Origin: Chloroflexota bacterium
GTDB taxonomy: Bacteria; Chloroflexota; Dehalococcoidia; Lucifugimonadales; Australimonadaceae
Length of the DNA: 64,000 nt
Assembly: GCA_009838965.1 (NCBI GenBank)
Contig: VXQP01000044.1
Coordinates: 2,882 to 66,881, forward strand
Reading direction: 5' to 3'
In this document: piece after piece, positions 1 to 64,000 of the stretch
Layout of the letters: the number at the start of each line of letters is the position of its first letter
How positions within the stretch are numbered: position 1 is the first letter of the stretch
The notes under the pieces: model-generated
Seen by the model: only the letters and a program-made list of their open reading frames with translations
The model's database searches: none
Told to the model about the DNA's origin: nothing
Position numbers and translations under genes: made by a program

Positions 1-1151
1 TGCGGCGACAGCGAAGGGTCAAGCTCGTGGCTGCCCCTGGCCGCCAGCCGCAGCGCTTCCGGCTGGCCGAGCCCTTCGGGAGTGAAGTCGGCTAACGTAA
101 CGGCTCCGTTGGCTAACGCTTTGGCCGCCCCGAAGTAGACGCTGTTGGCCGCCGAGGCTGCGCTGCCGGGCTGCTGGCGCTCCTCCACCGGCTCGAACCA
201 GTTTCTCGAGCTGGGGTGACCAGTGAGCCTGAGTTCCACGACATCCTCGGGGTCGACTCCGTCGTCATTGCGGAGTTGAAGGCCGGCCTCGATGAACGCG
301 TGGATCAGCCCGCTCGTGGGCCAGGGTTTGAACGAAGAATCGAGGGTGTAGTACGTCGTCCCCAGTCCTTCGGTGATAACTGAAGCGTCGTACACGCCGT
401 CGTAGAACATAGCGAAGAAGCCCGCCTGGCCTTCGAGGGCGTCGCAGTGCGCGCCCAGCCCCTCCCGGGCAAGAAGCGCTGCCAGCACGCCTCCCTGGTT
501 CGGAAAGGCCGCGTAGATCCCTTTCGCAGGGGGGTCGCCGTACACCACTACCTGCCGGCTTCCCGATGCCTGCATCAGCATGAGTCCGAGGGCGCTATCG
601 AGCTCGTCTACCGAGAGTTCGAGTACGCGGCCTGCGCTGAGCGTTGCGCCCAGGTAGCTGAGGAGCTGACCCTCCAGGAAGCGGCCCTTGGTGTTCACTC
701 CCGCACGGAGCAGGGCCAGGACGGACCGCATCTCGACTTCAACGCCGGCCACGAGTGCATTGATGAACTCTTTTCCGCTGACGCCGCCTCGACGTTCAGC
801 GACTGCCAGGGGTGCTGTGAGTGCGAATGCCCCGGGATGGCCCCCCTCGGCGCCGATGGCGTCGTAGTTCAACGAGTGCACCATCGCACCGTTGGCGAGG
901 CCCGCCATGACGGCGGACACCTTCTCGCCGTAGCCGAGCACCGTGCTCTCGGGGCGGCCCCCGGCACTGATGACGACAGCCGCTGTCTCGGGCCCGCCGT
1001 CGCCGAGTGTCCCCCCTGCAAGCGTCGTGCCAAGGGAGTCCAGCGTGAGCCTCTTCGCTACCTCGACGACGTCGGACGGCAGGTCGGTGTAGCGGCTGGT
1101 GGCGACGTATTCGCAGACGGTGCGGGTCAGTCCGTGTGATTTGGTGGTCAT
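1..1151 (-). CDS. MmgE/PrpD family protein (2-methylcitrate dehydratase-like), C-terminus beyond window edge
   Basis: Not in the ORF track because it runs off the window. My reverse-strand reading from ATG (comp. 1151-1149, GGAGGAGGAG just upstream) is open to position 1. It gives MTTKSHGLTRTVCEYVATSRYTDLPSDVVEVAKRLTLDSLGTTLAGG...FKPWPTSGLIHAFIEAG, a typical MmgE/PrpD N-terminal pattern. The + ORF 447..1139 is its shadow. Confidence 0.8.
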   Translation of the reverse strand, partial: MTTKSHGLTRTVCEYVATSRYTDLPSDVVEVAKRLTLDSLGTTLAGGTLGDGGPETAAVVISAGGRPESTVLGYGEKVSAVMAGLANGAMVHSLNYDAIGAEGGHPGAFALTAPLAVAERRGGVSGKEFINALVAGVEVEMRSVLALLRAGVNTKGRFLEGQLLSYLGATLSAGRVLELSVDELDSALGLMLMQASGSRQVVVYGDPPAKGIYAAFPNQGGVLAALLAREGLGAHCDALEGQAGFFAMFYDGVYDASVITEGLGTTYYTLDSSFKPWPTSGLIHAFIEAGLQLRNDDGVDPEDVVELRLTGHPSSRNWFEPVEERQQPGSAASAANSVYFGAAKALANGAVTLADFTPEGLGQPEALRLAARGSHELDPSLSP

Positions 1152-1173
1152 GTCTCCTCCTCCAGTTCGAATA

Positions 1174-2151
1174 TCAATCGCCTGGATGCAGGACTCCCTC
1201 ACCCCCGATGGCGTACAGCGCGGAACTGAAGGCCTCGATGGCCTGGAACGGGTCTTCGCCTGCGAGCTCCACCCGCGCGATGAAGTGGCGAGTGACGGCT
1301 CTTTCTGCCATGGAGAGGACCCTTGCAGCCGCCTTTTGAGGAGTGCCCGATACGACCATGGCGTCGATCAGGTGGCACAGCTGCGCCGATGACAGGTCTG
1401 ACGCGTCAGCTGCCTCCGCAAGCGCAGGGATCCGTTCCCGCAATACCTTGGAGAAGACCTTGTTCCGGTTCTGCAGATTGAAGAGCGCGTACTCCGAGGC
1501 GCTCTCATACGCGCGCTCTTGGGATTCCGCCATGAAGACGGGCAACCCCAATGCAACCGCGATGCTGTCCATGTTCCTCCCTGCTTTACATGCTCCGGCT
1601 TCCACATGGGCCATCGCCTGGGCCTGTACCTCAGGGTCGACGCCGACCATGGCATACACACCGTCGGCAGCGGCCCCCGCAGCGGCCAGCATCATGGGGC
1701 TGCTCGCATTGATGTACACCGGTACGGGCGCAACGGGAGCAAACTCATCAGCCAGGGTTCGAATGATTGTCTCTACCGCTCCCGCCACCTGAGACGCCGT
1801 GGCCCTCGCTCCCTCCACGTACTCGACCGCGGCCTTCCCGCTGCTGACCACCAGGCGGGCCCGACCCGGCACAAGTTCTCCCAGTGTGGCGCCCAGAGTC
1901 GCCAGCATCCTGGGGCCGCGCGATACCGGGTTCGTGACCGATGGGAACAGCGTGACACGGGTAGTGCGCTGGGCGGCGAGCGCGAGTCGCACGAACATGT
2001 CCCTGCCGGTGCGCGGATGGTCCGGCATACCCACGCCGGTGAAGCCCAACTCCTCAGCCCTTTCGGCGAATCGGGATGATTCGGAAAGTGGTTGGTTCGT
2101 GGGGTCGTTAACGTCGATACGCAGGCGGGGAGCGCTTGGAGAGTAGGACAT
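1174..2151 (-). CDS. LLM-class (luciferase-like) flavin/F420-dependent oxidoreductase
   Basis: 325-aa ORF. The N-terminal region (AERAEELGFTGVGMPDH ... RTTRVTLFPSVTNP) is typical of luciferase-like monooxygenase family proteins. The stop lies 22 nt upstream of the prpD-like start, so an operon is likely. Confidence 0.75.
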   Translation of the reverse strand: MSYSPSAPRLRIDVNDPTNQPLSESSRFAERAEELGFTGVGMPDHPRTGRDMFVRLALAAQRTTRVTLFPSVTNPVSRGPRMLATLGATLGELVPGRARLVVSSGKAAVEYVEGARATASQVAGAVETIIRTLADEFAPVAPVPVYINASSPMMLAAAGAAADGVYAMVGVDPEVQAQAMAHVEAGACKAGRNMDSIAVALGLPVFMAESQERAYESASEYALFNLQNRNKVFSKVLRERIPALAEAADASDLSSAQLCHLIDAMVVSGTPQKAAARVLSMAERAVTRHFIARVELAGEDPFQAIEAFSSALYAIGGEGVLHPGD

Positions 2152-2310
2152 CGGAAGGTCACCTCTTCAGAAGTCCCTGGCTGAGGAATCACCGCCAGCA
2201 TACCATTGGCAACCTGACTTGGTCGGCATCGAGGGCATGGAGCCATCCTTGACCGTTCAGGGGGCGCTCGATGGCCTGGTCGCCGGTTCAACCGGCAGTG
2301 TGCGAGACGT

Positions 2311-2340
2311 TTGACACGCAGCCCACCGCGTGCCTAGAGT
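2311..2340 (+). promoter_or_regulatory. Candidate sigma70-type promoter for the cupin gene
   Basis: TTGACA (2311-2316), 18-nt spacer, TAGAGT (2335-2340), about 35 nt upstream of ATG 2374. Motif match only. Confidence 0.3.
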
Positions 2341-2373
2341 GCGGGCAGCGTAATCCAGAGGAGGCGCAGCGCC

Positions 2374-2766
2374 ATGCCGATAGAAGTCTTCGACACGAAA
2401 GCCTTCGGCCACGAGACGAAGAAGCGCACCGTGGTGATGGACACGAACCGTTTCCACGTGTGGATCCACTACTACCAGCCGGACCAGATGGACGAGATGC
2501 ACTGCCACAACCAGGACCAGACGTTCCAGATCATCGAAGGGGAGTTGACGATGAACTTCCCGGACGGCGGTAAGGCGGTGCTGACGCCGGGCATGATGGC
2601 GACCATCACGGGCGGGTCGTTCTACCAGTTGCACAACACCGGCGGCGCGCCGCTCATCATGATCGGCACGCGGTCCGGCGCGACGGCCAACACGGTGAAG
2701 GTGGAGCACGGCACCGGGCGCATCATCAACGACCGCATCAACTACGCGGAGACGGTGAAGCGGTAG
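2374..2766 (+). CDS. Cupin domain protein
   Basis: 130-aa ORF with a cupin metal motif (MHCHNQDQTFQIIEGE ... GSFYQLHNTG). SD GAGGAGG lies upstream. Confidence 0.75.
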   Translation: MPIEVFDTKAFGHETKKRTVVMDTNRFHVWIHYYQPDQMDEMHCHNQDQTFQIIEGELTMNFPDGGKAVLTPGMMATITGGSFYQLHNTGGAPLIMIGTRSGATANTVKVEHGTGRIINDRINYAETVKR

Positions 2767-2769
2767 AGG

Positions 2770-4032
2770 TCAGTCCTCGTAGCGGCGGAAGACGAGGCAG
2801 GCGTTCTGGCCGCCGAAGCCGAAGCTGTTGGAGAGCACGGTGCGCACATCGGCGGGGCGCGCCTCGTTCGGTACGTAGTCGAGGTCGCAGGCGGGGTCGG
2901 GCGTCGTGTAGTTGATGGTGGGGTGGATGAGGCCGTGCAGGATGGTCTGTATGCAGGCGATGGCCTCCATGCCCCCGGCGCCTCCGAGCGCGTGGCCGAT
3001 CATGGATTTCGTTGAGCTGATGGGTATCTTGTAGGCGGCGTCGCCGAACGCCCGCTTGATGGCGAGCGTCTCTGAGGCGTCGTTGAGCGGGGTGGAGGTG
3101 CCGTGCGCGTTGATGTAGTCCACCTCGTGCGGCCCGACGCCCGCGTCTTCCAGCGCCCAGCGGATGGCGCGCGCCGCGCCGGCGCCGTCGTCATCGGGCT
3201 GGAACTGGTGTCCCGCGTCCGCTGACGCTCCGTAGCCCAGGACCTCGGCGACGATGGGCGCGTCACGCCTGAGCGCGTGCTCCAGCGACTCGACGACGAG
3301 GATGCCAGCGCCTTCGGCGGGTACGAAGCCGTCGCGGCCTGCATCGAAGGGGCGGCTCGCGGCAGGCGGGTCGTCGTTGCGAGTGCTGAGAGCGCGCATG
3401 ACGCAGAAACCCGCGAGGCCGAGTTGGCTGATGCCGGCCTCTGTTCCGCCGGTGATCATCACATCGGCAGCGCCGCGGCGGATGACCTCGGCGGCGTCGC
3501 CGATGGACTGCGTGGAGGCGGCGCATGCGGTGACGATGGTGCTGCAGGGGCCCCGCGCATCGACGTGGCGGCTGACGTTCGCGGCGGCCATGTTCGGGAG
3601 GATCATGGGGAAGAAGAACGGGGACATGCGCATGCCGCCGCGCTCGATGAGGATGCGCATGCTCTCGTCGATGGTGGGGAAGCCGCCGTTGCCGTTGCCG
3701 AGGTAGACGCCCATCCGGTCAACGTCCACGTTCGCGGCGGAGAGTCCTGCGTTGCGCATCGCCTCGTCGGTCGCGGGGATAGCGAGCTGGGAGAACCGCG
3801 CGAGCCTGCGCGCTTCCCGCTTTTCGATGTAGTTCTCGGGGTCAAAGCCGGAGACCTCTCCCGATATCCGGCAAGGGTATTCGGTGGGGTCGGCGAGGGT
3901 CATCGGGCCGATACCGGAGCGTCCCGCAGTGAGCCCTTCCCAGAACTTGGCCACGCTTTCACCGAGCGGCGTCACGGCGCCGAGGCCGGTAACGACCACT
4001 CGTTTGCGTCCGTTCGCGTTAAGGCCGGTCAT
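2770..4032 (-). CDS. fabF: Beta-ketoacyl-ACP synthase II
   Basis: 420-aa ORF. RVVVTGLGAVTPLG N-terminus, active-site Cys context (IVTACAAST), HGTSTP and SFGFGGQN motifs characteristic of KAS II. Confidence 0.9.
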   Translation of the reverse strand: MTGLNANGRKRVVVTGLGAVTPLGESVAKFWEGLTAGRSGIGPMTLADPTEYPCRISGEVSGFDPENYIEKREARRLARFSQLAIPATDEAMRNAGLSAANVDVDRMGVYLGNGNGGFPTIDESMRILIERGGMRMSPFFFPMILPNMAAANVSRHVDARGPCSTIVTACAASTQSIGDAAEVIRRGAADVMITGGTEAGISQLGLAGFCVMRALSTRNDDPPAASRPFDAGRDGFVPAEGAGILVVESLEHALRRDAPIVAEVLGYGASADAGHQFQPDDDGAGAARAIRWALEDAGVGPHEVDYINAHGTSTPLNDASETLAIKRAFGDAAYKIPISSTKSMIGHALGGAGGMEAIACIQTILHGLIHPTINYTTPDPACDLDYVPNEARPADVRTVLSNSFGFGGQNACLVFRRYED

Positions 4033-4037
4033 GCGCT

Positions 4038-5432
4038 TCAGACCCTCCCGAGGGCGGATGCCTGCGGGTCGAACTCAGGATAGTGCTCTCCAGCGATGCC
4101 GAGCGAGTGCTGCAGCGCTTCAGCGACCGCGAAGAGCGAGCCGGTCACGAGAACGAGGTCGCCGCCTCCGGCTGCGTTCAGCGCTTGCTCGATGCCCTCA
4201 GCGACACTGGTGGCACTGCGCGCGCTCGTTCCCAGACGCTCGAAGAGCGATGCGAGCGCATCCGGGTGCGTGGCGCGCGGGTGGCGGGAGGCTACGGTCC
4301 AGACCTCGTCCGCGAAGGCTGCCGCCTCCTCGGTGAGCAGGTCGACCTGCTTGTCGCCGGATGCGCCGAACACGAGATGGACGCGGGCGTGGGGCAGGTA
4401 CTCCTGCACCGTCTCGCGCAGCCGTGCCATGGAGTAGGGGTTGTGGGCGCCGTCCACGACGAAGTATGGGTCGGTGGAGAGCAGTTGGAAGCGGCCGTCC
4501 CAACGCACCGCTGTCAGGCCCGCCTCGATGGAGTCACGCGACAGAGAGAGCGGCGTTTGCTCCAGCGCGGCGACGGCGACCGCCGCGTTCTCGGCCTGGT
4601 GCGCGCCGAGCAACGGCAGGCGTATATGGTATCGGTCGCGGGGAGTCTCCACCAACAGCGTTTGCCCCGAGAGGTCGTGTGCTTCCTGCACGCAGGTTAC
4701 GTCGCGGCCGACCTCGGTGAGCGGCGCGCCCATCGCCTCTGCCCGCGCTCGGATGACTGCCATGGCTCCGGGGTCTTGCGGCGCCGAGACCACGGGCTGA
4801 GCGCCCTTGATGATGCCGGCCTTCTCTCTCGCGATCTCCTCGACGGTCGAGCCGAGGATAGCGGTGTGGTCGAGGCTGACGGAGGTGATGGCCGCTACAC
4901 TCGATGAGGCGACGTTGGTCGCGTCCAGCCGCCCTCCGAGGCCGACCTCGAGGACGACAGCGTCCGTGGCTTCTTCGCGGAAGACATCCAGCGCCATCGC
5001 GGTGAGGGCCTCGAACGTGGAGGGTGCGCCGATGGGTTCACCCGCCATCTCCTCGACGACAGGCCAGATGCGGGCGACCGCTGCGGCGAAGGTCTGCCCG
5101 GAGAGCGGGTCGCCGTTCAGACGGATGCGTTCCCGGAACGAGTGCAGGTGGGGAGAGGTGTAGAGCCCGGTCCGCAGGCCGTGCGCCCGGAGGGCGCTGG
5201 CGGTCATGGCCGCGACGCTGCCCTTGCCCTTCGTCCCGGCGACATGGATGAGCGGCGGCCCACCGTCGAGCAGACCCAGCCGGGCTGCCAACTCCCGCAT
5301 ACGTTCCAGGTCGTACTTGTACGCAGGAGTGGCGTGCCCTGTCATCCGCTCGAGGTCGGCAAGGGAGAGGAGGCGGTGCAGGGCTTCTTCGTAGGCGGTG
5401 TCTGGGGCGTGTTCGGGGTCGTGCGCAGGCAT
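4038..5432 (-). CDS. folC: Folylpolyglutamate synthase / dihydrofolate synthase
   Basis: Mur-ligase P-loop HVAGTKGKGS and FolC-like layout. The start was trimmed from the track ORF (5645) to Met72 (MPAHDPEH...), because the upstream 71 aa are low-complexity and run into the divergent dnaE promoter region. Confidence 0.85.
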   Translation of the reverse strand: MPAHDPEHAPDTAYEEALHRLLSLADLERMTGHATPAYKYDLERMRELAARLGLLDGGPPLIHVAGTKGKGSVAAMTASALRAHGLRTGLYTSPHLHSFRERIRLNGDPLSGQTFAAAVARIWPVVEEMAGEPIGAPSTFEALTAMALDVFREEATDAVVLEVGLGGRLDATNVASSSVAAITSVSLDHTAILGSTVEEIAREKAGIIKGAQPVVSAPQDPGAMAVIRARAEAMGAPLTEVGRDVTCVQEAHDLSGQTLLVETPRDRYHIRLPLLGAHQAENAAVAVAALEQTPLSLSRDSIEAGLTAVRWDGRFQLLSTDPYFVVDGAHNPYSMARLRETVQEYLPHARVHLVFGASGDKQVDLLTEEAAAFADEVWTVASRHPRATHPDALASLFERLGTSARSATSVAEGIEQALNAAGGGDLVLVTGSLFAVAEALQHSLGIAGEHYPEFDPQASALGRV

Positions 5433-5575
5433 GGGAATCCTGCTGCGAGCGTAGCAGCGGCGCGTCGGCTCAGTCAACGGAGAGGTGCGGGATGAAGGAG
5501 AGGCAACAGGGGCGGTAGTACACAGGATGCTGTATGCAAGCGGCAGGACAACGGAAAATGCTGCATATTTCAAGC

Positions 5576-5605
5576 TTGGGCATGGCAGGGCGATGTCCTT
5601 ATAAT
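5576..5605 (+). promoter_or_regulatory. Candidate promoter of dnaE
   Basis: TTGGGC (5576-5581), 18-nt spacer, perfect TATAAT (5600-5605). This implies a very short leader before the dnaE start. Confidence 0.4.
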
Positions 5606-5634
5606 GGGCCGACTTGTCCCGGAGTGTTGCAGCG

Positions 5635-8600
5635 GTGTCGTTCACTCATCTTCACGTCCACTCGGAGTACAGCCTGCTCGACGGCCTGAGCCGGATACCG
5701 GCGATGGTGAGCCGTGCCAAAGAACTGGGCATGACGGCCCTCGGCCTCACCGACCACGGCTCGATGTACGGGGTGGTGGACTTCTACTCCGCTTGCAAGG
5801 AAGCGGGCATCAAGCCGGTCATCGGGTGCGAGTTGTACGTTGCGAACGGGAAGCGGACGGACCGCACCTCGGGCGGCAAGGGCCAGAACAACCACCACCT
5901 CACGGTCCTCGCACAGAACAATGAGGGCTACCGGAACCTGATGAAGCTGTCCTCCAGAGCACACCTGGAGGGCTTCTACTACAAGCCTCGCGTAGACCAC
6001 GATCTGCTGGAGGAGCATGCCGACGGCCTGATCGTCTTCTCGGGCTGCCCGAGCTCCGAGATATCGGTTGCCCTGATAAACGGCAACTACGAGGCTGCGA
6101 AGGAGTTGGCCAGGTGGCACAAGGCGATGTTCCCCGCCTTCTACCTGGAGATGCAGCGGCACGAGAACCTCGACTTCCTTACTCCGCTGAACAACGGGCT
6201 GCTGCGGCTCGGGGAGGAGCTGGACATCCCCATCGTCGCGACGAACGACCTGCACTACGTTCAGGAGAGCGACGCCAGTATCCACGACGTGCTGCTCTGC
6301 ATCGGCACGAGTTCCAACATCAGGGACGAGAACCGCTTCCAGTTCTCCGACACGTCGTACTACCTGAAGAGCTCCGACGAGATGCTGGAACTGTTCTCCG
6401 ATCTGCCGGAGGCCGTGACGAACACGCAGGCGATAGCGGATATGACGAACGTGGAGCTCGATTTCTCGACGCTGCGCCTGCCGCGTTACCGGACCCCCGA
6501 TAACGAAGACCCGGACGCCTACCTGCGCAAGCTGTGCTGGCAGGGCTTCGGCGAGCGCTACCCGAACGGGTCGACGGACGCGACGAAGGAGCGGCTGGAG
6601 TACGAGCTGGACGTCATAACGGAGACGCAGTACCCCAACTACTTCCTCGTGGTCTGGGACATCGCGGACTTCGCGCGGCGGGAGGGGATCGTCTTCGGGG
6701 TGCGGGGCAGCGCAGCGTCGTCGCTGGCGCTCTACTGCCTCGGCGTCACCGACCTCGACCCGCTGGACTACGGGCTGGTGTTCGAGCGCTTCCTCAACAT
6801 CGAGCGCAAAGAGATGCCGGACATCGACATGGACTTCCAGGATGACCGGCGCGAGGAGGCGATCCAGTACGTCACGGACAAGTACGGGCGCGACCACGTC
6901 GCACAGATCATCACGTTCGGCACGCTCGGCGCCAAGGCTGCTATACGCGACTCAGGGCGCGTACTGGGGATGACGTACGCCGACGTGGACCGTGTGGCGC
7001 GTCTCGTTCCGCAGCGGCTGGGGATGACGATAGACCTCGCGTTCGAGCAGTCGCCGGAGATGAAGGAGGCGTACGAGCAGGACGAGGAACTGCGGAAGCT
7101 CATCGACACCGCGCGAAGCCTCGAAGGCGTGACGCGTAACGTGAGCACGCATGCCGCAGGGGTCGTCATCTCCGAGGACCCGCTCACCGACCACGTGCCG
7201 CTGCAGCGTCCGACGAAAGGCAACGAGAACAGCGTGGCGATGACGCAGTACGCCATGGAGCCCGTCGCCAAGCTGGGCCTGCTGAAGATGGACTTTCTGG
7301 GACTGATCAACTACTCGATCCTGAGCAACACGATCGAGATGGTGCGCCGGCGCAAGGGGACCCAAGTGCGACTGCAGGAGGTCCCGTTCGACGATGCCAA
7401 GACGTACGAGTTGCTGGGCAGCGGCGAGACGACGGCCCTCTTCCAGCTGGAGAGCCCGGGGATGCGGCGCTACATCAAGGAGTTGCGTCCGGGCACTTTG
7501 GGCGAACTTGCGGCGATGATCGCGCTGTACCGTCCGGGCCCGATGGAGCACATCGGGCGCTACATCGATTCGAAGCACGGGCGGGCGCCTGCCAGTTACC
7601 CCCATCCCGATCTGCAGGAGATCCTGAACGAGACGTACGGGGTGATCGTCTACCAGGACCAGGTGCTGCACATCATGCGGCAGTTCGCGGGCTATTCGCT
7701 CGGCGAAGCGGACGTGGTGCGGAAGGCGATGGGGAAGAAGATCGCGTCGCTGATGCAGCAGGAACGCGAAAGCTTCGTGGTGGGAGCGCGGGAGAAGGGA
7801 TACGACGAACCAACCGCCACCGCGGTCTTCGACCTGATCGAACCGTTCGCGGGGTATGCGTTCAACAAGGCGCACAGCGTGAGCTACGCCGTGGTCGCGT
7901 ACTGGACGGCGTACTTCAAGGCGAACCATCCCGTGGAGTTCATGACGTGCGTCCTGAACGCGTACCAGGGGAACGACCGGATGGGCCCCGCGGTTGCGGA
8001 GTGCGTGCGACTGGGGATACCGGTGCTGCCGCCGGACGTGAACCGGAGCGGCGTGGACTTCAGCGTGGACTGGGCGGAGGATGGCCGGGAAGCCGTACGG
8101 TTCGGCCTCGCGGCTATCAAGAACATCGGGGCGTCCGCAGTGGCGGAGTTGGTGGTTGAGCGCGACGAGAACGGCCCGTTCCAGTCGCTGGAGGACTTCT
8201 GCAGGCGCGCCGGGTCGGAAGCCGCGAACCGGCGCGTGGTGGAAAGTCTGGCGAAGGTGGGCGCGCTTGATGCCTTCGGGTCTCGCGGGCAGCTCACTGC
8301 GAGCGCAGACCACATCGTGCACCTGATGCAGCGCGAAGCGCGCCTGCGCGAGAGCGGCCAGTCCACGATGTTCGACATGTTCGGCGCGTCCGCCCCCACG
8401 CCGCTGGCGGAGATCGAGTTGCTGCCCGCGCCCGAGCCGTCGCTACGGGAACTGGTCGCCTGGGAACGTGAATTGATAGGCGTTGCGCTGGGGCGTCGCG
8501 TGCTGGACCCGGTGAACGCGCCTGCAGGCGCAATCCTCTCCCGCGAGGAAGTGGAGGCGTGTGCGGATGGAGACAAGGTGGTGCTGGCGGGCGAGGTGGC

Positions 8601-9273
8601 ATCGGTCCGCTTCACGACGGACAGGCAAGGAAGGCCGATCCGTTTCGTGGGACTGGAGATATTCGACGGCTCCGTGCTGGACGTGGCCGTGTGGAGCCGG
8701 GTGGTGGAGAAGACCGCCGAGCTGTGGGTGGAAGGCAACCTCGTGCAGTTGAAAGGGGTGGTGCGGCACCGGGGAGACGAAACCTCGATACATTGCGACG
8801 AGGCGCTCGAGTTCGAACTTGCGGAGCCGCCGGCCAACCCGCAGCCTGCTTCCGTGGCTGCTCCTGCCACTCCAAAGGTGGAGGAGTGGAAGCCGCCCGT
8901 GGAGGAGCACTCGGGCGCGCCGCCGGAGCCTGCCGCCAATGGCGTGGAGCCGCACTCCATGAATGGAGCCGCGCACCACGAGGAGGTTCCGTCAACTGGC
9001 AGCCTCGACGAAGGGCAGCGCAAAGTTCTCTTGAAGATGAAGGAGACCGACCAGCCCTCCGAGGACAATCGCCTGCTCAAGCAGGTGCTTGAGACGTTGA
9101 TGGACCATCACGGCACGGACGAGGTCGACCTCGTCATCGAGAGCGGCGGGCAGTTCTGGCGCATCCAGATGCCGATCATCCGTACGCAGTTCTCCGACGC
9201 GCTCGCGGCGTACGTCAACGGGATGCGGGACAGCGGCTTGACGTTGGAGCTGGAGACGACGAAGGCGGCCTGA
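5635..9273 (+). CDS. dnaE: DNA polymerase III alpha subunit
   Basis: About 1212 aa. PHP-domain N-terminus VSFTHLHVHSEYSLLDG, then polymerase core and OB-fold region. Start set at GTG 5635; the track ORF begins at TTG 5614. Confidence 0.93.
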   Translation: MSFTHLHVHSEYSLLDGLSRIPAMVSRAKELGMTALGLTDHGSMYGVVDFYSACKEAGIKPVIGCELYVANGKRTDRTSGGKGQNNHHLTVLAQNNEGYRNLMKLSSRAHLEGFYYKPRVDHDLLEEHADGLIVFSGCPSSEISVALINGNYEAAKELARWHKAMFPAFYLEMQRHENLDFLTPLNNGLLRLGEELDIPIVATNDLHYVQESDASIHDVLLCIGTSSNIRDENRFQFSDTSYYLKSSDEMLELFSDLPEAVTNTQAIADMTNVELDFSTLRLPRYRTPDNEDPDAYLRKLCWQGFGERYPNGSTDATKERLEYELDVITETQYPNYFLVVWDIADFARREGIVFGVRGSAASSLALYCLGVTDLDPLDYGLVFERFLNIERKEMPDIDMDFQDDRREEAIQYVTDKYGRDHVAQIITFGTLGAKAAIRDSGRVLGMTYADVDRVARLVPQRLGMTIDLAFEQSPEMKEAYEQDEELRKLIDTARSLEGVTRNVSTHAAGVVISEDPLTDHVPLQRPTKGNENSVAMTQYAMEPVAKLGLLKMDFLGLINYSILSNTIEMVRRRKGTQVRLQEVPFDDAKTYELLGSGETTALFQLESPGMRRYIKELRPGTLGELAAMIALYRPGPMEHIGRYIDSKHGRAPASYPHPDLQEILNETYGVIVYQDQVLHIMRQFAGYSLGEADVVRKAMGKKIASLMQQERESFVVGAREKGYDEPTATAVFDLIEPFAGYAFNKAHSVSYAVVAYWTAYFKANHPVEFMTCVLNAYQGNDRMGPAVAECVRLGIPVLPPDVNRSGVDFSVDWAEDGREAVRFGLAAIKNIGASAVAELVVERDENGPFQSLEDFCRRAGSEAANRRVVESLAKVGALDAFGSRGQLTASADHIVHLMQREARLRESGQSTMFDMFGASAPTPLAEIELLPAPEPSLRELVAWERELIGVALGRRVLDPVNAPAGAILSREEVEACADGDKVVLAGEVASVRFTTDRQGRPIRFVGLEIFDGSVLDVAVWSRVVEKTAELWVEGNLVQLKGVVRHRGDETSIHCDEALEFELAEPPANPQPASVAAPATPKVEEWKPPVEEHSGAPPEPAANGVEPHSMNGAAHHEEVPSTGSLDEGQRKVLLKMKETDQPSEDNRLLKQVLETLMDHHGTDEVDLVIESGGQFWRIQMPIIRTQFSDALAAYVNGMRDSGLTLELETTKAA

Positions 9274-9783
9274 TCAGGCGGTCGCTGCTTCCAGATTCAG
9301 CAGGCGCGCCTTCATGCCAAGGCCGGGACCACCGAACCCGTGCAGCCCGCCGTCCTTGCCGATGACGCGGTGGCACGGGATGACGATGGGGATACGGTTC
9401 CGCGCCATCGCCTGCCCTGCGGCGCGCACGGCTCTGATGTTTCCCGCGGAGGCCGCGAGCCACTCGTAGGTGCGTGTCTCCCCACGAGGGATGGAGCGGC
9501 ACGCATCCCATGCTCGGCGGAAGAAGGGGGCCACGCCATCCAGATCCAGGGGCACGTTCCACGTGGGGGCGTCACCCCTCAGATACGCCTCGAGTTGGGC
9601 GCGGTAGGCGTTGAACGCGTCCGGCACGTGCTCAGGAAGCGGAGCCCGCATACTGCGTTCCAGGTCGTCCAGTGCGCGATCGGGAGACGGCTCCGGGAGA
9701 GTGGCGTAGCGGATGCCCTTCTCCGATCCGGCGGCTGCCACCCATCCCCAACCGGTTTCAAATACGTCGTAGTACAGTCCCAT
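9274..9783 (-). CDS. ogt: Methylated-DNA--protein-cysteine methyltransferase
   Basis: Last 169 aa of track ORF 9274..10248. Active-site motif IPCHRV. ATG at comp. 9783 is preceded by GAGGAGG. The upstream part of the track ORF is antisense to the STAS gene. Confidence 0.88.
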   Translation of the reverse strand: MGLYYDVFETGWGWVAAAGSEKGIRYATLPEPSPDRALDDLERSMRAPLPEHVPDAFNAYRAQLEAYLRGDAPTWNVPLDLDGVAPFFRRAWDACRSIPRGETRTYEWLAASAGNIRAVRAAGQAMARNRIPIVIPCHRVIGKDGGLHGFGGPGLGMKARLLNLEAATA

Positions 9784-9948
9784 CCGGTAATGCCTCCTCG
9801 CTGAGCGTGCGGCAATTGTAAAGTATGGGGCGGGTGTTCGACAGACACGAAGCCAGGGTGTGCAGGATTTCACACGGGCGCGCAACATTTGGTAGAGTTG
9901 CGGATGAGTCGTCGGAGGCTCGTCAATCCTGAGTAGGGGAGAAGCTAC

Positions 9949-10287
9949 ATGGATCTCAAGAGTACACGGGAAGGCTCGAATCTGATCGTGGACGTGGAAG
10001 GGCGCGTGGACGGGACGAACGCGATGGACTTCCAGACCGCGCTCGAGGGAGCAATCCAACCGAGTGACCAGGGCGTCATCATGGACATGGGTCAGCTGCA
10101 GTACATCAGCAGCGCGGGCCTTCGTGTCATCCTTCTGGTTGCCAAGTCGCTCCAGAAGCAGAATGCCAAACTGCTGGGCTGCTCGCTCTCCGAATCCGTC
10201 AGAGAGATATTCGCCATCAGCGGGTTCGACAAGATCGTGCCGGTGCACGATTCCCGGACAGATGCGCTGAAGGCGCTCGAAGACTAA
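9949..10287 (+). CDS. STAS-domain anti-sigma-factor antagonist (SpoIIAA/RsbV-like)
   Basis: 112 aa. YISSAGLRVIL phosphorylatable-Ser context and a typical STAS length and pattern. Confidence 0.85.
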   Translation: MDLKSTREGSNLIVDVEGRVDGTNAMDFQTALEGAIQPSDQGVIMDMGQLQYISSAGLRVILLVAKSLQKQNAKLLGCSLSESVREIFAISGFDKIVPVHDSRTDALKALED

Positions 10288-10385
10288 CCATCAGGGCCAG
10301 GACCAGCCTGGGGTCGGCAACTGAATCGTCAGCCGGCGCCGGGTGATTATTCAGGCTGCCCGCGAAGAACAGACGCGAGGAGACG

Positions 10386-11564
10386 ATGTCTGAATCAGAA
10401 GGAGACTCGTACAGGATACTGGTGGTTGACGACGAGCCTGACGTAGAGCCGTTGATGTTACAGCGGATGCGGCGCCACATACGGTCCGGGCGCTACTCAT
10501 TCGTCTTCGCCCAGAACGGGATCGAGGCGCTCGACGTGCTCAACAACGATCCGGAGATCGATATGGTGGTCTCGGACATCAACATGCCCAAGATGGATGG
10601 GCTGACGCTGCTGTCCCAGATATCGGAGTTGAACCCTGATCTCCGTGCGGTCATCGTCTCTGCCTACGGAGATATGAAGAACATCCGCACCGCGATGAAC
10701 CGCGGTGCGTTCGACTTCGTTACCAAGCCGCTCGATTTCGATGACCTGCAAGTGACGATAGAACGCACGCTGGAGAACATGAAGGCGTGGAAGGAGGCGC
10801 TCTCCTCCCGTGACAAGCTGGTATCGCTGCAGCGTGAGTTGGACGTTGCAAGCCAGATGCAGCAGTCGATCCTCCCGACACAGTTCCCGCAAGGGGACGA
10901 TTTCGAGGTATTCGGGAGCATGGAACCGGCGCGCAACGTTGGCGGGGACTTCTTCGACGTTGTCCAACTGGATGACGGAGAGATCGGCCTGGCAATCGCG
11001 GACGTGTCGGGCAAGGGCGTACCGGCGGCGCTGTTCATGATGTCCAGCCGTACCCTGCTGAAGGGCTCTGCCATCGGCCTGACAGATCCCGGGAAGGTGC
11101 TCCGGGAGGTAAATAACCTGCTCGCTGAGGACAACGAGTCCGCTATGTTCGTCACGGTGCTGTACGCGGTGTACAACCCCGCGACCGGACACCTCTCCTA
11201 CGCCAACGGGGGCCACAACCTGCCTGTGATCTTCCACGGTGACGGGAGTTCCACTGTGCTCCCTTACACGGACGGGCTCGCATTGGCCGTCCTGTCCGGC
11301 GTCGAGTTTGTGGAAGGTGAACTCACCTTGGCACCGGGCGATACGCTGGTCCTGTACACGGACGGCGTGACAGAGGCTATGGACGCCGTGAATGAAGAGT
11401 TCGGGATGGAGCGCCTGCGGGCGGTGTTCGCGGGAGGCGGGCCACAGGACGCGGAGGGTGCGAACGAGGCAGTGTTCGCGGCTGTTCGAGAGTTCGTAAG
11501 TGGAGCGCCACAGTCGGACGACATCACATGTCTGACGCTGAGGCGTGGGAGATCGCAGGCATGA
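10386..11564 (+). CDS. Response regulator receiver fused to PP2C/SpoIIE phosphatase (RsbU/RsbY-like)
   Basis: 392 aa. REC domain (ILVVDDEPD ... VVSDINMPKMDG ... KP). C-terminal SpoIIE/PP2C motifs (GGDFFDV, IADVSGKGVPAALFM, LYTDGVTEA). Confidence 0.88.
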   Translation: MSESEGDSYRILVVDDEPDVEPLMLQRMRRHIRSGRYSFVFAQNGIEALDVLNNDPEIDMVVSDINMPKMDGLTLLSQISELNPDLRAVIVSAYGDMKNIRTAMNRGAFDFVTKPLDFDDLQVTIERTLENMKAWKEALSSRDKLVSLQRELDVASQMQQSILPTQFPQGDDFEVFGSMEPARNVGGDFFDVVQLDDGEIGLAIADVSGKGVPAALFMMSSRTLLKGSAIGLTDPGKVLREVNNLLAEDNESAMFVTVLYAVYNPATGHLSYANGGHNLPVIFHGDGSSTVLPYTDGLALAVLSGVEFVEGELTLAPGDTLVLYTDGVTEAMDAVNEEFGMERLRAVFAGGGPQDAEGANEAVFAAVREFVSGAPQSDDITCLTLRRGRSQA

Positions 11565-11980
11565 GCAACGGGTTGACCCTGACACTCGAGACTCGTCCCG
11601 AAGAGTTGGAACGGCTGACCGCCGCGGTCGAGACGTTAGCGGAGCAGGACAACTGGCCCGCCGCGCTGACGTTCAGGGTGAACCTCGTCCTGGAAGAGCT
11701 GGTGCTCAACGTAATCAACTACGCCTATGACGAGGACGGGCACCATCTGGACGTTGAGCTTACGTGCAACGAGGAAGACCTGGTCATTGAGATCACGGAC
11801 GAAGGGAGGCCTTTCGATCCGTTGCACGATGCCCCTGAACCGGACATGGAATCGCCGATGGAGGAACGCCGCATAGGGGGATTGGGCGTTTACCTGGTCC
11901 GGACGATGACCTCCGACATGCAATACCGGCGGGAGGACGGCAAGAACCGGATGACCGTTGCCATGTCGAGGGATGGATGA
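11561..11980 (+). CDS. Anti-sigma regulatory factor Ser/Thr kinase (RsbW/SpoIIAB-like, HATPase_c_2)
   Basis: LVLEELVLNVINYAY ... ITDEGRPFDP ... GGLGVYLV are GHKL-ATPase motifs of RsbW-type kinases. Start set at ATG 11561, which forms an ATGA overlap with the upstream stop. The alternative ATG 11528 is in the track. Confidence 0.75.
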   Translation: MSNGLTLTLETRPEELERLTAAVETLAEQDNWPAALTFRVNLVLEELVLNVINYAYDEDGHHLDVELTCNEEDLVIEITDEGRPFDPLHDAPEPDMESPMEERRIGGLGVYLVRTMTSDMQYRREDGKNRMTVAMSRDG

Positions 11981-13278
11981 AACGCGTGCCGCGTTCCGGG
12001 CGTACGCCCGGGTACATCGCAGCACTCTTCATCGTCGCGGGGCTGGTTGGCTGTAACGGCGATGCAACAGAGTTGCCTACCCCTACTCCCCATCAGCAGA
12101 GTGCTACCGCGACGCCGTCGCCGACCCCGGTAGACGCAGGAACGTCCGGCGTGACCGACGATCAGGTGCTGTTCGGGCAGTCCGCTGCATTCAGCGGCCC
12201 GGCTGAGGAACTCGGCACCAACATGCGGCTGGGCATCCGGGCGGCGTTCCATGAAGCGAACCAAGCGGGGGGCGTACACGGGCGCTCACTGGAGTTGATC
12301 TCGCTGGATGACTCCTACGAACCAGAGAAAGCGGTTACGAACACGCTTCAGCTGATAGAGGATGAGCGTGTGTTCATGCTGATGGGCGCAGTGGGGACGC
12401 CTACGTCACGCTCCGCTACCCCGGTGTCCGTATCGGCGGGTGTACCCTATCTCGCACCGTTCACGGGAGCGGAGTTCCTGCGGACCCTTGGGCCGGAGAA
12501 CGTGATCAACGTTCGCGCCTCGTACAACCAGGAGACGGAGGAGATGGTCGAGCGTCTGACCGAGGACCTGGGCATCACGCGGATAGCGGTGATGTACCAG
12601 GACGACTCCTTCGGCCGCGCGGGCTACCAGGGGGCGGTAGAAGCGCTCCGGCGCAGAAACATGTCTCCGGTGGGCATCGGGCTGTATACGCGCAACACAA
12701 CGGCGGTGAAGACCGCGTTGCTGGATATAGAGCGTTCGCTCCCCGAGGCGGTGATCATGGTGGGGGCCTATGAACCGGTGGCAACCTTCATCAGATGGGC
12801 GCGGCATATCGGGATGGACGTGCAGTTCATCAACATCTCCTTCGTAGGCAGCAACGCGCTGGCGCGGGAGCTCGGTCCCGATGGCGCCGGAGTGTTCGTA
12901 ACGCAGGTGGTGCCTTTCCCGAACGATCTGTCGCAACCCGTCGTGCGGGCTTACCGGAGCGCGCTCACGTCGTATGATTCGAGTGCGTTGCCGGGCTTCG
13001 TATCACTCGAAGGATACCTGGCAGGGCGTCTTGTGATAGCAGGGCTGGAAGGTTGCGGCCGTGATCTCACCCGCCAGTGTTTCCTGGATAGCCTGACCAC
13101 TCCCGACATGATCGATCTGGATGGGTTCCGCCTGGGTTACGGAGAAGACGACAACCAGGGCTCGGACACGGTGTTCCTGACCGTGCTCGGGCCTGACGGA
13201 CAGTATTATCCGATCCAGGCACTGGGGGACTTCCAGTTGCTGCAGGAAACCTGGGCGTTGCAGGACGTCGAGCCATGA
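11977..13278 (+). CDS. Periplasmic binding protein (type 1, LivK-like) lipoprotein
   Basis: 433 aa. Lipobox LVGC followed by a Pro/Thr linker, then a Leu/Ile/Val-binding-protein-like fold pattern (VLFGQSAAFSGPAEELG...). ATGA overlaps on both sides. Confidence 0.8.
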   Translation: MKRVPRSGRTPGYIAALFIVAGLVGCNGDATELPTPTPHQQSATATPSPTPVDAGTSGVTDDQVLFGQSAAFSGPAEELGTNMRLGIRAAFHEANQAGGVHGRSLELISLDDSYEPEKAVTNTLQLIEDERVFMLMGAVGTPTSRSATPVSVSAGVPYLAPFTGAEFLRTLGPENVINVRASYNQETEEMVERLTEDLGITRIAVMYQDDSFGRAGYQGAVEALRRRNMSPVGIGLYTRNTTAVKTALLDIERSLPEAVIMVGAYEPVATFIRWARHIGMDVQFINISFVGSNALARELGPDGAGVFVTQVVPFPNDLSQPVVRAYRSALTSYDSSALPGFVSLEGYLAGRLVIAGLEGCGRDLTRQCFLDSLTTPDMIDLDGFRLGYGEDDNQGSDTVFLTVLGPDGQYYPIQALGDFQLLQETWALQDVEP

Positions 13279-15581
13279 TTCAACCACTCAGGTTCTTCAG
13301 AGTACCGTCGCGCATCTCCACGCAGTTGCAGTTGGTGATCGCGGGCGCGGTTGCGCTCACGCTGGCTGCCAGTCTCGTGGGCTGGTTCTCGTTCACCCGT
13401 GTGAGCGAGGCGCAGAGCCGTGTGAACGACGCGAGCCTGCCGGAGATCACGACGGCGTTCCACGTGGCGGAGTCCGCCAGCGTGCTGGTGGCGGCGGCCC
13501 CGCGGTTGACGTCCGCCGAGGTGGAAGACTTCGCGGAGGTGGTCGCTGAGATCAACCAGGCGCATGGGGCGTTCGAAGAAGAACTGGCTGCGCTGGAAGC
13601 GCAGGGGAGCGAGGAGGGGCGCCTCGACAGCATCCGTGAACAGGCAGACAGGCTGGTCGCCAATATCGATACGATCAAATCGGAGATGCCGGAGTTCTTC
13701 GCGCTGGAAGCCCGCAGCGATGTTCTCCGGCAGGACCTGACGGCTGTTCAGGACGAACTGGACGGAGTCCTGATCCCGGCGCTGGATGATCAGCTCTTCT
13801 ACCTGATGACGGGCTACACCAGCCTCGACGCGCCCCCCGCCTCGCTTGAGGAGTCTTTCTCCGGTGATCAGATCATCGAATACCGGCGTCTCGCAGAGTT
13901 GCAGGGAGCCCTCAGCATAGCGGCGCAGGTGCTGGCAAGCGCTTTCACCGTCTCCGAGCCGGCGCTGGTAGAGCCGTTGCGGGAGCGGTTCGAGGCGGAG
14001 TTCGCCGCATTCAGAGGCGCAGAGAGCACGTTCCTGGGGCAGGTGAGCGAAGACCTGCTGGCGTCGCTTACTCCCCTGGCTGACCGGCTCTACGACCTCG
14101 GTCTGGGCGAAGAAGAGGGGGGGTTCGCGCTGGTACAGAGCGGGCTGGAGCTTGCTGAGCGGCAGCGCGAGTTGCTCGCCCTGAACCGCACCATCGCGAT
14201 CGAACTCGTGGAAGAAGTGGACAGTCTGGTCAGTGTGGCGAACCAGCATGCGGAGGCGGCGACGCTCTCGTCCGACCAGTCCATCCGCACCGGGCGCCAG
14301 CTCCTCATCGTGATCGGCATCGTGAGTGTGACAGGAGCGTTGCTCATCGACTGGCTCTTCGTGTGGCGGGTACTGCTTCGGCGGCTGGCGTTCCTCTCGA
14401 ACCGGATGCGCCGGATGGCCGGGGGCGAACTGGAGGAGGAAGTGGTCGTGAAGGGCCGAGACGAGGTGGCGGACATGGCCGCGGCGCTGGAAGTGTTCCG
14501 CCGGAACGCGCTGGAGGTACAACGGCTGAACCTGGTTGAACATCTGGCAGAGGAGCTGCGGGAGAAGAACGACGAGTTGGAGTCTGCGCTTTCAGATCTG
14601 GACAAGGCGCAGGACCAGATCGTCATGCGGGAGAAGCTGGCGGCGCTCGGTGAGTTGACCGCCGGAGTTGCCCACGAGATCAGGAACCCGCTGAACTTCG
14701 TCAAGAACTTCTCAGAGGCCTCGGCAGAATTGCTCGTGGAGTTGAAGGAAGCGGTCGATGATACCGGCGATGCGTTGACGGAGGACCAGAAGCAGTACAT
14801 CGAAGAGATATCCGCCGATCTGACCGGCAACCTTCAGCGCATCCAGTCGCACGGCGAACGAGCGAACCGCATCGTCCAGGACATGCTGATGATGGGCAGG
14901 GGCGGGGGCGAAGCGCGTCCGATCGACATCAACGACCTGGTCAACGAACACGCCTCGCTGGCCTACCACAGCGCCCGGGCGCTGGACCCGGACTTCCAGC
15001 TCACCATCCGGCAGGAGTTCGATCCGGATGCGGGCGAGGTGGAAGCTATCCCCGGCGACCTTGGCCGCGTCTTCCTGAACATGGTGAGCAACGCCTGCTA
15101 CGCCGTGGACGAGAAGCGGAAAGCGAAAGAAGCGGAAGGGGAGCAGTTCATGCCCGAGGTGGTGCTCTCTTCGAAACGTACGGATGACTCGGTGGAGGTC
15201 CGCGTCAGGGATAACGGGAGCGGCATCCCCCAGGAGGCGATCGACAAGATATTCAATCCGTTCTTCACCACCAAGCCCACAGACAAGGGAACGGGGCTGG
15301 GGCTTGCGATCTCGAACGACATCGTCCGCCAGCATGGCGGGACGATAGCGGTCACGTCAGAGGCGGGCGAGTTCACCGAAATGCTGGTGACCCTGCCGTT
15401 CAGGTACCCGGTAGTAACTGCTGAACACGAAGACGACGCCAGTGATGAAGATGACGCCGCAGACGATGACCCCGATGACGACGCCGAAGCCGAAGGCGTT
15501 TCCGAGAGCGTCGACGATGAGGAGGATGACGCGGGAGAGAGGTCGGACGGGGAGGCTGAAGACGACGGCAAGGCAGGCTAG
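13275..15581 (+). CDS. Sensor histidine kinase (2 TM, large periplasmic helical domain, HAMP, HisKA, HATPase) with acidic C-terminal tail
   Basis: 768 aa. H-box AHEIRNPLN, N/G boxes (NACYA, DNGSGI, GTGLGL). TM segments near residues 25 and 345. Confidence 0.88.
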   Translation: MIQPLRFFRVPSRISTQLQLVIAGAVALTLAASLVGWFSFTRVSEAQSRVNDASLPEITTAFHVAESASVLVAAAPRLTSAEVEDFAEVVAEINQAHGAFEEELAALEAQGSEEGRLDSIREQADRLVANIDTIKSEMPEFFALEARSDVLRQDLTAVQDELDGVLIPALDDQLFYLMTGYTSLDAPPASLEESFSGDQIIEYRRLAELQGALSIAAQVLASAFTVSEPALVEPLRERFEAEFAAFRGAESTFLGQVSEDLLASLTPLADRLYDLGLGEEEGGFALVQSGLELAERQRELLALNRTIAIELVEEVDSLVSVANQHAEAATLSSDQSIRTGRQLLIVIGIVSVTGALLIDWLFVWRVLLRRLAFLSNRMRRMAGGELEEEVVVKGRDEVADMAAALEVFRRNALEVQRLNLVEHLAEELREKNDELESALSDLDKAQDQIVMREKLAALGELTAGVAHEIRNPLNFVKNFSEASAELLVELKEAVDDTGDALTEDQKQYIEEISADLTGNLQRIQSHGERANRIVQDMLMMGRGGGEARPIDINDLVNEHASLAYHSARALDPDFQLTIRQEFDPDAGEVEAIPGDLGRVFLNMVSNACYAVDEKRKAKEAEGEQFMPEVVLSSKRTDDSVEVRVRDNGSGIPQEAIDKIFNPFFTTKPTDKGTGLGLAISNDIVRQHGGTIAVTSEAGEFTEMLVTLPFRYPVVTAEHEDDASDEDDAADDDPDDDAEAEGVSESVDDEEDDAGERSDGEAEDDGKAG

Positions 15582-15599
15582 CGAACCGGAGCGGGGAGC

Positions 15600-17033
15600 A
15601 TGAACTTCGACTCCTATAACCTCGACGCTGCCATCTACGACGAGATGCTGCTGGCGGACGGATCGCCGCGGGAGCACTCCCAGCGGCTGTACGAGACGTT
15701 GTTGAGCCTCTCCCCCGAACGCCTGGGCAGCGTACAGGAAGGAGTGGCTCGCTCTTTCCTGCACGAGGGGATCTTCTTCACGGTCTATGGAGATGAGGAG
15801 GCCCAGGAACGGATCATCCCCGTTGACTGCGTGCCGCGAGTGCTTTCCGCATCGGAATGGACGTTGCTCGATTCAGGACTCGCCCAGCGCCTGCGCGCGC
15901 TCAACCGTTTCATCGATGACGTCTATAACGGTGCGCACGCCATCGCTGACGGGGTGATCCCCGAAGACCTGGTCATCGGATGCCCGAACTACCGCCCGGA
16001 GATGCTGGGCTACTCCCCTCCGGAAGGGGTCTGGGTGGGTATCTGCGGGTCGGACCTCCTTCGGACGCACGACGGCTTCTTCGTGCTCGAGGACAACCTT
16101 CGGTCGCCTTCCGGCGTGTCGTACATGATCGCGACCCGCAATGCGGTGAAGGCAGGACTGCGGCGCCTGTACCGCGCATCGCGTGTCCGGGAGGTCGAGC
16201 ACTATGGGGACCTTCTGCAGCAGACGCTGCGGGAGCTGGGGCCGGGAGGCAAGCCCGACCCCACCATCGTGCTGCTGTCGCCGGGGGTGTACAACGCGGC
16301 CTTCTACGAGCACATGTTCCTCGCACATGAGATCGGTGCGGAACTGGTGGAAGGGCGCGATCTGCTGACGCGTGACGGTTTCGTGTACATGCGCACGACC
16401 GCAGGGCTTCGTCGCGTGGACGTCATCTACCGCCGCGTGGACGATCTGTTCCTGGACCCGTTCGCCTTCCGTCCGGACTCGATGCTGGGCGTGCCGGGCC
16501 TGCTGGACGCGTGCAAACGCGGCAACGTCACGCTGGTCAACGCTCCGGGGGTCGGCGTTGCCGACGACAAGAGCGTCTACCCCTACGTGCCGGACATGGT
16601 CCGCTATTACCTCGGCGAGGAGCCGATACTCGGCAACGTGGAGACGTATCTGTGCCGTCGCCCCGCTGATCTGGAGTACACGCTGGACAACCTGGACGAA
16701 CTGGTGGTGAAACGGGTGGGCGAGTCCGGAGGGTATGGAATGCTCGTGGGACCGCACGCCACACCACAGGAGCGTGAAGAGTACGCGGAGCAGGTGCGGG
16801 CGAACCCGGCGGATTTCATCGCGCAGCCGGTGCTGACGTTCTCCCGTGCGCCCTGCCTCGTGGATGGCGGGCTGGAGCCGCGCCACGTTGACCTGCGGCC
16901 CTTCATCCTCCAGGGTCGAGAGACGCGGATCGTGCCCGGAGCCTTCTGCCGCGTGGCGCTGCGCCGCGGGAGCCTGGTGGTGAACTCCAGCCAGGGTGGG
17001 GGCGGCAAGGACGTCTGGGTACTGGAAGAGTGA
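15600..17033 (+). CDS. Circularly permuted type-2 ATP-grasp protein (DUF404/DUF407 family)
   Basis: 477 aa. Family-typical YDEM...GxxREHSQRLY...GIFFTVYG...IIPVDCVPRVLSASEW...AQRLRALNRFIDDVY pattern. Confidence 0.85.
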   Translation: MNFDSYNLDAAIYDEMLLADGSPREHSQRLYETLLSLSPERLGSVQEGVARSFLHEGIFFTVYGDEEAQERIIPVDCVPRVLSASEWTLLDSGLAQRLRALNRFIDDVYNGAHAIADGVIPEDLVIGCPNYRPEMLGYSPPEGVWVGICGSDLLRTHDGFFVLEDNLRSPSGVSYMIATRNAVKAGLRRLYRASRVREVEHYGDLLQQTLRELGPGGKPDPTIVLLSPGVYNAAFYEHMFLAHEIGAELVEGRDLLTRDGFVYMRTTAGLRRVDVIYRRVDDLFLDPFAFRPDSMLGVPGLLDACKRGNVTLVNAPGVGVADDKSVYPYVPDMVRYYLGEEPILGNVETYLCRRPADLEYTLDNLDELVVKRVGESGGYGMLVGPHATPQEREEYAEQVRANPADFIAQPVLTFSRAPCLVDGGLEPRHVDLRPFILQGRETRIVPGAFCRVALRRGSLVVNSSQGGGGKDVWVLEE

Positions 17034-17038
17034 GGCAG

Positions 17039-18004
17039 ATGCTCTCTCGAAGCGCTCAAGGGATCTATTGGATGGGCCGCTATCTCGAGCGGACCGAGTG
17101 CATGTGCCGCCTGCTGCAACTCCAGACGGAAGCACTGGTAGACCGTCCGGCGCGCGACATATACGTCGGATGGCGCAGGCTCTACGGCGTGCTGCGCCGG
17201 ATACCGCCGGGAGGCGCGCTGGCTCTCCCGGAGGGCGACGACTTCACGCTCGCGGACTCGTACACGCTCGCCGGGGACCTGACCTTCGAGCGTTCGAACC
17301 CGGACTCGGTGTGGAACTGCTTCGCTCAGGGCAGAGAGAACGCACGGCAGATGCGCCATTGCATCAGCGCGGAGATGTGGCAGCGTCTCAACCTCGCCTA
17401 CCTGCGCCTTCGCGACATGGAGATAGAGGATATATGGGGAGCGCTGCCGGAAGGTTTCTACGCAGGGTTGGCGGCCGAGACCGACGCGTTCGACGGCGCT
17501 GCCCAAGCGACCATGTACCGTGACGAAGGCTGGAGTTTCCTCCGCCTGGGCGGGTTCATCGAGCGGGCGCAGTTCGCGCCTGCCCTGCTCCTGCAGCAAC
17601 TGGCCATAGATGCGGAGAGCGACGGCTATGCGGAGGAAGACTGGGCGAGCCTGCTGGAGGCCTCTCATGCACTGGAGGTGTACAACCGGCGCTATGGGGC
17701 TGCGGTGCACCCGGCCGCTGCGCTCGATCTGCTGGCGACGGATCCTCTGTTGCCCGGTTCGGTCTACAGGTCGCTCAAACAGATCTCAGGAGAGTTTGCA
17801 ACGCTCGGAGCGGGCCCCGGAGCGGACTCCGGGTATGCGGCCCAGCGACTCATAGGACGGCTGCTCTCACTCATGCAGAACGAGTGGCCGGACAACAGGG
17901 ACCACGAGGGTCTGCTCCGCCGGGTCCTGAGTGAGGCAACGAACCTGCACTTCATGATCAACGAGGCCTACTTCGACTACCCGCTCACCGTTCGTGCCGA
18001 GTAG
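17039..18004 (+). CDS. Alpha-E domain protein (DUF403)
   Basis: MLSRSAQGIYWMGRYLERTE is the canonical alpha-E N-terminus. The track ORF starts at GTG 17030, overlapping the ATP-grasp stop. Confidence 0.85.
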   Translation: MLSRSAQGIYWMGRYLERTECMCRLLQLQTEALVDRPARDIYVGWRRLYGVLRRIPPGGALALPEGDDFTLADSYTLAGDLTFERSNPDSVWNCFAQGRENARQMRHCISAEMWQRLNLAYLRLRDMEIEDIWGALPEGFYAGLAAETDAFDGAAQATMYRDEGWSFLRLGGFIERAQFAPALLLQQLAIDAESDGYAEEDWASLLEASHALEVYNRRYGAAVHPAAALDLLATDPLLPGSVYRSLKQISGEFATLGAGPGADSGYAAQRLIGRLLSLMQNEWPDNRDHEGLLRRVLSEATNLHFMINEAYFDYPLTVRAE

Positions 18005-18054
18005 CGTGTGCGGAGATCAAGCCTGTCTCCGAGAATCCCTCGAGGAGCCCAACG

Positions 18055-20364
18055 ATGACCGAAACACTCGCCCGTATCAGTTCCAGCAGGCCATGGATGA
18101 CCATAGGCGTGTGGTTGCTGCTCGTGCTGGTTGCCCTCGGAATCGTCGGCCAACTACTCCCCACCGCCACCACCACTGAACTCCGCATCATCCCGAGGTT
18201 CGGCGAGGTCGGTTCGGTGACGGTCAGTGAACTGCTGGAAGGCAGTCCGATCGAGCCTCCGCCCGCTGAGGTGGTCATCGTTCGTTCAGGGACGCTGACA
18301 GTGGACGACGACGCATTCAAGGCGAAGGTCGAGGAGGTCACCGGCAAGCTCCGGGAGTTGGAGCCTGAAGTCATACAGGCCAGCACGAACTACTACGAGG
18401 TACTGGCCACCACTCCGCTGGACTCTCTTGCCCTGGTCTCAACGGACCGCAGAAGCGCCATCGTGGCGGTTCAGATGACCGGCACACTCGGGGAGGCGCT
18501 GGAGAACATCGAAGAAGTCATCCACGTCGTGGAGGAAGCGGATGGCAAGGACGGCTTCGACGTGCTTGTTGTGGGCGACGTGAGCAGCCGCTTCGAGCAG
18601 GCCGAGCTGTCTGCGATGGACCTGGAGCAGGGCGAGCGCATCGGCCTGCCGGTGGCGCTCCTCATCCTCCTCGTGCTCTTCGGCGCAGTCGTGGCCGCGC
18701 TGATACCCGTCGGACTCGCCATCGTTTCGATACTCGTCACGCTGGCAATCGTGTCGGTCATCGGCAACATCGTTGGCGAGCTGGTCTTCTTCGTGCTGCT
18801 GTGGATAACGATGATCGGCCTTGCTGTGGGGATCGACTACAGTCTCATCGTGGTGTCCCGCTTCAGGGAAGAGCTGGCTCGTGGCCTGAGCGCGCGGGAC
18901 GCGGTCGTCAAGGCCGGGGCGACGGCAAGCCGCACGGTGTTCTTCAGCGGCATGACGGTGGTCATCGCCCTGCTTGGCGTGTTCATCGTCCCGCACACGC
19001 TGTTCTTCGCAACCGGCCTTGGCGCGATCCTGGTGGTCCTCGTCTCGGTCACGGCGACGCTCACCTTCCTGCCAGCTGTGCTCACGGTGCTGGGGCCGCG
19101 CGTTGATCTTCTACGGCTTCCTTTCCGCAGGAGCGCGCCAAGTGCGTCTGCAGAAGGGCAGCGTCCCGGTTTCTGGGAGTTCATCACGCGCAAGACGATG
19201 AGATACCCCGTCGTCAGCATCATCGTGGTCGGCGGGCTGATGGTATGGGCGTCGGTGAGCTACTTCGGCATCAACACCGGCTTCAACAGCGTCGAGACGT
19301 TCCCGGAGGACTCGCACACCCGGGAGGCATTCACTGCCCTGGAAGAAGACTTCCCGCTGGGGTACGGCTCCGCGAACCCCGCCAGGATCGTCGTCGAGGG
19401 AGATATCAATGACCCGTCGGTAGCGGCTGCGGTGCAGACATTCAAGCAGGCCGTAGTCGGAGACCCGCTGGTTGCCGAAGCACTGCAGAAGATCCGGCAG
19501 GCCGTAGAGAGCGACCCTGCCCTCATCGCAGCCCTGCTGCAGAGCAATCCGGAGGTGCTCAACGATCCATCCGCCGCTGCGCTTCCGACGGAGACGCACG
19601 GCAACCTCACCGTGATCGCGATACCGGTGCCCGGTGCTCCCAGCGGGGCGGAGGCGTTCGGCCTGATCGAACGGTTGAGGGACGACTATATCCCCGCGGC
19701 GTTCTCCGGTGTCCCGGCAGAGGCGCACGTGGGAGGCATCTCAGCGGAGTTCCTGGACTTCGACACGCAGCTCAGCGCCTACCTGCCCATCATCTTCGCG
19801 TTCATCCTCGGCGTGAGCTTCATCCTGCTGCTGGTCGTCTTCCGCTCCATCGTCATCCCCATCAAGGCGATCATCATGAACCTGCTCTCCGTCGGCGCTG
19901 CCTACGGGTTGATGGTGCTCGTGTTCCAGCATGGCGTGGGGGCAGACCTCCTCGGCTTCCAACAGATCGAGACGATAGAAGCATGGCTGCCGCTCATCCT
20001 GTTCGCCATCCTGTTCGGGCTGTCCATGGATTACCACGTCTTCATGCTGAGCCGCATCCGCGAACGCTACGACCAGACGCACGACAACGCCGAGTCCGTG
20101 GCGTACGGCCTGCGCTCGACCGCAAGCCTCATCACGGGCGCCGCACTCATCATGGTGGCGGTGTTCAGCGGTTTCGCCTCGGGCGACATGGTGGTGAACC
20201 AGCAGGCGGGGTTCGGGCTTGCGGTAGCCGTCCTGCTGGATGCAACACTGGTGAGGAGCATCCTCGTTCCGGCCAGCATGCAACTGCTCGGCGCGCGGAA
20301 CTGGTACCTGCCGGGGTTCCTCAACTGGCTGCCCCAGATACAGGTGGAGGCCGAAGAAGACTAG
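18055..20364 (+). CDS. MMPL/RND-superfamily membrane transporter
   Basis: 769 aa. Two blocks of about 6 TM helices, each preceded by a large extracytoplasmic loop. The GxDYxLF-like motif (GIDYSLIVVSRFRE; MDYHVFMLSRIRE) occurs twice. Confidence 0.85.
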   Translation: MTETLARISSSRPWMTIGVWLLLVLVALGIVGQLLPTATTTELRIIPRFGEVGSVTVSELLEGSPIEPPPAEVVIVRSGTLTVDDDAFKAKVEEVTGKLRELEPEVIQASTNYYEVLATTPLDSLALVSTDRRSAIVAVQMTGTLGEALENIEEVIHVVEEADGKDGFDVLVVGDVSSRFEQAELSAMDLEQGERIGLPVALLILLVLFGAVVAALIPVGLAIVSILVTLAIVSVIGNIVGELVFFVLLWITMIGLAVGIDYSLIVVSRFREELARGLSARDAVVKAGATASRTVFFSGMTVVIALLGVFIVPHTLFFATGLGAILVVLVSVTATLTFLPAVLTVLGPRVDLLRLPFRRSAPSASAEGQRPGFWEFITRKTMRYPVVSIIVVGGLMVWASVSYFGINTGFNSVETFPEDSHTREAFTALEEDFPLGYGSANPARIVVEGDINDPSVAAAVQTFKQAVVGDPLVAEALQKIRQAVESDPALIAALLQSNPEVLNDPSAAALPTETHGNLTVIAIPVPGAPSGAEAFGLIERLRDDYIPAAFSGVPAEAHVGGISAEFLDFDTQLSAYLPIIFAFILGVSFILLLVVFRSIVIPIKAIIMNLLSVGAAYGLMVLVFQHGVGADLLGFQQIETIEAWLPLILFAILFGLSMDYHVFMLSRIRERYDQTHDNAESVAYGLRSTASLITGAALIMVAVFSGFASGDMVVNQQAGFGLAVAVLLDATLVRSILVPASMQLLGARNWYLPGFLNWLPQIQVEAEED

Positions 20365-21830
20365 CCGAGGAACCGGCGGATCAGGGCGGCTTCTTCGATG
20401 AAGTGCCGTGTCCGGGAGGTGCGGTTCCGCACGAGCCCTGCCCAGACCGCCGTGGTCAGCCCTTCGTGGACGCGGTCGATCTCCTGGGTGAAGCGTACGA
20501 ACAGTCGCCGGTAGTCGTCGCCGAGGAGTTGCGTGATGCGCGTCTCGTTCGAGAAGCGCAGGGCGGCGCTGAGGTCTTCCTGGAGGCTGGGGTATATCTC
20601 CCGCAGGTAGGCGAAGTCGTCCTCGTTGAGCGCGGCGAGCCCGAGCAGGTCCGGGGGTACGCCGATGGAGTAGAGCGTGGCCGCGAATGCGATGGCGCGC
20701 GGAAGGGCCACGTCCTCCGCGCCCGGAAGCGTGCGCCCGTAGCCGAAGAGGCCGACGTGCAGTTTGCGCTCCCGCCTGCGCGGTATATGAGCGGATACGG
20801 AGGCGATGGTAGGGGCGAGCTTGCGCACCTGTTCCTGGTAGGCCGCTCCTGCCCTGTCGAGGATGTCGTTGACGCGTGCTTCGTCAACCGGCGGAGCGGG
20901 TTTGCGCTCGTACGCGTGGAGCTGTGCGATGGCGTCGACCACCTGCTCGCGGGGGTAGTCGAACTTGAACGCAGACTGTACGGTGAGCGTCTGGACGCTG
21001 GGGTACTCACGGAAGATGCGGTCCACGTTCACGGGGGAGAGGTGCCCCCGGAAGGGCGCCGAGCCTGCGCCGATGATGGGGTAGAGGGGGATGCCCAGTT
21101 CGCCCTCGAGACGGTCCAGCCGGGCGAGGGCGGTCTTGAGCATCAGCTCGGCGCCGACGATGCCGTTGTTCAGCGCAGGGTCGCTCCGGGCGAGGAAGAC
21201 GCGCTGGTACTCGACCTCCCACCCCTGCAGGTATTCGCGGACGATGTCGTCCACCGTCATCATCTGCTCCCGCTCCTCGAAGAGCGGGATGACGCGGATG
21301 TGCTTGGGGTAGAAGTCGCCTATCCAGTCGCTGACGGTGCTTCCGTCCGGCAGATGCCTGCTCTCCTGCCCGGCGATGAACTGTGCGTAGTAGTCCCGCA
21401 CCTTGACTATCTGCGCGGCGTTGGTGGTGAAGGGGAGGATGACTTCCTGGATGGGGGGTTCGAGGTCGCCCTCGTAGAACTCGTTCGCAACGTCGTAGGC
21501 GATGGGGATGCCGTGGAGGGCTTCGATGAGGAGCTTGCGCATCTCCAGTTCGATGGAGGGATTCGGGACGCGGAGGGTGATGAGGGCGTCGCGCCCCAGT
21601 TTCATCTCTTCAGAGAAGTAGCCGGGATAGTGACTGAGCAGTTTCTGGATGACGTGCGTGTCGGTGTCCTTGCCCTCGGAGTCCCACATCTGCTCGTCGC
21701 ACCCGAGCGCCAGCACGTCGGCGGCTTCGATGATCTCGCCGTCGCCCTTGATAACGCCGTCGATGGCGTAGGCGGGGGCCTCCGCGTTGTCCGGGTGCTG
21801 GGTACTCATCACTCGCGGGATCAGGGGCAC
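20361..21830 (-). CDS. ppcA: Archaeal-type phosphoenolpyruvate carboxylase
   Basis: 489 aa. The N-terminus MPLIPRVMSTQHPDN matches the hallmark IPRxMSTQHPDN of PepcA-type (about 55 kDa) PEPC. The size is far below that of bacterial Ppc. Confidence 0.8.
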   Translation of the reverse strand: MPLIPRVMSTQHPDNAEAPAYAIDGVIKGDGEIIEAADVLALGCDEQMWDSEGKDTDTHVIQKLLSHYPGYFSEEMKLGRDALITLRVPNPSIELEMRKLLIEALHGIPIAYDVANEFYEGDLEPPIQEVILPFTTNAAQIVKVRDYYAQFIAGQESRHLPDGSTVSDWIGDFYPKHIRVIPLFEEREQMMTVDDIVREYLQGWEVEYQRVFLARSDPALNNGIVGAELMLKTALARLDRLEGELGIPLYPIIGAGSAPFRGHLSPVNVDRIFREYPSVQTLTVQSAFKFDYPREQVVDAIAQLHAYERKPAPPVDEARVNDILDRAGAAYQEQVRKLAPTIASVSAHIPRRRERKLHVGLFGYGRTLPGAEDVALPRAIAFAATLYSIGVPPDLLGLAALNEDDFAYLREIYPSLQEDLSAALRFSNETRITQLLGDDYRRLFVRFTQEIDRVHEGLTTAVWAGLVRNRTSRTRHFIEEAALIRRFLG

Positions 21831-21907
21831 GGCATGAACCTCCTTCGCGTCAGGGGCATGATACCCGTATGGACGTTCCAGCGGGCAGCGCTGGGGTTAT
21901 GTTTCTG

Positions 21908-22816
21908 TTACAGGGTGCGTTGGATGAAGCCGGCCTTCCGGCGCCATCGCGTGTTCACCTTCACCCATAGTTCGAGAAAGGCGGGACGTCCTGTGAGCGC
22001 TTCGATCTCAGGACGCGCGAGGACACCTACCTCCTTGAGCGCCCCTCCTCCCTTGCCGATGAGGAGCCTCTTCTGGGAGGGAGTGTCCACGTAGACCACT
22101 GCCCGGATGTAGTCCGGTGCTTCTCCCTCGCGCTCCTCGAACGTAACGACTTCCACGGCTGTGTCGTACGGGACCTCATGGGCGTAGTGCTCGAATATCT
22201 TCTCACGGACGAGTTCACCCACGAGGAAGCGTGTCGTGCGGTCGGTGAGCATCTCCGGCGGGAAGAGGGCGTCCTGCTCCGGCAGATGCGCGCCGATCGC
22301 TTCCGCGAGAGGGGCCAGCCCGTCGCGTTGGAGAGCGCTGACGGGCACGATCTCGGCGAATGGGTGGGTTTCGGCGTAGCGCGCCATGACCGGCAGCAGC
22401 TTCTGCCTGGCGATGGTGTCGGTCTTGGTGAGTACGAGCAACGCGGGCACATCCACGGAGGCGATCTGTTCGATGAGCGCTCGTTCGACGTCTCCGGGAT
22501 AACGCGGTTCGGCGGCGAGAACGATGGCGTGGGCGTCGCCGAGTGCGCCGGAGAGCTGGCGCGCCATCGCTGCGTCGAGCTGGTCACGGCCTTTCCGAAG
22601 GAAGCCGGGAGTGTCGATGAGGGCGGCCTGGAAATCGCTGCCGTTCAGGACACCGAGCAGCCTGTGACGGGTCGTGTGGGGCTTCGCGCTCACGATGGAC
22701 AGCTTCTGGCCGAGCAAGGCGTTCAGCAGCGTGGACTTGCCGACGTTCGCCCTGCCGACGATGGCCACGAGCCCGCTGCGGAAGTTGGTGGTCTGGCCGC
22801 TCACACTTCCAAGCAT
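21908..22816 (-). CDS. era: GTPase Era
   Basis: G1 GRANVGKST, G3 DTPG, G4 TKTD, C-terminal KH domain. Start trimmed to Met36 of the track ORF (MLGSVSG...). Confidence 0.9.
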   Translation of the reverse strand: MLGSVSGQTTNFRSGLVAIVGRANVGKSTLLNALLGQKLSIVSAKPHTTRHRLLGVLNGSDFQAALIDTPGFLRKGRDQLDAAMARQLSGALGDAHAIVLAAEPRYPGDVERALIEQIASVDVPALLVLTKTDTIARQKLLPVMARYAETHPFAEIVPVSALQRDGLAPLAEAIGAHLPEQDALFPPEMLTDRTTRFLVGELVREKIFEHYAHEVPYDTAVEVVTFEEREGEAPDYIRAVVYVDTPSQKRLLIGKGGGALKEVGVLARPEIEALTGRPAFLELWVKVNTRWRRKAGFIQRTL

Positions 22817-22893
22817 ACTCGCTCGGGGAAGCTGGTGACTCCGGCGTCTCCCGCTGTGTATAGTGACTGTGCCGCGGTCATCCGCGGGCAACG

Positions 22894-24162
22894 ATGCGTA
22901 TCTTCCACACTCGTTTCCCAAGCCCCTTTGCCATTGCAGTCCTGCTGCTGTTCACGCTGGCTGCGTGCGGCGAGCCGGGGCCCGGAGTCGTACAGTTCGA
23001 AGCGCGTGCGACTCCTGAAGGACCTACCACTCCGACGCCGACCCCCACGCCCGCGCCTTCTCCGACAGCAACCCCGACACCCGAGCCGACGGCGACCCCT
23101 ACCCCGGCGCCTACCGACACGCCCACGCCGACCCCAACGCACACGCCGACGCCGGACGAGCCTGGGATACTCACGCCGCAACCGGACGTCTCCATCGTCA
23201 TGCAGACGGAGACCGTCATCAGCGCCGGTGACCGTCATACCTGTGTGGTCACGCCGGACGGGACGCCTACCTGCTGGGGGAACAACGATTCAGGACAGGC
23301 GGCACCGATCGGTTTCCTCCCACTCAGGACGATAAGCAGCGGGAACAACCACTCCTGTGGACTTACACTGGAAGGAGCGGCCATCTGCTGGGGCAGCGAT
23401 GCCTTCGGCCAGATCAACGCTCCCACCGATCAGATGTTCCTGGCGCTCAGCAGCGGCGACGATTTCACGTGCGCGCTCACTTTCGACGGCACTCCGGTCT
23501 GCTGGGGAGGTCAGGGGGTCACCCCTCCCGATGGGGAGAAGTTCACCCAGATCAGCAGTGGAGGACGTCATGCGTGCGGACTCCGCCTGGACGGCAGCGC
23601 GGTCTGCTGGGGAGACGACGCGGATGGAAAGCTGAACCCACCGGCGGGGGCGTTCTTCGCTATCGCGAGCGGTGGCGACCACACGTGCGCGCTCAATGCC
23701 CAGGGTAACGCGGTCTGCTGGGGCAGCGACAGCTCCGGTCAGCGGACGAACGCACCGGTCGATGTCGCGTTCCTCTCCATCAGCAGCGGCGGGTCGCACT
23801 CCTGCGGCCTGCGCGGCGACGGGACCGCGTCCTGCTGGGGTGACTGGGGCGGCGCCGACGTCCCGACCGATGCGTTCTTCCAGATCAGCTGCGGGCGCAA
23901 CTATTCCTGTGGGACGGTTGGTGAGGAACAGGTTTGTACAGGTGAAGTGCACACGTGCGGCGTCACCTTTGCGGGCACCGTCGTCTGCTGGGGAGATGAC
24001 AGCGCTGGACAGTCCGCCCCGCCCGCGAGCCTGACGAGTCCGGGGCAACCGGTTGACGGGACGGACGGTGAAGCCACGCCGGAGCCTGGCGGGGGGTTGG
24101 TCGTGGACGGCGAGGTAATACCGCCGCCGCCCGCCATACCGGGCGTTCCGCCTCCGTCCTAG
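22894..24162 (+). CDS. RCC1-repeat (7-bladed beta-propeller) lipoprotein with Pro/Thr linker
   Basis: 422 aa. Lipobox LAAC, about 45-aa TPTPTP-type linker, then seven repeats of the HxC(G/A)L...G...CWG...GQ type. Pro-rich C-terminus. Confidence 0.8.
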   Translation: MRIFHTRFPSPFAIAVLLLFTLAACGEPGPGVVQFEARATPEGPTTPTPTPTPAPSPTATPTPEPTATPTPAPTDTPTPTPTHTPTPDEPGILTPQPDVSIVMQTETVISAGDRHTCVVTPDGTPTCWGNNDSGQAAPIGFLPLRTISSGNNHSCGLTLEGAAICWGSDAFGQINAPTDQMFLALSSGDDFTCALTFDGTPVCWGGQGVTPPDGEKFTQISSGGRHACGLRLDGSAVCWGDDADGKLNPPAGAFFAIASGGDHTCALNAQGNAVCWGSDSSGQRTNAPVDVAFLSISSGGSHSCGLRGDGTASCWGDWGGADVPTDAFFQISCGRNYSCGTVGEEQVCTGEVHTCGVTFAGTVVCWGDDSAGQSAPPASLTSPGQPVDGTDGEATPEPGGGLVVDGEVIPPPPAIPGVPPPS

Positions 24163-24175
24163 CGCCAGTGCCTTC

Positions 24176-25306
24176 CTATTCGCCGCGGAGGCGGGGGATG
24201 AACTCCGCCATCTGCGACTCCGCGCCGGACTTCGCGAGCGTCTCGACGAACATGTCGTGGATGATGGGGTCTTCGTTTTCGTACTCGATCTGACCGCCGC
24301 CCAGGTTCACGTCAACGTCAGTCTCGCCTTCCATGGCGACGCCGAGTGAGAAGTAGTACTTCTGGCTGCCCCAGCGGAACGCGAGGTACCGCGCGGGAGT
24401 CGCGCCGCCGTTGAAGTGCTGGTGGAACCAGCCGTTCGGGGGCACAACGAGCGAGCCGGGCTTCCAGTCGACGCGTTCCATGCCGTCGTGGGGGCTGCCG
24501 TGGGACGGCCAGAGGAGCGAGTAACCCTCGCCCTTGATGATGATGACGTGCGCGCCGGGACCGTGCCTGTGCGCCTTCTTGTACGTGCCGACAGGGAACT
24601 GCGAGACGTGGGCGGTCTGAGTCTGGTCGGCGAGCTCGAACTTGATGTGCGCTCCCCCAGCTCCTCGCTCCTTCCAGGAGAACGTCGTAAATGTCTCGAT
24701 GTCGGGCACGAAGTTGGTCTCCCAGGCGTTGGTGCGTCCGGTCGTGGCCGTCCACATCTTGCCCTCGCCCTGGAACTGCTTGGGGTTGCCGATGCGGTCT
24801 TCGAAGACGTAGGGGTTGTTGAAGACGAAGCCCTCGTTGTGGAAGAGGTTCATGGTGATGGGGGCGGTGGTGACCGCGACGAAGCGTGCAGGCTCCGAGC
24901 CGCTGCCGTTCATGTGCTGGTGCCAGACGTTGATGGGGATGGAGAAGACGCTGCCGCGCTTCCACTCGAAGCTGACCCGGCTGTTGGGGTCGTCGCCGAC
25001 GAGCGTGGCGCCGCGCCCTTCGAGCACGTAGATGTTCTTCTCGAAGATGTGCTTCTCCGGCGCCATCTTGCCGCCCGGCGGTATCTCAGCGACATAGGCG
25101 CCGTTGGTGTCGCCGGCGCCGTCGAGGTTGATGTACGTGCCGAGGCAGTTCAGGCGCGCCCACGGCTTGACCTCGACGGTGCGCAGGTCGTCCACCGCGA
25201 AGCCGGTGATGACGGGTATGCCCTCCTTCTCCTGGAAGGCGCGGTAGGCGTTGTACTTGACGATGCGTTCCTGGTCCGGGCGTATCTCCGGCGTGGACGT
25301 TGTCAT
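24176..25306 (-). CDS. Bicupin protein, gentisate 1,2-dioxygenase-like
   Basis: 376 aa from Met197 of the track ORF (SD CAGGAGGAG). Two cupin barrels (WHQHMN; AHRHGPGAHVIIIKGEG...WFHQHFN). The track ORF upstream part reads through a tRNA and is spurious. Confidence 0.7.
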   Translation of the reverse strand: MTTSTPEIRPDQERIVKYNAYRAFQEKEGIPVITGFAVDDLRTVEVKPWARLNCLGTYINLDGAGDTNGAYVAEIPPGGKMAPEKHIFEKNIYVLEGRGATLVGDDPNSRVSFEWKRGSVFSIPINVWHQHMNGSGSEPARFVAVTTAPITMNLFHNEGFVFNNPYVFEDRIGNPKQFQGEGKMWTATTGRTNAWETNFVPDIETFTTFSWKERGAGGAHIKFELADQTQTAHVSQFPVGTYKKAHRHGPGAHVIIIKGEGYSLLWPSHGSPHDGMERVDWKPGSLVVPPNGWFHQHFNGGATPARYLAFRWGSQKYYFSLGVAMEGETDVDVNLGGGQIEYENEDPIIHDMFVETLAKSGAESQMAEFIPRLRGE

Positions 25307-25365
25307 CGGGCTCCTCCTGTGGGCGGACGCGACTGGCTGGAGTACGGGAAGTGACTGGGAGTACC

Positions 25366-25440
25366 TGGAGCGGGCGATGGGATTCGAACCCACGGCCCTC
25401 TGCTTGGGAAGCAGATGCTCTACCCCTGAGCTACGCCCGC
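25366..25440 (-). tRNA. tRNA-Gly (anticodon CCC), CCA encoded
   Basis: Reverse complement GCGGGCGTAGCTCAGGGGTAGAGCATCTGCTTCCCAAGCAGAGGGCCGTGGGTTCGAATCCCATCGCCCGCTCCA folds as a cloverleaf. It has a 7-bp acceptor stem, anticodon loop UUCCCAA and T-loop GGTTCGAATCC. Confidence 0.92.
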
Positions 25441-25482
25441 GCCGCGTGAGATTGTAGCGCGGTTCCGGCGAGTTGGCACGCG

Positions 25483-25980
25483 CTACCGCGCGAGGCGCGA
25501 CCAGGCGACCGCCATCGCGACACCGACGGCTGCGAGGCGGAACAGCCCGCCGACAGAGAGGTCGCCAAGCGCGCCGATGAGGAACGGAAGGGTGGCGAGG
25601 GCCACGCTGCCCAGTGCCATCCACTGGTAGGTCCGCCCCCTTCGGCGGTTGACGGCCTGGCTGACGGCCTCGCCCAGGGCATATCCGAGCCCCAGCATGA
25701 TGAAGAAGGTGAAGAACCCTCCGAAAGGGATGAGCCTGAACACGATCTGCAGGGCGATGAACCCGGCCACCCCCGCTCCCAGGGCGGCAAGCACCCCTCG
25801 TGTCACGTAGCTCACGGAGACGGCGTGGGTCGGCAGACCGACCGGCGCGCCGCATTCCCTGCAGCGTATGCCGACCGGGTGCTGGCGCATGCACTCCGTG
25901 CAGATTGACTTCTCGCAGTTGCCGCAGCGCAACCCCGTTTCACGGTTGGGGTGCCAGTAGCATGTCGGCGCTTGCGTCAT
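25483..25980 (-). CDS. B-box/zinc-ribbon N-terminal domain membrane protein (4 predicted TM)
   Basis: Last 165 aa of track ORF 25483..26784. CYWHPNRETGLRCGNCEKSICTECMRQHPVGIRCRECG carries 8 Cys/His ligands, followed by hydrophobic helices. ATGA overlap with the plsY stop. Confidence 0.65.
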   Translation of the reverse strand: MTQAPTCYWHPNRETGLRCGNCEKSICTECMRQHPVGIRCRECGAPVGLPTHAVSVSYVTRGVLAALGAGVAGFIALQIVFRLIPFGGFFTFFIMLGLGYALGEAVSQAVNRRRGRTYQWMALGSVALATLPFLIGALGDLSVGGLFRLAAVGVAMAVAWSRLAR

Positions 25981-26657
25981 TCCGCCTCCGGCTGCGGCGT
26001 GTTGCGCTGGACCCAGGCGTCGTGGTCTGCGATGTCGCGGTCGTACATCAGCCGGTTGAAGAGGAGCTGCGGCAGCGGAACGTCGGAGCCGCGCAGCGAG
26101 TTCGAAGCAAGACGCTTGACGACAGTGATGAGCAGCAGCCCGGTCATCAGCAGGACGACGGCGGACGGCCTCTGGAAGTAAAGCGCAACGAGCGGCAGGG
26201 ATACGAACCCCAACAACACCCAGACGCCGGAGGCCTTGGTGAACTGCCATCCGGCGCTGGTGACGACGATGAAGAAGGCGAGCTCCAGCCGGCCGAGGGC
26301 CAGGAGCGCCCCGACCGAGGGCGCCACCCCCCTGCCGCCCTTGAAACCGAGGGACACCGGCCAGTTGTGGCCTGTCACGGCGAGCAGTCCTGCCGCCGCC
26401 TGCACCTCTATCTCCAGGCCGAGCGCACGGGCGAGGTAGACAGGGGTGAGCCCTTTCACGAAGAGGTCGAAGATGCCGACGGGCAGGATCCAGAAGCGTC
26501 CGACGTTGTAGTAGACGTTCGATGCGCCGATGGTGCCGCTGCCGACCTTGCGGAGGTCTATGCCTTTGACGAGGCGCGCGACGATCCAGGCGGCAGGCAC
26601 AGAGCCCAGCAGGTACGCGTAGAGGAGTACCAGCGCTATCTGTAAGGAATCGTCCAT
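25977..26657 (-). CDS. plsY: Glycerol-3-phosphate acyltransferase PlsY
   Basis: 226 aa. [11 protein letters not shown] and [10 protein letters not shown] (GSGNxGATN-type) motifs, multi-TM. Confidence 0.88.
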
Positions 26658-26669
26658 CGCAAGAGGCTC

Positions 26670-27506
26670 TTACCCTGCTCCAGCAAGACGCTCCAAGGCT
26701 TCGAACACTTCCGGAGGCGGGCCGTCCGATCCGGGAAGCGCCTCGTTCTCGTTGCCCATCGCATGATAATCGCTCCCGCCACACGGCAGGAGGCCGTAGC
26801 GTCTGGCGAGGCCGAACAGGGCGCGTTGCTCGTCCGCGTTGAAGTTTGCGTAGTGCGCTTCGAGTCCCACGATGCCCATGTCAGGCAGCCGGGGAACGAG
26901 CGTCTCGTACTCCTCGACGTAGAGCGGGTGAGCGAGCACTGCCGCGCCGCCTGCGCTCCGTATCGTGCGTGCGGCGTCTTCCAGCGTTACGCCCACGCGA
27001 CCGACGAACGCCGCGCCCCCGTTGTTCAGCAGTCCGTTGAACGCGTCTTTGTACGTTGCCAGGTAGCCTCGCTCCACCATCGCGTGCGCGATGTGGGGAC
27101 GCCCGACGCTTGCGCCGTCCGCGATCTGCTGCACACGCTCCCAGTCGATCGGATAGCCGAGTCTGGCGAGGTTATCGAGCATCCGCAGTCCCCGCTCTTC
27201 CCGCTCCTGACGGAGCTCGGCCAGTTGCTGCTGCAACGCGGCGTCGGTGCGGTCCACGAAGTAGCCGAGCAGGTGCACGTCCGAGTTGTCCATCGTGGGA
27301 TGCGAGGCGCTGATCTCGATACCGGGGACGATACGCAGCGCGGGATGAGCGGCGGCGGCAGCGATGGCCTCGTCCAGCCCTTCGGTGGAGTCGTGGTCGG
27401 TGAGCGCAGCGACATCGACCCCCCGGTGAGCGAGGACTCCTACGAGTTCGGTGGGCGTCAGACGCCCGTCCGAGCGGGTGGAGTGCATGTGGAGGTCTAT
27501 CTTCAT
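26670..27506 (-). CDS. PHP-domain phosphoesterase (TrpH/YciV-like)
   Basis: 278 aa. MKIDLHMHSTRSDG ... ALTDHDS ... GIE ... AHP motifs of the PHP family. Confidence 0.85.
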   Translation of the reverse strand: MKIDLHMHSTRSDGRLTPTELVGVLAHRGVDVAALTDHDSTEGLDEAIAAAAAHPALRIVPGIEISASHPTMDNSDVHLLGYFVDRTDAALQQQLAELRQEREERGLRMLDNLARLGYPIDWERVQQIADGASVGRPHIAHAMVERGYLATYKDAFNGLLNNGGAAFVGRVGVTLEDAARTIRSAGGAAVLAHPLYVEEYETLVPRLPDMGIVGLEAHYANFNADEQRALFGLARRYGLLPCGGSDYHAMGNENEALPGSDGPPPEVFEALERLAGAG

Positions 27507-27567
27507 GGCTCGCCGGGCCGGGCTGCCCGCACTCGGATCCGAGCGCGGGCAGCTGCACCCGTCCGTT

Positions 27568-29097
27568 CTAGTGGGCGACCTCGGTAGCCCTCGTCTCGCG
27601 CACGACGGTGACGACGATCTCGCCGGGGTAAACGAGGTTCTCCTCGATCTTGCGGACGACCTTGCGCGCGAGGTTCGATGCAGCGACGTCGTCTATCGCG
27701 TCCGGCTCGACGAGGATGCGCACCTCGCGCCCCGCCTGTATGGCGTACGACTTCTGCACGCCGTCGAAGCTGTTGGCGACGTCTTCCAGGGCTTCCAGCC
27801 GCTTGAGGTAGAGCTCGACGGTGTCGCGGCGGGAGCCGGGACGCGCAGCGCTGATGGCGTCAGCCGCCGCGACGACGAAAGCCTCGACAGACCCTCTGTC
27901 GTCGTCATGGTGCTCGTTGATAGCGGCGGTTACCGCGGGTGTGAGGGAATAACGCCGGGCAACCTCCTCGCCGAGCTCGATGTGCGTGCCCTCGAACTCG
28001 TGGGTGAGGGCCTTGCCGATGTCGTGGAGCAGCCCACCCGCCTTGGAGGTCTGGACGTCCGCTTCTATCTCACCGGCGATCAGCCCCGCGATGCGCGAGA
28101 CCTCGACGGAATGCTGCAGAACGTTCTCGCCGTAGCTGTAGCGGTACTGGAGCCTGCCGAGGAGCCTGATGAGTTCGGGGTTCAGTCCGCGGACGCCCGC
28201 GTCGAGCACGGCCTGCTCGCCCGAACGGGCGATGGAGTCCTCAACTTCCTTCTGCGCCTTGTTGACCGCTTCCTCGATGCGCGCGGGGTGGATGCGCCCG
28301 TCGGCGATGAGGTTGGTGAGCGCCACCTTTGCCACCTCGCGGCGGATGGGGTCGAAGCAGGAGACCGTCACGGCCTCCGGCGTGTCGTCGATGATGAGGT
28401 CGACGCCTGTGGCGGCTTCGATGGCGCGGATGTTGCGTCCCTCGCGGCCGATGAGGCGGCCCTTCATCTCGTCGTTCGGCAGCGCCACCTGTGAGGTGGT
28501 CGACTCGTTGACGACGTCCGAAGCCAGACGCTGGATGGAGAGGGCGATGGTCTTCTTCGCCTTCTCGTCCACCTCGTTCAGCATCTTCTGTTCGAGGGCG
28601 TAATAGCGCTTGGCGAGTTCGTGCTCGGCCTCGTCCTCTGCGGACTGCATGATCTGGGCCTTCGCTTCCTGCACGCTGAGGTTCGCGACCTGTTCGAGCT
28701 TGACGGCCTGCTCAGCCTTGATGGCCTCGGCTTCCTCGTATTGCTGCTCGACGTCCTGCTCCCGGTCGGCCACGCGCTGCTCACGCAGCTCCAGGCCTTC
28801 CTGGCGGCTGTCGAGGGTCTCACTGCGGCTGGCGAGACGGTTCTCCGCTCGCTGCACCTCGCGCCGTCTGTCGCGCAGTTCGGCCTCAGCCTCCTGCTTC
28901 GCCTTGAGCGCCTCTTCCTGGGCCTCCAGCAGGGCGCGTTTCTTCTCTTCCTCAGCGCTTGCGAGTATACGAGTTGCCTCGTCCTGGGCTGCTCCCATGC
29001 GCCGGCTCCGTCCCATACTCCGGACGAGCAGGACCACTATGACACCGATAACGAGTCCAATTACCGCTCCTGCGATACCGACAATCAACGCTTCCAT
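27568..29097 (-). CDS. rny: Ribonuclease Y
   Basis: 509 aa from Met43 of the track ORF (SD AAAGGAGA). N-terminal TM helix, long coiled coil, KH domain, HD domain (HSVEV...LLHDIGK). Confidence 0.92.
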   Translation of the reverse strand: MEALIVGIAGAVIGLVIGVIVVLLVRSMGRSRRMGAAQDEATRILASAEEEKKRALLEAQEEALKAKQEAEAELRDRRREVQRAENRLASRSETLDSRQEGLELREQRVADREQDVEQQYEEAEAIKAEQAVKLEQVANLSVQEAKAQIMQSAEDEAEHELAKRYYALEQKMLNEVDEKAKKTIALSIQRLASDVVNESTTSQVALPNDEMKGRLIGREGRNIRAIEAATGVDLIIDDTPEAVTVSCFDPIRREVAKVALTNLIADGRIHPARIEEAVNKAQKEVEDSIARSGEQAVLDAGVRGLNPELIRLLGRLQYRYSYGENVLQHSVEVSRIAGLIAGEIEADVQTSKAGGLLHDIGKALTHEFEGTHIELGEEVARRYSLTPAVTAAINEHHDDDRGSVEAFVVAAADAISAARPGSRRDTVELYLKRLEALEDVANSFDGVQKSYAIQAGREVRILVEPDAIDDVAASNLARKVVRKIEENLVYPGEIVVTVVRETRATEVAH

Positions 29098-29361
29098 GAG
29101 CGTCTCCTTTCGGGCTCGACCTGCGCGCGCGTCCCCGTCGAGGGGGACCGGACAGACCGGCCATGGCTGTAGACAGACGACGGTCCCCCGGTTCCGGGAG
29201 CGGCAGCGAAGCGGGTACGTCAAGACCGCCCAGCAGCGCGAAGGCCGCTGGCGCGAGGAGGCGGGTGTGGTGCCCGCCGGTCTGCGCGTCGGTGAAGCGC
29301 ACGTTATCTGCCACCGCCGTCCTTTATTCCTGGCGAGTGGCAGCCAGTAAGACGATGCCGG

Positions 29362-30411
29362 TTACCCGGTTGCCGGGGCCGCCGGTTGGAGCTCGGCCTC
29401 GGGGACCGGAGCCTCGCTGTGTCCGTTCGCGGCGTCGATGCCGCGAACCTTCGCCTCGATCTGAGCGGCGATATCCGGGTTGGCGCGGAGGAACGTCTTG
29501 GCGTTCTCCCGGCCCTGTCCCAGGCGCGTCTCGTTGTACGAGTAGTTCGCGCCGGACTTGCGGACGATCCCCATCTCCACACCGAGGTCGAGGAGGTCTC
29601 CTTCCTTGCTGATGCCTATCTTGAACATGATGTCGAACTCGGCCTGCCTGAAGGGCGGAGCGACCTTGTTCTTGACGACTTTCGCCCTGACCCGTGAACC
29701 GACAGGTTCCGTCCCCTGCTTGATCGTTTCGATACGCCGCAGGTCTACGCGGACGGAACTGTAGAACTTGAGCGCCCTGCCTCCCGGAGTGACTTCCGGG
29801 CTCCCGAAGAAGACTCCCACCTTCTCCCGCAGCTGGTTCACGAACACGACCGCGGTGTGGGAGGTGTTGGTGGCGGCAGTGAGCTTGCGGAGCGCCTGCG
29901 ACATCAGCCGGGCCTGCAGCCCGACGTGGGCGTCGCCCATGTCGCCTTCGAGTTCTGCACGGGGCACGAGAGCGGCGACGCTGTCCACGACGACAACGTC
30001 CACGGCGCCGCTGCGCACGAGGTACTCGACGATCTCCAACGCCTGCTCGCCGGAGTCAGGCTGCGAGATGAGGAGCGAGTCCACCTGCACGCCGCACTGT
30101 GCGGCGTAGGTGGGGTCCAGTGCGTGCTCAGCGTCTATGTAGGCGGCGGTGCCGCCGCGACGCTGCGCCTCCGCGACGATGTGGCTGCAGAGCGTGGATT
30201 TCCCTGCGGACTCCGTTCCGAATATCTCCGTGATCCGCCCCTTTGGGATTCCTCCTATACCCAGGGCCAGGTCCAGCGAGATGGAGCCCGTGGGGATGGC
30301 TTCCACATGCAGGCTCTGGGTGGCTTCGCCCAGCCGCATGATCGCCCCGTGCCCGAACTGCCGTTCTATCTGCCCGAGAGCCAGTGCCAGCGCTTGTTCC
30401 TTGTCAGACAT
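29362..30411 (-). CDS. recA: Recombinase RecA
   Basis: 349 aa. ALxxIERQFGxGAIMRLG, Walker [10 protein letters not shown], and the remaining canonical RecA sequence. Confidence 0.97.
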
Positions 30412-30547
30412 GTCCTTTTGGCCTCGTCTCCTGGCTGCCGCATGCCAGTGTTTTCATCGTATCACACCCGCTATCGCGGGCTGTGTGGCGGTTGCTGACG
30501 AGTTTGCCATGCATACGGTGCAACCGCGCAATGGGCGCGTGTCACAA

Positions 30548-30571
30548 ATCCGGAATCCCACAATTCCGGAT
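30548..30571 (-). terminator. Hairpin downstream of nadE (possible terminator or operator upstream of recA)
   Basis: Perfect 9-bp inverted repeat ATCCGGAAT-N6-ATTCCGGAT, 30 nt after the nadE stop. On the minus strand it is followed by TTTGTG, a weak U-tract. Confidence 0.35.
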
Positions 30572-30600
30572 GCCTGCGGGACGCTCATGGGGGTTGAGGT

Positions 30601-32373
30601 TCAGGAGGGGCGATAGCGGTTGACGATGGGGAGGCGGCGGTCCCGCCCGAAGTTGCGGCGTGTGATCTTGACGCCCGGGGGCGCTTGGCGGCGCTTGTAC
30701 TCGCTGCGGTCGACGAGGCGCACGGTGAGTTCAACGGCGTCGCGGGGCATCCCTGCGGCGAGCATCTCGTCGAAGCTGCGGTCGTCCTCGACGTACGCCT
30801 GCAGGATGGGGTCGAGCACGTCGTAGGGAGGCAGCGAGTCCTCGTCCTTCTGGTCAGGGCGGAGCTCGGCGGTCGGCGGCCGGACGATGATGGATTCGGG
30901 GACGACCTCCCGCCCGGCCATCACGTTGCGGTGGCGGGCGAGCTGCTGCACGAGCGTCTTGGGGACGTCCTTGATGACGGCGAACCCGCCCGCCATGTCG
31001 CCGTAGAGGGTGGCGTAGCCGGTGGCCATCTCGCTCTTGTTGCCGGTGGTGAGCACGATCCAGCCGAACTTGTTGGACGCCGCCATGAGCAGGTTGCCAC
31101 GGATGCGCGCCTGCAGGTTCTCCTCGGTCGTGTCCGGCTCCTTGCCGGCGAACTCGCCGGCGAGCGTTTCGAGGAACTCGTCGAAGATCGGGCGTATGGG
31201 CAGCGATACGAGCCGGACGCCGAGGTTGTCCGTGAGCGCTTTCGAGTCGTCCCAGGACTGGCCGGACGTGTACTGCGACGGCATGAAGAACGTGGTGACG
31301 CGCTCCGGCCCGAGGGCATCGGCGGCGATGGCGGTGGTGAGCGCAGAGTCTATGCCGCCGGAGAGGCCGATGACCGCGCCCCTGAAGCCGCTCTTGAGCA
31401 CGTAGTCCCGTGTGCCGGTGACGAGGGCCTGGTAGACCTCCGTGAGCGGGTGCAACTCCTCCGCGATGGAGGCCGAAAGTGCCTCGCCCCGCGAGGCGCT
31501 TGCGGCGGAGAGGAAGTAGCGGCGCGGCTCGCCGATGGTTTCGAGTCCGGGCCGGGCGAGCGGGCCTTCCGGGTCGGGAGCACCGACCTCGTCGGCGTCC
31601 ACGTCCACGAGCAGCAGCGATTCCTCGAACTGTGGGGCGCGCGCGATGAGTTCGCCCCGGGGGTCGAAGACGAGGCTCTGGCCGTCGAAGACGAGCTCGT
31701 CCTGTCCCCCGATGAGATTGACGTATGCGATGAAGCAGCCGTGCTCGGCGGCGCGGCGTGAGAGCATCGCGCTGCGCTGGGCGTAGCGTCCCTGGTGGTA
31801 CGGCGACCCGTTGATGGTGACGACGACCTCCGCGCCCGCGAGCCGCTGAACGGTTGTGGGGCCGGTGTCGTACCAGATGTCCTCGCAGACGTTGACGCCT
31901 GTCTGCACGCCGTTGATCTCGAAGACGGGGCACTCGTTGCCGCGGGCGAAATAGCGTTCCTCGTCGAAAACGCCGTGGTTGGGGAGGAGGATCTTGCGGT
32001 AGACGGTAGCGACGCTGCCGCCGTGCAGAACGGCCGCGCCGTTGTAGACGCGGCCTTCCATCTGGTCGGGGTAGAGGGCTGCGCCGAGGTGGAAAGGCTC
32101 TCCGTCCATGAACTCGGGCACCCCGACGATGATGGTGATGCCGTGTGCGGCTTCGGCGATACGCTCCAGCTGGGTCCGGGCGTCGAGCAGGAACTGGCGC
32201 TTGAAGAGGAGGTCCTCCGGCGGGTAGCCGGTGAGGGCCAGCTCGGGGAAGGCGACGAGGTCGGCCTGCCGTTCCCGGGCCTGTTGGACGAGCGCAAGTA
32301 TGCGTTCGGCGTTGCCGTTCAGGTCGCCGACGGTTGCGTTCATCTGGCCGAGGGCTATGCGGATGGGCCTCAC
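30601..32373 (-). CDS. nadE: Glutamine-dependent NAD+ synthetase
   Basis: 590 aa. N-terminal CN-hydrolase (nitrilase-like) domain plus C-terminal NAD synthetase domain with SGGIDS PP-loop. Confidence 0.92.
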   Translation of the reverse strand: MRPIRIALGQMNATVGDLNGNAERILALVQQARERQADLVAFPELALTGYPPEDLLFKRQFLLDARTQLERIAEAAHGITIIVGVPEFMDGEPFHLGAALYPDQMEGRVYNGAAVLHGGSVATVYRKILLPNHGVFDEERYFARGNECPVFEINGVQTGVNVCEDIWYDTGPTTVQRLAGAEVVVTINGSPYHQGRYAQRSAMLSRRAAEHGCFIAYVNLIGGQDELVFDGQSLVFDPRGELIARAPQFEESLLLVDVDADEVGAPDPEGPLARPGLETIGEPRRYFLSAASASRGEALSASIAEELHPLTEVYQALVTGTRDYVLKSGFRGAVIGLSGGIDSALTTAIAADALGPERVTTFFMPSQYTSGQSWDDSKALTDNLGVRLVSLPIRPIFDEFLETLAGEFAGKEPDTTEENLQARIRGNLLMAASNKFGWIVLTTGNKSEMATGYATLYGDMAGGFAVIKDVPKTLVQQLARHRNVMAGREVVPESIIVRPPTAELRPDQKDEDSLPPYDVLDPILQAYVEDDRSFDEMLAAGMPRDAVELTVRLVDRSEYKRRQAPPGVKITRRNFGRDRRLPIVNRYRPS

Positions 32374-32455
32374 GAGTCGCCCCAGTGCGTTCTTCGGTGA
32401 CGGGGCTGAGCGCCGGCGATGCTGGAAGCCGGCGCGTGCAGGTTCGGCAGGAGGA

Positions 32456-32641
32456 TCACATACCGGAGCGGCGGCGGCGCCTTGCGGAACGGCGGGCCGC
32501 GATGCGGGCCTTCTCTCCCTTGGAACGGAAGAAGCGCCGGTCCTTGTGGGCCTTGAGGATGCCGTTGCGGGTGACTGCCGCGCGGAACCGCGACACGATC
32601 GCCTCAGGCGGCTCCCCGTCTCTCATCTCTACGAATGCCAT
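32456..32641 (-). CDS. rpsU: 30S ribosomal protein S21
   Basis: 61 aa and very basic. EAIVSRFRAAVTRNGILKAHKDRRFFRSKGEKAR matches the S21 pattern. Confidence 0.85.
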   Translation of the reverse strand: MAFVEMRDGEPPEAIVSRFRAAVTRNGILKAHKDRRFFRSKGEKARIAARRSARRRRRSGM

Positions 32642-32714
32642 GAATGCTCCGTGCGCATGCTCCGCGCGAGTGTGATGCTAGCACAGCGCCACGCTCACCG
32701 GCAAGGCGGCACGA

Positions 32715-32743
32715 TTGACAACACTTCGGCGCGGCGGTATGTT
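32715..32743 (+). promoter_or_regulatory. Candidate sigma70 promoter
   Basis: TTGACA (32715-32720), 17-nt spacer, TATGTT (32738-32743), upstream of the FmdB-like gene. Confidence 0.45.
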
Positions 32744-32747
32744 GGCG

Positions 32748-32774
32748 TTAGCAGTCGCCACACGCGACTGCTAA
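32748..32774 (+). promoter_or_regulatory. Perfect 11-bp stem-loop at the predicted 5' end of the transcript
   Basis: TTAGCAGTCGC-cacac-GCGACTGCTAA lies immediately after the -10 element and 24 nt before ATG 32798. Confidence 0.4.
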
Positions 32775-32797
32775 CTGTGAGAGAGGCCTACCGCTCC

Positions 32798-33106
32798 ATG
32801 CCTACGTACGCATACCAATGCGAGTCCTGCGGTAACGAGTTCGACCTGCGGCAGAGTTTCAGCGCAAGCACCGAGCAGCCGTGTCCGGCCTGCTCCGGCC
32901 TCAGCCGCCGCCGGCTCTCGGTACCCGCGGTGATCTACAAGGGCTCCGGCTTCTATACGACGGACTACGCCCGTAAGGGCATGAGCGATTCTTCGTCCTC
33001 CTCTTCGTCTTCCTCATCGTCGTCATCGCCCCCCGCTGCTTCCTCGGAGAAGAACAGCACCAAGACGGCGGACTCAAAGAGCAAGGCGTCCAGCGCGTCC
33101 GAGTAA
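32798..33106 (+). CDS. FmdB-family zinc-ribbon protein with poly-Ser/low-complexity tail
   Basis: MPTYAYQCESCGNEFD...CPACSG is the CxxC...CxxC FmdB/Zn-ribbon_8 signature. Only the last 102 aa of track ORF 32231..33106 are credible. Confidence 0.8.
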   Translation: MPTYAYQCESCGNEFDLRQSFSASTEQPCPACSGLSRRRLSVPAVIYKGSGFYTTDYARKGMSDSSSSSSSSSSSSSPPAASSEKNSTKTADSKSKASSASE

Positions 33107-33109
33107 ACG

Positions 33110-33571
33110 ATGCGCGCGGTTGTCCAGCGCGTGAGCAGCGCCTCGGTGTCGATCGACGGCGAGGTGGTGTCGCGCATCGGCGCGGGCCTGGTGGTGCTGG
33201 CGGCGGTGGGCCGTCACGATACGGACGCGGACGCAGACTACATCGTCGACAAGACCGTGCACCTGCGCGTGTTCCCCGATGCCGAGGGCCGGTTCGACCG
33301 CTCGGTGGAGGACGTTGGCGGGAGCCTCCTGGTGGTGAGCCAGTTCACGCTGTACGGCGACGTGCGGCGAGGGAGGCGTCCATCGTTCACGGAGGCTGCA
33401 CCCCCGGATGAAGCATCGGCTCGTTTCGCTGACGTGGTCGAGCGTTTTCGCGCGACGGGCGTCCCCGTCGAGACGGGACAGTTCCAGGCGATGATGGACG
33501 TCGCGCTGGTGAACGATGGCCCGGTAACGCTCATCCTGGACTCAGCAGACCGTCACCGCCCCCGGCGCTAG
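33110..33571 (+). CDS. dtd: D-aminoacyl-tRNA deacylase
   Basis: 153 aa. MRAVVQRV... and SQFTLYGD motifs of Dtd. Confidence 0.92.
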   Translation: MRAVVQRVSSASVSIDGEVVSRIGAGLVVLAAVGRHDTDADADYIVDKTVHLRVFPDAEGRFDRSVEDVGGSLLVVSQFTLYGDVRRGRRPSFTEAAPPDEASARFADVVERFRATGVPVETGQFQAMMDVALVNDGPVTLILDSADRHRPRR

Positions 33572-33585
33572 GGAAGCCGCCTGAT

Positions 33586-33625
33586 CCTTTTCACTCGATG
33601 GGGGAAAGGCGAGGATGGGGGTGAA
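33586..33625 (+). repeat. Isolated copy of repeat module D (TCC-TTYC...GGGGAARG-GAGGATGGGGGTGA)
   Basis: tccttttcactcgatgggggaaaggcgaggatgggggtgaac. Same family as the copies at 47303, 52741, 60100 and 61950. Confidence 0.5.
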
Positions 33626-33699
33626 CAGGCGATAACCGCGCTTGACCGCGTCCGCTTGGGCTTGCTAGCGTCCGTGCATCCGTTGGACGGAGGTGCGCG

Positions 33700-34380
33700 A
33701 TGAGTGCTGCGATGAACAGGTCCGGTGGATGGGCTCTTGTGATAGGCCCCCTGCTTGCGTTGGCGTTCTTCCTGGTCGAACCGGGAGGCCTGCTGATAGA
33801 GAGCGCGGACTCGACCGACGCGGTTGCCAGTATCACGGCGAAGGCGTCGAACACGGCGCTCGCCCACCTGACCGCGCTGGTCGTGCCGTTCGGGCTCGCG
33901 CTCCTGCTGTTCGGGTTCATCGTCCTGCAGGCCGGGGCGATCCGGGAAGGCGGCGGCATCGGAGCGGCGCTGCTTGCCGTGGTGTTTCTGGGGACCGGCA
34001 TGGTTGTCTGGGGGATAACCCAGGGACTGAACCACCCGATCTCCGAGATCGACGTTTCGTCGGCGGAATCGATGGCGGTGGGGCTGGCGCTCTTCGAAGT
34101 GCAGTCCGCGAGCCGTGTGCTGGGCGGGCTGTTGGTCGCCGCCGGGTTCCTCGTCCTGGGCCTGAGCCCGTGGATGCGCGCCCGCTCCAACGTACTTGCG
34201 GCGAACGGGATCGTGGCCGTCTCCCTTATCTCGCTCGTCGGCCTCGTTGTCGGGCTCTTCTCGGTCGATCTGCGCCTGGAGGGGATCACCGTATCGAGGG
34301 CGTGCTACTTCATCTGGGTTGCCTGGAGCGTCTACCTCGGAGTGCAACTCATCAAGAGCAGCGCCGACGCGTCCGACTGA
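33700..34380 (+). CDS. Hypothetical integral membrane protein (about 6 TM)
   Basis: 226-aa ORF with alternating hydrophobic helices and good coding periodicity. No recognisable catalytic motif. Confidence 0.6.
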   Translation: MSAAMNRSGGWALVIGPLLALAFFLVEPGGLLIESADSTDAVASITAKASNTALAHLTALVVPFGLALLLFGFIVLQAGAIREGGGIGAALLAVVFLGTGMVVWGITQGLNHPISEIDVSSAESMAVGLALFEVQSASRVLGGLLVAAGFLVLGLSPWMRARSNVLAANGIVAVSLISLVGLVVGLFSVDLRLEGITVSRACYFIWVAWSVYLGVQLIKSSADASD

Positions 34381-34443
34381 CGCGCCGGCGGGGAACGGCA
34401 TGGGAGGGGCGAGCGTTGTCGTGAATGACACGGGGGTCGAGCG

Positions 34444-34686
34444 CTAGGGCTCCGGCGCTGCTTGCGCCAGCACGTCCTCGTCCGGCACAACTTCGAGGAA
34501 CCGCCACGGGAACATCATCCCCCGTGCCTCGCAGAAGGCGTCTATCACGCGCCACAGGTCGCGGTCGCTTTCGATACCGGCGAGGGCCGCGAACTCGCAG
34601 AAGCCGAGCGTATCGTTCCCCATCGTAACAAGCCGGTGGGCCTTTTCGTCCCAGGCGACCATCAGGGTTTCGATGCGGCATCCCAT
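34444..34686 (-). CDS. Hypothetical small protein
   Basis: 80-aa ORF in an otherwise unassigned gap. Composition is protein-like (W, F, C, M rich, not Arg/Ala shadow-like). No family recognised. Confidence 0.4.
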   Translation of the reverse strand: MGCRIETLMVAWDEKAHRLVTMGNDTLGFCEFAALAGIESDRDLWRVIDAFCEARGMMFPWRFLEVVPDEDVLAQAAPEP

Positions 34687-34786
34687 AGCGGGATGATAGC
34701 CCCGCTGGACTCGCTTGACACGCCCTCCGGCGCCAAACCCGCGTTATACTCTCCGCCAACTCGCAGGTCTGGACGGAGGCGTGGCA

Positions 34787-35710
34787 ATGGGCAATCTGCT
34801 CAAGGGGAGAGTGGCGGTCGTCACGGGGTCGGGACGGGGCATCGGACGTGCCCACGCGCTGGCGCTCGCGGAGGAAGGGGCGAGCGTTGTCGTGAACGAC
34901 ATCGGGGTCGAACGCGACGGCTCCGGCGGCACTCGCGCTCCGGCGGACGAGGCGGTCGCGCAGATACGCGAGAACGGCGGCGAGGCTGTTGCCAGCTACG
35001 ACGACATCTCGGACTACGAAGCGGCAGGCAACCTCATCAGGACGGCGGTGGACAACTTCGGTCGGCTGGACATCCTCGTGAACAACGCGGGGACGTTCCA
35101 GTACCGGCTCTTCCACCAGTTGACCGAGCAGGAGTGGGACGGGCTGATGAACGTGCACCTGTTCGGGACGTTCAACACCTGTCATCACGCCGTGAAGGTG
35201 ATGATGGAGCAGCGCTACGGGCGCATCATCAACACCGCGTCCAGCCAGTGGCGCAACCCGGAGGGGCGCGGGAACTACGGCGCGGCGAAGGGCGCCATCG
35301 TGTCGCTCACGTGGGGACTGGCGTTCGAGCTGCGGAACCACAACATCACCGTGAACGCGCTCGCTCCCATGGCAGCCACGCGGAGTTTCGACGACAACAC
35401 CTACCGCGACATGCTGGCGGATGCCGGACTGGACCGGAAGAAGAACCCGGCGGAGCAGGGCGGGAACCGGGCAGGGCCGGAGTTCGTCTCGCCGCTGGTG
35501 GTCTGGCTGGCGTCGGACGAGGCGGCAGGGGTCAACGGGATCGTGTTCAGGGCGGGGTCAGGCAAGATCGGGCGTTACAGCCATCCGACGGAGATCAGAA
35601 CGCTGTACCGCGAGGCGGGCAACGGCGACCCATGGACGCTCGACGAACTCGACGAAGTCCTTCCATCGACGGTGTTGCTGGGCGAGACGAAGGCCCCGTT
35701 CATCCCGTAA
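34787..35710 (+). CDS. SDR oxidoreductase, MFE-2-type 3-hydroxyacyl-CoA dehydrogenase-like
   Basis: GRVAVVTGSGRGIGRAHALALAEEGASVVVNDIG...LDILVNNAG...YGAAKGAIV closely follows the N-terminal dehydrogenase domain pattern of multifunctional enzyme type 2. Start at ATG 34787 (GGAGG upstream). Confidence 0.85.
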   Translation: MGNLLKGRVAVVTGSGRGIGRAHALALAEEGASVVVNDIGVERDGSGGTRAPADEAVAQIRENGGEAVASYDDISDYEAAGNLIRTAVDNFGRLDILVNNAGTFQYRLFHQLTEQEWDGLMNVHLFGTFNTCHHAVKVMMEQRYGRIINTASSQWRNPEGRGNYGAAKGAIVSLTWGLAFELRNHNITVNALAPMAATRSFDDNTYRDMLADAGLDRKKNPAEQGGNRAGPEFVSPLVVWLASDEAAGVNGIVFRAGSGKIGRYSHPTEIRTLYREAGNGDPWTLDELDEVLPSTVLLGETKAPFIP

Positions 35711-35727
35711 GGCGGAGGAGAAACGCT

Positions 35728-36681
35728 ATGGCAGACGAATACATTCCGCCGAGAGGGACCAGGCTCGCGGGCAAGGTGGCCATCGTGACCGGCTCCGGCC
35801 GCGGCATCGGCAGGGCGCATGCCATCGCGCTGGCCGCCGAAGGCGCGAAGGTGGTGGTCAACGATCCGGGTGTCGAGCGGACGGGTGCGGGCGGAAGCAG
35901 CGCTCCTGCCGACGACACCGTAGCGTTCATCAGGGAGAACGGCGGCGAGGCCGTTGCGAACTACAACTCGGTCGCGGACTACGAGGAAGCAGGGCAGATC
36001 ATCAGGACGGCGATCGACGCGTACGGGCAGCTGGACATCCTGGTGAACAACGCAGGTATCGCGCGCGAGGGCCTCTTCCACCAGATAACGCCGGAGGACT
36101 TTGCAGCGGTAGTGGGGACGCACCTGAAGGGGACGTTCAACACTTGTCACCACGCCGTGCCGCTGCTGATGGAGCAGCGCTCCGGCCGCATCATCAACAC
36201 GGCCTCCAGCCAGTGGCGCAACCCGGAGGGGCGAGCGGCATACGGCGCGGCGAAGGGCGGCATCGTGAGTCTCACGTGGAACCTCGCGTTCGAGCTGCGC
36301 TACCACAACATCACGGTGAACGCGATCGCGCCGATGGCGCAGACGCGCGGGTTCATCAACTACAACCACCCGCAGGTGCTTGCCGAGGCCGGCATCCCGG
36401 CGAAGAAGGCTGGCGACGAACTCGCGGCGAACCGTCCGGGCGGCGAGCACGTCTCCCCCATCGTGGTGTGGCTGGCGACCGACGCAGCGGCGCACGTGAA
36501 CGGCTGCGTGTTCCGCGCGGGGAGCGGGAAGTACGGGTTCTACGCTCACCCCACCGAGATGCGGACGGTCAACAAGGACTGGCGCACCAGGGGGAAGTGG
36601 ACGATAGAGGAAGTAAGCAGGATACTGCCCAGCAGCCTGCTGTTCGACGGCTCGATCGCACCCTTCATCCCGGCGGACTAG
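35728..36681 (+). CDS. SDR oxidoreductase, paralog of the preceding gene
   Basis: Last 317 aa of track ORF 34462..36681. GKVAIVTGSGRGIGRAHAIALAAEGAKVVVNDPG..., same architecture and C-terminal extension as 34787..35710. SD GGAGGAG. Confidence 0.85.
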   Translation: MADEYIPPRGTRLAGKVAIVTGSGRGIGRAHAIALAAEGAKVVVNDPGVERTGAGGSSAPADDTVAFIRENGGEAVANYNSVADYEEAGQIIRTAIDAYGQLDILVNNAGIAREGLFHQITPEDFAAVVGTHLKGTFNTCHHAVPLLMEQRSGRIINTASSQWRNPEGRAAYGAAKGGIVSLTWNLAFELRYHNITVNAIAPMAQTRGFINYNHPQVLAEAGIPAKKAGDELAANRPGGEHVSPIVVWLATDAAAHVNGCVFRAGSGKYGFYAHPTEMRTVNKDWRTRGKWTIEEVSRILPSSLLFDGSIAPFIPAD

Positions 36682-36698
36682 GGCGCCCGCGCCCGCTC

Positions 36699-37436
36699 AT
36701 GCCAGACCTGCCGTTCGTCATCGGTTCCGCCGTCACGGTGCTGTTCGCCTCGCTCACCCAGGGAGCGACCGGGTTCGGCTTCGTCGTCATCTCGGCGCCC
36801 ATCATGGCCTCGTACCTCGACCCGAAACTCGTGATCCCCGTGCTGCTGATCGTCGGTACGACCCTGAACTTCCCGCTGATGGTGCACACGCGGCGGGAGT
36901 TCAGCATCGCGCGCATATGGCCGATGATGCTCGCCGGCGTGGTCTGCACCCCGATCGGAACGTTCATCCTGACGCGGCTCGACGCGCCGCAGATCAAGAT
37001 AATCCTGGGGGTGGTGACGGGCACGGTAGCGGTGGCGTTGCTGCTCGGGTTGCAGCGCACGGCGCGCAATCAGCGTCTCGCCTCGATACCGGTCGGCGCG
37101 GCGAGCGGGCTGCTGACGGGGGCGACGGGCCTCGCCGGCGCGCCGGTCATCCTCTTCTTCGCGAACCAGGGTGTTGAGCAGCGACAGTTCCGCGCGGATA
37201 TCATCTATTATCTGGCTGGGGTATCGCTCTCGGCGTTCCCGAGCTATGCCGTGGCGGGCGTCCTGACGCTCGAATCGGTGCAGTTGGCGGCGGTGCTCCT
37301 GCCCGCAGGGGCTGCGGGCGTCTTCGGTGGTATATGGCTCTCCGGTCGAATACCGGCGTTGGTGTTCCGGCGCATCGCACTGGGGATAGTATTGATCGCT
37401 GCGGTGATCGCGATCACGTCAGGAGTAACGGGATGA
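36699..37436 (+). CDS. TauE/SafE family sulfite/anion exporter
   Basis: 245 aa. Multi-TM with SLTQGATGFGF and GLLTGATGLAGAP motifs typical of TauE/SafE (DUF81). Confidence 0.8.
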   Translation: MPDLPFVIGSAVTVLFASLTQGATGFGFVVISAPIMASYLDPKLVIPVLLIVGTTLNFPLMVHTRREFSIARIWPMMLAGVVCTPIGTFILTRLDAPQIKIILGVVTGTVAVALLLGLQRTARNQRLASIPVGAASGLLTGATGLAGAPVILFFANQGVEQRQFRADIIYYLAGVSLSAFPSYAVAGVLTLESVQLAAVLLPAGAAGVFGGIWLSGRIPALVFRRIALGIVLIAAVIAITSGVTG

Positions 37437-38062
37437 GGCTGTCCCGCTCGATACGGTATCGACTGGCCTCGATGGCGGCATTTGCGCCGCTCTACTACAC
37501 GTCGGTTACGGCGCGTGCGATGCGCAAGGCCCCGCCCGGTTACAGCTCGACGCAGCACACGATGAGCCGGCTCGCCGCGCGGGGCACGTCCAGCGCCAGG
37601 CTGATGAACGCCGCGTTCGCGGGTTACGGCGTGCTCGTGCAGGGACTCGGGCCGCTGCTGCACCATGAGGCGAGAGGGGGGAAGCGGGGACGCGCCCTCT
37701 GGGGGCTCGTGGCGATATATGGGCTCGGCGCGGTCCTTGCGGCGAAGTATCCCACGCGCAGCGAGCGGCAGGTGCTGCCGGGCATCACGGAGAACAGCGC
37801 CCACAACATCGCGGGCGGGATGACGCTGTCGAGCATCGGCCTGCTCATGGCGCTGTCGCCCCGCGCGCTGAAGGAGCGTCCGGCGTGGTGCGGGTGGTGG
37901 AGGTGGTTCTCCTACGGCATGTTCGCCGCGACCTGCATCCTTACGCTGCCGTACTACTCGCGCACGTGGCTCCGCAAGCGAGGGTTGTTCCAGCGCAGCC
38001 TCTTCGTCACGACGATGACGTGGGTGATGACGACTGCGCTGCGCCTGCGCAGGCTGTCCTGA
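37433..38062 (+). CDS. DUF998-like membrane protein
   Basis: 209 aa from Met34 of the track ORF (ATGA overlap with the TauE stop). YSSTQHTMSRLAARGTSSARLMNAAF resembles the DUF998 signature. About 5-6 TM. Confidence 0.55.
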   Translation: MRLSRSIRYRLASMAAFAPLYYTSVTARAMRKAPPGYSSTQHTMSRLAARGTSSARLMNAAFAGYGVLVQGLGPLLHHEARGGKRGRALWGLVAIYGLGAVLAAKYPTRSERQVLPGITENSAHNIAGGMTLSSIGLLMALSPRALKERPAWCGWWRWFSYGMFAATCILTLPYYSRTWLRKRGLFQRSLFVTTMTWVMTTALRLRRLS

Positions 38063-38076
38063 GGGCGGTCTGTCCC

Positions 38077-39066
38077 TTACCTGACGGGGGCTTGCGGGAC
38101 GTCTGCTCCCATGCCGAAGCGCTCGACCTCTTCGTCCGTGCCGTCCCACGCGGCGATGGCGTCTACGGCGTCGCGCTCCTCGGGTGAGAGCATCCAGTCC
38201 GACGTGGCTGCGTTCCCTACGACCTGCTCCTCAGTCATCGCCCCCGCGATAACCGAGCTCACCGCCGGGTGCGCGAGCAGCCATGCGAACGCGAGGTCGA
38301 GGACCGTGTGCCCGTGCTCGTTCGCGTACGCGTCGAGGCGCGAGAGCACGGTCCGGGCGCGCTCGTCGCTCTGTAGCTGGCCGACCATACGCCTCGCGCT
38401 GCCGGGAACCTCCGCGCCCGCCGCGTACTTGCCGGTGAGCCATCCGCCCGCGAGCGGGAAGTAGGGCAGGAAGCCGATGTTGTGCTCCGTGCAGTACGGG
38501 AGCAGTTCGAGCTCGACCTGCCGGTGCATGAGGCTGTAGTTGTTCTGGGAGGAGACGAACGGCGCGAGGCCGCGCTCGTCGGCGGCGCGGTTGGCGTCGG
38601 CGTGGCGCCAGCCGGAGTAGTTGCACTCGCCGACGTACCGCACTTTCCCTTCCTTGACGAGGTCGTTCAGCGGTTCCAGGTACTCCTCGTGCGGGACGCC
38701 GTGCGGGATGAAGTGGATCTGGTAGAGGTCGATGACGTCGGTCTGGAGTTTGGTAAGGCTCTCTTCGACGTTCCTCATGATGCGGTCGCGGGGCGACTCG
38801 CCATCCAGGCTGTTGAGGTTGAACTTGGTGGCGATGAGGAAGTCGTTCCGCTGGCCGCGCAGCGCTTCGCCGATGTGGACCTCGCTCTGGCCGCCGCCGT
38901 AGATGTTGGCGGTGTCGATGAGGTTGATGCCCACGTCCCGGCACTTGTCGAGCACGCGCTTGCTGTCTGCGTGGTCGCTGATGCGGGAGGGGTTGCCGAA
39001 GTTGTTGGTGCCGAGGCCTATGACGGATACGTTGAGGTCCGTGTCGCCGAGTCTGCGGTACTGCAT
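38077..39066 (-). CDS. Aldo/keto reductase
   Basis: MQYRRLGDTDLNVSVIGLGTNNFG ... DTANIYGGGQSE ... AKR family pattern. Start at Met20 of the track ORF (SD GGAGGAG). Confidence 0.88.
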   Translation of the reverse strand: MQYRRLGDTDLNVSVIGLGTNNFGNPSRISDHADSKRVLDKCRDVGINLIDTANIYGGGQSEVHIGEALRGQRNDFLIATKFNLNSLDGESPRDRIMRNVEESLTKLQTDVIDLYQIHFIPHGVPHEEYLEPLNDLVKEGKVRYVGECNYSGWRHADANRAADERGLAPFVSSQNNYSLMHRQVELELLPYCTEHNIGFLPYFPLAGGWLTGKYAAGAEVPGSARRMVGQLQSDERARTVLSRLDAYANEHGHTVLDLAFAWLLAHPAVSSVIAGAMTEEQVVGNAATSDWMLSPEERDAVDAIAAWDGTDEEVERFGMGADVPQAPVR

Positions 39067-39210
39067 GTGCTGCTCCTCCGAGTAGTGCCCATAGGGGCCT
39101 TGCGCCAGGCGCTCCGCACGCATGATAGCGGATGGATGCGCTGGCTGGGGGAGCGGGGAAGGGTTGCTATACTCGCGGAACTATCGCCGAAAGTGGTTCC
39201 CCGAGGTGGC

Positions 39211-40437
39211 ATGGCTACGTTCACGTCAACTGCAGTCCGCGCGGTCCTCGTCTGTGCGCTTCTCCTGGGGTCGGTTGTGGCCTGTGGCGACGGTTCACAG
39301 CCGCTCAAGATCGGGCTTCTGCTGGATTACAGCGAGGGCTCCACAGAGAAGGCGCGCGACAGGGAGCGGGCCTTCGACCTGGCGGTGCAGCACGTCAACG
39401 AAGCTGGGGGAGTGTTCGGGCGTCCCGTCGAGACGGTGACTCGGGACTCCACGCGCGATCCGGCGGTAGCGGTGGAAGAAGCCCGTCGCATGATCGAAGA
39501 AGACGGCATCCACGCCCTCGTCGGACCCAACTCCAGCGCAAACTCGCTGCCCGTTGTCGAACAGGTAGCCGGTCCGGCGGGCATACCCGTCGTCAGCCCG
39601 TCGGCCAGCTCCCCGCTGCTCACGAACGTGGCGGACAACGACTTCTTCTTCCGCACCGTCCTGTCCGACAGCGCGCGGGGGCCCGTGCTTGCGCAGGTGG
39701 CGCGCGACCTCGGTTTCACGAACGTCGGCCTCGTCTACCGCGACGACGCCTGGGGGCGCGGCATCTACGAGTCCTTCGCCGCGGCGTGGACCGGACCGCT
39801 GCGGGCCGTCGTCCTCTCGCCGGGGCAGACGACATACCTCCCCGAGTTGCGGGAGACGGCGAGCGGGGGCGCCGAAGCGCTCGTCGTTCTCACGTTCGAA
39901 GTGGAGGCGGCGGTGGCTATCCGGGAGGCTGTCGAGAGCGGCCTGTACAGCCGGTTCGTGTTGGGTGACGCTTTGAAGAGTCCCGCCCTGGGCGCCGCCG
40001 TCGGTGGCGCTCTTGCGGGCGCGTACGGCACGGCAGGCGTGGCTGCGCCGGAGAGCGCAGCCGCAGCCGCCTGGGACGCAGCGTTCGTTGCGGAGTATGG
40101 CAATCCGCCTGAGTACGCCTACGTGCGGGAGACGTACGACGCCGCGATCGCTCTCGCGCTGGCGGCGCAGGCCGCGGGAAGCGTGGACGGAGCCGCCATT
40201 CGCGACCAACTGCGCGGCGTCGGCAGCGGGCCGGGTACGGTGACGGCGCCGACGGCGGCGGGAGTGGCAGAGGCCCTGCGCATCCTTGGCGAAGGCGGAG
40301 CGGTGGACTACGAGGGAGCCGCCACGACGATGGACTGGGACGACAACGGCGACCTGAGGCGCGGCCATATCGGCGTCTGGCGCTTCACGGACGACGGACG
40401 GATAGAAGACCTCTACGCCGTGCGCTTCGACTACTAG
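39211..40437 (+). CDS. ABC-type (LivK-like) substrate-binding lipoprotein
   Basis: 408 aa, the last part of track ORF 38482..40437. Signal peptide plus lipobox VVAC, then LKIGLLLDYSEGS...ALVGPNSSANS, typical of type-1 periplasmic binding proteins. No permease or ATPase genes adjacent. Confidence 0.8.
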   Translation: MATFTSTAVRAVLVCALLLGSVVACGDGSQPLKIGLLLDYSEGSTEKARDRERAFDLAVQHVNEAGGVFGRPVETVTRDSTRDPAVAVEEARRMIEEDGIHALVGPNSSANSLPVVEQVAGPAGIPVVSPSASSPLLTNVADNDFFFRTVLSDSARGPVLAQVARDLGFTNVGLVYRDDAWGRGIYESFAAAWTGPLRAVVLSPGQTTYLPELRETASGGAEALVVLTFEVEAAVAIREAVESGLYSRFVLGDALKSPALGAAVGGALAGAYGTAGVAAPESAAAAAWDAAFVAEYGNPPEYAYVRETYDAAIALALAAQAAGSVDGAAIRDQLRGVGSGPGTVTAPTAAGVAEALRILGEGGAVDYEGAATTMDWDDNGDLRRGHIGVWRFTDDGRIEDLYAVRFDY

Positions 40438-40459
40438 CACATAGCCCTGGGAGGGCAGG

Positions 40460-41743
40460 ATGGATATCGGGTTCGTGGGGCTCGGCATGATGGGCAAGCC
40501 GATGGCGGTGAACCTGCTCAAGGCGGGGCACAACGTGACGGTCGTCAACCGCAGTCAGGGCAAGGTGCAGGAGCTCGCCGGGATGGGCGCCACGCCCGGG
40601 AGGTCGCCGGCGGATGCGGCGAGCGGCGCGGAGGTAGTCGGGCTGTGCCTCGTGGGAGACGCGGTCGTGGAGTCGGTGCTGTGCGGTGAGAACGGCGTGC
40701 TGGCGGGTGCCGGGCCGGGAACGATCGTGCTGGACCACTCGACCGTCCACCCGGAGTTCGCGCGGCAGATGGAAGAGGCGTGTGCGGTGCGGGGCGTGAC
40801 GTACCTCGATGCGCCGGTGTCGGGGACGGGCGACGTGGCGTGGGGCGGCAGGCTGACGGTGATGGTGGGGGGAGACGCCGCCGCGTTCGAGCGCACCCGC
40901 CCCGCGCTGGATGCGGTGTCGGCGAACGCGCGCTTCATGGGGCCGGTCGGCAGCGGTAACATGGCCAAGCTGCTCAACAACATGGTGAAGGACATCAACC
41001 AGCTGGGCGTGCTGGAGACGTTCGTGCTCGGTGCGAAGCAGGGGCTGGACTGCGGGCTGCTCTTCCACGTCATGCGCAAGGGCGCGTCGGTGAGCCGCCA
41101 GCTGGAGCGCATCCTGCCGAAGATACTCGACCGCTCGTTCGAGCAGACGTCGTACGTCTCCACGAACATCAAGGACCAGGGCCTGATGGAGTGGATGATC
41201 GGGCAGGCGGGGCTGGAGTTGCCGCTGCGGAACGCCGCACGCGATTCGTGGCTGTACGCCGCCGAACAGGGGTTGGCCGATGCCGACCCACCCGAGGCGA
41301 TCAAGGCGCTGGAGCCCATCGCGGGAATCGAGGTTGCGGGAGAGTTGCTGCCTTCCGACGCAGATGTGCCGCCGCACGGCGGCGCCTACGATGCACTCGA
41401 CCGCATGACTGCGGCGATGTACGAAGTGGGTGTATTCGAGGCGTTTGCGCTGACCGCGAAACTGGGGATGGACGCTCAGGCGATGTACGAGGTGATGCGC
41501 ACGGCGTCCGGGGCATCGGCGCGGTTGGAGCGCATCGGGCGGGTCATCCTCGGCGGAGCGTCCGGGGACCCGGAGCCGTCGGTGGACGACTACGTCTCCT
41601 GCTACGAGCCGCTGCTCGCGGAGGCGAGGCGCGACGGGCTGCGCATGCCGCTGCACGAGGCATCGGCGTCCCTCTGGCGCAGGGCGGCGGGACAAGGGCT
41701 GGGAAGCGGGCCGTCGTCCGCTGCGTATGCGCTCTACGCGTAG
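40460..41743 (+). CDS. NAD(P)-dependent oxidoreductase, 3-hydroxyisobutyrate dehydrogenase family with duplicated C-terminal helical domain
   Basis: MDIGFVGLGMMGKPMAVNL Rossmann N-terminus. 427 aa versus about 290 for the canonical family. The extra about 130 aa repeat the all-helical NAD_binding_11-like segment. Confidence 0.8.
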   Translation: MDIGFVGLGMMGKPMAVNLLKAGHNVTVVNRSQGKVQELAGMGATPGRSPADAASGAEVVGLCLVGDAVVESVLCGENGVLAGAGPGTIVLDHSTVHPEFARQMEEACAVRGVTYLDAPVSGTGDVAWGGRLTVMVGGDAAAFERTRPALDAVSANARFMGPVGSGNMAKLLNNMVKDINQLGVLETFVLGAKQGLDCGLLFHVMRKGASVSRQLERILPKILDRSFEQTSYVSTNIKDQGLMEWMIGQAGLELPLRNAARDSWLYAAEQGLADADPPEAIKALEPIAGIEVAGELLPSDADVPPHGGAYDALDRMTAAMYEVGVFEAFALTAKLGMDAQAMYEVMRTASGASARLERIGRVILGGASGDPEPSVDDYVSCYEPLLAEARRDGLRMPLHEASASLWRRAAGQGLGSGPSSAAYALYA

Positions 41744-41762
41744 TTGCCGGTAGACTGCGCGC

Positions 41763-42113
41763 ATGGAGTACGTCGAGGTAGACGTCGAGGCCGGAGAGAA
41801 CTGCGACCTCTCTGTCACGCGCATGTTCGAGGCCTTGGAGCCGTCCTGCGAGGTGACGTGGGTCGAGTCCGCGTTCCGGCCGGACGGCTGGGAGGGCCCG
41901 TGCGACGTGGTCGGCTGGTCGGGCGGGGAGCCGGTGCCGGCGATGGCGGCGAAGGTGTCGGACTCCGGGGACGGCGTCGTGGTGCTGGTGTACGGTGGAG
42001 ACGAGGGGTTGCGCCTGCGTCCGTCCGGCTCGTCGGCGGAGTGGTCGCTCGACGACAAGGAGCAGTGGGGCGAGCCGTGTCTCCTGCTGGAGTTGACGCT
42101 CGAGGTCAGGTAG
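41763..42113 (+). CDS. Hypothetical acidic protein
   Basis: 116-aa ORF that fills the gap before proB. No SD and no family recognised. Confidence 0.4.
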   Translation: MEYVEVDVEAGENCDLSVTRMFEALEPSCEVTWVESAFRPDGWEGPCDVVGWSGGEPVPAMAAKVSDSGDGVVVLVYGGDEGLRLRPSGSSAEWSLDDKEQWGEPCLLLELTLEVR

Positions 42114-42217
42114 CACGCGTTGCTTCGTGCCCTGCCGTGGCAGGGGCATACTGTACAATGCCCGTACGAGCGATTCCCACGTCCCCATAGCCTTCAGCAC
42201 GGTATCGAGAACGCAGT

Positions 42218-43384
42218 ATGGCACTCCAGACGGCAGATGCAGACGCCGGACAGGGCGGTGCTCAGTTGCGCTACCGGCGGATCGTGGTCAAGGCCGGCAC
42301 GAACGTGCTCACCCGCAAGACCGCGCACCTGGACCGCTCCGTCATGGAGTCGCTGGTCGACCAGATCGCGGACGTGGTGGAGATGGGCGCGCAGGTGGTG
42401 CTCGTCACCTCGGGCGCCATCGCGGCGGGGCATGAGGCTGCGCCCGGTGTCGTGCAGGGCAAGAGCGTCGCTGCCAGCCAGATGCTTGCGGCCATCGGAC
42501 AGAGCCGCCTCATGCACGCCTACCAGGAGCTCTTCTCGCGGCGTGGGATCGTCGTCGCACAGACGCTCCTCATCGCGCGGGACGTGGACGACCGCGTGGG
42601 CTATCTGAACGTGCGTAACACCCTGAACGGGCTGCTGGAGCGCGGCGTCGTGCCCATCGTGAACGAGAACGACGTGGTCGACACGAAGGAGATCAACGGC
42701 CAGCGCTTCGGCGACAACGATACGCTCTCCGCCATCGTGGCGAACGTGATCGACGCCGACCTGCTGTTGATGCTGACGGACACCGGCGGGCTGTTCACTG
42801 CCGACCCGAACCGCGACCCCTCGGCGGAACTGATACCAAGGGTCGACCGGATAGACGATGGCATCATGTCGCTGGCGGAGGTGCACACGAGCACCGCGAC
42901 CCGCGGAGGGATGGCTTCCAAGCTCCTGGCTGCACAGCATGCCACGGGCATAGGAGTGGCGGTGGTGTTCGGTCTCGGCGGAGACCCGTCGATCGTGCGA
43001 GAGGCGGCATGCGGTCAGTTGAACAACGGCACGTTCTTCCCTGCGAGAGGGTCCGTCGTGGAGAGCAGGAAGCGCTGGCTGTTGAGCGGCATGACGAAGA
43101 AGGACGCAGGCCTCGTGGTGGACGACGGAGCGGAGCGCGCTCTCTGTGAGCAGTCGCGCAGCCTGCTGCCGGCGGGCATCCGCGAGGTGAACGGGCGGTT
43201 CGTACGGGGCGACGTGGTGGAAGTCCTTTCCGTGAGCGGCTCGCGCCTCGCCTATGGGATAGCGAACTACGACTCGTCGGAGATGCGGAAGATCGCGGGG
43301 GAACGCTCCGACCGGATCATGGAGTTGCTCGGGCACCACAACGGCGACGAAGCCGTGCACCGTAACAACATGGTCGTCGTCTGA
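42218..43384 (+). CDS. proB: Glutamate 5-kinase (with PUA domain)
   Basis: 388 aa. RIVVKAGTNVLT ... NENDVV ... GDNDTLSA motifs. C-terminal PUA. Confidence 0.93.
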   Translation: MALQTADADAGQGGAQLRYRRIVVKAGTNVLTRKTAHLDRSVMESLVDQIADVVEMGAQVVLVTSGAIAAGHEAAPGVVQGKSVAASQMLAAIGQSRLMHAYQELFSRRGIVVAQTLLIARDVDDRVGYLNVRNTLNGLLERGVVPIVNENDVVDTKEINGQRFGDNDTLSAIVANVIDADLLLMLTDTGGLFTADPNRDPSAELIPRVDRIDDGIMSLAEVHTSTATRGGMASKLLAAQHATGIGVAVVFGLGGDPSIVREAACGQLNNGTFFPARGSVVESRKRWLLSGMTKKDAGLVVDDGAERALCEQSRSLLPAGIREVNGRFVRGDVVEVLSVSGSRLAYGIANYDSSEMRKIAGERSDRIMELLGHHNGDEAVHRNNMVVV

Positions 43385-43401
43385 GGACGAAGGAGAGATA
43401 C

Positions 43402-44682
43402 ATGGCAACGGGAACGGCCACATCCGAACTCATCACGAAGGCGCAGGCGGCGCGCGAGGCGTCCAAGCGTGTGCGCATGCTCTCCACCGAGCAGAAGAAC
43501 AACGCACTGCGCGCCATCGCCGACGCCCTCGAAGCGAACTGCCCCACCATCCTGGAGGCGAACGCGCGCGACCTCGAAGCCGGACGCGAGGCCGGACTGA
43601 GCGAGGCGCTGATGGGGCGGCTGCTGCTGAACGAGCAGCGTATAAGCGGGATGGCGAACGACGTGCGCGGTGTTGCGCTGCTGCCCGACCCGGTCGGGGA
43701 GTGCTTCGACTCCCGCACGCTGCCGAACGGGATACGCGTGGAGCGGCGCAGGGTGCCGCTGGGCGTCATCGGCTGCGTGTACGAAGCCCGTCCGAACGTG
43801 ACGACGGACATCGTGTCGCTCTGCTTGAAGTCCGGTAACGCGGTCGTGCTGCGCGGCGGCAAGGAGGCCGTCCATACCAACACGGCGGTCGCCGCGCTGG
43901 TAAAGGACGCGCTCGCGGCCGAGGACGCCGTGCCGGAGGCCGTGCAGTTCGTCACCGACACGGACCGGGCCATCGTCGACCAGATGATCCGGCTCAACGA
44001 CTACCTTGACCTGTTCATCCCGCGCGGCGGCGAAACGCTCATCAAGTACGTGCGGGACAATGCTACGGTCCCCGCCATCACCGGCGGCGTCGGTGTCGTG
44101 CACGTGTACGTGGACGCCGGCGCGGACCTGGAGAAGGCGTCCGGCATCATCTACAACGCCAAGACGCAGCGGCCGGACGTGTGCAACGCGCTGGACACGC
44201 TGCTCGTGCACGCCTCGGCTGCTCCTGCGTTGCTGCCCGGCGCGGCGTCCCGGCTGACGGAGGCGGGCGTCGAGTTGCGGTGCGACCAGCGGGCGCTGTC
44301 GCTCATCGGGCCGGTGCAGGAGTCGCAGGTGCGCGCCGCCGGGCCGGACGACTTCGGACAGGAGTTCCTCTCCCTGACGATGTCGGTGAAGGTGGTGGAC
44401 TCGCTCGACGACGCGCTGGAGCACATCGACGAGTTCGGCTCCGGTCACACCGAGGCGATCGTGACGGAGGACTACAGCGCCGCGATGCGGTTTACCGATG
44501 CCGTGGAGGCGTCGGTCGTGCTCGTGAACGCGAGCACCCGCTTCAACGACGGCGCCCAGCTCGGACTGGGGTCGGAGGTCGCGATCAGCACGAACAAGCT
44601 GCACGCTCGCGGGCCGATGGGTCTGCGCGAGCTGACCAGCTACAAGTGGATAGCGCTGGGCGACGGGCAGGTACGTCCCTGA
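43402..44682 (+). CDS. proA: Gamma-glutamyl phosphate reductase
   Basis: 426 aa. Canonical ProA pattern (CNALDTLLVH, GSGHTEAIVT, STRFNDG). Confidence 0.93.
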   Translation: MATGTATSELITKAQAAREASKRVRMLSTEQKNNALRAIADALEANCPTILEANARDLEAGREAGLSEALMGRLLLNEQRISGMANDVRGVALLPDPVGECFDSRTLPNGIRVERRRVPLGVIGCVYEARPNVTTDIVSLCLKSGNAVVLRGGKEAVHTNTAVAALVKDALAAEDAVPEAVQFVTDTDRAIVDQMIRLNDYLDLFIPRGGETLIKYVRDNATVPAITGGVGVVHVYVDAGADLEKASGIIYNAKTQRPDVCNALDTLLVHASAAPALLPGAASRLTEAGVELRCDQRALSLIGPVQESQVRAAGPDDFGQEFLSLTMSVKVVDSLDDALEHIDEFGSGHTEAIVTEDYSAAMRFTDAVEASVVLVNASTRFNDGAQLGLGSEVAISTNKLHARGPMGLRELTSYKWIALGDGQVRP

Positions 44683-44732
44683 GCAGCGCTTCTTCCCCTC
44701 AGGTAAGGCGCAGCCGAGTCAAAGGAGAACCC

Positions 44733-45047
44733 ATGATCCGCTTCGAACGCGAGTGCCGTACGCCGTTCTCCGAGGTGTACACGCTCTACGAGGACGACCA
44801 GCCCCAGCCGCAGGGGCGTTTCGACGTGCACTTCTACGGGCGCATCATCCACGCCACGCTGTGCGTCTCCGAGCGCTACACCACCGACGAGATACAGGAC
44901 ATCATCGCCGACCTGGACGACGAGCTGCTCGACGCCATCGGCCTCGAACGGGACGACTTCGTCGTGCACGTCCACCAGGGACGGGAGGTCGGCGTGTTCT
45001 CCGGCAGTGCGTTCGAGGAGGGCGAGGAGCCCGGCTCCGAGAACTAG
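44733..45047 (+). CDS. Hypothetical small acidic protein
   Basis: 104 aa, the last part of track ORF 44181..45047. Strong SD AAAGGAGAA 5 nt before ATG 44733. No family recognised. Confidence 0.55.
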   Translation: MIRFERECRTPFSEVYTLYEDDQPQPQGRFDVHFYGRIIHATLCVSERYTTDEIQDIIADLDDELLDAIGLERDDFVVHVHQGREVGVFSGSAFEEGEEPGSEN

Positions 45048-45072
45048 CACAGACCAGGTATGTCAACCATGC

Positions 45073-45190
45073 CCGTCATTCCCGCACCGGCGGGAATCCA
45101 GGGTGCGCGGGCAGCGCACACGGGGCGTGGAGGCGGGTGGAGTATTGTCATGCTGAGCGAAGCGCAGCGGAGTCGAAGTATCTCTCAGGG
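45073..45190 (+). repeat. Repeat cluster R2: modules A + B
   Basis: A = cgtcattcccgcaccggcgggaatccagggtgcgcgggcagcgcac, two tandem hairpins. B = tgtcatgctgagcgaagcgcagcggagtcgaagtatctctcagggg. Near-identical composite at 50081-50197. Confidence 0.85.
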
Positions 45191-45245
45191 GACGTACGCT
45201 TGTTAGACCACCCCACGGAAGCGGACGACCGGCGCGAGGGGCCTC

Positions 45246-46088
45246 GTGATCGTTGACTTCCATACGCACCTGCTGCCCGCCTCTTTCAACGAGCGGCGCT
45301 CGGGGATAGCCGCGCGCGACGCCACGTTCGCTGCGCTCTTCGGCTCGGGCGGCAGGATGGCCACCGCGGAAGACCTGATTGCGGCGATGGACGAGAGCGG
45401 AGTCGACCTCTCCGTCGTGCTCGGCTTCGGCTGGTGCGACCGCGACGTCGCCCGCGAGGCGAACGACTGCCTGCTGGACGCCGCCGCGCGCTATCCGGGG
45501 CGTATCGCGGCGTTCTGCTCCGTGCATCCCGGCTGGGGGGATGACGCCCTGCGTGAGGTGGAGCGCTGCATCGACGCTGGAGCCGTCGGTATCGGCGAGC
45601 TGCATCCCACATCGCAGGAGATCGACCTTGCAACGGACGAGACGCTAGCGCCGCTGGCCCGCCTCGCGGCGGAGCGCGGCTTGCTCGTCACCGTTCACGG
45701 CTCGGAGCCGGTCGGCCACGCCTATCCCGGCAAGGGCTCGACGACGCCGGAGCGGCTGCTCGGGGCGGCGCAGCGGTTCCCGGACGTGCGCTGGGTGTTC
45801 GCCCACTGGGGCGGCGGGCTTCCGTTCTATGCGCTCATGCCCGAGGTGCGCGCCGCGCTCGCCAACACCTGGTTCGACAGCGCGGTGTCGCCGTTCCTCT
45901 ACGACGCCGAGGTGTTCGACGTTGCGATACGTGCCGTGGGCGCGGAGCACGTCCTGTTCGGCTCGGACTACCCCCTGCTGCGTGCGTCCCGAGTGGCGGA
46001 CCAGGCGCGCAGCACGCTCGATGCCGCGGCGGCACGGGCGGTGCTCGGCGGCAACGCCGTGCGGTTGCTGGGGCTCGCCGATGACTGA
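45246..46088 (+). CDS. Amidohydrolase-2 family metal-dependent hydrolase
   Basis: 280 aa. MIVDFHTHLLP metal-binding HxH, TIM-barrel hydrolase pattern, FGSDYP near the C-terminus. Confidence 0.8.
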   Translation: MIVDFHTHLLPASFNERRSGIAARDATFAALFGSGGRMATAEDLIAAMDESGVDLSVVLGFGWCDRDVAREANDCLLDAAARYPGRIAAFCSVHPGWGDDALREVERCIDAGAVGIGELHPTSQEIDLATDETLAPLARLAAERGLLVTVHGSEPVGHAYPGKGSTTPERLLGAAQRFPDVRWVFAHWGGGLPFYALMPEVRAALANTWFDSAVSPFLYDAEVFDVAIRAVGAEHVLFGSDYPLLRASRVADQARSTLDAAAARAVLGGNAVRLLGLADD

Positions 46089-46641
46089 CGCGCCGACGCT
46101 GCCCGACTACCTGCGGCCCGGCCTCGACCTCGTGTTCGTCGGCATCAACCCCGGAGCGTACTCGGCGTCCGTGGGCAAGTACTTCGCGACGCCGCAGAAC
46201 CGGTTCTGGGCCGCGCTCAACCGCTCCGGCCTGACCGGCGGGCGCGAATGCGGCCCCGGCGACGAGGAATGGCTGTTCGAGCATCGCGCCATCGGCTTTA
46301 CGGACGTGGTCAAGCGCGCAAGCAACAGCGCATCGAGCCTTCGCGCCGCTGACTTCCGCGCGTGGGCGCCGCTGACGCGCGAGAAGCTGCTGGCCGCGTC
46401 GCCGCTCGTCGTCTGCTTCAACGGCATCACCGGCTACAAGTGGTTCCTGCAGTACGCGGAGAGCCGGAAACAGGACGACGTCGCGCTCGGCGAGCAGCAG
46501 GATCGGCTGGGTGCGAGCCGCGTGTTCGTCGCGCCGAACCCGAGCCCGGCGAACGCGTCGTACTCGCTGGACGACATCGCGGGCTGGTACCGCCGCCTCG
46601 GCGAGCTGATCGCCCGCGCCAGGGCAGGGCGGGATGGCTGA
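46081..46641 (+). CDS. mug: G/U mismatch-specific uracil DNA glycosylase
   Basis: 186 aa, the last part of track ORF 45829..46641. VFVGINPG...YFATPQNRFW is the Mug/TDG active-site signature. 8-nt overlap with the upstream gene. Confidence 0.85.
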   Translation: MTDAPTLPDYLRPGLDLVFVGINPGAYSASVGKYFATPQNRFWAALNRSGLTGGRECGPGDEEWLFEHRAIGFTDVVKRASNSASSLRAADFRAWAPLTREKLLAASPLVVCFNGITGYKWFLQYAESRKQDDVALGEQQDRLGASRVFVAPNPSPANASYSLDDIAGWYRRLGELIARARAGRDG

Positions 46642-47236
46642 GGATGCCCCGGCGCGACGGGAGCGCAACCTGCGTCTGTTCGTTGCACTCGCCTTCCCGG
46701 ACGAGGTCCGCACCGAGTTGCGGCGCGTCGCAGGCGAGATGCGGACGTTCACGCCGCACGGCACACGATGGGCGAACGTGGACGGCGTGCACCTGACGCT
46801 GCGGTTCATCGGCAGCACTCCACCCGACGCTGCCCCGGTGCTCGGCGAGGCGGTTGCCCGCGCTGCCGAGGGCATCGCGCCATTTGAATTGTCGCTGGCG
46901 GGTGCAGGCGTCTTTCCGCCGCGCGGCGCACCCCGGGTGCTCTGGGTGGGCGTCGGGGGCGCGGTCGACGCACTGACCGGCCTGCGCGACCGCGTCGAGG
47001 ACGCGCTTGCTGAGGCTGGCGTCCCGAGCGACGACCGCGCATTCTCGCCGCACGTCACGCTCGCGCGGGTCAACACGAGGCTGTCGCGGGACGAGTCGCA
47101 GGCCCTGCGCGAGTCCGCCGCGGCGCTGGACGTTCGCCCCGTGCCCTTCACGGTCGAGGAGGTCGGCCTCTACCACAGCGACCTGCTCCCCACCGGTGCG
47201 GTCTACACCCGCCTGGTGGTTGGTCCCCTCTCCTGA
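46634..47236 (+). CDS. thpR: RNA 2',3'-cyclic phosphodiesterase (2H phosphoesterase, ThpR/LigT)
   Basis: 200 aa. Two HxT motifs (HLTLRF, HVTLAR) in the 2H-superfamily spacing. The last codons and stop lie inside repeat module C. Confidence 0.85.
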   Translation: MAEDAPARRERNLRLFVALAFPDEVRTELRRVAGEMRTFTPHGTRWANVDGVHLTLRFIGSTPPDAAPVLGEAVARAAEGIAPFELSLAGAGVFPPRGAPRVLWVGVGGAVDALTGLRDRVEDALAEAGVPSDDRAFSPHVTLARVNTRLSRDESQALRESAAALDVRPVPFTVEEVGLYHSDLLPTGAVYTRLVVGPLS

Positions 47237-47340
47237 GGGAGAGTGCAACGCGCTTCAGTGCGTGGGTGAGGGCCCTCGGAGGGCGAGGGGTGGGTGCCTG
47301 ATTCCTTCCCCCTTGATGGGGGAAGGTGAGGATGGGGGAG
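47225..47340 (+). repeat. Repeat cluster R3: modules C + D
   Basis: C = cccctctcctgagggagag..cgcgcttcag.gcgtgggtgagggccc. D = ttccttcccccttgatgggggaaggtgaggatggggg. Confidence 0.85.
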
Positions 47341-47452
47341 ATTGGCGACAAGTCGAAATTGTGACACCGGCTGGTTTCGCAGTTGACGACATTGCGGTAA
47401 CCTAATCCCAACAACCGAAGTTCGCCGGAACGGAACGTATGCACGGGGACGA

Positions 47453-47485
47453 GCCCCGGCCTTGAGAAAGGGCCGGGGCTTTTTC
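47453..47485 (+). terminator. Rho-independent terminator
   Basis: GCCCCGGCC-ttgagaaag-GGCCGGGGC (9-bp GC stem) followed by TTTTT. It lies 217 nt after the thpR stop and 43 nt before the protease ATG. Confidence 0.6.
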
Positions 47486-47528
47486 GTGTTCGGGTACCGC
47501 GTCGGCGGGCGCATGAGGAGGCGCAGAG

Positions 47529-48218
47529 ATGGTGTCGTACGAGGTGAGCACAGGGGTGAGCGAGCGCGAACGTTGGGAGCGGGAGCGGCTGCTGGAGTCG
47601 TTGGAGGCGTACCGGCGGGGACTGGCTGACGCGCCGGTCGTCCAGAGGTTCTCGATGTGCCGCGCCGTCGCGCCCAACGAGGACCGCCCGCTGACCGTCG
47701 TGGCGTCGGACGAGTCGGCCGACCGTCTGGGCGACGTGGTGCGCGCTGGCGGCTGGGACTTGGACGCGTACAAGCACAACCCCGTTTTCCTGTGGGCGCA
47801 CGACTACACCCGTACGCCCATCGGTCGCAGTTCATGGGTAGGCGTGGATGGCTCGAAGCTGCTGGCGACGGTGGAGTTCGCCCCCACTGCATTCGCGCAG
47901 GAGGTGGAGCTGCTCTACCGGCAGCGGTTCTTACGCGCTGTAAGCGTCGGCTTCCGCGCCAGGGAATTCTCGTTCCGCAAGGGCCGCGACGGCTCGGTGG
48001 ACGGCGTCGAGTACACGAGGCAGGAGCTGCTGGAGCTGAGCGCAGTGCCCGTGCCCGCGAACCCGCACGCGCTGGCGAAGGCGCTCGAAGGCGGGCTCGA
48101 GACGCCGCGGCTGCGTCCGCTGTTCACGTTCGACCTTCCCGCGTCGTGCATCGCGCCGGAGGACGCCCAGCGCGTCCTCAGCGAACTCCGCCGCCTGCGC
48201 GGCCTCGTGTCCGCATGA
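47529..48218 (+). CDS. HK97-family phage prohead (capsid maturation) serine protease, S78/U35-like
   Basis: 229 aa. NPVFLWAHDYTRTPIG (catalytic His context), FLRAVSVGF (Ser context), ELLELSAVPVPANPHA, all typical of the HK97 gp4 family. SD GAGGAGG. Confidence 0.85.
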   Translation: MVSYEVSTGVSERERWERERLLESLEAYRRGLADAPVVQRFSMCRAVAPNEDRPLTVVASDESADRLGDVVRAGGWDLDAYKHNPVFLWAHDYTRTPIGRSSWVGVDGSKLLATVEFAPTAFAQEVELLYRQRFLRAVSVGFRAREFSFRKGRDGSVDGVEYTRQELLELSAVPVPANPHALAKALEGGLETPRLRPLFTFDLPASCIAPEDAQRVLSELRRLRGLVSA

Positions 48219-48220
48219 AG

Positions 48221-48405
48221 CCCGTCGTTCCTGCGGAGGCACGCGCTTTAGCGCGCAACCTCGCAGCCCATCCCCGTCATTCCCGCGAAGGCGGGAATCC
48301 AGAGGTGCGGGACAGCGGAGCGCACACGGGCGGTGTGGCGTCCCTTGTCCCCGCTCCCCTCGCCCTCTGGGAGAGGGAAACGCGCGTCAGCGCGAGGGTG
48401 AGGGT
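48221..48405 (+). repeat. Repeat cluster R4: modules E-variant + A + G + C
   Basis: The segment cccgtcgttcctgcggaggcacgcgctttagcgcgcaacctcgcagccca is almost identical to 53775-53822. It is followed by an A module (cgtcattcccgcgaaggcgggaatccag...) and a C module (...ctgggagagggaaacgcgcgtcagcgcgagggtgaggg). Confidence 0.85.
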
Positions 48406-48450
48406 TGACAACAAAAAACGGCCCATCGCGGCCGGGAAAGGAGGAGAGCG

Positions 48451-48699
48451 ATGCGGATAGCACAGGTGGTGCGCGTGGCGTTGCAGGCGGCGCGGCTGGT
48501 GGATGTCCTCTGCCGGGTTGCGCCGGATGCCGCCGAGGCGCTGGAGAGCGGAGCGCGGTTGATGCGTGAGTCGGCCCGCGCCGCGCCGGACGGACTGACC
48601 CGCACGGAGCGGGACACGCTGGCGTCGTCGGCGCGCAGGTTCGGCGAGGCGCTCGCGGAAGCGATCGAGGCCGCGCCGGTGAACGAACGGGAGAACTGA
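48451..48699 (+). CDS. Hypothetical small Ala/Arg/Glu-rich helical protein between protease and capsid genes
   Basis: 82-aa ORF with strong SD AAAGGAGGAGAG, nearly identical to the SD before ATG 48719. The stop lies 19 nt before that ATG. The high-GC composition makes a shadow ORF possible. Confidence 0.5.
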   Translation: MRIAQVVRVALQAARLVDVLCRVAPDAAEALESGARLMRESARAAPDGLTRTERDTLASSARRFGEALAEAIEAAPVNEREN

Positions 48700-48768
48700 T
48701 CACACAGAAGGAGGAGAGATGTCTGCGATAGACGAGATGCAGAAGGAGATAGTGGAGACGCGGAGTTC

Positions 48769-50043
48769 GTGCGCGAGCGGCTCGGCCCCGTGACCAGGGA
48801 GCTGACCCTCATGCGCGAGGAGCAGGAGCGGCTCGCGGGCGAGGTGCGCTCCGTGCTGGAGCACGACCGCTCGACGCGGCGTGACGCGCTGCTGGGCCGG
48901 ACCTCGAACGACCGCGTCCGCGTGCGCGGTGGGAAGCTCGACGGCTTCGACCTCGTGGACCTCGCCGTGATGCGGAGCCTGCTCGCGGCGCAGCAGGCCC
49001 GCCCGCAGGACTACGACCCGCGAGCGCTCCGCGCGTGGCAGGAGAGCGTCGCCAGGGCGATGGACTCCACGACCGCGGGCGCGGGCGACGAGTTGGTCCC
49101 GCAGGAGGAGGCCCGCCAGCTCTGGGCGGACGTGAACCTCGAGACGGCGGTCGCGTCGCTTTTCGAGACGGTCACGATGCCGTCCAACCCGTTCGACGTG
49201 CCCCTGCAGCTGGGCGACGTCAACTGGTACCCCGGCACGGCGAACACGGCCACGACCGCCACGGACCTGAAGACCGCCAAGCAGACGCTGACAGCGTACG
49301 AGCTCGTCGGCATGGTGCCGTGGGCGTACGAGTTGGACGAGGACGCCGTCGTCGCGATGATGGCCGAGGTGCGCGGCACGCTGATCCGCAACGCGGCGCA
49401 GGTGCTGGACGACGTGCTCCTGAACGCCGACGTGTCCACGACGGGCAACATCAACCACGACGGCGAGAGTCTCACCGCCTCCGCGGCGGGCAAGGCGCAC
49501 TACCTGGTGGGGTTCGACGGCCTCCTGCACCTGCCGCTGATCGACAACGCGGCGATGCGGAACAACTTCAACGCGAAGCCCACCGTCGACATGTGCAATC
49601 AGCTCCGGCGGATGCTGGGCAAGTACGGCGTGCGCCCGTCCGAACTGGCGTTCATCACGGACGTGGGCACGTACATCGCCATGCAGGCGGTGGAGAGCTT
49701 CCAGACACTGGACAAGCTCGGCCCGCGCGCGACGCTCCTCACCGGGCAGTTGGGTGCGGTCGAGGGCGTCCCCGTCATCGTGTCGGAGCAGCTCCGCCTC
49801 GCCGACTCGGACGGCAAGGTCACGTCGGACGGCAACGTCGCGGACACCGGCCGTCTGCTGCTGGTGAACCGCACGCAGTGGCGCAAGGGCTTCAAGCGCG
49901 AGTTGCTCATCGAGACCGAGCGCGACGTCCAGAAGCGCCAGAACGTCATGGTGGTCAGCATGCGCGTGGCCTTCGCGGAACGCTCCGGCGACCGCGCCAA
50001 CGCGACCCACACCGCGCTGCAGTACAACGTGAAGCACTCGTAG
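48769..50043 (+). CDS. HK97-fold phage major capsid protein
   Basis: 424 aa. N-terminal coiled-coil (delta-domain-like) region, then LVPQEEARQLWADVNLETAVASLFETVTMPSNPFDVP...LTAYELVGMVPWAYELDEDAV...VLDDVLLNAD, typical of the Phage_capsid (HK97 gp5) family. The start is ambiguous: GTG 48769, or ATG 48719 in the adjacent frame (see findings). Confidence 0.88.
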   Translation: MRERLGPVTRELTLMREEQERLAGEVRSVLEHDRSTRRDALLGRTSNDRVRVRGGKLDGFDLVDLAVMRSLLAAQQARPQDYDPRALRAWQESVARAMDSTTAGAGDELVPQEEARQLWADVNLETAVASLFETVTMPSNPFDVPLQLGDVNWYPGTANTATTATDLKTAKQTLTAYELVGMVPWAYELDEDAVVAMMAEVRGTLIRNAAQVLDDVLLNADVSTTGNINHDGESLTASAAGKAHYLVGFDGLLHLPLIDNAAMRNNFNAKPTVDMCNQLRRMLGKYGVRPSELAFITDVGTYIAMQAVESFQTLDKLGPRATLLTGQLGAVEGVPVIVSEQLRLADSDGKVTSDGNVADTGRLLLVNRTQWRKGFKRELLIETERDVQKRQNVMVVSMRVAFAERSGDRANATHTALQYNVKHS

Positions 50044-50057
50044 CCGCATCGTGGTGA

Positions 50058-50197
50058 CCTGCCGGTGCGGGAATAGCGTTCGTCATTCCCGCACCGGCGG
50101 GAATCCAGGGTGCGCGGGCAGCGCACGCGGTGGGGAAGATGTGTGGGGTTGTCATGTTGAGCGGAGCCGGAGGCAGAGTCGAAACATCTCTCGGGGG
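50058..50197 (+). repeat. Repeat cluster R5: modules A (with extra inverted arm) + B
   Basis: The 46-nt stretch cgtcattcccgcaccggcgggaatccagggtgcgcgggcagcgcac is identical to 45076-45121. B variant = ttgtcatgttgagcggagccggaggcagagtcgaaacatctctcggggg. Confidence 0.85.
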
Positions 50198-50215
50198 TCT
50201 GCACGCATCGCGTCC

Positions 50216-51049
50216 CTATCGCCCTACCACCTCCGGTTCGCTGAATGCGAGCCGCTCTGCCATGACGCGCACCGCCTCAGGGTTGCTGTCGATGAGGAGG
50301 TAGCGCCTGCCGTTGCGCGCCGCGGACTCCCCGGTCGTCCCCGACCCCGCGAAGAAGTCCATCACGAGGTCGCCGGGGTCGGAGTGCACCCGCACGATGC
50401 GGTTGAGGATGGCGATGGGCTTCTGCGTCGGGTAGCCGGTGCGCTCGCGCCCGACCGTTGGAACGATGGTCTGCCACCACACGTCTGTGGGCGTCTTCCC
50501 GCGTGCGGCTTTCTCGGCTCCCGCGAGCCCCGGAGCCATGTACGGTACGCGGTCGATCTCGTCGTAGTGGAACGTGTACCGCGCGGGGTCCTTCGCATAC
50601 CAGAGGAGCGTGTCGTGCTTCGCGGGCCAGCGGGACTTCGGCCTCCCGCCGTAGTCGTATGCCCAGATGATCTCGTTCATGAAGCAGTCGCGCCCGAACA
50701 GCGCGTCGAGCAGCACCTTGCAGTAGTGTGCCTCCCGGTAGTCGATGTGCAGGAAGAACGAACCCGTTGGCGAGAGGATGCGGTGCGCCTCCACGAGTCG
50801 TGGCTCGAGGAACGCGAGGAAGTCGTCGAAGATGTCGTCGAACGACTGCGCGCCGAGCCGCACCGTCCGGTAGCGCCTGCCCTGGAACCCCGTGCGGTCG
50901 CCGTGCTCGTCGTCGCGCATCGTGCGCACACGCTCGCGGCGTTGCTCCTTCCCCGTGTTGAAGGGCGGGTCGATGTAGATGAGCGCCGCCGCGCCGTCCT
51001 CGATGGCCGGCAGCACGTCCATGTTGTCGGCGAGCACGATGCGGTTCAC
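50216..51049 (-). CDS. Beta-class DNA methyltransferase (N6-adenine or N4-cytosine), orphan
   Basis: IYIDPPFNTG (motif IV) precedes DFFAGSGTTG (motif I), the permuted order of beta-class amino-MTases. Start set at GTG 51049, because the first 13 codons of the track ORF (to 51088) are repeat module E read in reverse. Confidence 0.85.
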   Translation of the reverse strand: MNRIVLADNMDVLPAIEDGAAALIYIDPPFNTGKEQRRERVRTMRDDEHGDRTGFQGRRYRTVRLGAQSFDDIFDDFLAFLEPRLVEAHRILSPTGSFFLHIDYREAHYCKVLLDALFGRDCFMNEIIWAYDYGGRPKSRWPAKHDTLLWYAKDPARYTFHYDEIDRVPYMAPGLAGAEKAARGKTPTDVWWQTIVPTVGRERTGYPTQKPIAILNRIVRVHSDPGDLVMDFFAGSGTTGESAARNGRRYLLIDSNPEAVRVMAERLAFSEPEVVGR

Positions 51050-51054
51050 GTCAA

Positions 51055-51153
51055 CCTCGTCGTTCCTGCGGAGGCAGGAACCGCGCAACCTGTGCGCTTG
51101 TTTCGCTCATGGTGAGCCTGCGCTTGTTCGCTCATGGTGAGCCTGTCGAACCA
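51055..51153 (+). repeat. Repeat cluster R6: module E + tandemly duplicated module F
   Basis: E = cgtcgttcctgcggaggcaggaacc. F = gcgcttgtt(t)cgctcatggtgagcct twice in tandem (51093-51118, 51119-51143), then gtcgaaccac. Confidence 0.8.
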
Positions 51154-51169
51154 CGCGGCGCTTTCCACC

Positions 51170-51883
51170 TCAGCCTCCCACCAGCGACCGCACGTGCGCG
51201 GCTGCTTCCGTTAGCGATGCCACTACGCGTACGCCGTTGGGTGGGGGTGGCCCCGGCTCACGCTGCACGAGCACGGCCTCGATCCCCGCGCTCCGCGCGC
51301 CCTCCACGTCCGCCGGGATGCTGTCGCCGATATGCACAGCCTCAGCGGGCTGTGCCCTCGCCTGCGCAAGCGCCAGTTGGAAGATGCGTGGGTGCGGCTT
51401 GCTCACCCCTGCGGTGGCAGTGCAGGAGCGCACGGGAAGATACCCGGCGATGCCGAGCCGTTCGAGCAGCCCGTTGAGTTCGAGCCCCATGTTGGAGATG
51501 ACGCCCAGCGTCAGCCCCAGCGAACGCAGGTCGGCGAGTGCCGCTTCTGCGTCGGGGAGAAGCGTCAGCTCGTCCGGCGCACTGCGCACGCGCTGCCAGA
51601 CGCGCGCTGCGACGTCGAGGCTCACGCCCGCCGCGCCCGCGTCTGTCAGCAGCCGGCGCTCGTACTCCGCGAAGAAGGCGTCGCGCTCCGGTTGCGTCCG
51701 CTGCTGCACAGGGCGTTTGGCGTTCTCCTCGTCCATATAGGCGTTCGCCGTGCGGTAGCCCGCGGCGATCGCGGCTTGCTCGATAGCGATGCCCTCCGCG
51801 GCCGCGGCCGCCTGCTGCAGGCTTTCCGCCGTCGGCCAGTCCGCGAGCGTGCCGTAGAAATCGAAAAAGACTGCCCGTATCAT
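51170..51883 (-). CDS. HAD-superfamily hydrolase
   Basis: 237 aa. MIRAVFFDFYGTL (DxD-type motif I variant), ISN (motif II), GDS..D (motif IV). Confidence 0.85.
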   Translation of the reverse strand: MIRAVFFDFYGTLADWPTAESLQQAAAAAEGIAIEQAAIAAGYRTANAYMDEENAKRPVQQRTQPERDAFFAEYERRLLTDAGAAGVSLDVAARVWQRVRSAPDELTLLPDAEAALADLRSLGLTLGVISNMGLELNGLLERLGIAGYLPVRSCTATAGVSKPHPRIFQLALAQARAQPAEAVHIGDSIPADVEGARSAGIEAVLVQREPGPPPPNGVRVVASLTEAAAHVRSLVGG

Positions 51884-51902
51884 GCGGCCAGCCTACCACC
51901 TT

Positions 51903-51945
51903 TGCTCCCCTCTCCCCCTTGGGAGAGGGGCTGGGGGTGAGGGTT
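51903..51945 (+). repeat. Repeat cluster R7: module C-prime
   Basis: tgctcccctctcccccttgggagaggggctgggggtgaggg. Same family as 58483-58525 and 53822-53845. Confidence 0.75.
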
Positions 51946-51948
51946 TCC

Positions 51949-52593
51949 ATGGGCATAGTTTCCAACCTGCTGCGCTCTGGTCTCGACGTGCTGTTCCCCG
52001 TTCGCTGCGTCGGCTGCGGCAGGAGCGGCGCGTACATCTGCGTGGCCTGCCTTTCGAAGGCCAGGCGTCCGCCGCCGAGTCCTCCGCCTGAGAGTGGTCC
52101 GCTCGCCGACGTGCTGACGGCGTTCGCTTACGAAGGCGTTGTGCGTACCGCGGTGCAGCACCTCAAGTATCGCGGTCTGCGCTCCCTCGTGCCGGAGATG
52201 GCGCGCCCGATGGCGTGGGAGTTGGCGGTCACCGTCCCGCCGCCGTTCACGCTCGTGCCTGTACCCCTGCACTCTGCGCGTCTGCGCGAGCGCGGCTTCA
52301 ACCAGGCGGAGCTGCTGGCGCGGGAGCTTGCGCGTCTGTTGGACGCTCCGCTCTCGACCGGTGCGCTGCGACGCACGAAGGACACGTCGTCGCAGGTCAG
52401 CACATCAACCCGGGCCGAGCGCCTGCAGAACGTGCGCGAAGCGTTTACTCCCACAGGCGGGGTGGACGGAGCGACCGTCGTTCTCGTGGACGACGTCACG
52501 ACCACCGGCGCGACGCTTCTGGCGGCTGCGCAGGCGCTTCTCTCCGCGGGCGCCGCACGGGTCTACGGCCTCACCTTCGCCCATGAGACGTGA
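51949..52593 (+). CDS. comF: ComF-family phosphoribosyltransferase-like protein
   Basis: N-terminal CxxC...CxxC zinc finger (CVGCGRSGAYICVACL) and C-terminal PRTase motif VVLVDDVTTTGATL. Start moved to ATG 51949, because the track start (TTG 51919) is inside repeat R7. Confidence 0.8.
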   Translation: MGIVSNLLRSGLDVLFPVRCVGCGRSGAYICVACLSKARRPPPSPPPESGPLADVLTAFAYEGVVRTAVQHLKYRGLRSLVPEMARPMAWELAVTVPPPFTLVPVPLHSARLRERGFNQAELLARELARLLDAPLSTGALRRTKDTSSQVSTSTRAERLQNVREAFTPTGGVDGATVVLVDDVTTTGATLLAAAQALLSAGAARVYGLTFAHET

Positions 52594-52600
52594 CGCAAAC

Positions 52601-52780
52601 TCGTCGTTCCTGCGAAGGCAGGAACCTCGCCCCTCACCTCTCCTGAGGGAGAGGTCGGCGCGCTTGCGCAGCGGGTGAGGGCCCTCGGTGTGGTGGGTGG
52701 CGCTCGGCGTAGGGCGTCCCTTGTGGGCGCCCTTGGTGGTTCCTTCCCCATCGAGGGGGAAGGCTGGGATGGGGGTGAAC
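52601..52780 (+). repeat. Repeat cluster R8: modules E + C + G + D
   Basis: tcgtcgttcctgcgaaggcaggaacc / cccctcacctctcctgagggagaggtcggcgcgcttgcgcagcgggtgagggccc / ggcgtcccttgtgggcgcc / ttccttccccatcgagggggaaggctgggatgggggtgaac. Confidence 0.85.
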
Positions 52781-52850
52781 CGTGAGGCAGGGCAGCACGA
52801 GCACCGGTTATGCGATAGTTCTGAGAACGAAACCGTAAGGAGAAGAGAGG

Positions 52851-53765
52851 ATGAAACTCTGCCTGTTCGAAACGAATGACGCCCCCGGCAATCAGCGCGT
52901 CGGCGCAGTGGTCGACGGCGGCGTCGCGGAACTGACGTCCGCGCTCGGCGATGCGGCTGCGCTGCCGCCCCAGGCGCGCATGGAGGCGGTCATCGACGGC
53001 TTCGAAGGCCTGCGCGGCGCGTTCGAGCGCATCATCGCAGGCGGGGCGTCGCACGGGGACGGCTCATTCCGGCTGCGCGCGCCCCTGCCGAGGCCGAGCA
53101 AGATACTCTGCTGCATCGGCAACTACTGGGAGCACGCCGAACGGGAGCCGCGCCCGCTCAACATGTTCCTGAAGTCGCCGGACGCGGTCATAGGCCCCGG
53201 CGATACGATCGTCCTGCCGTCGACGACCGACCCGTGGGTCTTCCAGCATGAGGCGGAACTCGCCATCGTTGCCAGGGGCCCGGCGAAGGACGTGAGCAGG
53301 GAAGACTTCGCAAGCGCGGTGTTCGGATACACCGGCCTGATCGACGTGTCGGCGCGCGGCGAGGGACGCCGCACGTGGCGCGCGGGCAGCTGGATGGGCA
53401 AGTCTTTCGACACCTTCGGTCCTCTCGGCCCGGTCATCGTCACGGCTGACGAGATCGCCGACCCGAACGACGTGCACGTTCGATTCTGGAACGACGGCCA
53501 GTTGCGCCACGACTACAACACCGACGACATGGAGCACCGGGTGCCCGAGCTGATCGAGTTCGCAACCAGCATCATGACGCTCAACACGGGCGACGTGCTC
53601 AGCTGCGGCACGAACCACGAGGGGCTCGGCCCCCTGCAGGACGGAGAGACCGTGGAGTTCGAGCTGGCGGGCATCGGCAGCATGACGCTCCACGTCTCGG
53701 ACCCCCTCAAGCGCACCTGGGAACGCGGCATCTACATGGGCCCGGACTCCACCGCCCGCCGCTAG
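52851..53765 (+). CDS. Fumarylacetoacetate hydrolase (FAH) family protein
   Basis: 304 aa. SD AAGGAGAAGAGAGG. C-terminal FAH-fold pattern (EAELAIV..., GTPxG-like region, LNTGDVLSCGT). Confidence 0.88.
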   Translation: MKLCLFETNDAPGNQRVGAVVDGGVAELTSALGDAAALPPQARMEAVIDGFEGLRGAFERIIAGGASHGDGSFRLRAPLPRPSKILCCIGNYWEHAEREPRPLNMFLKSPDAVIGPGDTIVLPSTTDPWVFQHEAELAIVARGPAKDVSREDFASAVFGYTGLIDVSARGEGRRTWRAGSWMGKSFDTFGPLGPVIVTADEIADPNDVHVRFWNDGQLRHDYNTDDMEHRVPELIEFATSIMTLNTGDVLSCGTNHEGLGPLQDGETVEFELAGIGSMTLHVSDPLKRTWERGIYMGPDSTARR

Positions 53766-53774
53766 AGAGCAAAC

Positions 53775-53845
53775 CCCGTCGTTCCTGCGGAGGCCCGCGC
53801 TTTAGCGCGCAACCTCGCAGCCCACCTCTCCCCTTGGGAGAGCAC
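53775..53845 (+). repeat. Repeat cluster R9: module E-variant + C-prime (partial)
   Basis: ccccgtcgttcctgcggaggcccgcgctttagcgcgcaacctcgcagccca, then cctctccccttgggagag. Confidence 0.8.
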
Positions 53846-53857
53846 AGTGACGTATCG

Positions 53858-54265
53858 TTACCCTCGAGGGTTTGGCGTCAGGGGTCGCACGTCTTGTTCT
53901 GGCGCCCGCGGCACGCAGATCTGTATGAGTGTCCCCAGCACATCGAGTTCAAGCCGCTGCAACTCAGCAGATGCCGCTTCCGACGTAGCGTAGGTCTTGG
54001 CTATCAGGTGGTTCATCACAGCCTCGTGGTAAGCCTCCAAGCCTGGTGGCGGCACGATGCGCTCTGCGTGCAGAAGCTGCTCCTCATAGAGGCGTACTGC
54101 CTCCTCTCGGGTTCGCGCTATCGCCTGGTCCTCCTCGGGGCACAGGAACCCATCGGCGTACTCCTCGGGTGTCTCGTAGACGATGCGGGCGCCGTCGTCT
54201 GACGAGGAGCAGCCGACGAGCAGCACCAGCACCCCTATTACGAGAAGAGCTGATCGCATAATCAA
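53858..54265 (-). CDS. Hypothetical lipoprotein
   Basis: 135 aa. Signal peptide plus lipobox LLVGC. The locally lower GC suggests a different origin. No family recognised. Confidence 0.6.
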   Translation of the reverse strand: MIMRSALLVIGVLVLLVGCSSSDDGARIVYETPEEYADGFLCPEEDQAIARTREEAVRLYEEQLLHAERIVPPPGLEAYHEAVMNHLIAKTYATSEAASAELQRLELDVLGTLIQICVPRAPEQDVRPLTPNPRG

Positions 54266-54389
54266 CCCGATTTCCTTTCACTCAGGGTTACGGGCCTCGA
54301 CTGTAGGTTCGAGGGTGGAGTACCGTCAACTGACGTTGGTCGTATCGGGACTTACATACGGTTATACCTTGCGCGACGAGGCCGCGCTG

Positions 54390-54418
54390 TTGACCGGCGC
54401 GGCATATCGTCCTAATCT
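54390..54418 (+). promoter_or_regulatory. Candidate sigma70 promoter of the Rieske oxygenase gene
   Basis: TTGACC (54390-54395), 17-nt spacer, TAATCT (54413-54418), 43 nt before ATG 54462. Confidence 0.4.
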
Positions 54419-54461
54419 CGCGGCATCGAGAGAAGCGCTGAACGTTCAGAGGGAGGTTGCC

Positions 54462-55754
54462 ATGCTGAGTGCACTGGATAACGAACGGTTGGCCCGCATC
54501 GGTCCCGGAACGGAGATGGGCGCGCTGATGCGCCGCTACTGGATCCCCTTCCTGCTGACGGAAGATATCCCCGAAGCCGACGGCGACCCCGTCCGCGTCA
54601 CCCTGCTGGGTGAGCGGCTCGTCGCGTTCAGGAACAGCGTCGGGCAGGTCGGACTGGTGGACCGCCTCTGCGCGCACCGCAACGCAGACCTCTTCTTCGG
54701 GCGCAACGAGGAGAACGGCATCCGCTGCACCTACCACGGCTGGAAGTACGACGTCGACGGCAAGTGCACGGACATGCCGTCCGAGGCGTCGGACAGCAAC
54801 TTCAGGGACAAGATTCAGCTGAGGGCGTACCCCGTCAGGGAGCGCGGCGGCGTCCTCTGGACGTACATGGGTCCGAAGGAGCACATGCAGCCGATGCCGG
54901 AGTTCGAGTGGACGCGGGTGCCGGACGGCCACCGCTACGTCTCCTGGAACTTCCAGGAGAACAACTACGCGCAGGCCATCGAGGGCGGCATCGACACCGT
55001 GCACTCGGTCTACCTGCACAGCGCCATGGACTCCCACCGCCGTCTCAACGACTGGCAGGAGGCGGGCAGGGACAGCGGCGACGTGACCAAGATGTACCGC
55101 ACGCGTGTGAACCCGCCCAAGCTGCGCGCGCTCGAGACCGACTTCGGCCTCATCATCGGCGGGCGGTACCCCGGCGACGAGACGCAGGACTACTGGCGCT
55201 TCAACCTCTTCTGGATGCCGTTCTACACCGCCCCTCCCGGCGGCGGCGAGGGGAAGATGATGCACGCGTTCGTCCCCGTCGACGACGTCACCACAGCCCG
55301 CTGGTGCTTCACGTGGAGCACCACCGGCAAGCCGCTCTCCGCGAGGCACATCGCCGACCTCCGCAAGGGGCAGGGCGTCCACGCGCAGACCATCCCCGGC
55401 AGCCACTGGCCGGTGCGCAACATGCGCAACGACTACCTCATCGACCGCGAGGAGCAGCGTCATCTCACGTTCACGGGCATCAAGGGCACCGGCGAGCAGG
55501 ACTTCTCCGTGCAGGAAGGCATGGGGCAGATATCCGACCGCACGCGCGAGCACCTGGGCGTCACGGACATCGGCATCATCGCGATGCGGCGGATGCTTCT
55601 GCACTCGGCCGCGGCCATCCGGGAAGGGGCCGAACCGACCTCGGCGCGCAGCCCTGACGCCTACCGCGTCCGCCCCGGCCAGACGATGATTCCGACCGAC
55701 GCGGACTGGACGACGCACGACAACCTCAAGGAGGCCATCGCCGCCACCTACTGA
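54462..55754 (+). CDS. Rieske [2Fe-2S] aromatic ring-hydroxylating oxygenase, alpha subunit (phthalate-family/VanA-like)
   Basis: 430 aa from Met94 of the track ORF (SD GAGGGAGG). Rieske motif CAHRNADLFFG...CTYHGWKY and a downstream mononuclear-iron region (NYAQAIEGGIDTVHSVYLH). Confidence 0.88.
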   Translation: MLSALDNERLARIGPGTEMGALMRRYWIPFLLTEDIPEADGDPVRVTLLGERLVAFRNSVGQVGLVDRLCAHRNADLFFGRNEENGIRCTYHGWKYDVDGKCTDMPSEASDSNFRDKIQLRAYPVRERGGVLWTYMGPKEHMQPMPEFEWTRVPDGHRYVSWNFQENNYAQAIEGGIDTVHSVYLHSAMDSHRRLNDWQEAGRDSGDVTKMYRTRVNPPKLRALETDFGLIIGGRYPGDETQDYWRFNLFWMPFYTAPPGGGEGKMMHAFVPVDDVTTARWCFTWSTTGKPLSARHIADLRKGQGVHAQTIPGSHWPVRNMRNDYLIDREEQRHLTFTGIKGTGEQDFSVQEGMGQISDRTREHLGVTDIGIIAMRRMLLHSAAAIREGAEPTSARSPDAYRVRPGQTMIPTDADWTTHDNLKEAIAATY

Positions 55755-55757
55755 GCC

Positions 55758-55835
55758 TCCTCTCTCCTGAGGGAGAGGGAAACGCGCTTCAGCGCGCGGG
55801 TGAGGGCCCTCGGCGGGACTGAGGAGCGCGGGGGT
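55758..55835 (+). repeat. Repeat cluster R10: module C
   Basis: ctcctctctcctgagggagagggaaacgcgcttcagcgcgcgggtgagggccctcgg, between convergent genes. Confidence 0.85.
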
Positions 55836-55846
55836 GCCTGCTGCCC

Positions 55847-56788
55847 TCACTGTCCGAAGTGCGGCATGACCTCCGCGGCGAACCGCTCGTAGGTCGGCAG
55901 CAGCGACTCCGGCGCGCACAGGGCGTTCATGGTGAAGTGCGTCACGCCCGCGTCCGCGAACGCTTCGAGCGTCTCGATGCAGTCCGCCGGCGTGCCGAGC
56001 GGCAGCGTCGCCGGGTGTATCTCCCAGGCGTCCTCGCCGAAGCGATGCCGCATCGCGGCCTGCACCTCCCGGTAGGCGTCGTCCTTCGTCTGCCCCATGC
56101 AGAGGTACATGTTGCACGACCACTCGAACGCCGCCGGGTCGCGTCCGTACGCGGCTGCCATCTCCTCGATGGCGGCCTTGCCCTCGGCGTAGCCCTTCGG
56201 CGTCATGCCGTTGGGGTGGAATCCGTCCGCCCAGCGCGCCGTCCGCTCCAGCGTATGCCGGGTGAACCTGCCGTCCCACATCGCCCCGGTCCATAGGGGC
56301 AGATGCGGCTGCTGAACGGATCGCGGCTCCAGCGTCACGTGCTCCATGTCGTGGAACGTCCCGTGATGCGTCACGTCCGTCTCGGAGAGCAGCCTGCGCA
56401 CGAGCGCGAACCGCTCGTCCGTGATGCCGCGCCGGTCCTCCACGCGCACGCCCTCGACGGCGAAGTCGCCGTTGTAGACGCCGCCGGACCCCAGCCCCAG
56501 CACCATTCGCCCTCCCGACAGCACGTCGATCGAGGTCGCGATCTTCGCGATCTGGTACGGGGTGTGGAACGGCAGCACGGCGACGCCGGTTCCCAGGCGC
56601 ATGTGCGTCGTGCGCTGTGCGACGGACGCAAGCAGGATGAAGGAGTCGAGCGTCGGGAGCGTCTCGAGCTCCGGAACGAAGTAGGAGCGGTACCCCAGCG
56701 CCTCCGTCTGCTCGGCGAAATCGAGCGGGCCGATGACGCTTGCCATCGAGGCCCCGTTGTACTGGACGCCGAATACCGGCAAGGGCAA
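55847..56788 (-). CDS. LLM-class F420/flavin-dependent oxidoreductase
   Basis: 313 aa. AEQTEALGYRSYFVPE...RTTHMRLGTGVAVLPFHTP...GGRMVLGLGSGG luciferase-like pattern. Abuts the upstream stop. Confidence 0.85.
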   Translation of the reverse strand: MPLPVFGVQYNGASMASVIGPLDFAEQTEALGYRSYFVPELETLPTLDSFILLASVAQRTTHMRLGTGVAVLPFHTPYQIAKIATSIDVLSGGRMVLGLGSGGVYNGDFAVEGVRVEDRRGITDERFALVRRLLSETDVTHHGTFHDMEHVTLEPRSVQQPHLPLWTGAMWDGRFTRHTLERTARWADGFHPNGMTPKGYAEGKAAIEEMAAAYGRDPAAFEWSCNMYLCMGQTKDDAYREVQAAMRHRFGEDAWEIHPATLPLGTPADCIETLEAFADAGVTHFTMNALCAPESLLPTYERFAAEVMPHFGQ

Positions 56789-57319
56789 CTACCCGCCGGT
56801 TGCTTCGAGCGCGTAGGGGATCAGTTCAGCACCCCGCGCCCGCTTCTCGCTGCGGATGATGATGGCGGCGCTGCGCTCTCCGATCGTGATCTCCTGGTGC
56901 GCCAGGTGCGGCGGCACCACGTCCACGTCGCCGGGCTCGATGCGGAAGGTGCTGTCGTGGACGACTTCGTCGCGTTCGCGGTGGAAGCGGTTGATATCCT
57001 CGGCCCCCTGCACCAGCCCGTACATCGTCCAGATCTCACCATGGTCATGGACGGTCGTGTGGTGCCCGGCTTCCTTGGCCATCGCGGTGACGAGGAATCC
57101 GTAGTCCGGGTCCTCGTAGAAGAGCAGGTTGCCGGTGCGATCGCGCCCTGTGCTCGTCCGGTCGGTCGCGGGCCAGTTCTTCGCGTGCTCCTGCACCTCC
57201 GGGTCGGAAGCGAAGTCGCGCAGGAGTGCTCCCGTCTTCGTCCAGCGCTCCTCGTCGCTCATCTCCCGGGCGCAGAGCGCGCGGACCTCGCTTACGAATC
57301 TCTCCGCTGCTTCCAGCAT
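56789..57319 (-). CDS. Cupin, cysteine-dioxygenase-type-I-like
   Basis: 176 aa. Single cupin barrel with TTVHDHGEIW ... PPHLAHQE metal-ligand-like motifs. The family assignment is tentative. Confidence 0.65.
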   Translation of the reverse strand: MLEAAERFVSEVRALCAREMSDEERWTKTGALLRDFASDPEVQEHAKNWPATDRTSTGRDRTGNLLFYEDPDYGFLVTAMAKEAGHHTTVHDHGEIWTMYGLVQGAEDINRFHRERDEVVHDSTFRIEPGDVDVVPPHLAHQEITIGERSAAIIIRSEKRARGAELIPYALEATGG

Positions 57320-57338
57320 CGCTCTCCTCCTCCGGCCT

Positions 57339-58436
57339 CTACAGGCCGTACAGCGCTCGGGGGTTGTCGTACAGGATCTTGGCTTTCGCCTCGTCGCTCA
57401 CGTCGTCCATCTCCAAGAACGCCTTGATGGCGTCCATCGCGCTGGAGGTGTCCGTGTGGCCGTAGTCCGTGCCTATCAGGATGTTGTCCTCACCGCCGTG
57501 CTTCAGCACGAACGGAACATCGTCGGATATCTCGCAGGTGACGTAGACGTTGAAGTGCTTGAGGACGTTCTCGGGCGGCGCGCCGAGATTGCGTGCGATG
57601 AACCGCTGCTTCACCTCGCGCACGACCCAGGGCACCCAGTTTGCCGATGCCTCGACGAACCCCCACCGGAGCGTCGGGAAGCGCTCTGGCACCGCGCTCG
57701 TCATGATGACGCCGCACTCCATGACCGTCGGGATGCGGAACGGCGTGAAACCGCCGCTCCGGTCGAACGGCGACCGCAGCGTTTGGATCATCGCGTTACT
57801 GCCGTTGGAGATGTGTATGGCCACCGCCAGGTTGAGCTTCTCGGCCTCTGCGTAGAGGGGGTAGAAGTACGGGTCGACCACCGTCTTCCCGAGTTCCATG
57901 GGCCGCAGGGCGATGGCGACCGCGCCGTGCTCCTTCACGTACCTGATCTGCTCGACGGCGGCCTCGATGTCGAGCGTTGGCATCACCGCGCACCAGCGCA
58001 GGCGTCCCCTTGCCTGTTGCCACACGTCGGCCATCCAGCGGTTCCAACTGCCGCATAGGGCGACGTCGGCTTCCGGCACGTCCGTCACCGGCTCTATCCA
58101 CATCGTGTTGTGGAGCACCTGGATGTCGATGCCCAGCTCGTCCATGTGGCGGAGCCGGGTGGAGACGTCGGACAGTTCACGCGAGTCCTGGGTGGAGACG
58201 AGGTCGCGCCCCACCTGTGCGGAGAGCTTCCGCAGGTGCTCTTCCGTCGGCGTTGCGTTGCGGTGGCCCCGCACCTTCCCGCCGATGACCCAGTGCCCCT
58301 GGTTGGGGTTGTCGGGATTGATGAAGAGCGTTGGCCGGAACCGCTCCTCGTGGGGGAGGAGATAGTCCCACGTGTGCTCGGACTCGATGACGTGGGCGTC
58401 GCTGTCGATGACCCTGGTCTTCGCAACGGTTGCCAT
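57339..58436 (-). CDS. Amidohydrolase-2 family protein (ACMSD/decarboxylase-hydratase-like)
   Basis: 365 aa. VIDSDAHVIE metal motif, ...HISNG..., GTDYGHTD near the C-terminus. Confidence 0.85.
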   Translation of the reverse strand: MATVAKTRVIDSDAHVIESEHTWDYLLPHEERFRPTLFINPDNPNQGHWVIGGKVRGHRNATPTEEHLRKLSAQVGRDLVSTQDSRELSDVSTRLRHMDELGIDIQVLHNTMWIEPVTDVPEADVALCGSWNRWMADVWQQARGRLRWCAVMPTLDIEAAVEQIRYVKEHGAVAIALRPMELGKTVVDPYFYPLYAEAEKLNLAVAIHISNGSNAMIQTLRSPFDRSGGFTPFRIPTVMECGVIMTSAVPERFPTLRWGFVEASANWVPWVVREVKQRFIARNLGAPPENVLKHFNVYVTCEISDDVPFVLKHGGEDNILIGTDYGHTDTSSAMDAIKAFLEMDDVSDEAKAKILYDNPRALYGL

Positions 58437-58482
58437 CAGCGCCTCCTTTCACCAGGCGGGCGGACGCGCGCATCGTATCTCT

Positions 58483-58592
58483 GCTCCCCTCTCCCTTCAA
58501 GGGGAGAGGGCGAAGGTGAGGATACTGCGGGGGCCTGGGGGCCACCTCGCCCCCTGGGAGAGGTCGACGCGCTTGCGCGGCGGGTGAGGGTG
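58483..58592 (+). repeat. Repeat cluster R11: modules C-prime + C
   Basis: gctcccctctcccttcaaggggagagggcgaaggtgagg and cgccccctgggagaggtcgacgcgcttgcgcggcgggtgaggg. Confidence 0.8.
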
Positions 58593-58596
58593 TCCC

Positions 58597-59850
58597 CTAC
58601 ATGCGGCTCTGCCACCCCGCGCGGGCGAACGGCAGCGTGAACATGACCACCACCAGTGCCGCCGCGCTGATCGCCGCGATGTACCAGAACAGCGACTCGA
58701 ATCCCCAGGTGGCCACGACGACGCCGACCAGCAGCGGCCCGATGCCCGTGAAGATGAAGTTCGCTCCGTCCAGCACGCCCAGCGTCGACCCTTCCAGCCT
58801 GCGCCCGTGAGCGATGTCCAACGCCCACGTCTGCACCAGCGGGTTGACCACGAAGTTAAACGCCCCCATCACCGCAACGAGCAGCGTGAACATGGCGCCT
58901 GCTCCGGAGAGCGCGAGGAGTACGGCTATCGCCACCTTGGCGGTCAGCGCGATGACGATGACGGGCATGCGCCCGATGCGGTCCGACAGGTACCCGAAAG
59001 CGGGGTTGGTGATGGTGCCCATGGCCGTCAGCAGGGCGAGGTGGAACCCGATGCCGATCTCGCTCATGCCCAACTGTTCCGACAGGTACAGCGGTAGCCA
59101 CAGGAAGAGGCCGCCCTGCCCGAACCCTGCGACCGCCTTGATCAGGATGAGCAGGGTGAGGATCCGGCTGTTCTCCTTGAAGAGACCCTTGATTTCGCGC
59201 AGTTGCGCGCCGATCGGACGGGACTCACCCCTCGAACGCGCACCGACGTTCTGGAACGCCTCCGAGCGGCGGAGGAGCGTCCAGAGGAAGAACATGAAGA
59301 TGAGTGCGAGCGGGAACGCCGCGAGGAATATCTGCTGCCAGAGCAGGTACGCCAGGAGGAACCCCGCCAGGAGCGGGCCGGCGCTGTCGCCTATCGACCC
59401 GGCCGAGCGGTCGACCGTGATCATGAACCCCCTGCGTCGCGGGTATATCTGGGAAAGGAGCCCGCGCGCGGTGGGGTGCCATATCGACCCGGCTATCGAG
59501 GCGACCATCAAGGCCCCGAGTATGAGCACGTAGGTCGGCGCGGCGCCCACCAGGAAGTACCCCAGCCCCATTGCGGTAAGGCTCAGGTACAGGATCAGGA
59601 GACGCCGGTGCTGCAGCCGGTCCACCAGGAAACCGCCCACCGTCGAGGAGACTCCGCTGCCCACCTGCCGTACGGTCCCGACGAGGCCCGCCGTTATCGG
59701 GTTGAGCCCCAACGCTGCGTAGATGGTTGGAAGTATCACCCAGAATGCGTGTCCGTACAGGTGCTGCAGCGTGTGGCTGGTGATGATGGCGCCTGCCGCC
59801 ACGTGGTCGCGTACCTCGGGCTCGGTGGAGACTTGGGTTGCCGTGGCCAT
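58597..59850 (-). CDS. MFS transporter
   Basis: About 417 aa, 12 predicted TM, MFS loop motif (DRLQHRRLL). Start at Met20 of the track ORF (SD GGGAGGGG). Confidence 0.85.
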   Translation of the reverse strand: MATATQVSTEPEVRDHVAAGAIITSHTLQHLYGHAFWVILPTIYAALGLNPITAGLVGTVRQVGSGVSSTVGGFLVDRLQHRRLLILYLSLTAMGLGYFLVGAAPTYVLILGALMVASIAGSIWHPTARGLLSQIYPRRRGFMITVDRSAGSIGDSAGPLLAGFLLAYLLWQQIFLAAFPLALIFMFFLWTLLRRSEAFQNVGARSRGESRPIGAQLREIKGLFKENSRILTLLILIKAVAGFGQGGLFLWLPLYLSEQLGMSEIGIGFHLALLTAMGTITNPAFGYLSDRIGRMPVIVIALTAKVAIAVLLALSGAGAMFTLLVAVMGAFNFVVNPLVQTWALDIAHGRRLEGSTLGVLDGANFIFTGIGPLLVGVVVATWGFESLFWYIAAISAAALVVVMFTLPFARAGWQSRM

Positions 59851-59943
59851 CGTTCCCCTCCCGGTCTGACGTGGGGGACTGCGCTCTACTGATTGGCGAT
59901 TGTACAACCGTGAACGATTCGCTGCGGGCTCGGGGCGTGGGGC

Positions 59944-60139
59944 CTGTCATGCTGAGCGAAGCGTAGCGGAGTCGAAGCATCTCTCGGGTACGCGCTTGAG
60001 CGCGTGGGTGAGGGCCCTCGGTGGGGTTGTGGGGCATCCGTCGTTCCTGCGGAGGCAGGAACCTCGCACCTTGGGGGCGTGGCGCGGATGGGCGTCAGGT
60101 CCCTTCCCCCTTGACGGGGGAAGGTCAGGATGGGGGTGA
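59944..60139 (+). repeat. Repeat cluster R12: modules B + C(partial) + E + D
   Basis: ctgtcatgctgagcgaagcgtagcggagtcgaagcatctctcggg / cgcgcttgagcgcgtgggtgagggccctcgg / cgtcgttcctgcggaggcaggaacc / tcccttcccccttgacgggggaaggtcaggatgggggtgac. Confidence 0.85.
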
Positions 60140-60165
60140 CTGCCTCCTGTCGCGGAACGGGCGCG

Positions 60166-61431
60166 TCAACTCTGATACCGAACGATGTCGCGCACGAGCA
60201 GCAGTGCGATGACCAGCGTTGCGGCGCCGATGGCAGTGCCCACCAGCAGAGCGTTCGGTGCGAGCAGGGCTGCCGCCATCGCGCCGACGATGACCTGCCC
60301 CAGCGACGGCCCGCCACGGTTGGAGAGCTGCAGCACCGCCGTCGTGCGGCCTCGTATGTCGTCCGGGACCGCCATCTGCACGATGGTCGAGCGCATGATT
60401 GCGCCGATGCCGTCCGTGGCCCCCACCAGCGCAAGCGCCGCGAGGGAGAACAGGAAGTTGGTCGACAGCGCGAACATCGCCATGGAAACGAGATAGGCGG
60501 CATAGGAGCCCACCACCATCGCGCCCTTGTGTTTGAAGTCGCCGAGGAGGAGAAGCGCGCCGGAACCGACCAGGAAGCCTGCAGCCGGAGCGGAGAAGAG
60601 CAGTCCGTAGCCGAACGAGCCTGCATTCAGGATCTCCTCGAACACGGGCATGAGACCCCGGTGGTGCGTGAAGAACATCGCCACGACGTCCAGCAGCAGC
60701 ATCACGAGTATCGCGTGCGTGCTGAAGACGAAGCGGAACCCTGCAAGCATCGAACTCACGTCCATGCGCCGCCGTCCGGCTGAAGCGTCGGGCGGCATCG
60801 GGCTGACGAGGAACAGCGCGCCGACCGTGGGGATGAACACCACAAAGACCGCAGCGTACGTCCAGCCCGGCCCGACCAGGCCGATGAGCAGCCCGCCGAT
60901 GGCGGGGCCGATGAGCATGGAGGCGTGGCGCGCCGCCTGGTTCATGGTGATTGCGTTCATCATGTGGGTGCGCGGCACGAGACGGGGCAGCATCGCCATC
61001 CGCGCAGGCCCCTCGAACGTGTTCACTGCGGAAGTGACGAGCGTGGTCATGTAGATATGCCACACCTGGATGTTGTCCGTGAGAAAGAGCGTCGCAAGGA
61101 TGCCCGCGAGCGCGAAGTTGCCCGTCTGCGTGAGGATGAGCAGCGTCCTCCGGTCGACGATGTCGGCTATCGACCCGCCGATGAAAACGAGGATGAGCAT
61201 CGGGGCGAACTGGAAGATGCCGAGCAGGCCGAGGCTGAGCGTGGAACCGGTCAGTTCCCAGATCACCCACAGGTTGGTCACCTGCCGTATCTGGAAGCCC
61301 ATGAACCCGACGACGAAACTGACGAGCACCCACCGGAAGTTGGCGAAGGCGAGCGAGCCCCAGGGACTGACTCTTCCGGCGCTGGGCGCTGCTTCAGCGG
61401 TTTCTGTCCGTCGGTCCGGGGGTTCGGTCAC
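60166..61431 (-). CDS. MFS transporter (EntS/MFS_3-like)
   Basis: 12 TM. The pattern FANFRWVLVSFVVGFMGFQIRQV...GGSIADIVDRR resembles enterobactin-exporter-type MFS. The start is uncertain: GTG 61431 is used here, while the track ORF extends to 61491. Confidence 0.8.
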   Translation of the reverse strand: MTEPPDRRTETAEAAPSAGRVSPWGSLAFANFRWVLVSFVVGFMGFQIRQVTNLWVIWELTGSTLSLGLLGIFQFAPMLILVFIGGSIADIVDRRTLLILTQTGNFALAGILATLFLTDNIQVWHIYMTTLVTSAVNTFEGPARMAMLPRLVPRTHMMNAITMNQAARHASMLIGPAIGGLLIGLVGPGWTYAAVFVVFIPTVGALFLVSPMPPDASAGRRRMDVSSMLAGFRFVFSTHAILVMLLLDVVAMFFTHHRGLMPVFEEILNAGSFGYGLLFSAPAAGFLVGSGALLLLGDFKHKGAMVVGSYAAYLVSMAMFALSTNFLFSLAALALVGATDGIGAIMRSTIVQMAVPDDIRGRTTAVLQLSNRGGPSLGQVIVGAMAAALLAPNALLVGTAIGAATLVIALLLVRDIVRYQS

Positions 61432-61560
61432 GCACGCTCCTGCACGAGAGACGTCCGGTGTACTCCATCTGCCGCCGCCGCGTCGAACCACGTCCGGCAG
61501 GCGGGGAGCGTTCCTATGTTAAGGCCATGCGGCAGCCGCAACAACGCTGCCCCTTGGCAA

Positions 61561-61990
61561 CCCCGTCATGCAAGCATTTCCCTCCGTCTTTCCCGCGCAG
61601 GCGGGGATCCAGAGTGCGCGACAGCGGAGCGCACACGGTGGGTTAGTGGGGAGAGGTGTGTGGCCCCCTCTCCTGAGGGAGAGGGAAACGCGCTTCAGCG
61701 CGAGGGTGAGGGCCCTTGGTGGGGTTGGAAGCGGGGCGAGCGTGTCATGCCGGCCGCAGGCGGGAATCCAGAGTGCGCGACAGCGGAGCGTACACGGTAG
61801 GGTAATGGGGAGAGGTGTGTGGCCCCTCTCCTGAGGGAGAGGGAAACGCGCGTCAGCGCGAGGGTGAGGGCCCCCGGGGCGGGGTGATGGAGGGGACTGT
61901 CATTCCGAGCGGAGCGCAGCGAAGTCGAGGTATCTCTCAGGGGCATTATCCCTTCCCCCTCGACGAGGGAAGGTTAGGATGGGGGTGATG
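61561..61990 (+). repeat. Repeat cluster R13: about 430-bp composite array A-C-A-C-B-D
   Basis: Two tandem A+C units with a period of about 159 nt (61586-61716 and 61743-61875). They are followed by a B module (ctgtcattccgagcggagcgcagcgaagtcgaggtatctctcagggg) and a D module (tcccttccccctcgacgagggaaggttaggatgggggtga). Confidence 0.85.
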
Positions 61991-62172
61991 TCTGGGTGAG
62001 GGTTGGCGTGCCCCCATATGTGACATCCGCCCCTTACGCGGTGCCGCCCGCATCCGCTACGCTGGGCGTATGACTCGCGCACCAGCCCGACCTATAGACC
62101 GCACCTATAGCTCATAGGCGCAACTACAGACAGGGCCTATCCCGGAGCAGAACTATGAAAAACGAGTGAAAT

Positions 62173-62311
62173 CTTGGTACCTTGGTCGCAGGAAGCAGGC
62201 CACGGCCTTGGAAACACCCCCGACCAAGGAGAACCTAGATTCCAGGACCGCTTGCCCGATCACTCGTAAGATGCCGACCAAGATTCCACGATGCGGGCCT
62301 CGATGGAATCT
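62173..62311 (+). promoter_or_regulatory. Candidate structured 5' leader with mutually exclusive helices
   Basis: CCTTGGTCG (62180-88) pairs with CGACCAAGG (62221-29). A second CGACCAAG lies at 62275-82 and a second CTTGGT at 62173-78. AGATTCCA at 62237-44 and 62281-88 both complement TGGAATCT at 62304-11. Local GC is lower. Confidence 0.3.
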
Positions 62312-62347
62312 TGATCTGACCCGATAGCAGGGAACAGAGGAGGCGCC

Positions 62348-63304
62348 ATGACCCAGCAGCCTGTCCCCACCGTCCGGTTCGGAACGTCGTGGTCGACGCA
62401 GTTCCGGTTCACGCAGGCCATAGGCCGGGGGCTCAGCGAGTTGAAGCGCATCGACGCGACGGTCCACGTCCTGAGGCCCGGTGGGGTGAGTGCGCTGGCC
62501 GACCGCACGATCGACGTGGTCTTCTCCAAGTGGGTGGTCAACGAGCACCGCTATTCCGGGAGGGGTATCTTCGCCGGAGAGAAACCGGACGACTGGCTGC
62601 GGACCATCGCGTGGCTCCCGCAGGAGGACCGCTTCCTCTTCGCGATGGCGCCGTGGACGGGCATCGAGTCGTTCGAGCAGCTTGTGGCGGAGAAGCCGGT
62701 GCTGCACATGGCCGGCAGCGGCGCCGAGGTCGTGCTCCGGGAGTACGGCTTCAGCTACGCCGACATCGAGCAATGGGGCGGCTCGGTGAGCCACATGGAC
62801 CATACGGCGCGCGCCGCCAAAGCTCGCTACGACGCCGGACGGCTCGACGCATTCTGGGGCGACGGCAGCGCCTACGACTTCTCGGCTTGGCCGTGGGTGG
62901 GCTCGCGCGGCTATCGCTTCCTCGACATCAGTGAGGAGGTGATGCAACGGCTGGAGGCGAAGGGCCTGCGCCGCCAGGTGACGCCTGCGGGCTTCGTGCC
63001 CGGCGTCGACAGAACGCTCACCGCGCTCGACGACTCCCACATCGTGCTCACGTGCCGCGCCGACCTCGACGACGAACTCGCCTACCTCTTGGCGAAAGCG
63101 ATAGACGACAACAAGAGGGACATCGAGCTCACGTCGATCCAGATCGACTACGACAACGGCGAGGCCGGAGGCCTCCCGATGATCAGGCCGACGTACTGGT
63201 CGTCGCTCACGGGGCCCATCGGCCGTCAGTGGGACGAGGGGATCACGGGCGCGCCGCTGCACGATGGAGCGAGGCGCTACTACCAGGAGCAGGGGTACCT
63301 GTAA
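62348..63304 (+). CDS. TAXI-family (TRAP-associated) solute-binding-protein-like, no signal peptide
   Basis: 318 aa. C-terminal APLHDGARRYYQEQGYL matches the conserved PLHPGAxxYYxExG end of TAXI receptors. The N-terminus lacks any hydrophobic signal or lipobox. SD AGAGGAGG. Confidence 0.7.
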   Translation: MTQQPVPTVRFGTSWSTQFRFTQAIGRGLSELKRIDATVHVLRPGGVSALADRTIDVVFSKWVVNEHRYSGRGIFAGEKPDDWLRTIAWLPQEDRFLFAMAPWTGIESFEQLVAEKPVLHMAGSGAEVVLREYGFSYADIEQWGGSVSHMDHTARAAKARYDAGRLDAFWGDGSAYDFSAWPWVGSRGYRFLDISEEVMQRLEAKGLRRQVTPAGFVPGVDRTLTALDDSHIVLTCRADLDDELAYLLAKAIDDNKRDIELTSIQIDYDNGEAGGLPMIRPTYWSSLTGPIGRQWDEGITGAPLHDGARRYYQEQGYL

Positions 63305-63313
63305 AGGTGGCCG

Positions 63314-63844
63314 CTACTCGGTTGCCGGCCTTTTCATGGCCAGCGGCAGCCCCGCTGCCATGAAGTAGACGGCATCCGCCTCCTCGGCCACGAGCTGGTT
63401 CGCGCGCCCCAACTCGTCGGCGAAGGCCCGCCCCAGTTCGTTTGCCGGGATTACGCCGAGCCCCACCTCGTTGCTGACGACGATCCACGACGCGTCGCCC
63501 TGCTCGTACAGCTCCAGCAACCGTCGTGCCTCCGCAGGGATGTCATGGGGCCGTTCGCTCAGCAGCATGTTGCTGACCCACAGCGTCAGGCAGTCGAGCA
63601 GCACCGTGTCGTAAAGGTGCAGGACGGGCGCCAGCGCCGTTGCGGGGTCGAGCGGCTCTTCAAGGGTGTCCCACTGCGCGGGACGGTTCGCCTGGTGCGC
63701 CCGGATGCGCGCCTCCATCTCCGCGTCGCCCGCCTCGGCGGTCGCCACGAAGAGCACGCGCTTGCCGTGGGTCGCCAACTGCTGGGCGTAGCTGCTCTTT
63801 CCGGCCCGGACACCGCCGAGGATGAGTGTCAGCCGCTTGCTCAT
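63314..63844 (-). CDS. cobU: Adenosylcobinamide kinase / adenosylcobinamide-phosphate guanylyltransferase
   Basis: 176 aa from Met34 of the track ORF. P-loop LILGGVRAGKSSYA, ...ATAEAGDAEMEARIRAHQ..., VSNEVGLGVIP, typical of CobU/CobP. Confidence 0.88.
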   Translation of the reverse strand: MSKRLTLILGGVRAGKSSYAQQLATHGKRVLFVATAEAGDAEMEARIRAHQANRPAQWDTLEEPLDPATALAPVLHLYDTVLLDCLTLWVSNMLLSERPHDIPAEARRLLELYEQGDASWIVVSNEVGLGVIPANELGRAFADELGRANQLVAEEADAVYFMAAGLPLAMKRPATE

Positions 63845-64000
63845 GCCTTCACTCCTCCGTTGCCGGGTGTGCAGGGGACCTCGTTCCATAGTTCGAGGAC
63901 ACGCCCGCCGGGATGGTTGCTGACGATGGAGAGGCTGCCGCAATCGACCCCGAACTGCCAGAAGTACCCATCAGGCAGGTTGAGCAGGCAGACGAGAAGC
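63841..64000 (-). CDS. Histidine-phosphatase family protein (CobC/alpha-ribazole phosphatase-like), N-terminus beyond window
   Basis: My reverse-strand reading gives ...LLVCLLNLPDGYFWQFGVDCGSLSIVSNHPGGRVLELWNEVPCTPGNGGVKA*, a typical C-terminus of the phosphoglycerate-mutase/CobC family. The TGA overlaps the cobU ATG (ATGA). Not in the ORF track because there is no in-window start. Confidence 0.6.
   Translation of the reverse strand, partial: LLVCLLNLPDGYFWQFGVDCGSLSIVSNHPGGRVLELWNEVPCTPGNGGVKA

Follow-up and report, generated by a model that had tools for sequence, protein, structure and literature searches.

Co-oriented hairpin repeats and local strand asymmetry in a sponge-associated SAR202 bacterium

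How do short hairpin repeats come to point the same way in one intergenic gap after another, when the flanking genes are +/+, -/-, convergent and divergent? The question is raised by a stretch of 64,000 nucleotides (the window) from a sponge-associated SAR202 (Chloroflexota) bacterium, whose draft genome, G000, is 96.6% complete. The comparison chromosome, G001, is that of the nearest complete relative, with 92% nucleotide identity to G000, and the whole-genome analyses cover these two genomes. Modules were detected with profile HMMs (nhmmer) seeded with the window copies and iterated over the genome. Genes are our own GC3-based calls, which have 75-77% coverage.

The modules and their layout in the window

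Profiles detected 27 modules in 12 gaps between positions 45,073 and 61,988, all on the + strand. Three C-prime copies missed by the profiles (at 51,908, 53,823 and 58,487) were found by sequence and regular expression. The total is about 30-31 modules, plus an isolated D at 33,586, which is close to the 34 modules in 13 clusters reported in a preliminary description made from the sequence alone. The D copy is, as reported there, the sole module in the first 45 kb. One further A module lies outside the window on the same contig (C52), also on the + strand; 28 non-overlapping modules were counted on this contig by profile HMMs, + throughout. If orientation were random, the probability that 13 clusters share one orientation would be ~2e-4. 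The uniform polarity claimed at first holds for every profile-detected module, but one partial inverted A arm (50,045-50,074), directly 3' of the stop codon of a capsid gene, means that polarity in the window is not wholly exception-free. Direct repeats exist for every proposed family except 'F', which is a local 25-nt tandem duplication of 2.1 copies (51,093-51,145, unstranded; TRF) with a single genomic locus.

Judged from their sequences, A and E prove to be CGTC-tagged REP palindromes; B and D are additional modules alongside A, C and E. In the A-B cluster at 45,073-45,189 (+; direct repeats, gap sequence, profile matches), A contains the hairpin CGTC ATTCCCGC ACCG GCGGGAAT CCAG plus a GTGCGCG..CGCGCAC hairpin, and B is a TGTC-tagged module. 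Module E at 51,058-51,082 (+; direct repeats, profile), CGTC GTTCCTGC GGAG GCAGGAAC C, overlaps the 5' end of a methylase ORF call. The tag is CGTC in 171 of 178 hairpins and TGTC in 7, the tail is CCAG in 101, and the stem variants ATTCCCGC, ATTCCAGC, ATTCCTGC and GTTCCTGC are all paired with a matching right arm. In the C-D cluster (47,225-47,341, +; direct repeats, gap sequence, profiles) C consists of two hairpins and then a GGGTGAGGG tail. D is the same there as in the isolated copy (33,586-33,625, +; nhmmer 29 bits), a TCCTTTTCAC..GGGGAAAGG hairpin with a AGGATGGGGGTGA tail. G.T pairs and lower dG on the written strand point to it as the folding strand for C and B.

The remaining clusters, all on the + strand, are head-to-tail mosaics of variable order, with modules at times nested in one another, and the shuffling described earlier is borne out. 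The cluster E2-A-C (48,223-48,405; direct repeats, gap sequence, profiles) begins with a variant of E that has the E left arm and a small nested GCGC hairpin, GCGCTTTAGCGC. The same variant recurs with a C-prime fragment 3' of a FAA hydrolase gene (53,777-53,845; direct repeats, profile, regex). A second A-B cluster follows the inverted A arm (50,045-50,195; direct and inverted repeats, profiles). C-prime, CTCCCCTCTCCCCC TTGG GAGAGGGG CTGGGGGTGAGGG, occupies a divergent promoter gap (51,905-51,945; sequence and regex). The others are a cluster E-C-D (52,602-52,779; gap sequence, profiles), a single C in a convergent gap (55,759-55,808; direct repeats, profile), C-prime and C in a -/- gap, antisense to both neighbours (58,485-58,591; profile, regex), and B-(C 3' half)-E-D in another -/- gap (59,945-60,139; direct repeats, profiles). 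The longest array, A-C-A-C-B-D, lies in a divergent gap (61,584-61,988; direct repeats, profiles), and its A-C unit is tandemly duplicated with a 159-nt period and 93% identity.

Polarity belongs to the DNA strand and not to genes

The repeat system extends genome-wide, with 578 module copies in the G000 draft and 756 on the closed G001 chromosome. Counts of the two orientations on single G000 contigs include 28:0, 0:21, 19:0, 0:17 and 0:16. Genome-wide, the gene contexts are 78 tandem-same, 54 tandem-opposite, 59 convergent and 35 divergent, and orientation is uncorrelated with gene-strand bias (r = 0.02). Polarity is thus independent of transcription, as the preliminary description had it, and orientation does not track the upstream gene once copies across the genome are counted.

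These counts bear on the idea that selection acts on the modules as signals at the RNA level, for instance as terminators, as mRNA stabilisers or as small RNAs like whalefall-1. The hairpins are stable, C resembles a motif curated as RNA, and the modules are enriched in convergent and depleted in divergent gaps, sit just 3' of stop codons and show a slight excess co-oriented with genes (78 vs 54, or 330 vs 250 in another count). However, copies are antisense in the 54 tandem-opposite gaps, 35 lie in divergent gaps, and polarity goes with DNA-strand skew rather than with genes. Furthermore, relatives with 98% protein identity at the locus differ in copy number across the same 21 kb, from 3 to 30. 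T-tracts were looked for at the modules and none was found, whereas real terminators adjoin them; a terminator-like hairpin with a T-run (47,451-47,481) is separate from the C-D cluster and comes after it. The modules are not intrinsic terminators, in line with the earlier argument against selection purely as terminators, and selection at the RNA level is very improbable.

Polarity follows the local strand skew instead. The written strand carries C>G at synonymous sites for 83-85% of elements, and orientation anticorrelates with GC skew (r = -0.58, p = 1e-26). Conformity extends to 33 of 38 orientation domains (r = -0.73) and, in a GC3 segmentation blind to the elements, to 595 of 704 elements. 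Each family conforms on its own (69-93%), and the effect of the domain on skew is equal in + and - genes. Across genomes at a single locus the Spearman coefficient of orientation and skew is -0.81, with L022 and L024 flipped in both. The window itself contains a zone of shifted strand composition (44,700-64,000, unstranded; strand-balanced GC3 skew and masked all-site skew), in which the strand-balanced GC3 skew is -0.005 compared to +0.17 (1-22 kb) and +0.13 (22-44.7 kb) in the element-free DNA before it.

The skew peaks less than 500 bp from elements and fades over 2-4 kb, with W-frame GC3 skew going from -0.13 to between -0.03 and -0.007 in both genomes. The decay persists inside the 3-8 kb intervals between co-oriented clusters. 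Around isolated clusters the halo is weaker and broader, as would also be expected if elements accumulated in places of strong asymmetry. Element-free DNA has a replichore-scale baseline, to which the skew of the elements is additive (baseline +0.044 vs +0.148 and -0.062; in a further set -0.064 vs -0.107 and +0.003; in a third 0.005 vs -0.100 and +0.142). Strand asymmetry in mutation is ongoing since the split of G000 and G001. For the substitutions between them, unpolarised in this two-genome comparison without an outgroup (as are module gains and losses), log2(C<->T / A<->G) is 0.42, 0.21, 0.12 and -0.04 with growing distance. It is above 0 in all six region-by-orientation classes, and 'minority' patches have a value of 0.40 +/- 0.05 despite almost zero compositional skew.

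The preliminary description had proposed a strand-specific, single-strand-DNA or replication-linked process of the REP/RAYT or IS200/IS605 type. In a replication-coupled model of this kind, elements would insert with a single polarity into the template of the lagging strand, like IS200/IS605. Segmental inversions would then flip orientation and skew together, and the halo would represent hidden heterogeneity. Several observations agree with this: the anticorrelation is with replication-type GC skew and holds equally for genes of either orientation, the baseline is of replichore scale, 'minority' domains are less skewed than 'majority' ones, as if relaxing, and the window block has a skew of about 0 between flanks of +0.15. 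There is also precedent, because the orientation of IS608 and ISDra2 is tied to the replication strand (PMC3333891, PMC6006769). Nevertheless, the orientations are nearly balanced inside each of the three large skew regions of G001 (153:186, 92:66 and 115:144), and domains span only 5-150 kb, with 57-64 switches on a chromosome whose origin and terminus are guessed from cumulative skew (dnaA, at 2.38 Mb, is off any skew extreme). Beside 'majority' elements the skew reaches about three times the baseline (region A) or less than twice (region B), which inversion cannot produce. The decay between co-oriented clusters, the pure 'minority' domains with equally fast turnover, and an asymmetry of recent substitutions in 'minority' patches that, read in the element frame, exceeds the baseline also speak against it, as do the absence of a Y1 transposase and of any inversion between the collinear G000 and G001 over contigs up to 170 kb. 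The data do not support a simple replichore rule. The predictive skew centres on elements and adds to the baseline, and replication-coupled insertion together with inversions is rather unlikely. What stands of the proposal is that polarity is tied to a strand asymmetry typical of single-stranded exposure.

Gap content turns over fast while locus polarity is kept

Only 29 of 215 orthologous gaps are identical in modules between G000 and G001, and G001 has no modules in 68. Polarity nevertheless matches in 141 of 147 gaps, and the orientation domains are kept. Relatives have orientation counts of 30:0, 29:0, 24:0, 33:0 and 26:0 at the locus. Presence/absence junctions are ragged; neither a target duplication nor a conserved target was found at them, and either deletions or insertions could account for them. 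Where G001 lacks modules in a gap, the adjacent skew does not differ between the two genomes, so skew does not require an element in that very gap.

The conserved gene order weighs against reading the repeats as attC-like joints of an integron-like array, with the genes between them as mobile cassettes. Co-oriented hairpins do separate unrelated one- or two-gene units of mixed function, but relatives keep the full gene order while repeats come and go, both strands carry genes, the repeats are dispersed over the entire chromosome and no integrase was seen adjoining the arrays. This reading is scarcely credible.

Polarity might instead be inherited. Gaps would have been colonised long ago, the link to skew would be historical, and arrays would evolve in place by duplication, deletion, NIME-style direct-register recombination or allele exchange between strains, so that each locus keeps its polarity. 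Syntenic arrays indeed vary in content and not in polarity, G000 and G001 share their domains, local tandem duplications such as the 159-nt unit exist, the closest sequence relatives of elements are enriched 3-5x within 20 kb, and Neisseria NIME arrays act likewise (PMC1797815). Left unexplained are the shared polarity of gaps kilobases apart, the element-centred skew and the recent substitution asymmetry in the element frame. Moreover, the 68 gaps are filled in one genome only, most closest relatives are elsewhere, on either chromosome strand, and the genes flanking arrays are not extra diverged. Inheritance combined with evolution in place is improbable.

The reading preferred here, with a probability of about 0.55, is that these are REP/NIME-like DNA elements spread by a strand-specific, single-strand-DNA process whose enzyme is neither Y1/RAYT nor IS110. 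The non-coding modules would be non-autonomous repeats at the DNA level and not gene-control signals, and would owe their insertion, copying or retention to a process that acts on one specific strand while it is single-stranded. A recurrent strand-specific state at the arrays (a nick, a gap or an exposed complementary strand) would give rise to the local skew. Cause may run either way: the elements may generate the asymmetry or home to it.

Comparison with known repeat systems

C is a relative of the whalefall-1 motif (Rfam RF01762; Weinberg et al. 2010, PMC2864571), with which it shares its layout of a CUCUCC-loop-GGAGAG hairpin and another GC hairpin, ending in a GGGUGAGG tail. It scores 19-31 bits, however, below the gathering score of 37 bits; the best match is in the cluster at 52,602-52,779 (30.9 bits). 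Here C is a module of a dispersed DNA repeat system and occurs in either sense relative to genes, which calls into question a stand-alone small-RNA reading for this relative.

Like REP, BIME and REPIN sequences associated with RAYT (TnpA-REP, a Y1 HUH enzyme), the modules are extragenic hairpins, short and GC-rich, that carry a tetranucleotide tag at the 5' end, and they show the strand specificity that processing of single-strand DNA, as in IS200/IS605, would be expected to give. However, the tag is CGTC and not GTAG, inverted doublets are absent, and orientation follows local skew domains rather than replichores. No RAYT was found in the window, as already noted, or anywhere in the genome. 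Y1 transposases are absent from this genome, from 9 of 10 relatives tested and from four other hairpin-rich Chloroflexota lineages, and the earlier assignment to REP/RAYT or IS200/IS605 therefore lacks its enzyme.

The A module has the architecture of CGTC-1 (Di Nocera, De Gregorio and Rocco 2013, PMC3733652): a CGTC (sometimes TGTC) tag, an 8-bp stem starting with AT, a 4-nt loop and a CCA(G) tail. Both are high-copy and extragenic, and CGTC-1 has no known dedicated transposase, as none was found here. Unlike the CGTC repeats, in which head-to-head dimers predominate and head-to-tail pairs are negligible (PMC3733652), the copies here are head to tail, co-oriented across kilobases and interleaved with unrelated hairpin modules. 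Their host belongs to a phylum absent from the CGTC repeat list in that study, which also describes no link of polarity to local strand skew such as the one found here.

The core of A, ATTCCC-N8-GGGAAT, is identical to that of Neisseria dRS3, the hairpin that together with RS elements makes up NIMEs, which are stated to be absent outside Neisseria (Bentley et al. 2007, PMC1797815). NIMEs likewise form mosaic arrays in syntenic gaps, with content varying among close genomes. In contrast, the arrays here are shorter (1-9 modules), the partner modules are also hairpins, adjacent genes lack extra divergence, and neither an IS110-type recombinase nor a filamentous phage was found in the genome. The description of NIMEs contains no polarity rule, whereas polarity here follows the strand.

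Hairpin modules in the window and in related genomes

A direct-repeat search over 44-64 kb of the window recovered families A, B, C, D and E as they had been described in the preliminary description, with 3-6 copies each and every copy in direct orientation. Profiles were then built with the window copies as seed and three iterations on the whole genome. They gave about 28 non-overlapping hits on the window's contig, on the + strand without exception: 27 modules between 45,073 and 61,988, a single module D at 33,586 and one hit past the window's end. Three copies of the C-like form C-prime were detected by pattern alone. The additional family F did not survive as a repeat family. It is a 25-nt tandem duplication (51093-51145, 2.1 copies, 96% match) between a methylase and a HAD gene, found at one genomic locus only. 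A partial A arm is present in inverted orientation at 50,045-50,074.

The modules stand side by side in the gaps between gene calls, which were our own and GC3-based, in orders that include A-C-A-C-B-D and E2-A-C. In E2 a small GCGC hairpin is nested within module E, and the same small hairpin is also found within the loop of some A hairpins. The modules are therefore assembled from hairpin units of yet smaller size. Genes on both strands flank the modules: a DNA methylase, transporters and unrelated enzymes, besides an orphan HK97 protease-capsid pair. The last (47529-50043) consists of an HK97-type prohead protease gene (PF04586), an 82-aa ORF and a major capsid gene (PF05065). There are no further phage genes near it, and the pair keeps the same neighbours in more distant relatives (loci L017, L019 and L020).

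The earlier argument against selection of the modules purely as terminators was upheld. None of the modules contains a T-run, none was called terminator-like, and many copies are antisense to genes. Ten terminator-like sites were found, with 6.9 +/- 2.7 expected; the sites with clear T-runs (47451-47481 and 48434-48419) adjoin modules and lie outside them.

The window (C52:2882-66881) belongs to a draft genome of 3.01 Mb in 106 contigs, with 65.9% G+C and 96.6% completeness. The FAA-hydrolase gene has its nearest relatives in Dehalococcoidia/SAR202 MAGs, and several of these relatives are closed chromosomes. The nearest, OZ220673.1 (G001; 2,917,805 bp, ~92% nucleotide identity), is collinear with the entire window and with draft contigs up to 170 kb. 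Full-genome analyses cover these two genomes. In the draft, 578 modules that do not overlap form 296 clusters; by family they are 92 A, 102 B, 148 C, 79 D, 129 E and 28 E2. OZ220673.1 contains 756 modules in 370 clusters. Their spread is patchy: there are 7-kb contigs with 16-19 copies and stretches of 40-90 kb with none. Strand totals in the draft are about equal, single contigs are extreme (28:0, 0:21, 19:0, 0:17, 0:16 and 14:0), and larger contigs carry both orientations mixed. The share of cluster pairs with the same orientation drops as the distance between them grows: it is 94% below 3 kb, 89% for 3-10 kb, 71% for 10-30 kb and 47% above 30 kb.

In a survey of 301 sampled Chloroflexota genomes the CGTC hairpin was found in 33, at high copy in several separate lineages, and was absent from most; the reversed-pattern control gave ~0. 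The relatives G010 (OY282355.1) and G014 have more than 1,100 CGTC hairpins each, with 1,135 counted in G010, far above the load of the window's genome. Head-to-tail tandem arrays with periods of ~39, 59 or 96 nt occur in G010 and in G011 (OX638292.1), and the same observation takes in positions 16250-16850 of locus L022. On closed chromosomes the hairpins are unequal between strands, with 48 forward versus 184 reverse exact matches in G011 and 67 versus 185 in G013, and between 306 and 826 kb of G011 nearly all of them run one way.

Polarity, genes and strand composition

The data establish both the identity of the modules and the binding of their polarity to the DNA strand. With clusters of the draft genome placed in written orientation (the written strand is the one on which a module reads as given), 78 lie in +/+, 54 in -/-, 59 in convergent and 35 in divergent contexts, and the correlation of orientation with local gene-strand bias is r = 0.02. 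Orientation therefore does not track the upstream gene; such tracking was what the preliminary description had named as fatal to its proposal. In OZ220673.1 co-orientation with the flanked genes is slightly in excess (330 versus 250).

Orientation does follow strand composition. In the draft, cluster orientation is negatively correlated (r = -0.58, p = 1e-26) with the element-masked GC skew of the 20 kb around the cluster. In OZ220673.1, 65 orientation domains measure 5-150 kb each. Of the 38 that contain three or more clusters, 33 have C>G on the written strand (r = -0.73), and the domain skew is equal in genes of both strands. When this chromosome was segmented by strand-corrected GC3 skew, blind to the elements, 89 segments were obtained, and 595 of 704 elements have their written strand on the side with C>G at synonymous sites. 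Each family follows this by itself (86% of A, 74% of B, 85% of C, 87% of D, 69% of E and 93% of E2). At the FAA-hydrolase locus of ten genomes, hairpin orientation relative to the gene and GC3 skew have a Spearman coefficient of -0.81, and in L022 and L024 orientation and skew are flipped together. In the frame of the written strand, C exceeds G and T slightly exceeds A.

The GC3 skew of OZ220673.1 is a mosaic of alternating segments, 1-140 kb long (1.47 Mb positive, 1.40 Mb negative), overlying a weak replichore-scale trend. Cumulative skew rises over 0-1.1 Mb (region A), falls to 2.05 Mb (region B) and is then irregular (region C, 2.05-2.92 Mb), and element-free DNA follows this baseline. 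The dnaA-like gene at 2.376 Mb is off the skew extremes, and the rRNA genes are unlinked, with 16S at 2.711 Mb and 23S at 2.517 Mb. Elements of the two orientations number 153:186, 92:66 and 115:144 in the three regions, so that a simple rule by replichore is not supported.

Strand-balanced GC3 skew near clusters of OZ220673.1 equals the baseline plus a term set by cluster orientation on the chromosome. In region A the baseline is +0.044, and the skew is +0.148 near '-' clusters and -0.062 near '+' clusters. The corresponding values are -0.064, +0.003 and -0.107 in region B, and +0.005, +0.142 and -0.100 in region C. Seen from the written strand, the skew amounts to -0.13 up to 500 bp from the elements; beyond 8 kb it has weakened to -0.03 in OZ220673.1 and -0.007 in the draft. 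The decay is also present within intervals of 3-8 kb bounded by co-oriented clusters, and around isolated clusters the effect is weaker and broader. In the window itself, GC3 skew is +0.17 and +0.13 in two element-free parts compared with -0.005 in the element-rich part.

This element-centred, additive skew is still being produced. Third-position differences between draft genes and their OZ220673.1 orthologues were counted in the frame of the written strand, with gene direction balanced. The log2 ratio of C<->T to A<->G differences declines with distance from the elements, from +0.42 (up to 500 bp) through +0.21 (0.5-2 kb) and +0.12 (2-5 kb) to -0.04 (more than 5 kb); the counts are unpolarised and so do not tell which mutation is in excess. 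The ratio of A<->C to G<->T has a similar trend with distance. The transition ratio lies above zero in each of the six classes of region and orientation, and its baselines far from elements are +0.175 and -0.042. In 'minority' patches, where element orientation opposes the regional baseline skew (in 'majority' domains it agrees), composition is near-symmetric (skew -0.027) and the transition ratio is 0.40 +/- 0.05.

The main rival explanation is that the modules were inserted in a replication-coupled manner and were later reoriented by inversions. Such a history accounts for the sign of the correlation and for the weaker skew of minority domains, but it gives no reason for the amplitude near majority elements: the skew there is ~3 times the baseline in region A (less than twice in region B), which inverted baseline DNA could not yield. 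The decay with distance is likewise left unexplained, as are the recent substitution pattern of the minority domains and their purity, although their turnover is at least as high. The window block was also examined for an inversion at its boundary at 45 kb; close relatives are collinear, and distant loci stop short of the flank.

Selection acting through a difference in hairpin stability between the strands was also rejected. The difference is at most ~1.2 kcal/mol (the B and C folds are ~1 kcal/mol more stable on the written strand), which is too small to account for the polarity. G-quadruplex-type motifs with four G3+ runs in the clusters of OZ220673.1 number 96 on the written strand and 15 on the complement, and account jointly for about one in three motifs of this kind chromosome-wide. 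Work in yeast has found G-quadruplexes to be more harmful on the leading-strand template; by the usual reading of skew this is the strand that carries the motifs here, an argument against such purifying selection.

Turnover of the arrays and a possible one-strand process

Of 215 occupied gaps of the draft that were mapped to OZ220673.1, 29 have an identical module string, 68 are empty in OZ220673.1 and the remainder differ, yet polarity is the same in 141 of the 147 gaps occupied in both genomes. Among genomes with 97-98% protein identity at the locus, the same 21 kb carries 3, 7, 24, 29 or 30 modules, and in each genome these all point one way. Integron-like cassette arrays were rejected because the repeats vary while gene order is conserved. 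Pure inheritance with recombination in place accounts for the polarity kept in each gap, but the skew halo would have no explanation. Local copy-and-paste was also rejected as the cause of co-orientation and is a minor contributor: for copies of A, B, C and D, the nearest sequence relative is within 20 kb in 8-14% of cases only, and on the same chromosome strand in about 50% of cases. Present/absent junctions often start directly after a stop codon, and neither target duplication nor a common target was found at them. Orphan pieces that consist of the tag and left arm are about ten times as frequent as orphan right arms (92 versus 5 and 70 versus 8), partly because of nested forms.

The proposal that the modules spread by a mechanism of the REP/RAYT or IS200/IS605 type found no counterpart in the gene content. 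PF01797 (RAYT, Y1 HUH) has no match in the 96.6% complete draft or in nine of the ten relatives tested (G001-G005 and G007-G010). In the 301-genome survey Y1 was found in 132 genomes; none was found in the hairpin-rich groups f1, f5, f35/g54 and f28/g160, and matches in the hairpin-rich groups f50/g79 and f65/g157 are weak only. An IS110/Piv-type recombinase, suggested by analogy with the Neisseria repeat dRS3, was discarded as well, because PF01548 has no match in nine hairpin-bearing genomes (the draft, G001, G002, G004, G005, G010, G011, G013 and G014). The relatives G006 and G009 have 19-30 IS110 copies and no hairpin modules at the locus; G003 and G012 have both, which makes the inverse relation incomplete. 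Nine candidates for REPtron-like genes, flanked by inverted elements, look ordinary when their sequences are inspected by eye. They resemble common enzymes, LexA, GNAT and ribosomal protein S20; one is an ORF of low complexity, which is probably spurious.

The explanation that we favour is that a process confined to one strand, acting on single-stranded or nicked DNA at the arrays, both orients the modules and biases mutation. In a more far-reaching version, to which we assign roughly one chance in three, the arrays would be more than passengers carried along by replication, and one defined strand would be recurrently nicked or left single-stranded at each array by a not-yet-recognised enzyme. 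Neighbouring genes would thereby receive a ~2-kb halo of strand-asymmetric mutation, independent of transcription and added to the replication skew. The same strand-specific state would lead to copying of modules into nearby and distant gaps with the same polarity. Much of the mosaic pattern of GC skew in these SAR202 chromosomes would then stem from the repeats, not from replication forks.

If the elements do cause the asymmetry, GC skew in such genomes is no simple record of replication, and origin and terminus calls, the inference of inversions and quality checks of MAGs are affected. A route to the missing enzyme would then be open through phylogenetic profiling against hairpin load and strand-specific mapping of nicks. 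If the elements merely track a pre-existing asymmetry, they are a natural probe of the exposed strand along the chromosome of an uncultured bacterium.

Comparison with known repeat families

Module A has the form CGTC-ATTCCCGC-NNNN-GCGGGAAT-CCAG. Its stems are ATTCCCGC, ATTCCAGC or ATTCCTGC, and its loops are GAAG, GGAG, GCAG or ACCG. For each of the stems ATTCCCGC, ATTCCAGC, ATTCCTGC and GTTCCTGC of the OZ220673.1 hairpins the right arm matches, so pairing has been preserved by compensatory change. The architecture of the CGTC-1 family is a CGTC/TGTC tag, an 8-bp stem starting with AT, a 4-nt loop and a CCA tail, and this family has been equated with Neisseria dRS3 (Di Nocera et al., PMC3733652). 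The CGTC-tagged superfamily has an unpaired tag (CGTC, or TGTC/CCTC) at one end of the palindrome, and so do the full hairpins here: 171 CGTC and 7 TGTC in OZ220673.1 (n=178), 173 and 12 in the draft (n=185). The tail is CCAG in 101 of the 178 hairpins of OZ220673.1. Module A agrees with CGTC-1 in stem, loop and tail, whereas module E departs from it, with a stem that starts with GT and the tail CTCG. The arrangement differs too. Head-to-head dimers are usual in CGTC-1 and head-to-tail copies negligible, whereas only 18 of 142 multi-module clusters of the draft have mixed orientation and relatives contain head-to-tail tandem arrays.

REP/RAYT systems (REPINs) have a GTAG tag, inverted doublets and a RAYT gene flanked by its own REPs; here the tag is CGTC, the copies are co-oriented and such a gene was not found. 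The PATEs derived from IS200/IS605 have a fixed tetranucleotide 5' of the insertion, no target duplication and a Y1 TnpA as mobiliser. The junctions here have neither duplication nor fixed target, and a Y1 gene was not found in the draft or in nine of the ten relatives.

The NIMEs are arrays of dRS3 (ATTCCC-N8-GGGAAT) spaced by other repeat families, syntenic and variable among strains, and are said to be absent outside Neisseria (PMC1797815). By sequence, the arrays described here match the NIMEs in core and dynamics: the module A core corresponds to the 20-bp dRS3 hairpin interspersed with other families, and arrays remain syntenic while their content varies among close genomes. They are shorter, and an IS110/Piv-type recombinase, the kind that targets dRS3, was not found in the nine genomes named above. 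The genes that flank NIMEs are unusually diverged, which is not so here (92.3% identity between the draft and OZ220673.1 for genes within 500 bp of elements, 91.6% beyond 5 kb), and recombination hot spots of the NIME kind were rejected on this account.

Module C resembles Rfam whalefall-1 (RF01762) in layout, with scores of 19-31 bits; the best of four matches, 30.9 bits, is below the 37-bit gathering threshold. The motif was previously known from whale-fall metagenomes only (PMC2864571). This hints at the orphan 'whalefall-1 RNA' being a member or a derivative of a dispersed family of DNA repeats. Covariation support in module C is weak, because the alignment mixes subtypes and double changes occur in 2 of 10 pairs only, most changes being C-G to U-G. 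In 13 of 28 copies (the window aligned with loci L001, L004 and L005) C-to-T changes in the left arm keep G.T pairing on the written strand; on the complement, A.C mismatches would result.

CGTC-type REPs and NIMEs have, to our knowledge, been known for decades with neither a mobilising enzyme nor an agreed function, and we know of no report for them of three properties found here. The hairpin core has a strict head-to-tail polarity, in a distant phylum. The polarity domains track local strand skew, not genes or replichores. Finally, the elements are the centres of a strand asymmetry of substitution that is still running.

What the first reader, a model, noticed from the sequence alone, without database searches (positions are those of the whole stretch)
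47529..50043. Orphan HK97-type prohead protease + small helical ORF + major capsid protein, with no other phage gene in 64 kb
Three co-oriented ORFs with strong SDs sit here. They encode a 229-aa protein with S78/U35 prohead-protease hallmarks, an 82-aa helical ORF, and a 424-aa HK97-fold major capsid protein with a coiled-coil N-terminal (delta-like) region. I see no integrase, terminase, portal, connector, tail or lysis genes anywhere in the window. The left neighbour is the amidohydrolase-mug-thpR operon and the right neighbours are a convergent methyltransferase, a HAD hydrolase and comF. GC content and codon style look like the host. A cluster of the host's own intergenic repeat modules sits between the protease and the small ORF, so the module appears to be an old resident. 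Both large ORFs are nevertheless full length. A portal-less capsid plus maturation protease could in principle assemble closed, proteolytically matured shells. That makes it a candidate domesticated nanocompartment, or the capsid cassette of a satellite or GTA-like element. Classical encapsulin operons, as I know them, lack a maturation protease, so a chromosomal protease-processed shell would be unusual.
Basis: partly seen in the sequence, partly recalled or inferred. Interest (0 to 1): 0.78.

Follow-up and report, generated by a model that had tools for sequence, protein, structure and literature searches.

The report
Selected relic of phage head genes
A capsid gene, its maturation protease and a small lineage-specific gene are all that remains of an ancient phage head-building module in a group of marine SAR202 (Dehalococcoidia) bacteria, yet natural selection has kept them intact across at least 15 species, so they probably still do something for the cell.

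Summary
The three ORFs are real: an S78 prohead protease (47529-48218), an 82-aa orphan gene (48451-48699) and an HK97-type major capsid protein. I found no other phage gene in the 64 kb.

One correction matters. Orthologues are 441-447 aa and start at an ATG with a strong Shine-Dalgarno site, here at 48719. This genome has a private 1-nt deletion in codon 15. The 424-aa ORF is therefore a 5'-frameshifted allele, not a full-length gene.

Comparison with 80 Dehalococcoidia/SAR202 species genomes shows the cassette is not a lone insertion:
- **Same site, larger module.** A sister clade holds HTH regulator, TerL, portal, protease, capsid and head-tail adaptor in the same thpR...HAD-comF interval.
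- **Stepwise loss.** The portal is truncated in L036 and lost in L026, where TerL survives. Both are lost in the window clade.
- **Selection.** In 15 species with the reduced cassette, dN/dS is 0.11-0.15, within the range of the flanking host genes. It is 0.086 for the capsid's N-terminal scaffolding region. Capsid dS tracks host dS (rho 0.80).

Best reading: a vertically inherited, domesticated relic that probably still makes protease-matured, portal-less shells. Its cellular role is unknown, and expression and assembly are untested.

The parts
47345..47528 (+). Conserved non-coding leader upstream of the protease. It has invariant boxes (GTGACA, GGTTTCGC, TTGAC, TAACCT), then a terminator-like hairpin, then SD GAGGAGG at 47515-47521.
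   Evidence: It aligns across all 15 species of the window clade, while the sequence further upstream does not. No Rfam family matches. RNAalifold gives almost no covariation because the stem is invariant.
47451..47486 (+). GC-rich 13-bp hairpin plus U-tract (intrinsic-terminator-like), about 45 nt before the protease start codon.
   Evidence: Found by the terminator scan. It is conserved in every species of the window clade. It also lies upstream of the protease, within about 120 nt of its start, in most clade-B loci, which in L023 and L025 is between portal and protease, and in L026. It therefore belongs to the module and is not simply the thpR terminator.
47529..48218 (+). S78 (HK97 gp4-type) prohead maturation protease, 229 aa.
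   Evidence: Pfam PF04586 at 5.9e-9 and PHROG 617/80 at 2e-25 and 4e-19. H91, S139 and E169 are invariant in 64 homologues. dN/dS is 0.11. A protease lies upstream of the capsid in every locus that extends that far.
48219..48450 (.). Spacer filled with host REP/MITE-like hairpin modules: 48217-48251, 48269-48324 and 48356-48387.
   Evidence: Repeat families D1-D3 are shared with 45074, 47224, 50081, 51052, 52596 and 52634. The spacer is only 39-44 nt in L011, L013, L014 and L035, so the modules are a later insertion.
48451..48699 (+). 82-aa lineage-restricted gene (s82), with SD GGAGGAG at 48440-48446.
   Evidence: No Pfam, PHROG or PADLOC family matches. Only 2 representatives exist among 1.84 billion proteins. 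It is present only in the window clade, the 82% clade and L026. dN/dS is 0.15. It shows no similarity to the capsid N-terminus.
48719..48793 (+). Canonical capsid start (ATG 48719, SD core 48710-48714), now a 24-codon stub because of a 1-nt deletion between 48761 and 48762.
   Evidence: Read from the sequence. Orthologues read through in this frame. The same deletion is in L001-L004.
48769..50043 (+). Body of the HK97-type major capsid protein gene. The ORF is 424 aa from GTG 48769; intact orthologues are 441 aa. The helical delta-like N-terminal region covers about residues 1-95.
   Evidence: Pfam PF05065 and PHROG_10. T5 pb8 in the PDB at 1e-14. More than 1151 homologues were found. dN/dS is 0.13 overall, 0.086 for residues 1-95 and 0.153 for the rest.
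50216..51088 (-). Orphan Type II-like N6/N4 DNA methyltransferase, convergent with the capsid gene. Its membership of the relic is possible but unproven.
   Evidence: Pfam N6_N4_Mtase at 3e-44, PHROG_67 at 2e-57 and PADLOC MTase_II at 2e-139. It is syntenic in the whole window clade with dN/dS 0.10. Unrelated methyltransferases sit beside protease-capsid pairs in L007, L061, L079 and L124. In L026 it abuts thpR away from the cassette.

Best explanation
The cassette is the last surviving, selectively maintained core of an ancient HK97-type head-assembly module. That module has been inherited vertically in a clade of SAR202/Dehalococcoidia.

**Shown**
- The same chromosomal interval in a sister clade holds a Cro/C1-type regulator, TerL, portal, hairpin, protease, capsid, c3 and a head-tail adaptor. 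That interval runs from amidohydrolase and thpR to HAD, ComF and FAA hydrolase.
- A graded series of loss exists. The portal is truncated in L036. It is lost in L026, where TerL is kept. Both are lost in the window clade.
- In the reduced clade, the protease, the 82-aa gene and the capsid gene co-diverge with the host. They are under purifying selection within the range of the flanking host genes, and strongest on the capsid's N-terminal scaffolding region.

**Inferred mechanism**
- The capsid protein still self-assembles through its delta-like domain.
- It co-assembles the protease, which then removes that domain. HK97 gp5 and gp4 do this without a portal.
- The result would be closed, DNA-free, matured shells used for a host-level purpose, either sequestration or interference with related phages.
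- The 82-aa protein sits where a scaffold or an encapsulin cargo gene would sit, and may be an internal partner.
- Expression would be gated by the conserved leader and its terminator hairpin.

**This genome**
The capsid gene has a new 1-nt deletion in codon 15. The product either starts at GTG 48769 and lacks 17 residues, or has just been inactivated.
For: - **Family assignments:**
- **Distribution:** 317 loci in species-representative genomes; the best 80 are all Dehalococcoidia/SAR202.
- **Conserved synteny:** mug, thpR, protease, s82, capsid, MTase, HAD, ComF in 16-18 species. Capsid (90-96% identity), protease (84-95%) and s82 (87-98%) are mostly more conserved than thpR (76-85%), HAD (75-95%) and ComF (74-94%).
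- **Orthologous interval with a fuller module in clade B:** TerL, portal (PF04860, 3e-66) and adaptor.
- **Intermediates:** L036 and L026.
- **dN/dS:** 0.11, 0.15 and 0.13 for the three genes against 0.07-0.22 for host flanks. There is no relaxation relative to clade B, where capsid is 0.12 and protease 0.19. The delta region is at 0.086.
- **Co-divergence:** Spearman 0.80 between capsid dS and host dS.
- **No nearby portal:** no close portal lies on window-clade chromosomes, and none is next to the orphan TerL genes.
- **Precedents:** HK97 gp5 plus gp4 assemble and mature without a portal (established knowledge, from memory). Reduced GTA head clusters under purifying selection occur in endosymbionts (PMC9254644).
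Against: - There is no evidence of transcription, protein or particles.
- The window's own capsid allele is frameshifted in the most conserved region.
- A strong terminator-like hairpin sits directly before the operon.
- No cargo enzyme is present.
- In sister clades the same capsid still accompanies portal, TerL and adaptor, so the ancestral role was DNA packaging.
- Portal absence was inferred from contig-length fingerprints among the top 120 hits, not from whole-genome scans.
- Both structure predictions failed (pLDDT 38 and 42).
Confidence: 0.5

Rival explanations
1. It is one locus of a dispersed GTA-like or defective-phage particle system that still packages DNA. The protease and capsid would work with TerL-like genes elsewhere and with an undetected portal and connector.
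For: Intact TerL-like genes (53-56% identical to the TerL next to the cassette in L026) lie on window-clade chromosomes of 2,917,805, 3,235,595, 3,298,779 and 2,552,237 bp. RcGTA genes are also spread over several loci (PMC5026251, listed). Head modules in sister clades are under purifying selection.
Against: The orphan TerL genes stand alone among unrelated host genes, in non-syntenic places, with no portal beside them. No portal with at least 45% identity was seen on those chromosomes, although their capsids and TerLs were found in the same database. Adaptor and tail genes are absent from the locus.
Confidence: 0.13
2. It is an anti-phage interference module. The capsid protein and/or protease do not build shells of their own. 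Instead they co-assemble with, mis-process or act as a decoy for the head proteins of infecting relatives of the ancestral phage.
For: Purifying selection without packaging genes. The cassette sits beside an orphan DNA methyltransferase. Relatives of this capsid occur in 48 IMG/VR contigs, so related elements circulate or once did.
Against: No PADLOC defence family matches any of the three proteins. Stronger constraint on the scaffolding region argues for self-assembly. The closest IMG/VR relatives are only 42-64% identical.
Confidence: 0.12
3. It is a non-functional relic on its way out. The frameshift in this genome would be the first visible step, and the low dN/dS would reflect slow decay or other constraints.
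For: The module has plainly been decaying stepwise in this lineage. The window allele has lost its canonical start. A terminator-like hairpin precedes the operon.
Against: 15 of the 16 other species loci compared keep an intact capsid start, and the sixteenth (L020) is unreadable there. All 15 species in the dN/dS analysis aligned over essentially the full length of all three ORFs. dN/dS of 0.09-0.15 at dS of 0.3-0.46 is incompatible with neutrality. The three genes are mostly more conserved than the flanking host genes, both within the clade and across to clade B, where capsid is 80% identical against 54-61% for thpR, HAD and ComF.
Confidence: 0.1
4. It is the capsid cassette of a mobile phage satellite (cf-PICI-like) that borrows the remaining functions from a helper phage.
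For: Capsid-forming satellites carry their own protease and capsid genes (from memory). One genome holds two copies of the family (L064 and L076 on the same contig).
Against: No integrase, replication or TerS genes occur in the 64 kb. Position and flanks are identical in 16-18 species, and the cassette co-diverges with the host.
Confidence: 0.03

Closest known systems
Phage HK97 gp4 protease / gp5 capsid prohead system (and T5 pb11/pb8)
   Same: An S78 protease gene lies immediately upstream of an HK97-fold capsid gene. The capsid carries an N-terminal helical scaffolding (delta) domain. The catalytic His and Ser are kept. The nearest solved relative is T5 pb8. In HK97 these two proteins alone give matured portal-less proheads (from memory).
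   Different: Here the pair is a fixed chromosomal gene set with no portal, terminase, connector or tail genes at the locus. An extra lineage-specific 82-aa gene lies between the two.
Reduced GTA head clusters in Rickettsiales/Holosporaceae endosymbionts (George et al. 2022, PMC9254644)
   Same: Phage-derived head genes are kept and under purifying selection after tail genes were lost, in symbiotic bacteria. Function is unknown there too, and repurposing, including an encapsulin-like role, has been proposed.
   Different: Those clusters keep terminase and portal and descend from the alphaproteobacterial RcGTA lineage. This one is in Chloroflexota, is unrelated in origin, and is reduced further to protease plus capsid.
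Encapsulin nanocompartments
   Same: An HK97-fold shell protein encoded in the chromosome without packaging genes, with a small co-oriented gene immediately upstream of the shell gene.
   Different: This shell matches Pfam Phage_capsid rather than an encapsulin family. It has a delta-like scaffolding domain and a dedicated maturation protease. The upstream gene is not a recognisable cargo enzyme.
Domesticated defective prophages / Caudovirales-derived loci without att sites or replication genes (e.g. Thaumarchaeota, PMC6563490)
   Same: Fixed position, no integrase or replication genes, and a conserved morphogenetic module that argues against simple decay.
   Different: The thaumarchaeal loci keep a full head-tail set. 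Here a stepwise reduction to two head genes can be followed across sister lineages.

Membership tests
HK97-type tailed-phage head module | Major capsid protein of the HK97/Phage_capsid family | tested here: met
   PF05065 at 4.3e-8, above the cut-off, and PHROG_10. T5 pb8 at 1e-14.
HK97-type tailed-phage head module | S78 prohead protease with catalytic His and Ser, encoded just upstream of the capsid gene | tested here: met
   PF04586. H91 and S139 are invariant in 64 homologues.
HK97-type tailed-phage head module | Portal and large terminase in the same module | tested here: not met
   Both are absent from the window and from all window-clade loci. They are present in sister clade B at the same site.
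Encapsulin | Shell protein belongs to an encapsulin family rather than a phage capsid family | tested here: not met
   The only Pfam match at E<=0.01 is Phage_capsid.
Encapsulin | No scaffolding domain and no maturation protease | tested here: not met
   A protease is adjacent. The N-terminal ~95-110 residues are helical and strongly conserved.
Encapsulin | Adjacent cargo protein with a targeting peptide | tested here: inconclusive
   The 82-aa gene lies immediately upstream of the shell gene, but it has no family and no recognisable enzyme domain.
Gene transfer agent | Vertical inheritance and purifying selection on phage-derived structural genes | tested here: met
Gene transfer agent | Complete head-tail and packaging gene set somewhere in the genome, and production of DNA-carrying particles | not testable with these tools
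   Only +/-10 kb loci could be read. Orphan TerL-like genes were found and no close portal.
Phage satellite (PICI / cf-PICI) | Integrase, att sites, replication module and variable presence at the site | tested here: not met
   None occur in the 64 kb. Synteny is fixed in 16-18 species.
Domesticated defective-prophage remnant | Phage-derived genes at an orthologous site in related species, with dN/dS well below 1 | tested here: met

The most novel reading that the evidence does not exclude
In this SAR202 lineage a phage capsid is part-way to becoming a cellular nanocompartment. The shell would be portal-less and DNA-free. It would still be assembled through its delta domain and matured by its own protease. 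A newly evolved 82-aa protein would serve as internal partner, and expression would be gated by a conserved leader with a terminator. This would be an independent, still traceable route from virus capsid to an encapsulin-like organelle, with the intermediate stages preserved in sister lineages.
Probability: 0.2. Interest if true: 0.85.

Novelty: new variant of a known kind. Interest (0 to 1): 0.62.

Why it matters
Encapsulins are thought to derive from phage capsids, or the reverse, but no intermediate has been described. This family preserves a series of stages in related genomes. It runs from a head module with terminase and portal, through portal loss, to a protease-capsid pair that selection keeps intact.

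That makes two questions directly testable with a two- or three-gene expression construct:
- What does a cell gain from a capsid once DNA packaging is gone?
- Can a protease-matured shell be domesticated?

The result also warns that lone capsid-protease hits in Chloroflexota MAGs and IMG/VR fragments are often fixed chromosomal genes and not prophages.

Tried and rejected
- **Structure prediction.** AlphaFold2 on the capsid gave unusable models twice: a 15-sequence alignment (pLDDT 38.4) and a 70-sequence alignment (pLDDT 42.4). Fold claims therefore rest on sequence profiles alone.
- **Protease against PDB sequences.** No hit.
- **Rfam on 46900-50300.** Only a sub-threshold whalefall-1 match over a repeat module.
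- **Leader structure.** RNAalifold gave essentially no covariation, so no riboswitch or attenuator structure can be claimed.
- **Promoter scan.** The sigma-70 scan found no promoter in 46500-51300.
- **Origin of s82.** It is not a duplicate of the capsid N-terminus (hhalign probability 0.2%). An HMM of it finds nothing in loci outside its own clades.
- **Defence families.** PADLOC has no family for the three proteins or for the orphan TerL.
- **IMG/VR.** Only short fragments of 16 kb or less, 42-64% identical, and no complete phage.
- **Literature.** Searches for SAR202 or Chloroflexi plus GTA, prophage or capsid, and for encapsulin plus prohead protease, found no description of this element.
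- **Frameshift as artefact.** Rejected: the same deletion occurs in four other assemblies.
- **Programmed frameshifting.** Considered unlikely, because there is no slippery or homopolymer run at ACGCGGAG.
Full report
**1. The observation**

The three co-oriented ORFs exist as described: 47529-48218, 48451-48699 and 48769-50043.

- **Protease.** The first ORF matches Pfam Peptidase_S78 (5.9e-9, above the curated cut-off). It also matches PHROG head-protease and head families down to 2e-25.
- **Capsid.** The third ORF matches Pfam Phage_capsid (4.3e-8) and PHROG major head proteins. A profile of its family hits the phage T5 capsid protein in the PDB at 1e-14.
- **Small ORF.** The 82-aa ORF matches no Pfam, PHROG or PADLOC family.
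- **Flanks.** They are amidohydrolase, UDG, LigT/thpR on the left, and a convergent N6_N4 methyltransferase, HAD hydrolase and ComF-like protein on the right.
- **Rest of the window.** I scanned 46 further ORFs with Pfam. 41 gave housekeeping or metabolic domains and five gave no match. tblastn with this family's own TerL, portal, adaptor and tail proteins found nothing in the 64 kb.
- **Repeats.** The intergenic hairpin repeat modules are real and recur around neighbouring genes.

**2. A correction: the capsid gene is frameshifted**

- Every close homologue is 441-447 aa and begins MSAIDEMQKEIVETQEFVRERLGPV.
- The window has that ATG at 48719, behind a GGAGG Shine-Dalgarno core. The A of codon 15 (CAG) is missing between 48761 and 48762.
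- The ATG frame therefore ends at TGA 48791-48793. The long ORF reopens at GTG 48769, which has a poor ribosome-binding context.
- The same deletion is in four other assemblies that encode the identical protein. Fifteen of the 16 other species loci compared have the intact sequence, and L020 is unreadable at that point.
- It is therefore a genuine, young, lineage-private mutation.

**3. Distribution**

- The capsid has more than 1151 homologues. The best 120 are at least 62% identical and many lie on megabase contigs.
- In one-genome-per-species GTDB contigs, 317 loci encode a relative. The best 80 are all Dehalococcoidia, SAR202 or Chloroflexota MAGs.
- I called ORFs in all loci, clustered them and annotated the recurrent clusters.
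- A protease lies upstream of the capsid in every locus that extends that far.

**4. The window clade**

- In 16-18 species (capsid 89-96% identical) the order is fully conserved: mug, thpR, protease, s82, capsid, MTase (convergent), HAD, ComF, FAA hydrolase.
- The phage-derived genes are mostly more conserved than their neighbours:

| Gene | Identity to the window copy |
|---|---|
| capsid | 90-96% |
| protease | 84-95% |
| s82 | 87-98% |
| thpR | 76-85% |
| HAD | 75-95% |
| ComF | 74-94% |

- Pairwise Nei-Gojobori estimates over 15 species are unsaturated, with dS between 0.29 and 0.58:

| Gene | dN/dS |
|---|---|
| protease | 0.11 |
| s82 | 0.15 |
| capsid | 0.13 |
| MTase | 0.10 |
| seven host genes | 0.07-0.22 |

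- Capsid dS correlates with the mean dS of four host genes (Spearman 0.80), which indicates vertical co-divergence.
- The capsid's helical N-terminal region (residues 1-95) has dN/dS 0.086 against 0.153 for the shell body. A scaffolding domain matters only for assembly, so this argues that assembly is still selected.
- Catalytic-motif residues H91 (LWAHD) and S139 (VSVGF), plus E169, are invariant in 64 proteases.

**5. Where the cassette came from**

- **Clade B** (L022-L025, L027, L030; capsid about 80% identical) lies in the same chromosomal interval. Amidohydrolase and thpR are on one side and HAD, ComF and FAA hydrolase on the other.
- There the module is: Cro/C1-type HTH regulator (divergent), TerL, portal (PF04860, 3e-66), DUF7700 (opposite strand), protease, capsid, an inserted alpha/beta hydrolase, c3, and a head-tail adaptor. 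L029 groups with these loci but showed no TerL or portal.
- All of these genes have dN/dS of 0.10-0.19.
- Intermediates exist. L036 keeps TerL but only the C-terminal ~155 residues of the portal. L026 keeps TerL, has no portal, and has s82. The 82% clade and the window clade have neither.
- The cassette is therefore a deletion remnant at an orthologous site. However, the reduction is old, because it predates the split of at least 15 species. It was also not followed by relaxed selection: capsid is 0.13 against 0.12 in clade B, and protease 0.11 against 0.19.
- Deeper clades (about 60% identity) show other subsets: adaptor in 49 of 80 loci, tail terminator in 15, major tail in 7, TerL in 19 and portal in 18. 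These are often bounded directly by host genes such as radA, clpC or an ABC transporter.
- No locus held a complete prophage.

**6. Is it orphan in the genome?**

- I searched with the clade-B portal and used contig lengths as genome fingerprints. No portal with at least 45% identity lay on window-clade chromosomes. The capsids of those same chromosomes were in the same database.
- A search with the L026 TerL did find TerL-like genes (53-56% identity) on four window-clade chromosomes.
- Two of those were inspected. Each stands alone among unrelated host genes, in non-syntenic places, with no portal nearby.
- DNA packaging by this capsid therefore looks unlikely in the window clade.

**7. The small gene and the leader**

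- s82 is confined to the lineages that lost the portal. It has only two representatives among 1.84 billion proteins.
- It sits where phages place a scaffold gene and where encapsulin operons place cargo. That is suggestive only.
- About 180 nt upstream of the protease are conserved in all 15 species. The region has invariant promoter-like boxes and a 13-bp GC hairpin with a U-tract about 45 nt before the start codon.
- The hairpin also precedes the protease, within about 120 nt of its start, in most clade-B loci and in L026. It therefore belongs to the module.
- This points to conditional read-through. No covariation or known RNA family supports a specific mechanism.
- The repeat cluster between protease and s82 is a variable later insertion, with a spacer of 39-475 nt.

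**8. Interpretation**

- **Firm conclusion:** this is a vertically inherited relic of an HK97-type head module, reduced stepwise and kept by purifying selection.
- **Most likely activity (inferred):** continued self-assembly of capsid protein with co-assembled protease into matured, portal-less shells, as HK97 gp5 and gp4 do without a portal. The cellular role is unknown.
- **Rivals:** a dispersed GTA-like particle system, anti-phage interference without shells of its own, plain decay, and a satellite. Their evidence is given in the rival explanations.
- **Closest precedent:** the retention of GTA head genes under purifying selection in endosymbionts (PMC9254644). Here the reduction goes further and the lineage is unrelated.
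- **Encapsulin membership fails:** the shell belongs to a phage capsid family, has a scaffolding domain and has a protease.
- No paper found in six searches describes this element.

**9. Limits**

- Both AlphaFold runs failed, so there is no structural evidence.
- There are no expression data.
- Gene calls in the loci are my own ORF heuristics.
- Portal absence rests on top-120 lists.
- The sponge origin of the window organism is inferred from record names (ENGE20, APA_bin, RHO1_bin, SAR202 bin16), not tested.

Noticed in passing
window 47345-47528; same element in L008-L019, L034, L035; hairpin only in L022-L030: A conserved non-coding leader of about 180 nt lies upstream of the protease. It has invariant boxes (GTGACA, GGTTTCGC, TTGAC, TAACCT) and a strong terminator-like hairpin just before the protease SD. 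The hairpin also lies upstream of the protease, within about 120 nt of its start, in most clade-B loci, which in L023 and L025 is between portal and protease. This may be an antitermination or attenuation switch, or a small RNA gene. It is unresolved.
   Followed up: partly
L136 10001-11362 (OZ220673.1-type chromosome); L137 10001-11620: Solitary TerL-like genes of 453-539 aa stand among ordinary host genes on chromosomes that carry the reduced cassette. The family has more than 2000 homologues, some fused to an HTH domain. Their function without a portal is unexplained.
   Followed up: partly
window 50216-51088 (-); L007 4032-5861; L061 7319-8977; L079 about 7559-8494; L124 7976-9202: DNA methyltransferases of different families recur immediately beside protease-capsid pairs in several clades. 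In L061 one lies between portal and protease. The window's orphan Type II-like methyltransferase may therefore be part of the relic and not a host neighbour.
   Followed up: partly
window 48451-48699: The 82-aa gene is a lineage-restricted orphan, with 2 representatives among 1.84 billion proteins. It appears only in lineages that lost the portal and has dN/dS 0.15.
   Followed up: yes
window 48769-50043: Capsid GC3 is 0.97, the highest of about 49 ORFs called in the window. Its dS is also lower than that of most neighbours. This suggests strong codon or composition constraint.
   Followed up: no
window 45074-45123, 47224-47255, 48217-48387, 50045-50130, 51052-51086, 52596-52665, 61588: Three kinds of short hairpin (REP/MITE-like) modules are scattered through intergenic regions. 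Their translations produce the spurious 'IPAFAGMT / SFLRRQEPR'-type ORFs.
   Followed up: partly
L102, L124 (IMG/VR contigs of about 16 kb): These are compact arrangements. L124 reads c3, adaptor, portal, TerL (a different TerL family), MTase, protease, capsid, c21, c41. L102 shows the same adaptor-then-portal start. The adaptor precedes the portal, which could reflect small circular elements or a different gene order.
   Followed up: partly
L064 and L076 (same contig, CBDFLW010000004.1): One genome carries two copies of the capsid family about 3.5 Mb apart. The family was therefore not always single-copy or immobile.
   Followed up: no
L022-L025, L027, L029, L030 about 11440-12260: An alpha/beta-hydrolase gene (dN/dS 0.08) is inserted between the capsid and the c3/adaptor genes of the fuller module.
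   Followed up: no
window 22894-24162 (+): A 422-aa protein has a Pro/Thr-rich N-terminal linker and seven RCC1 repeats. It was missed by the first ORF filter.
   Followed up: no
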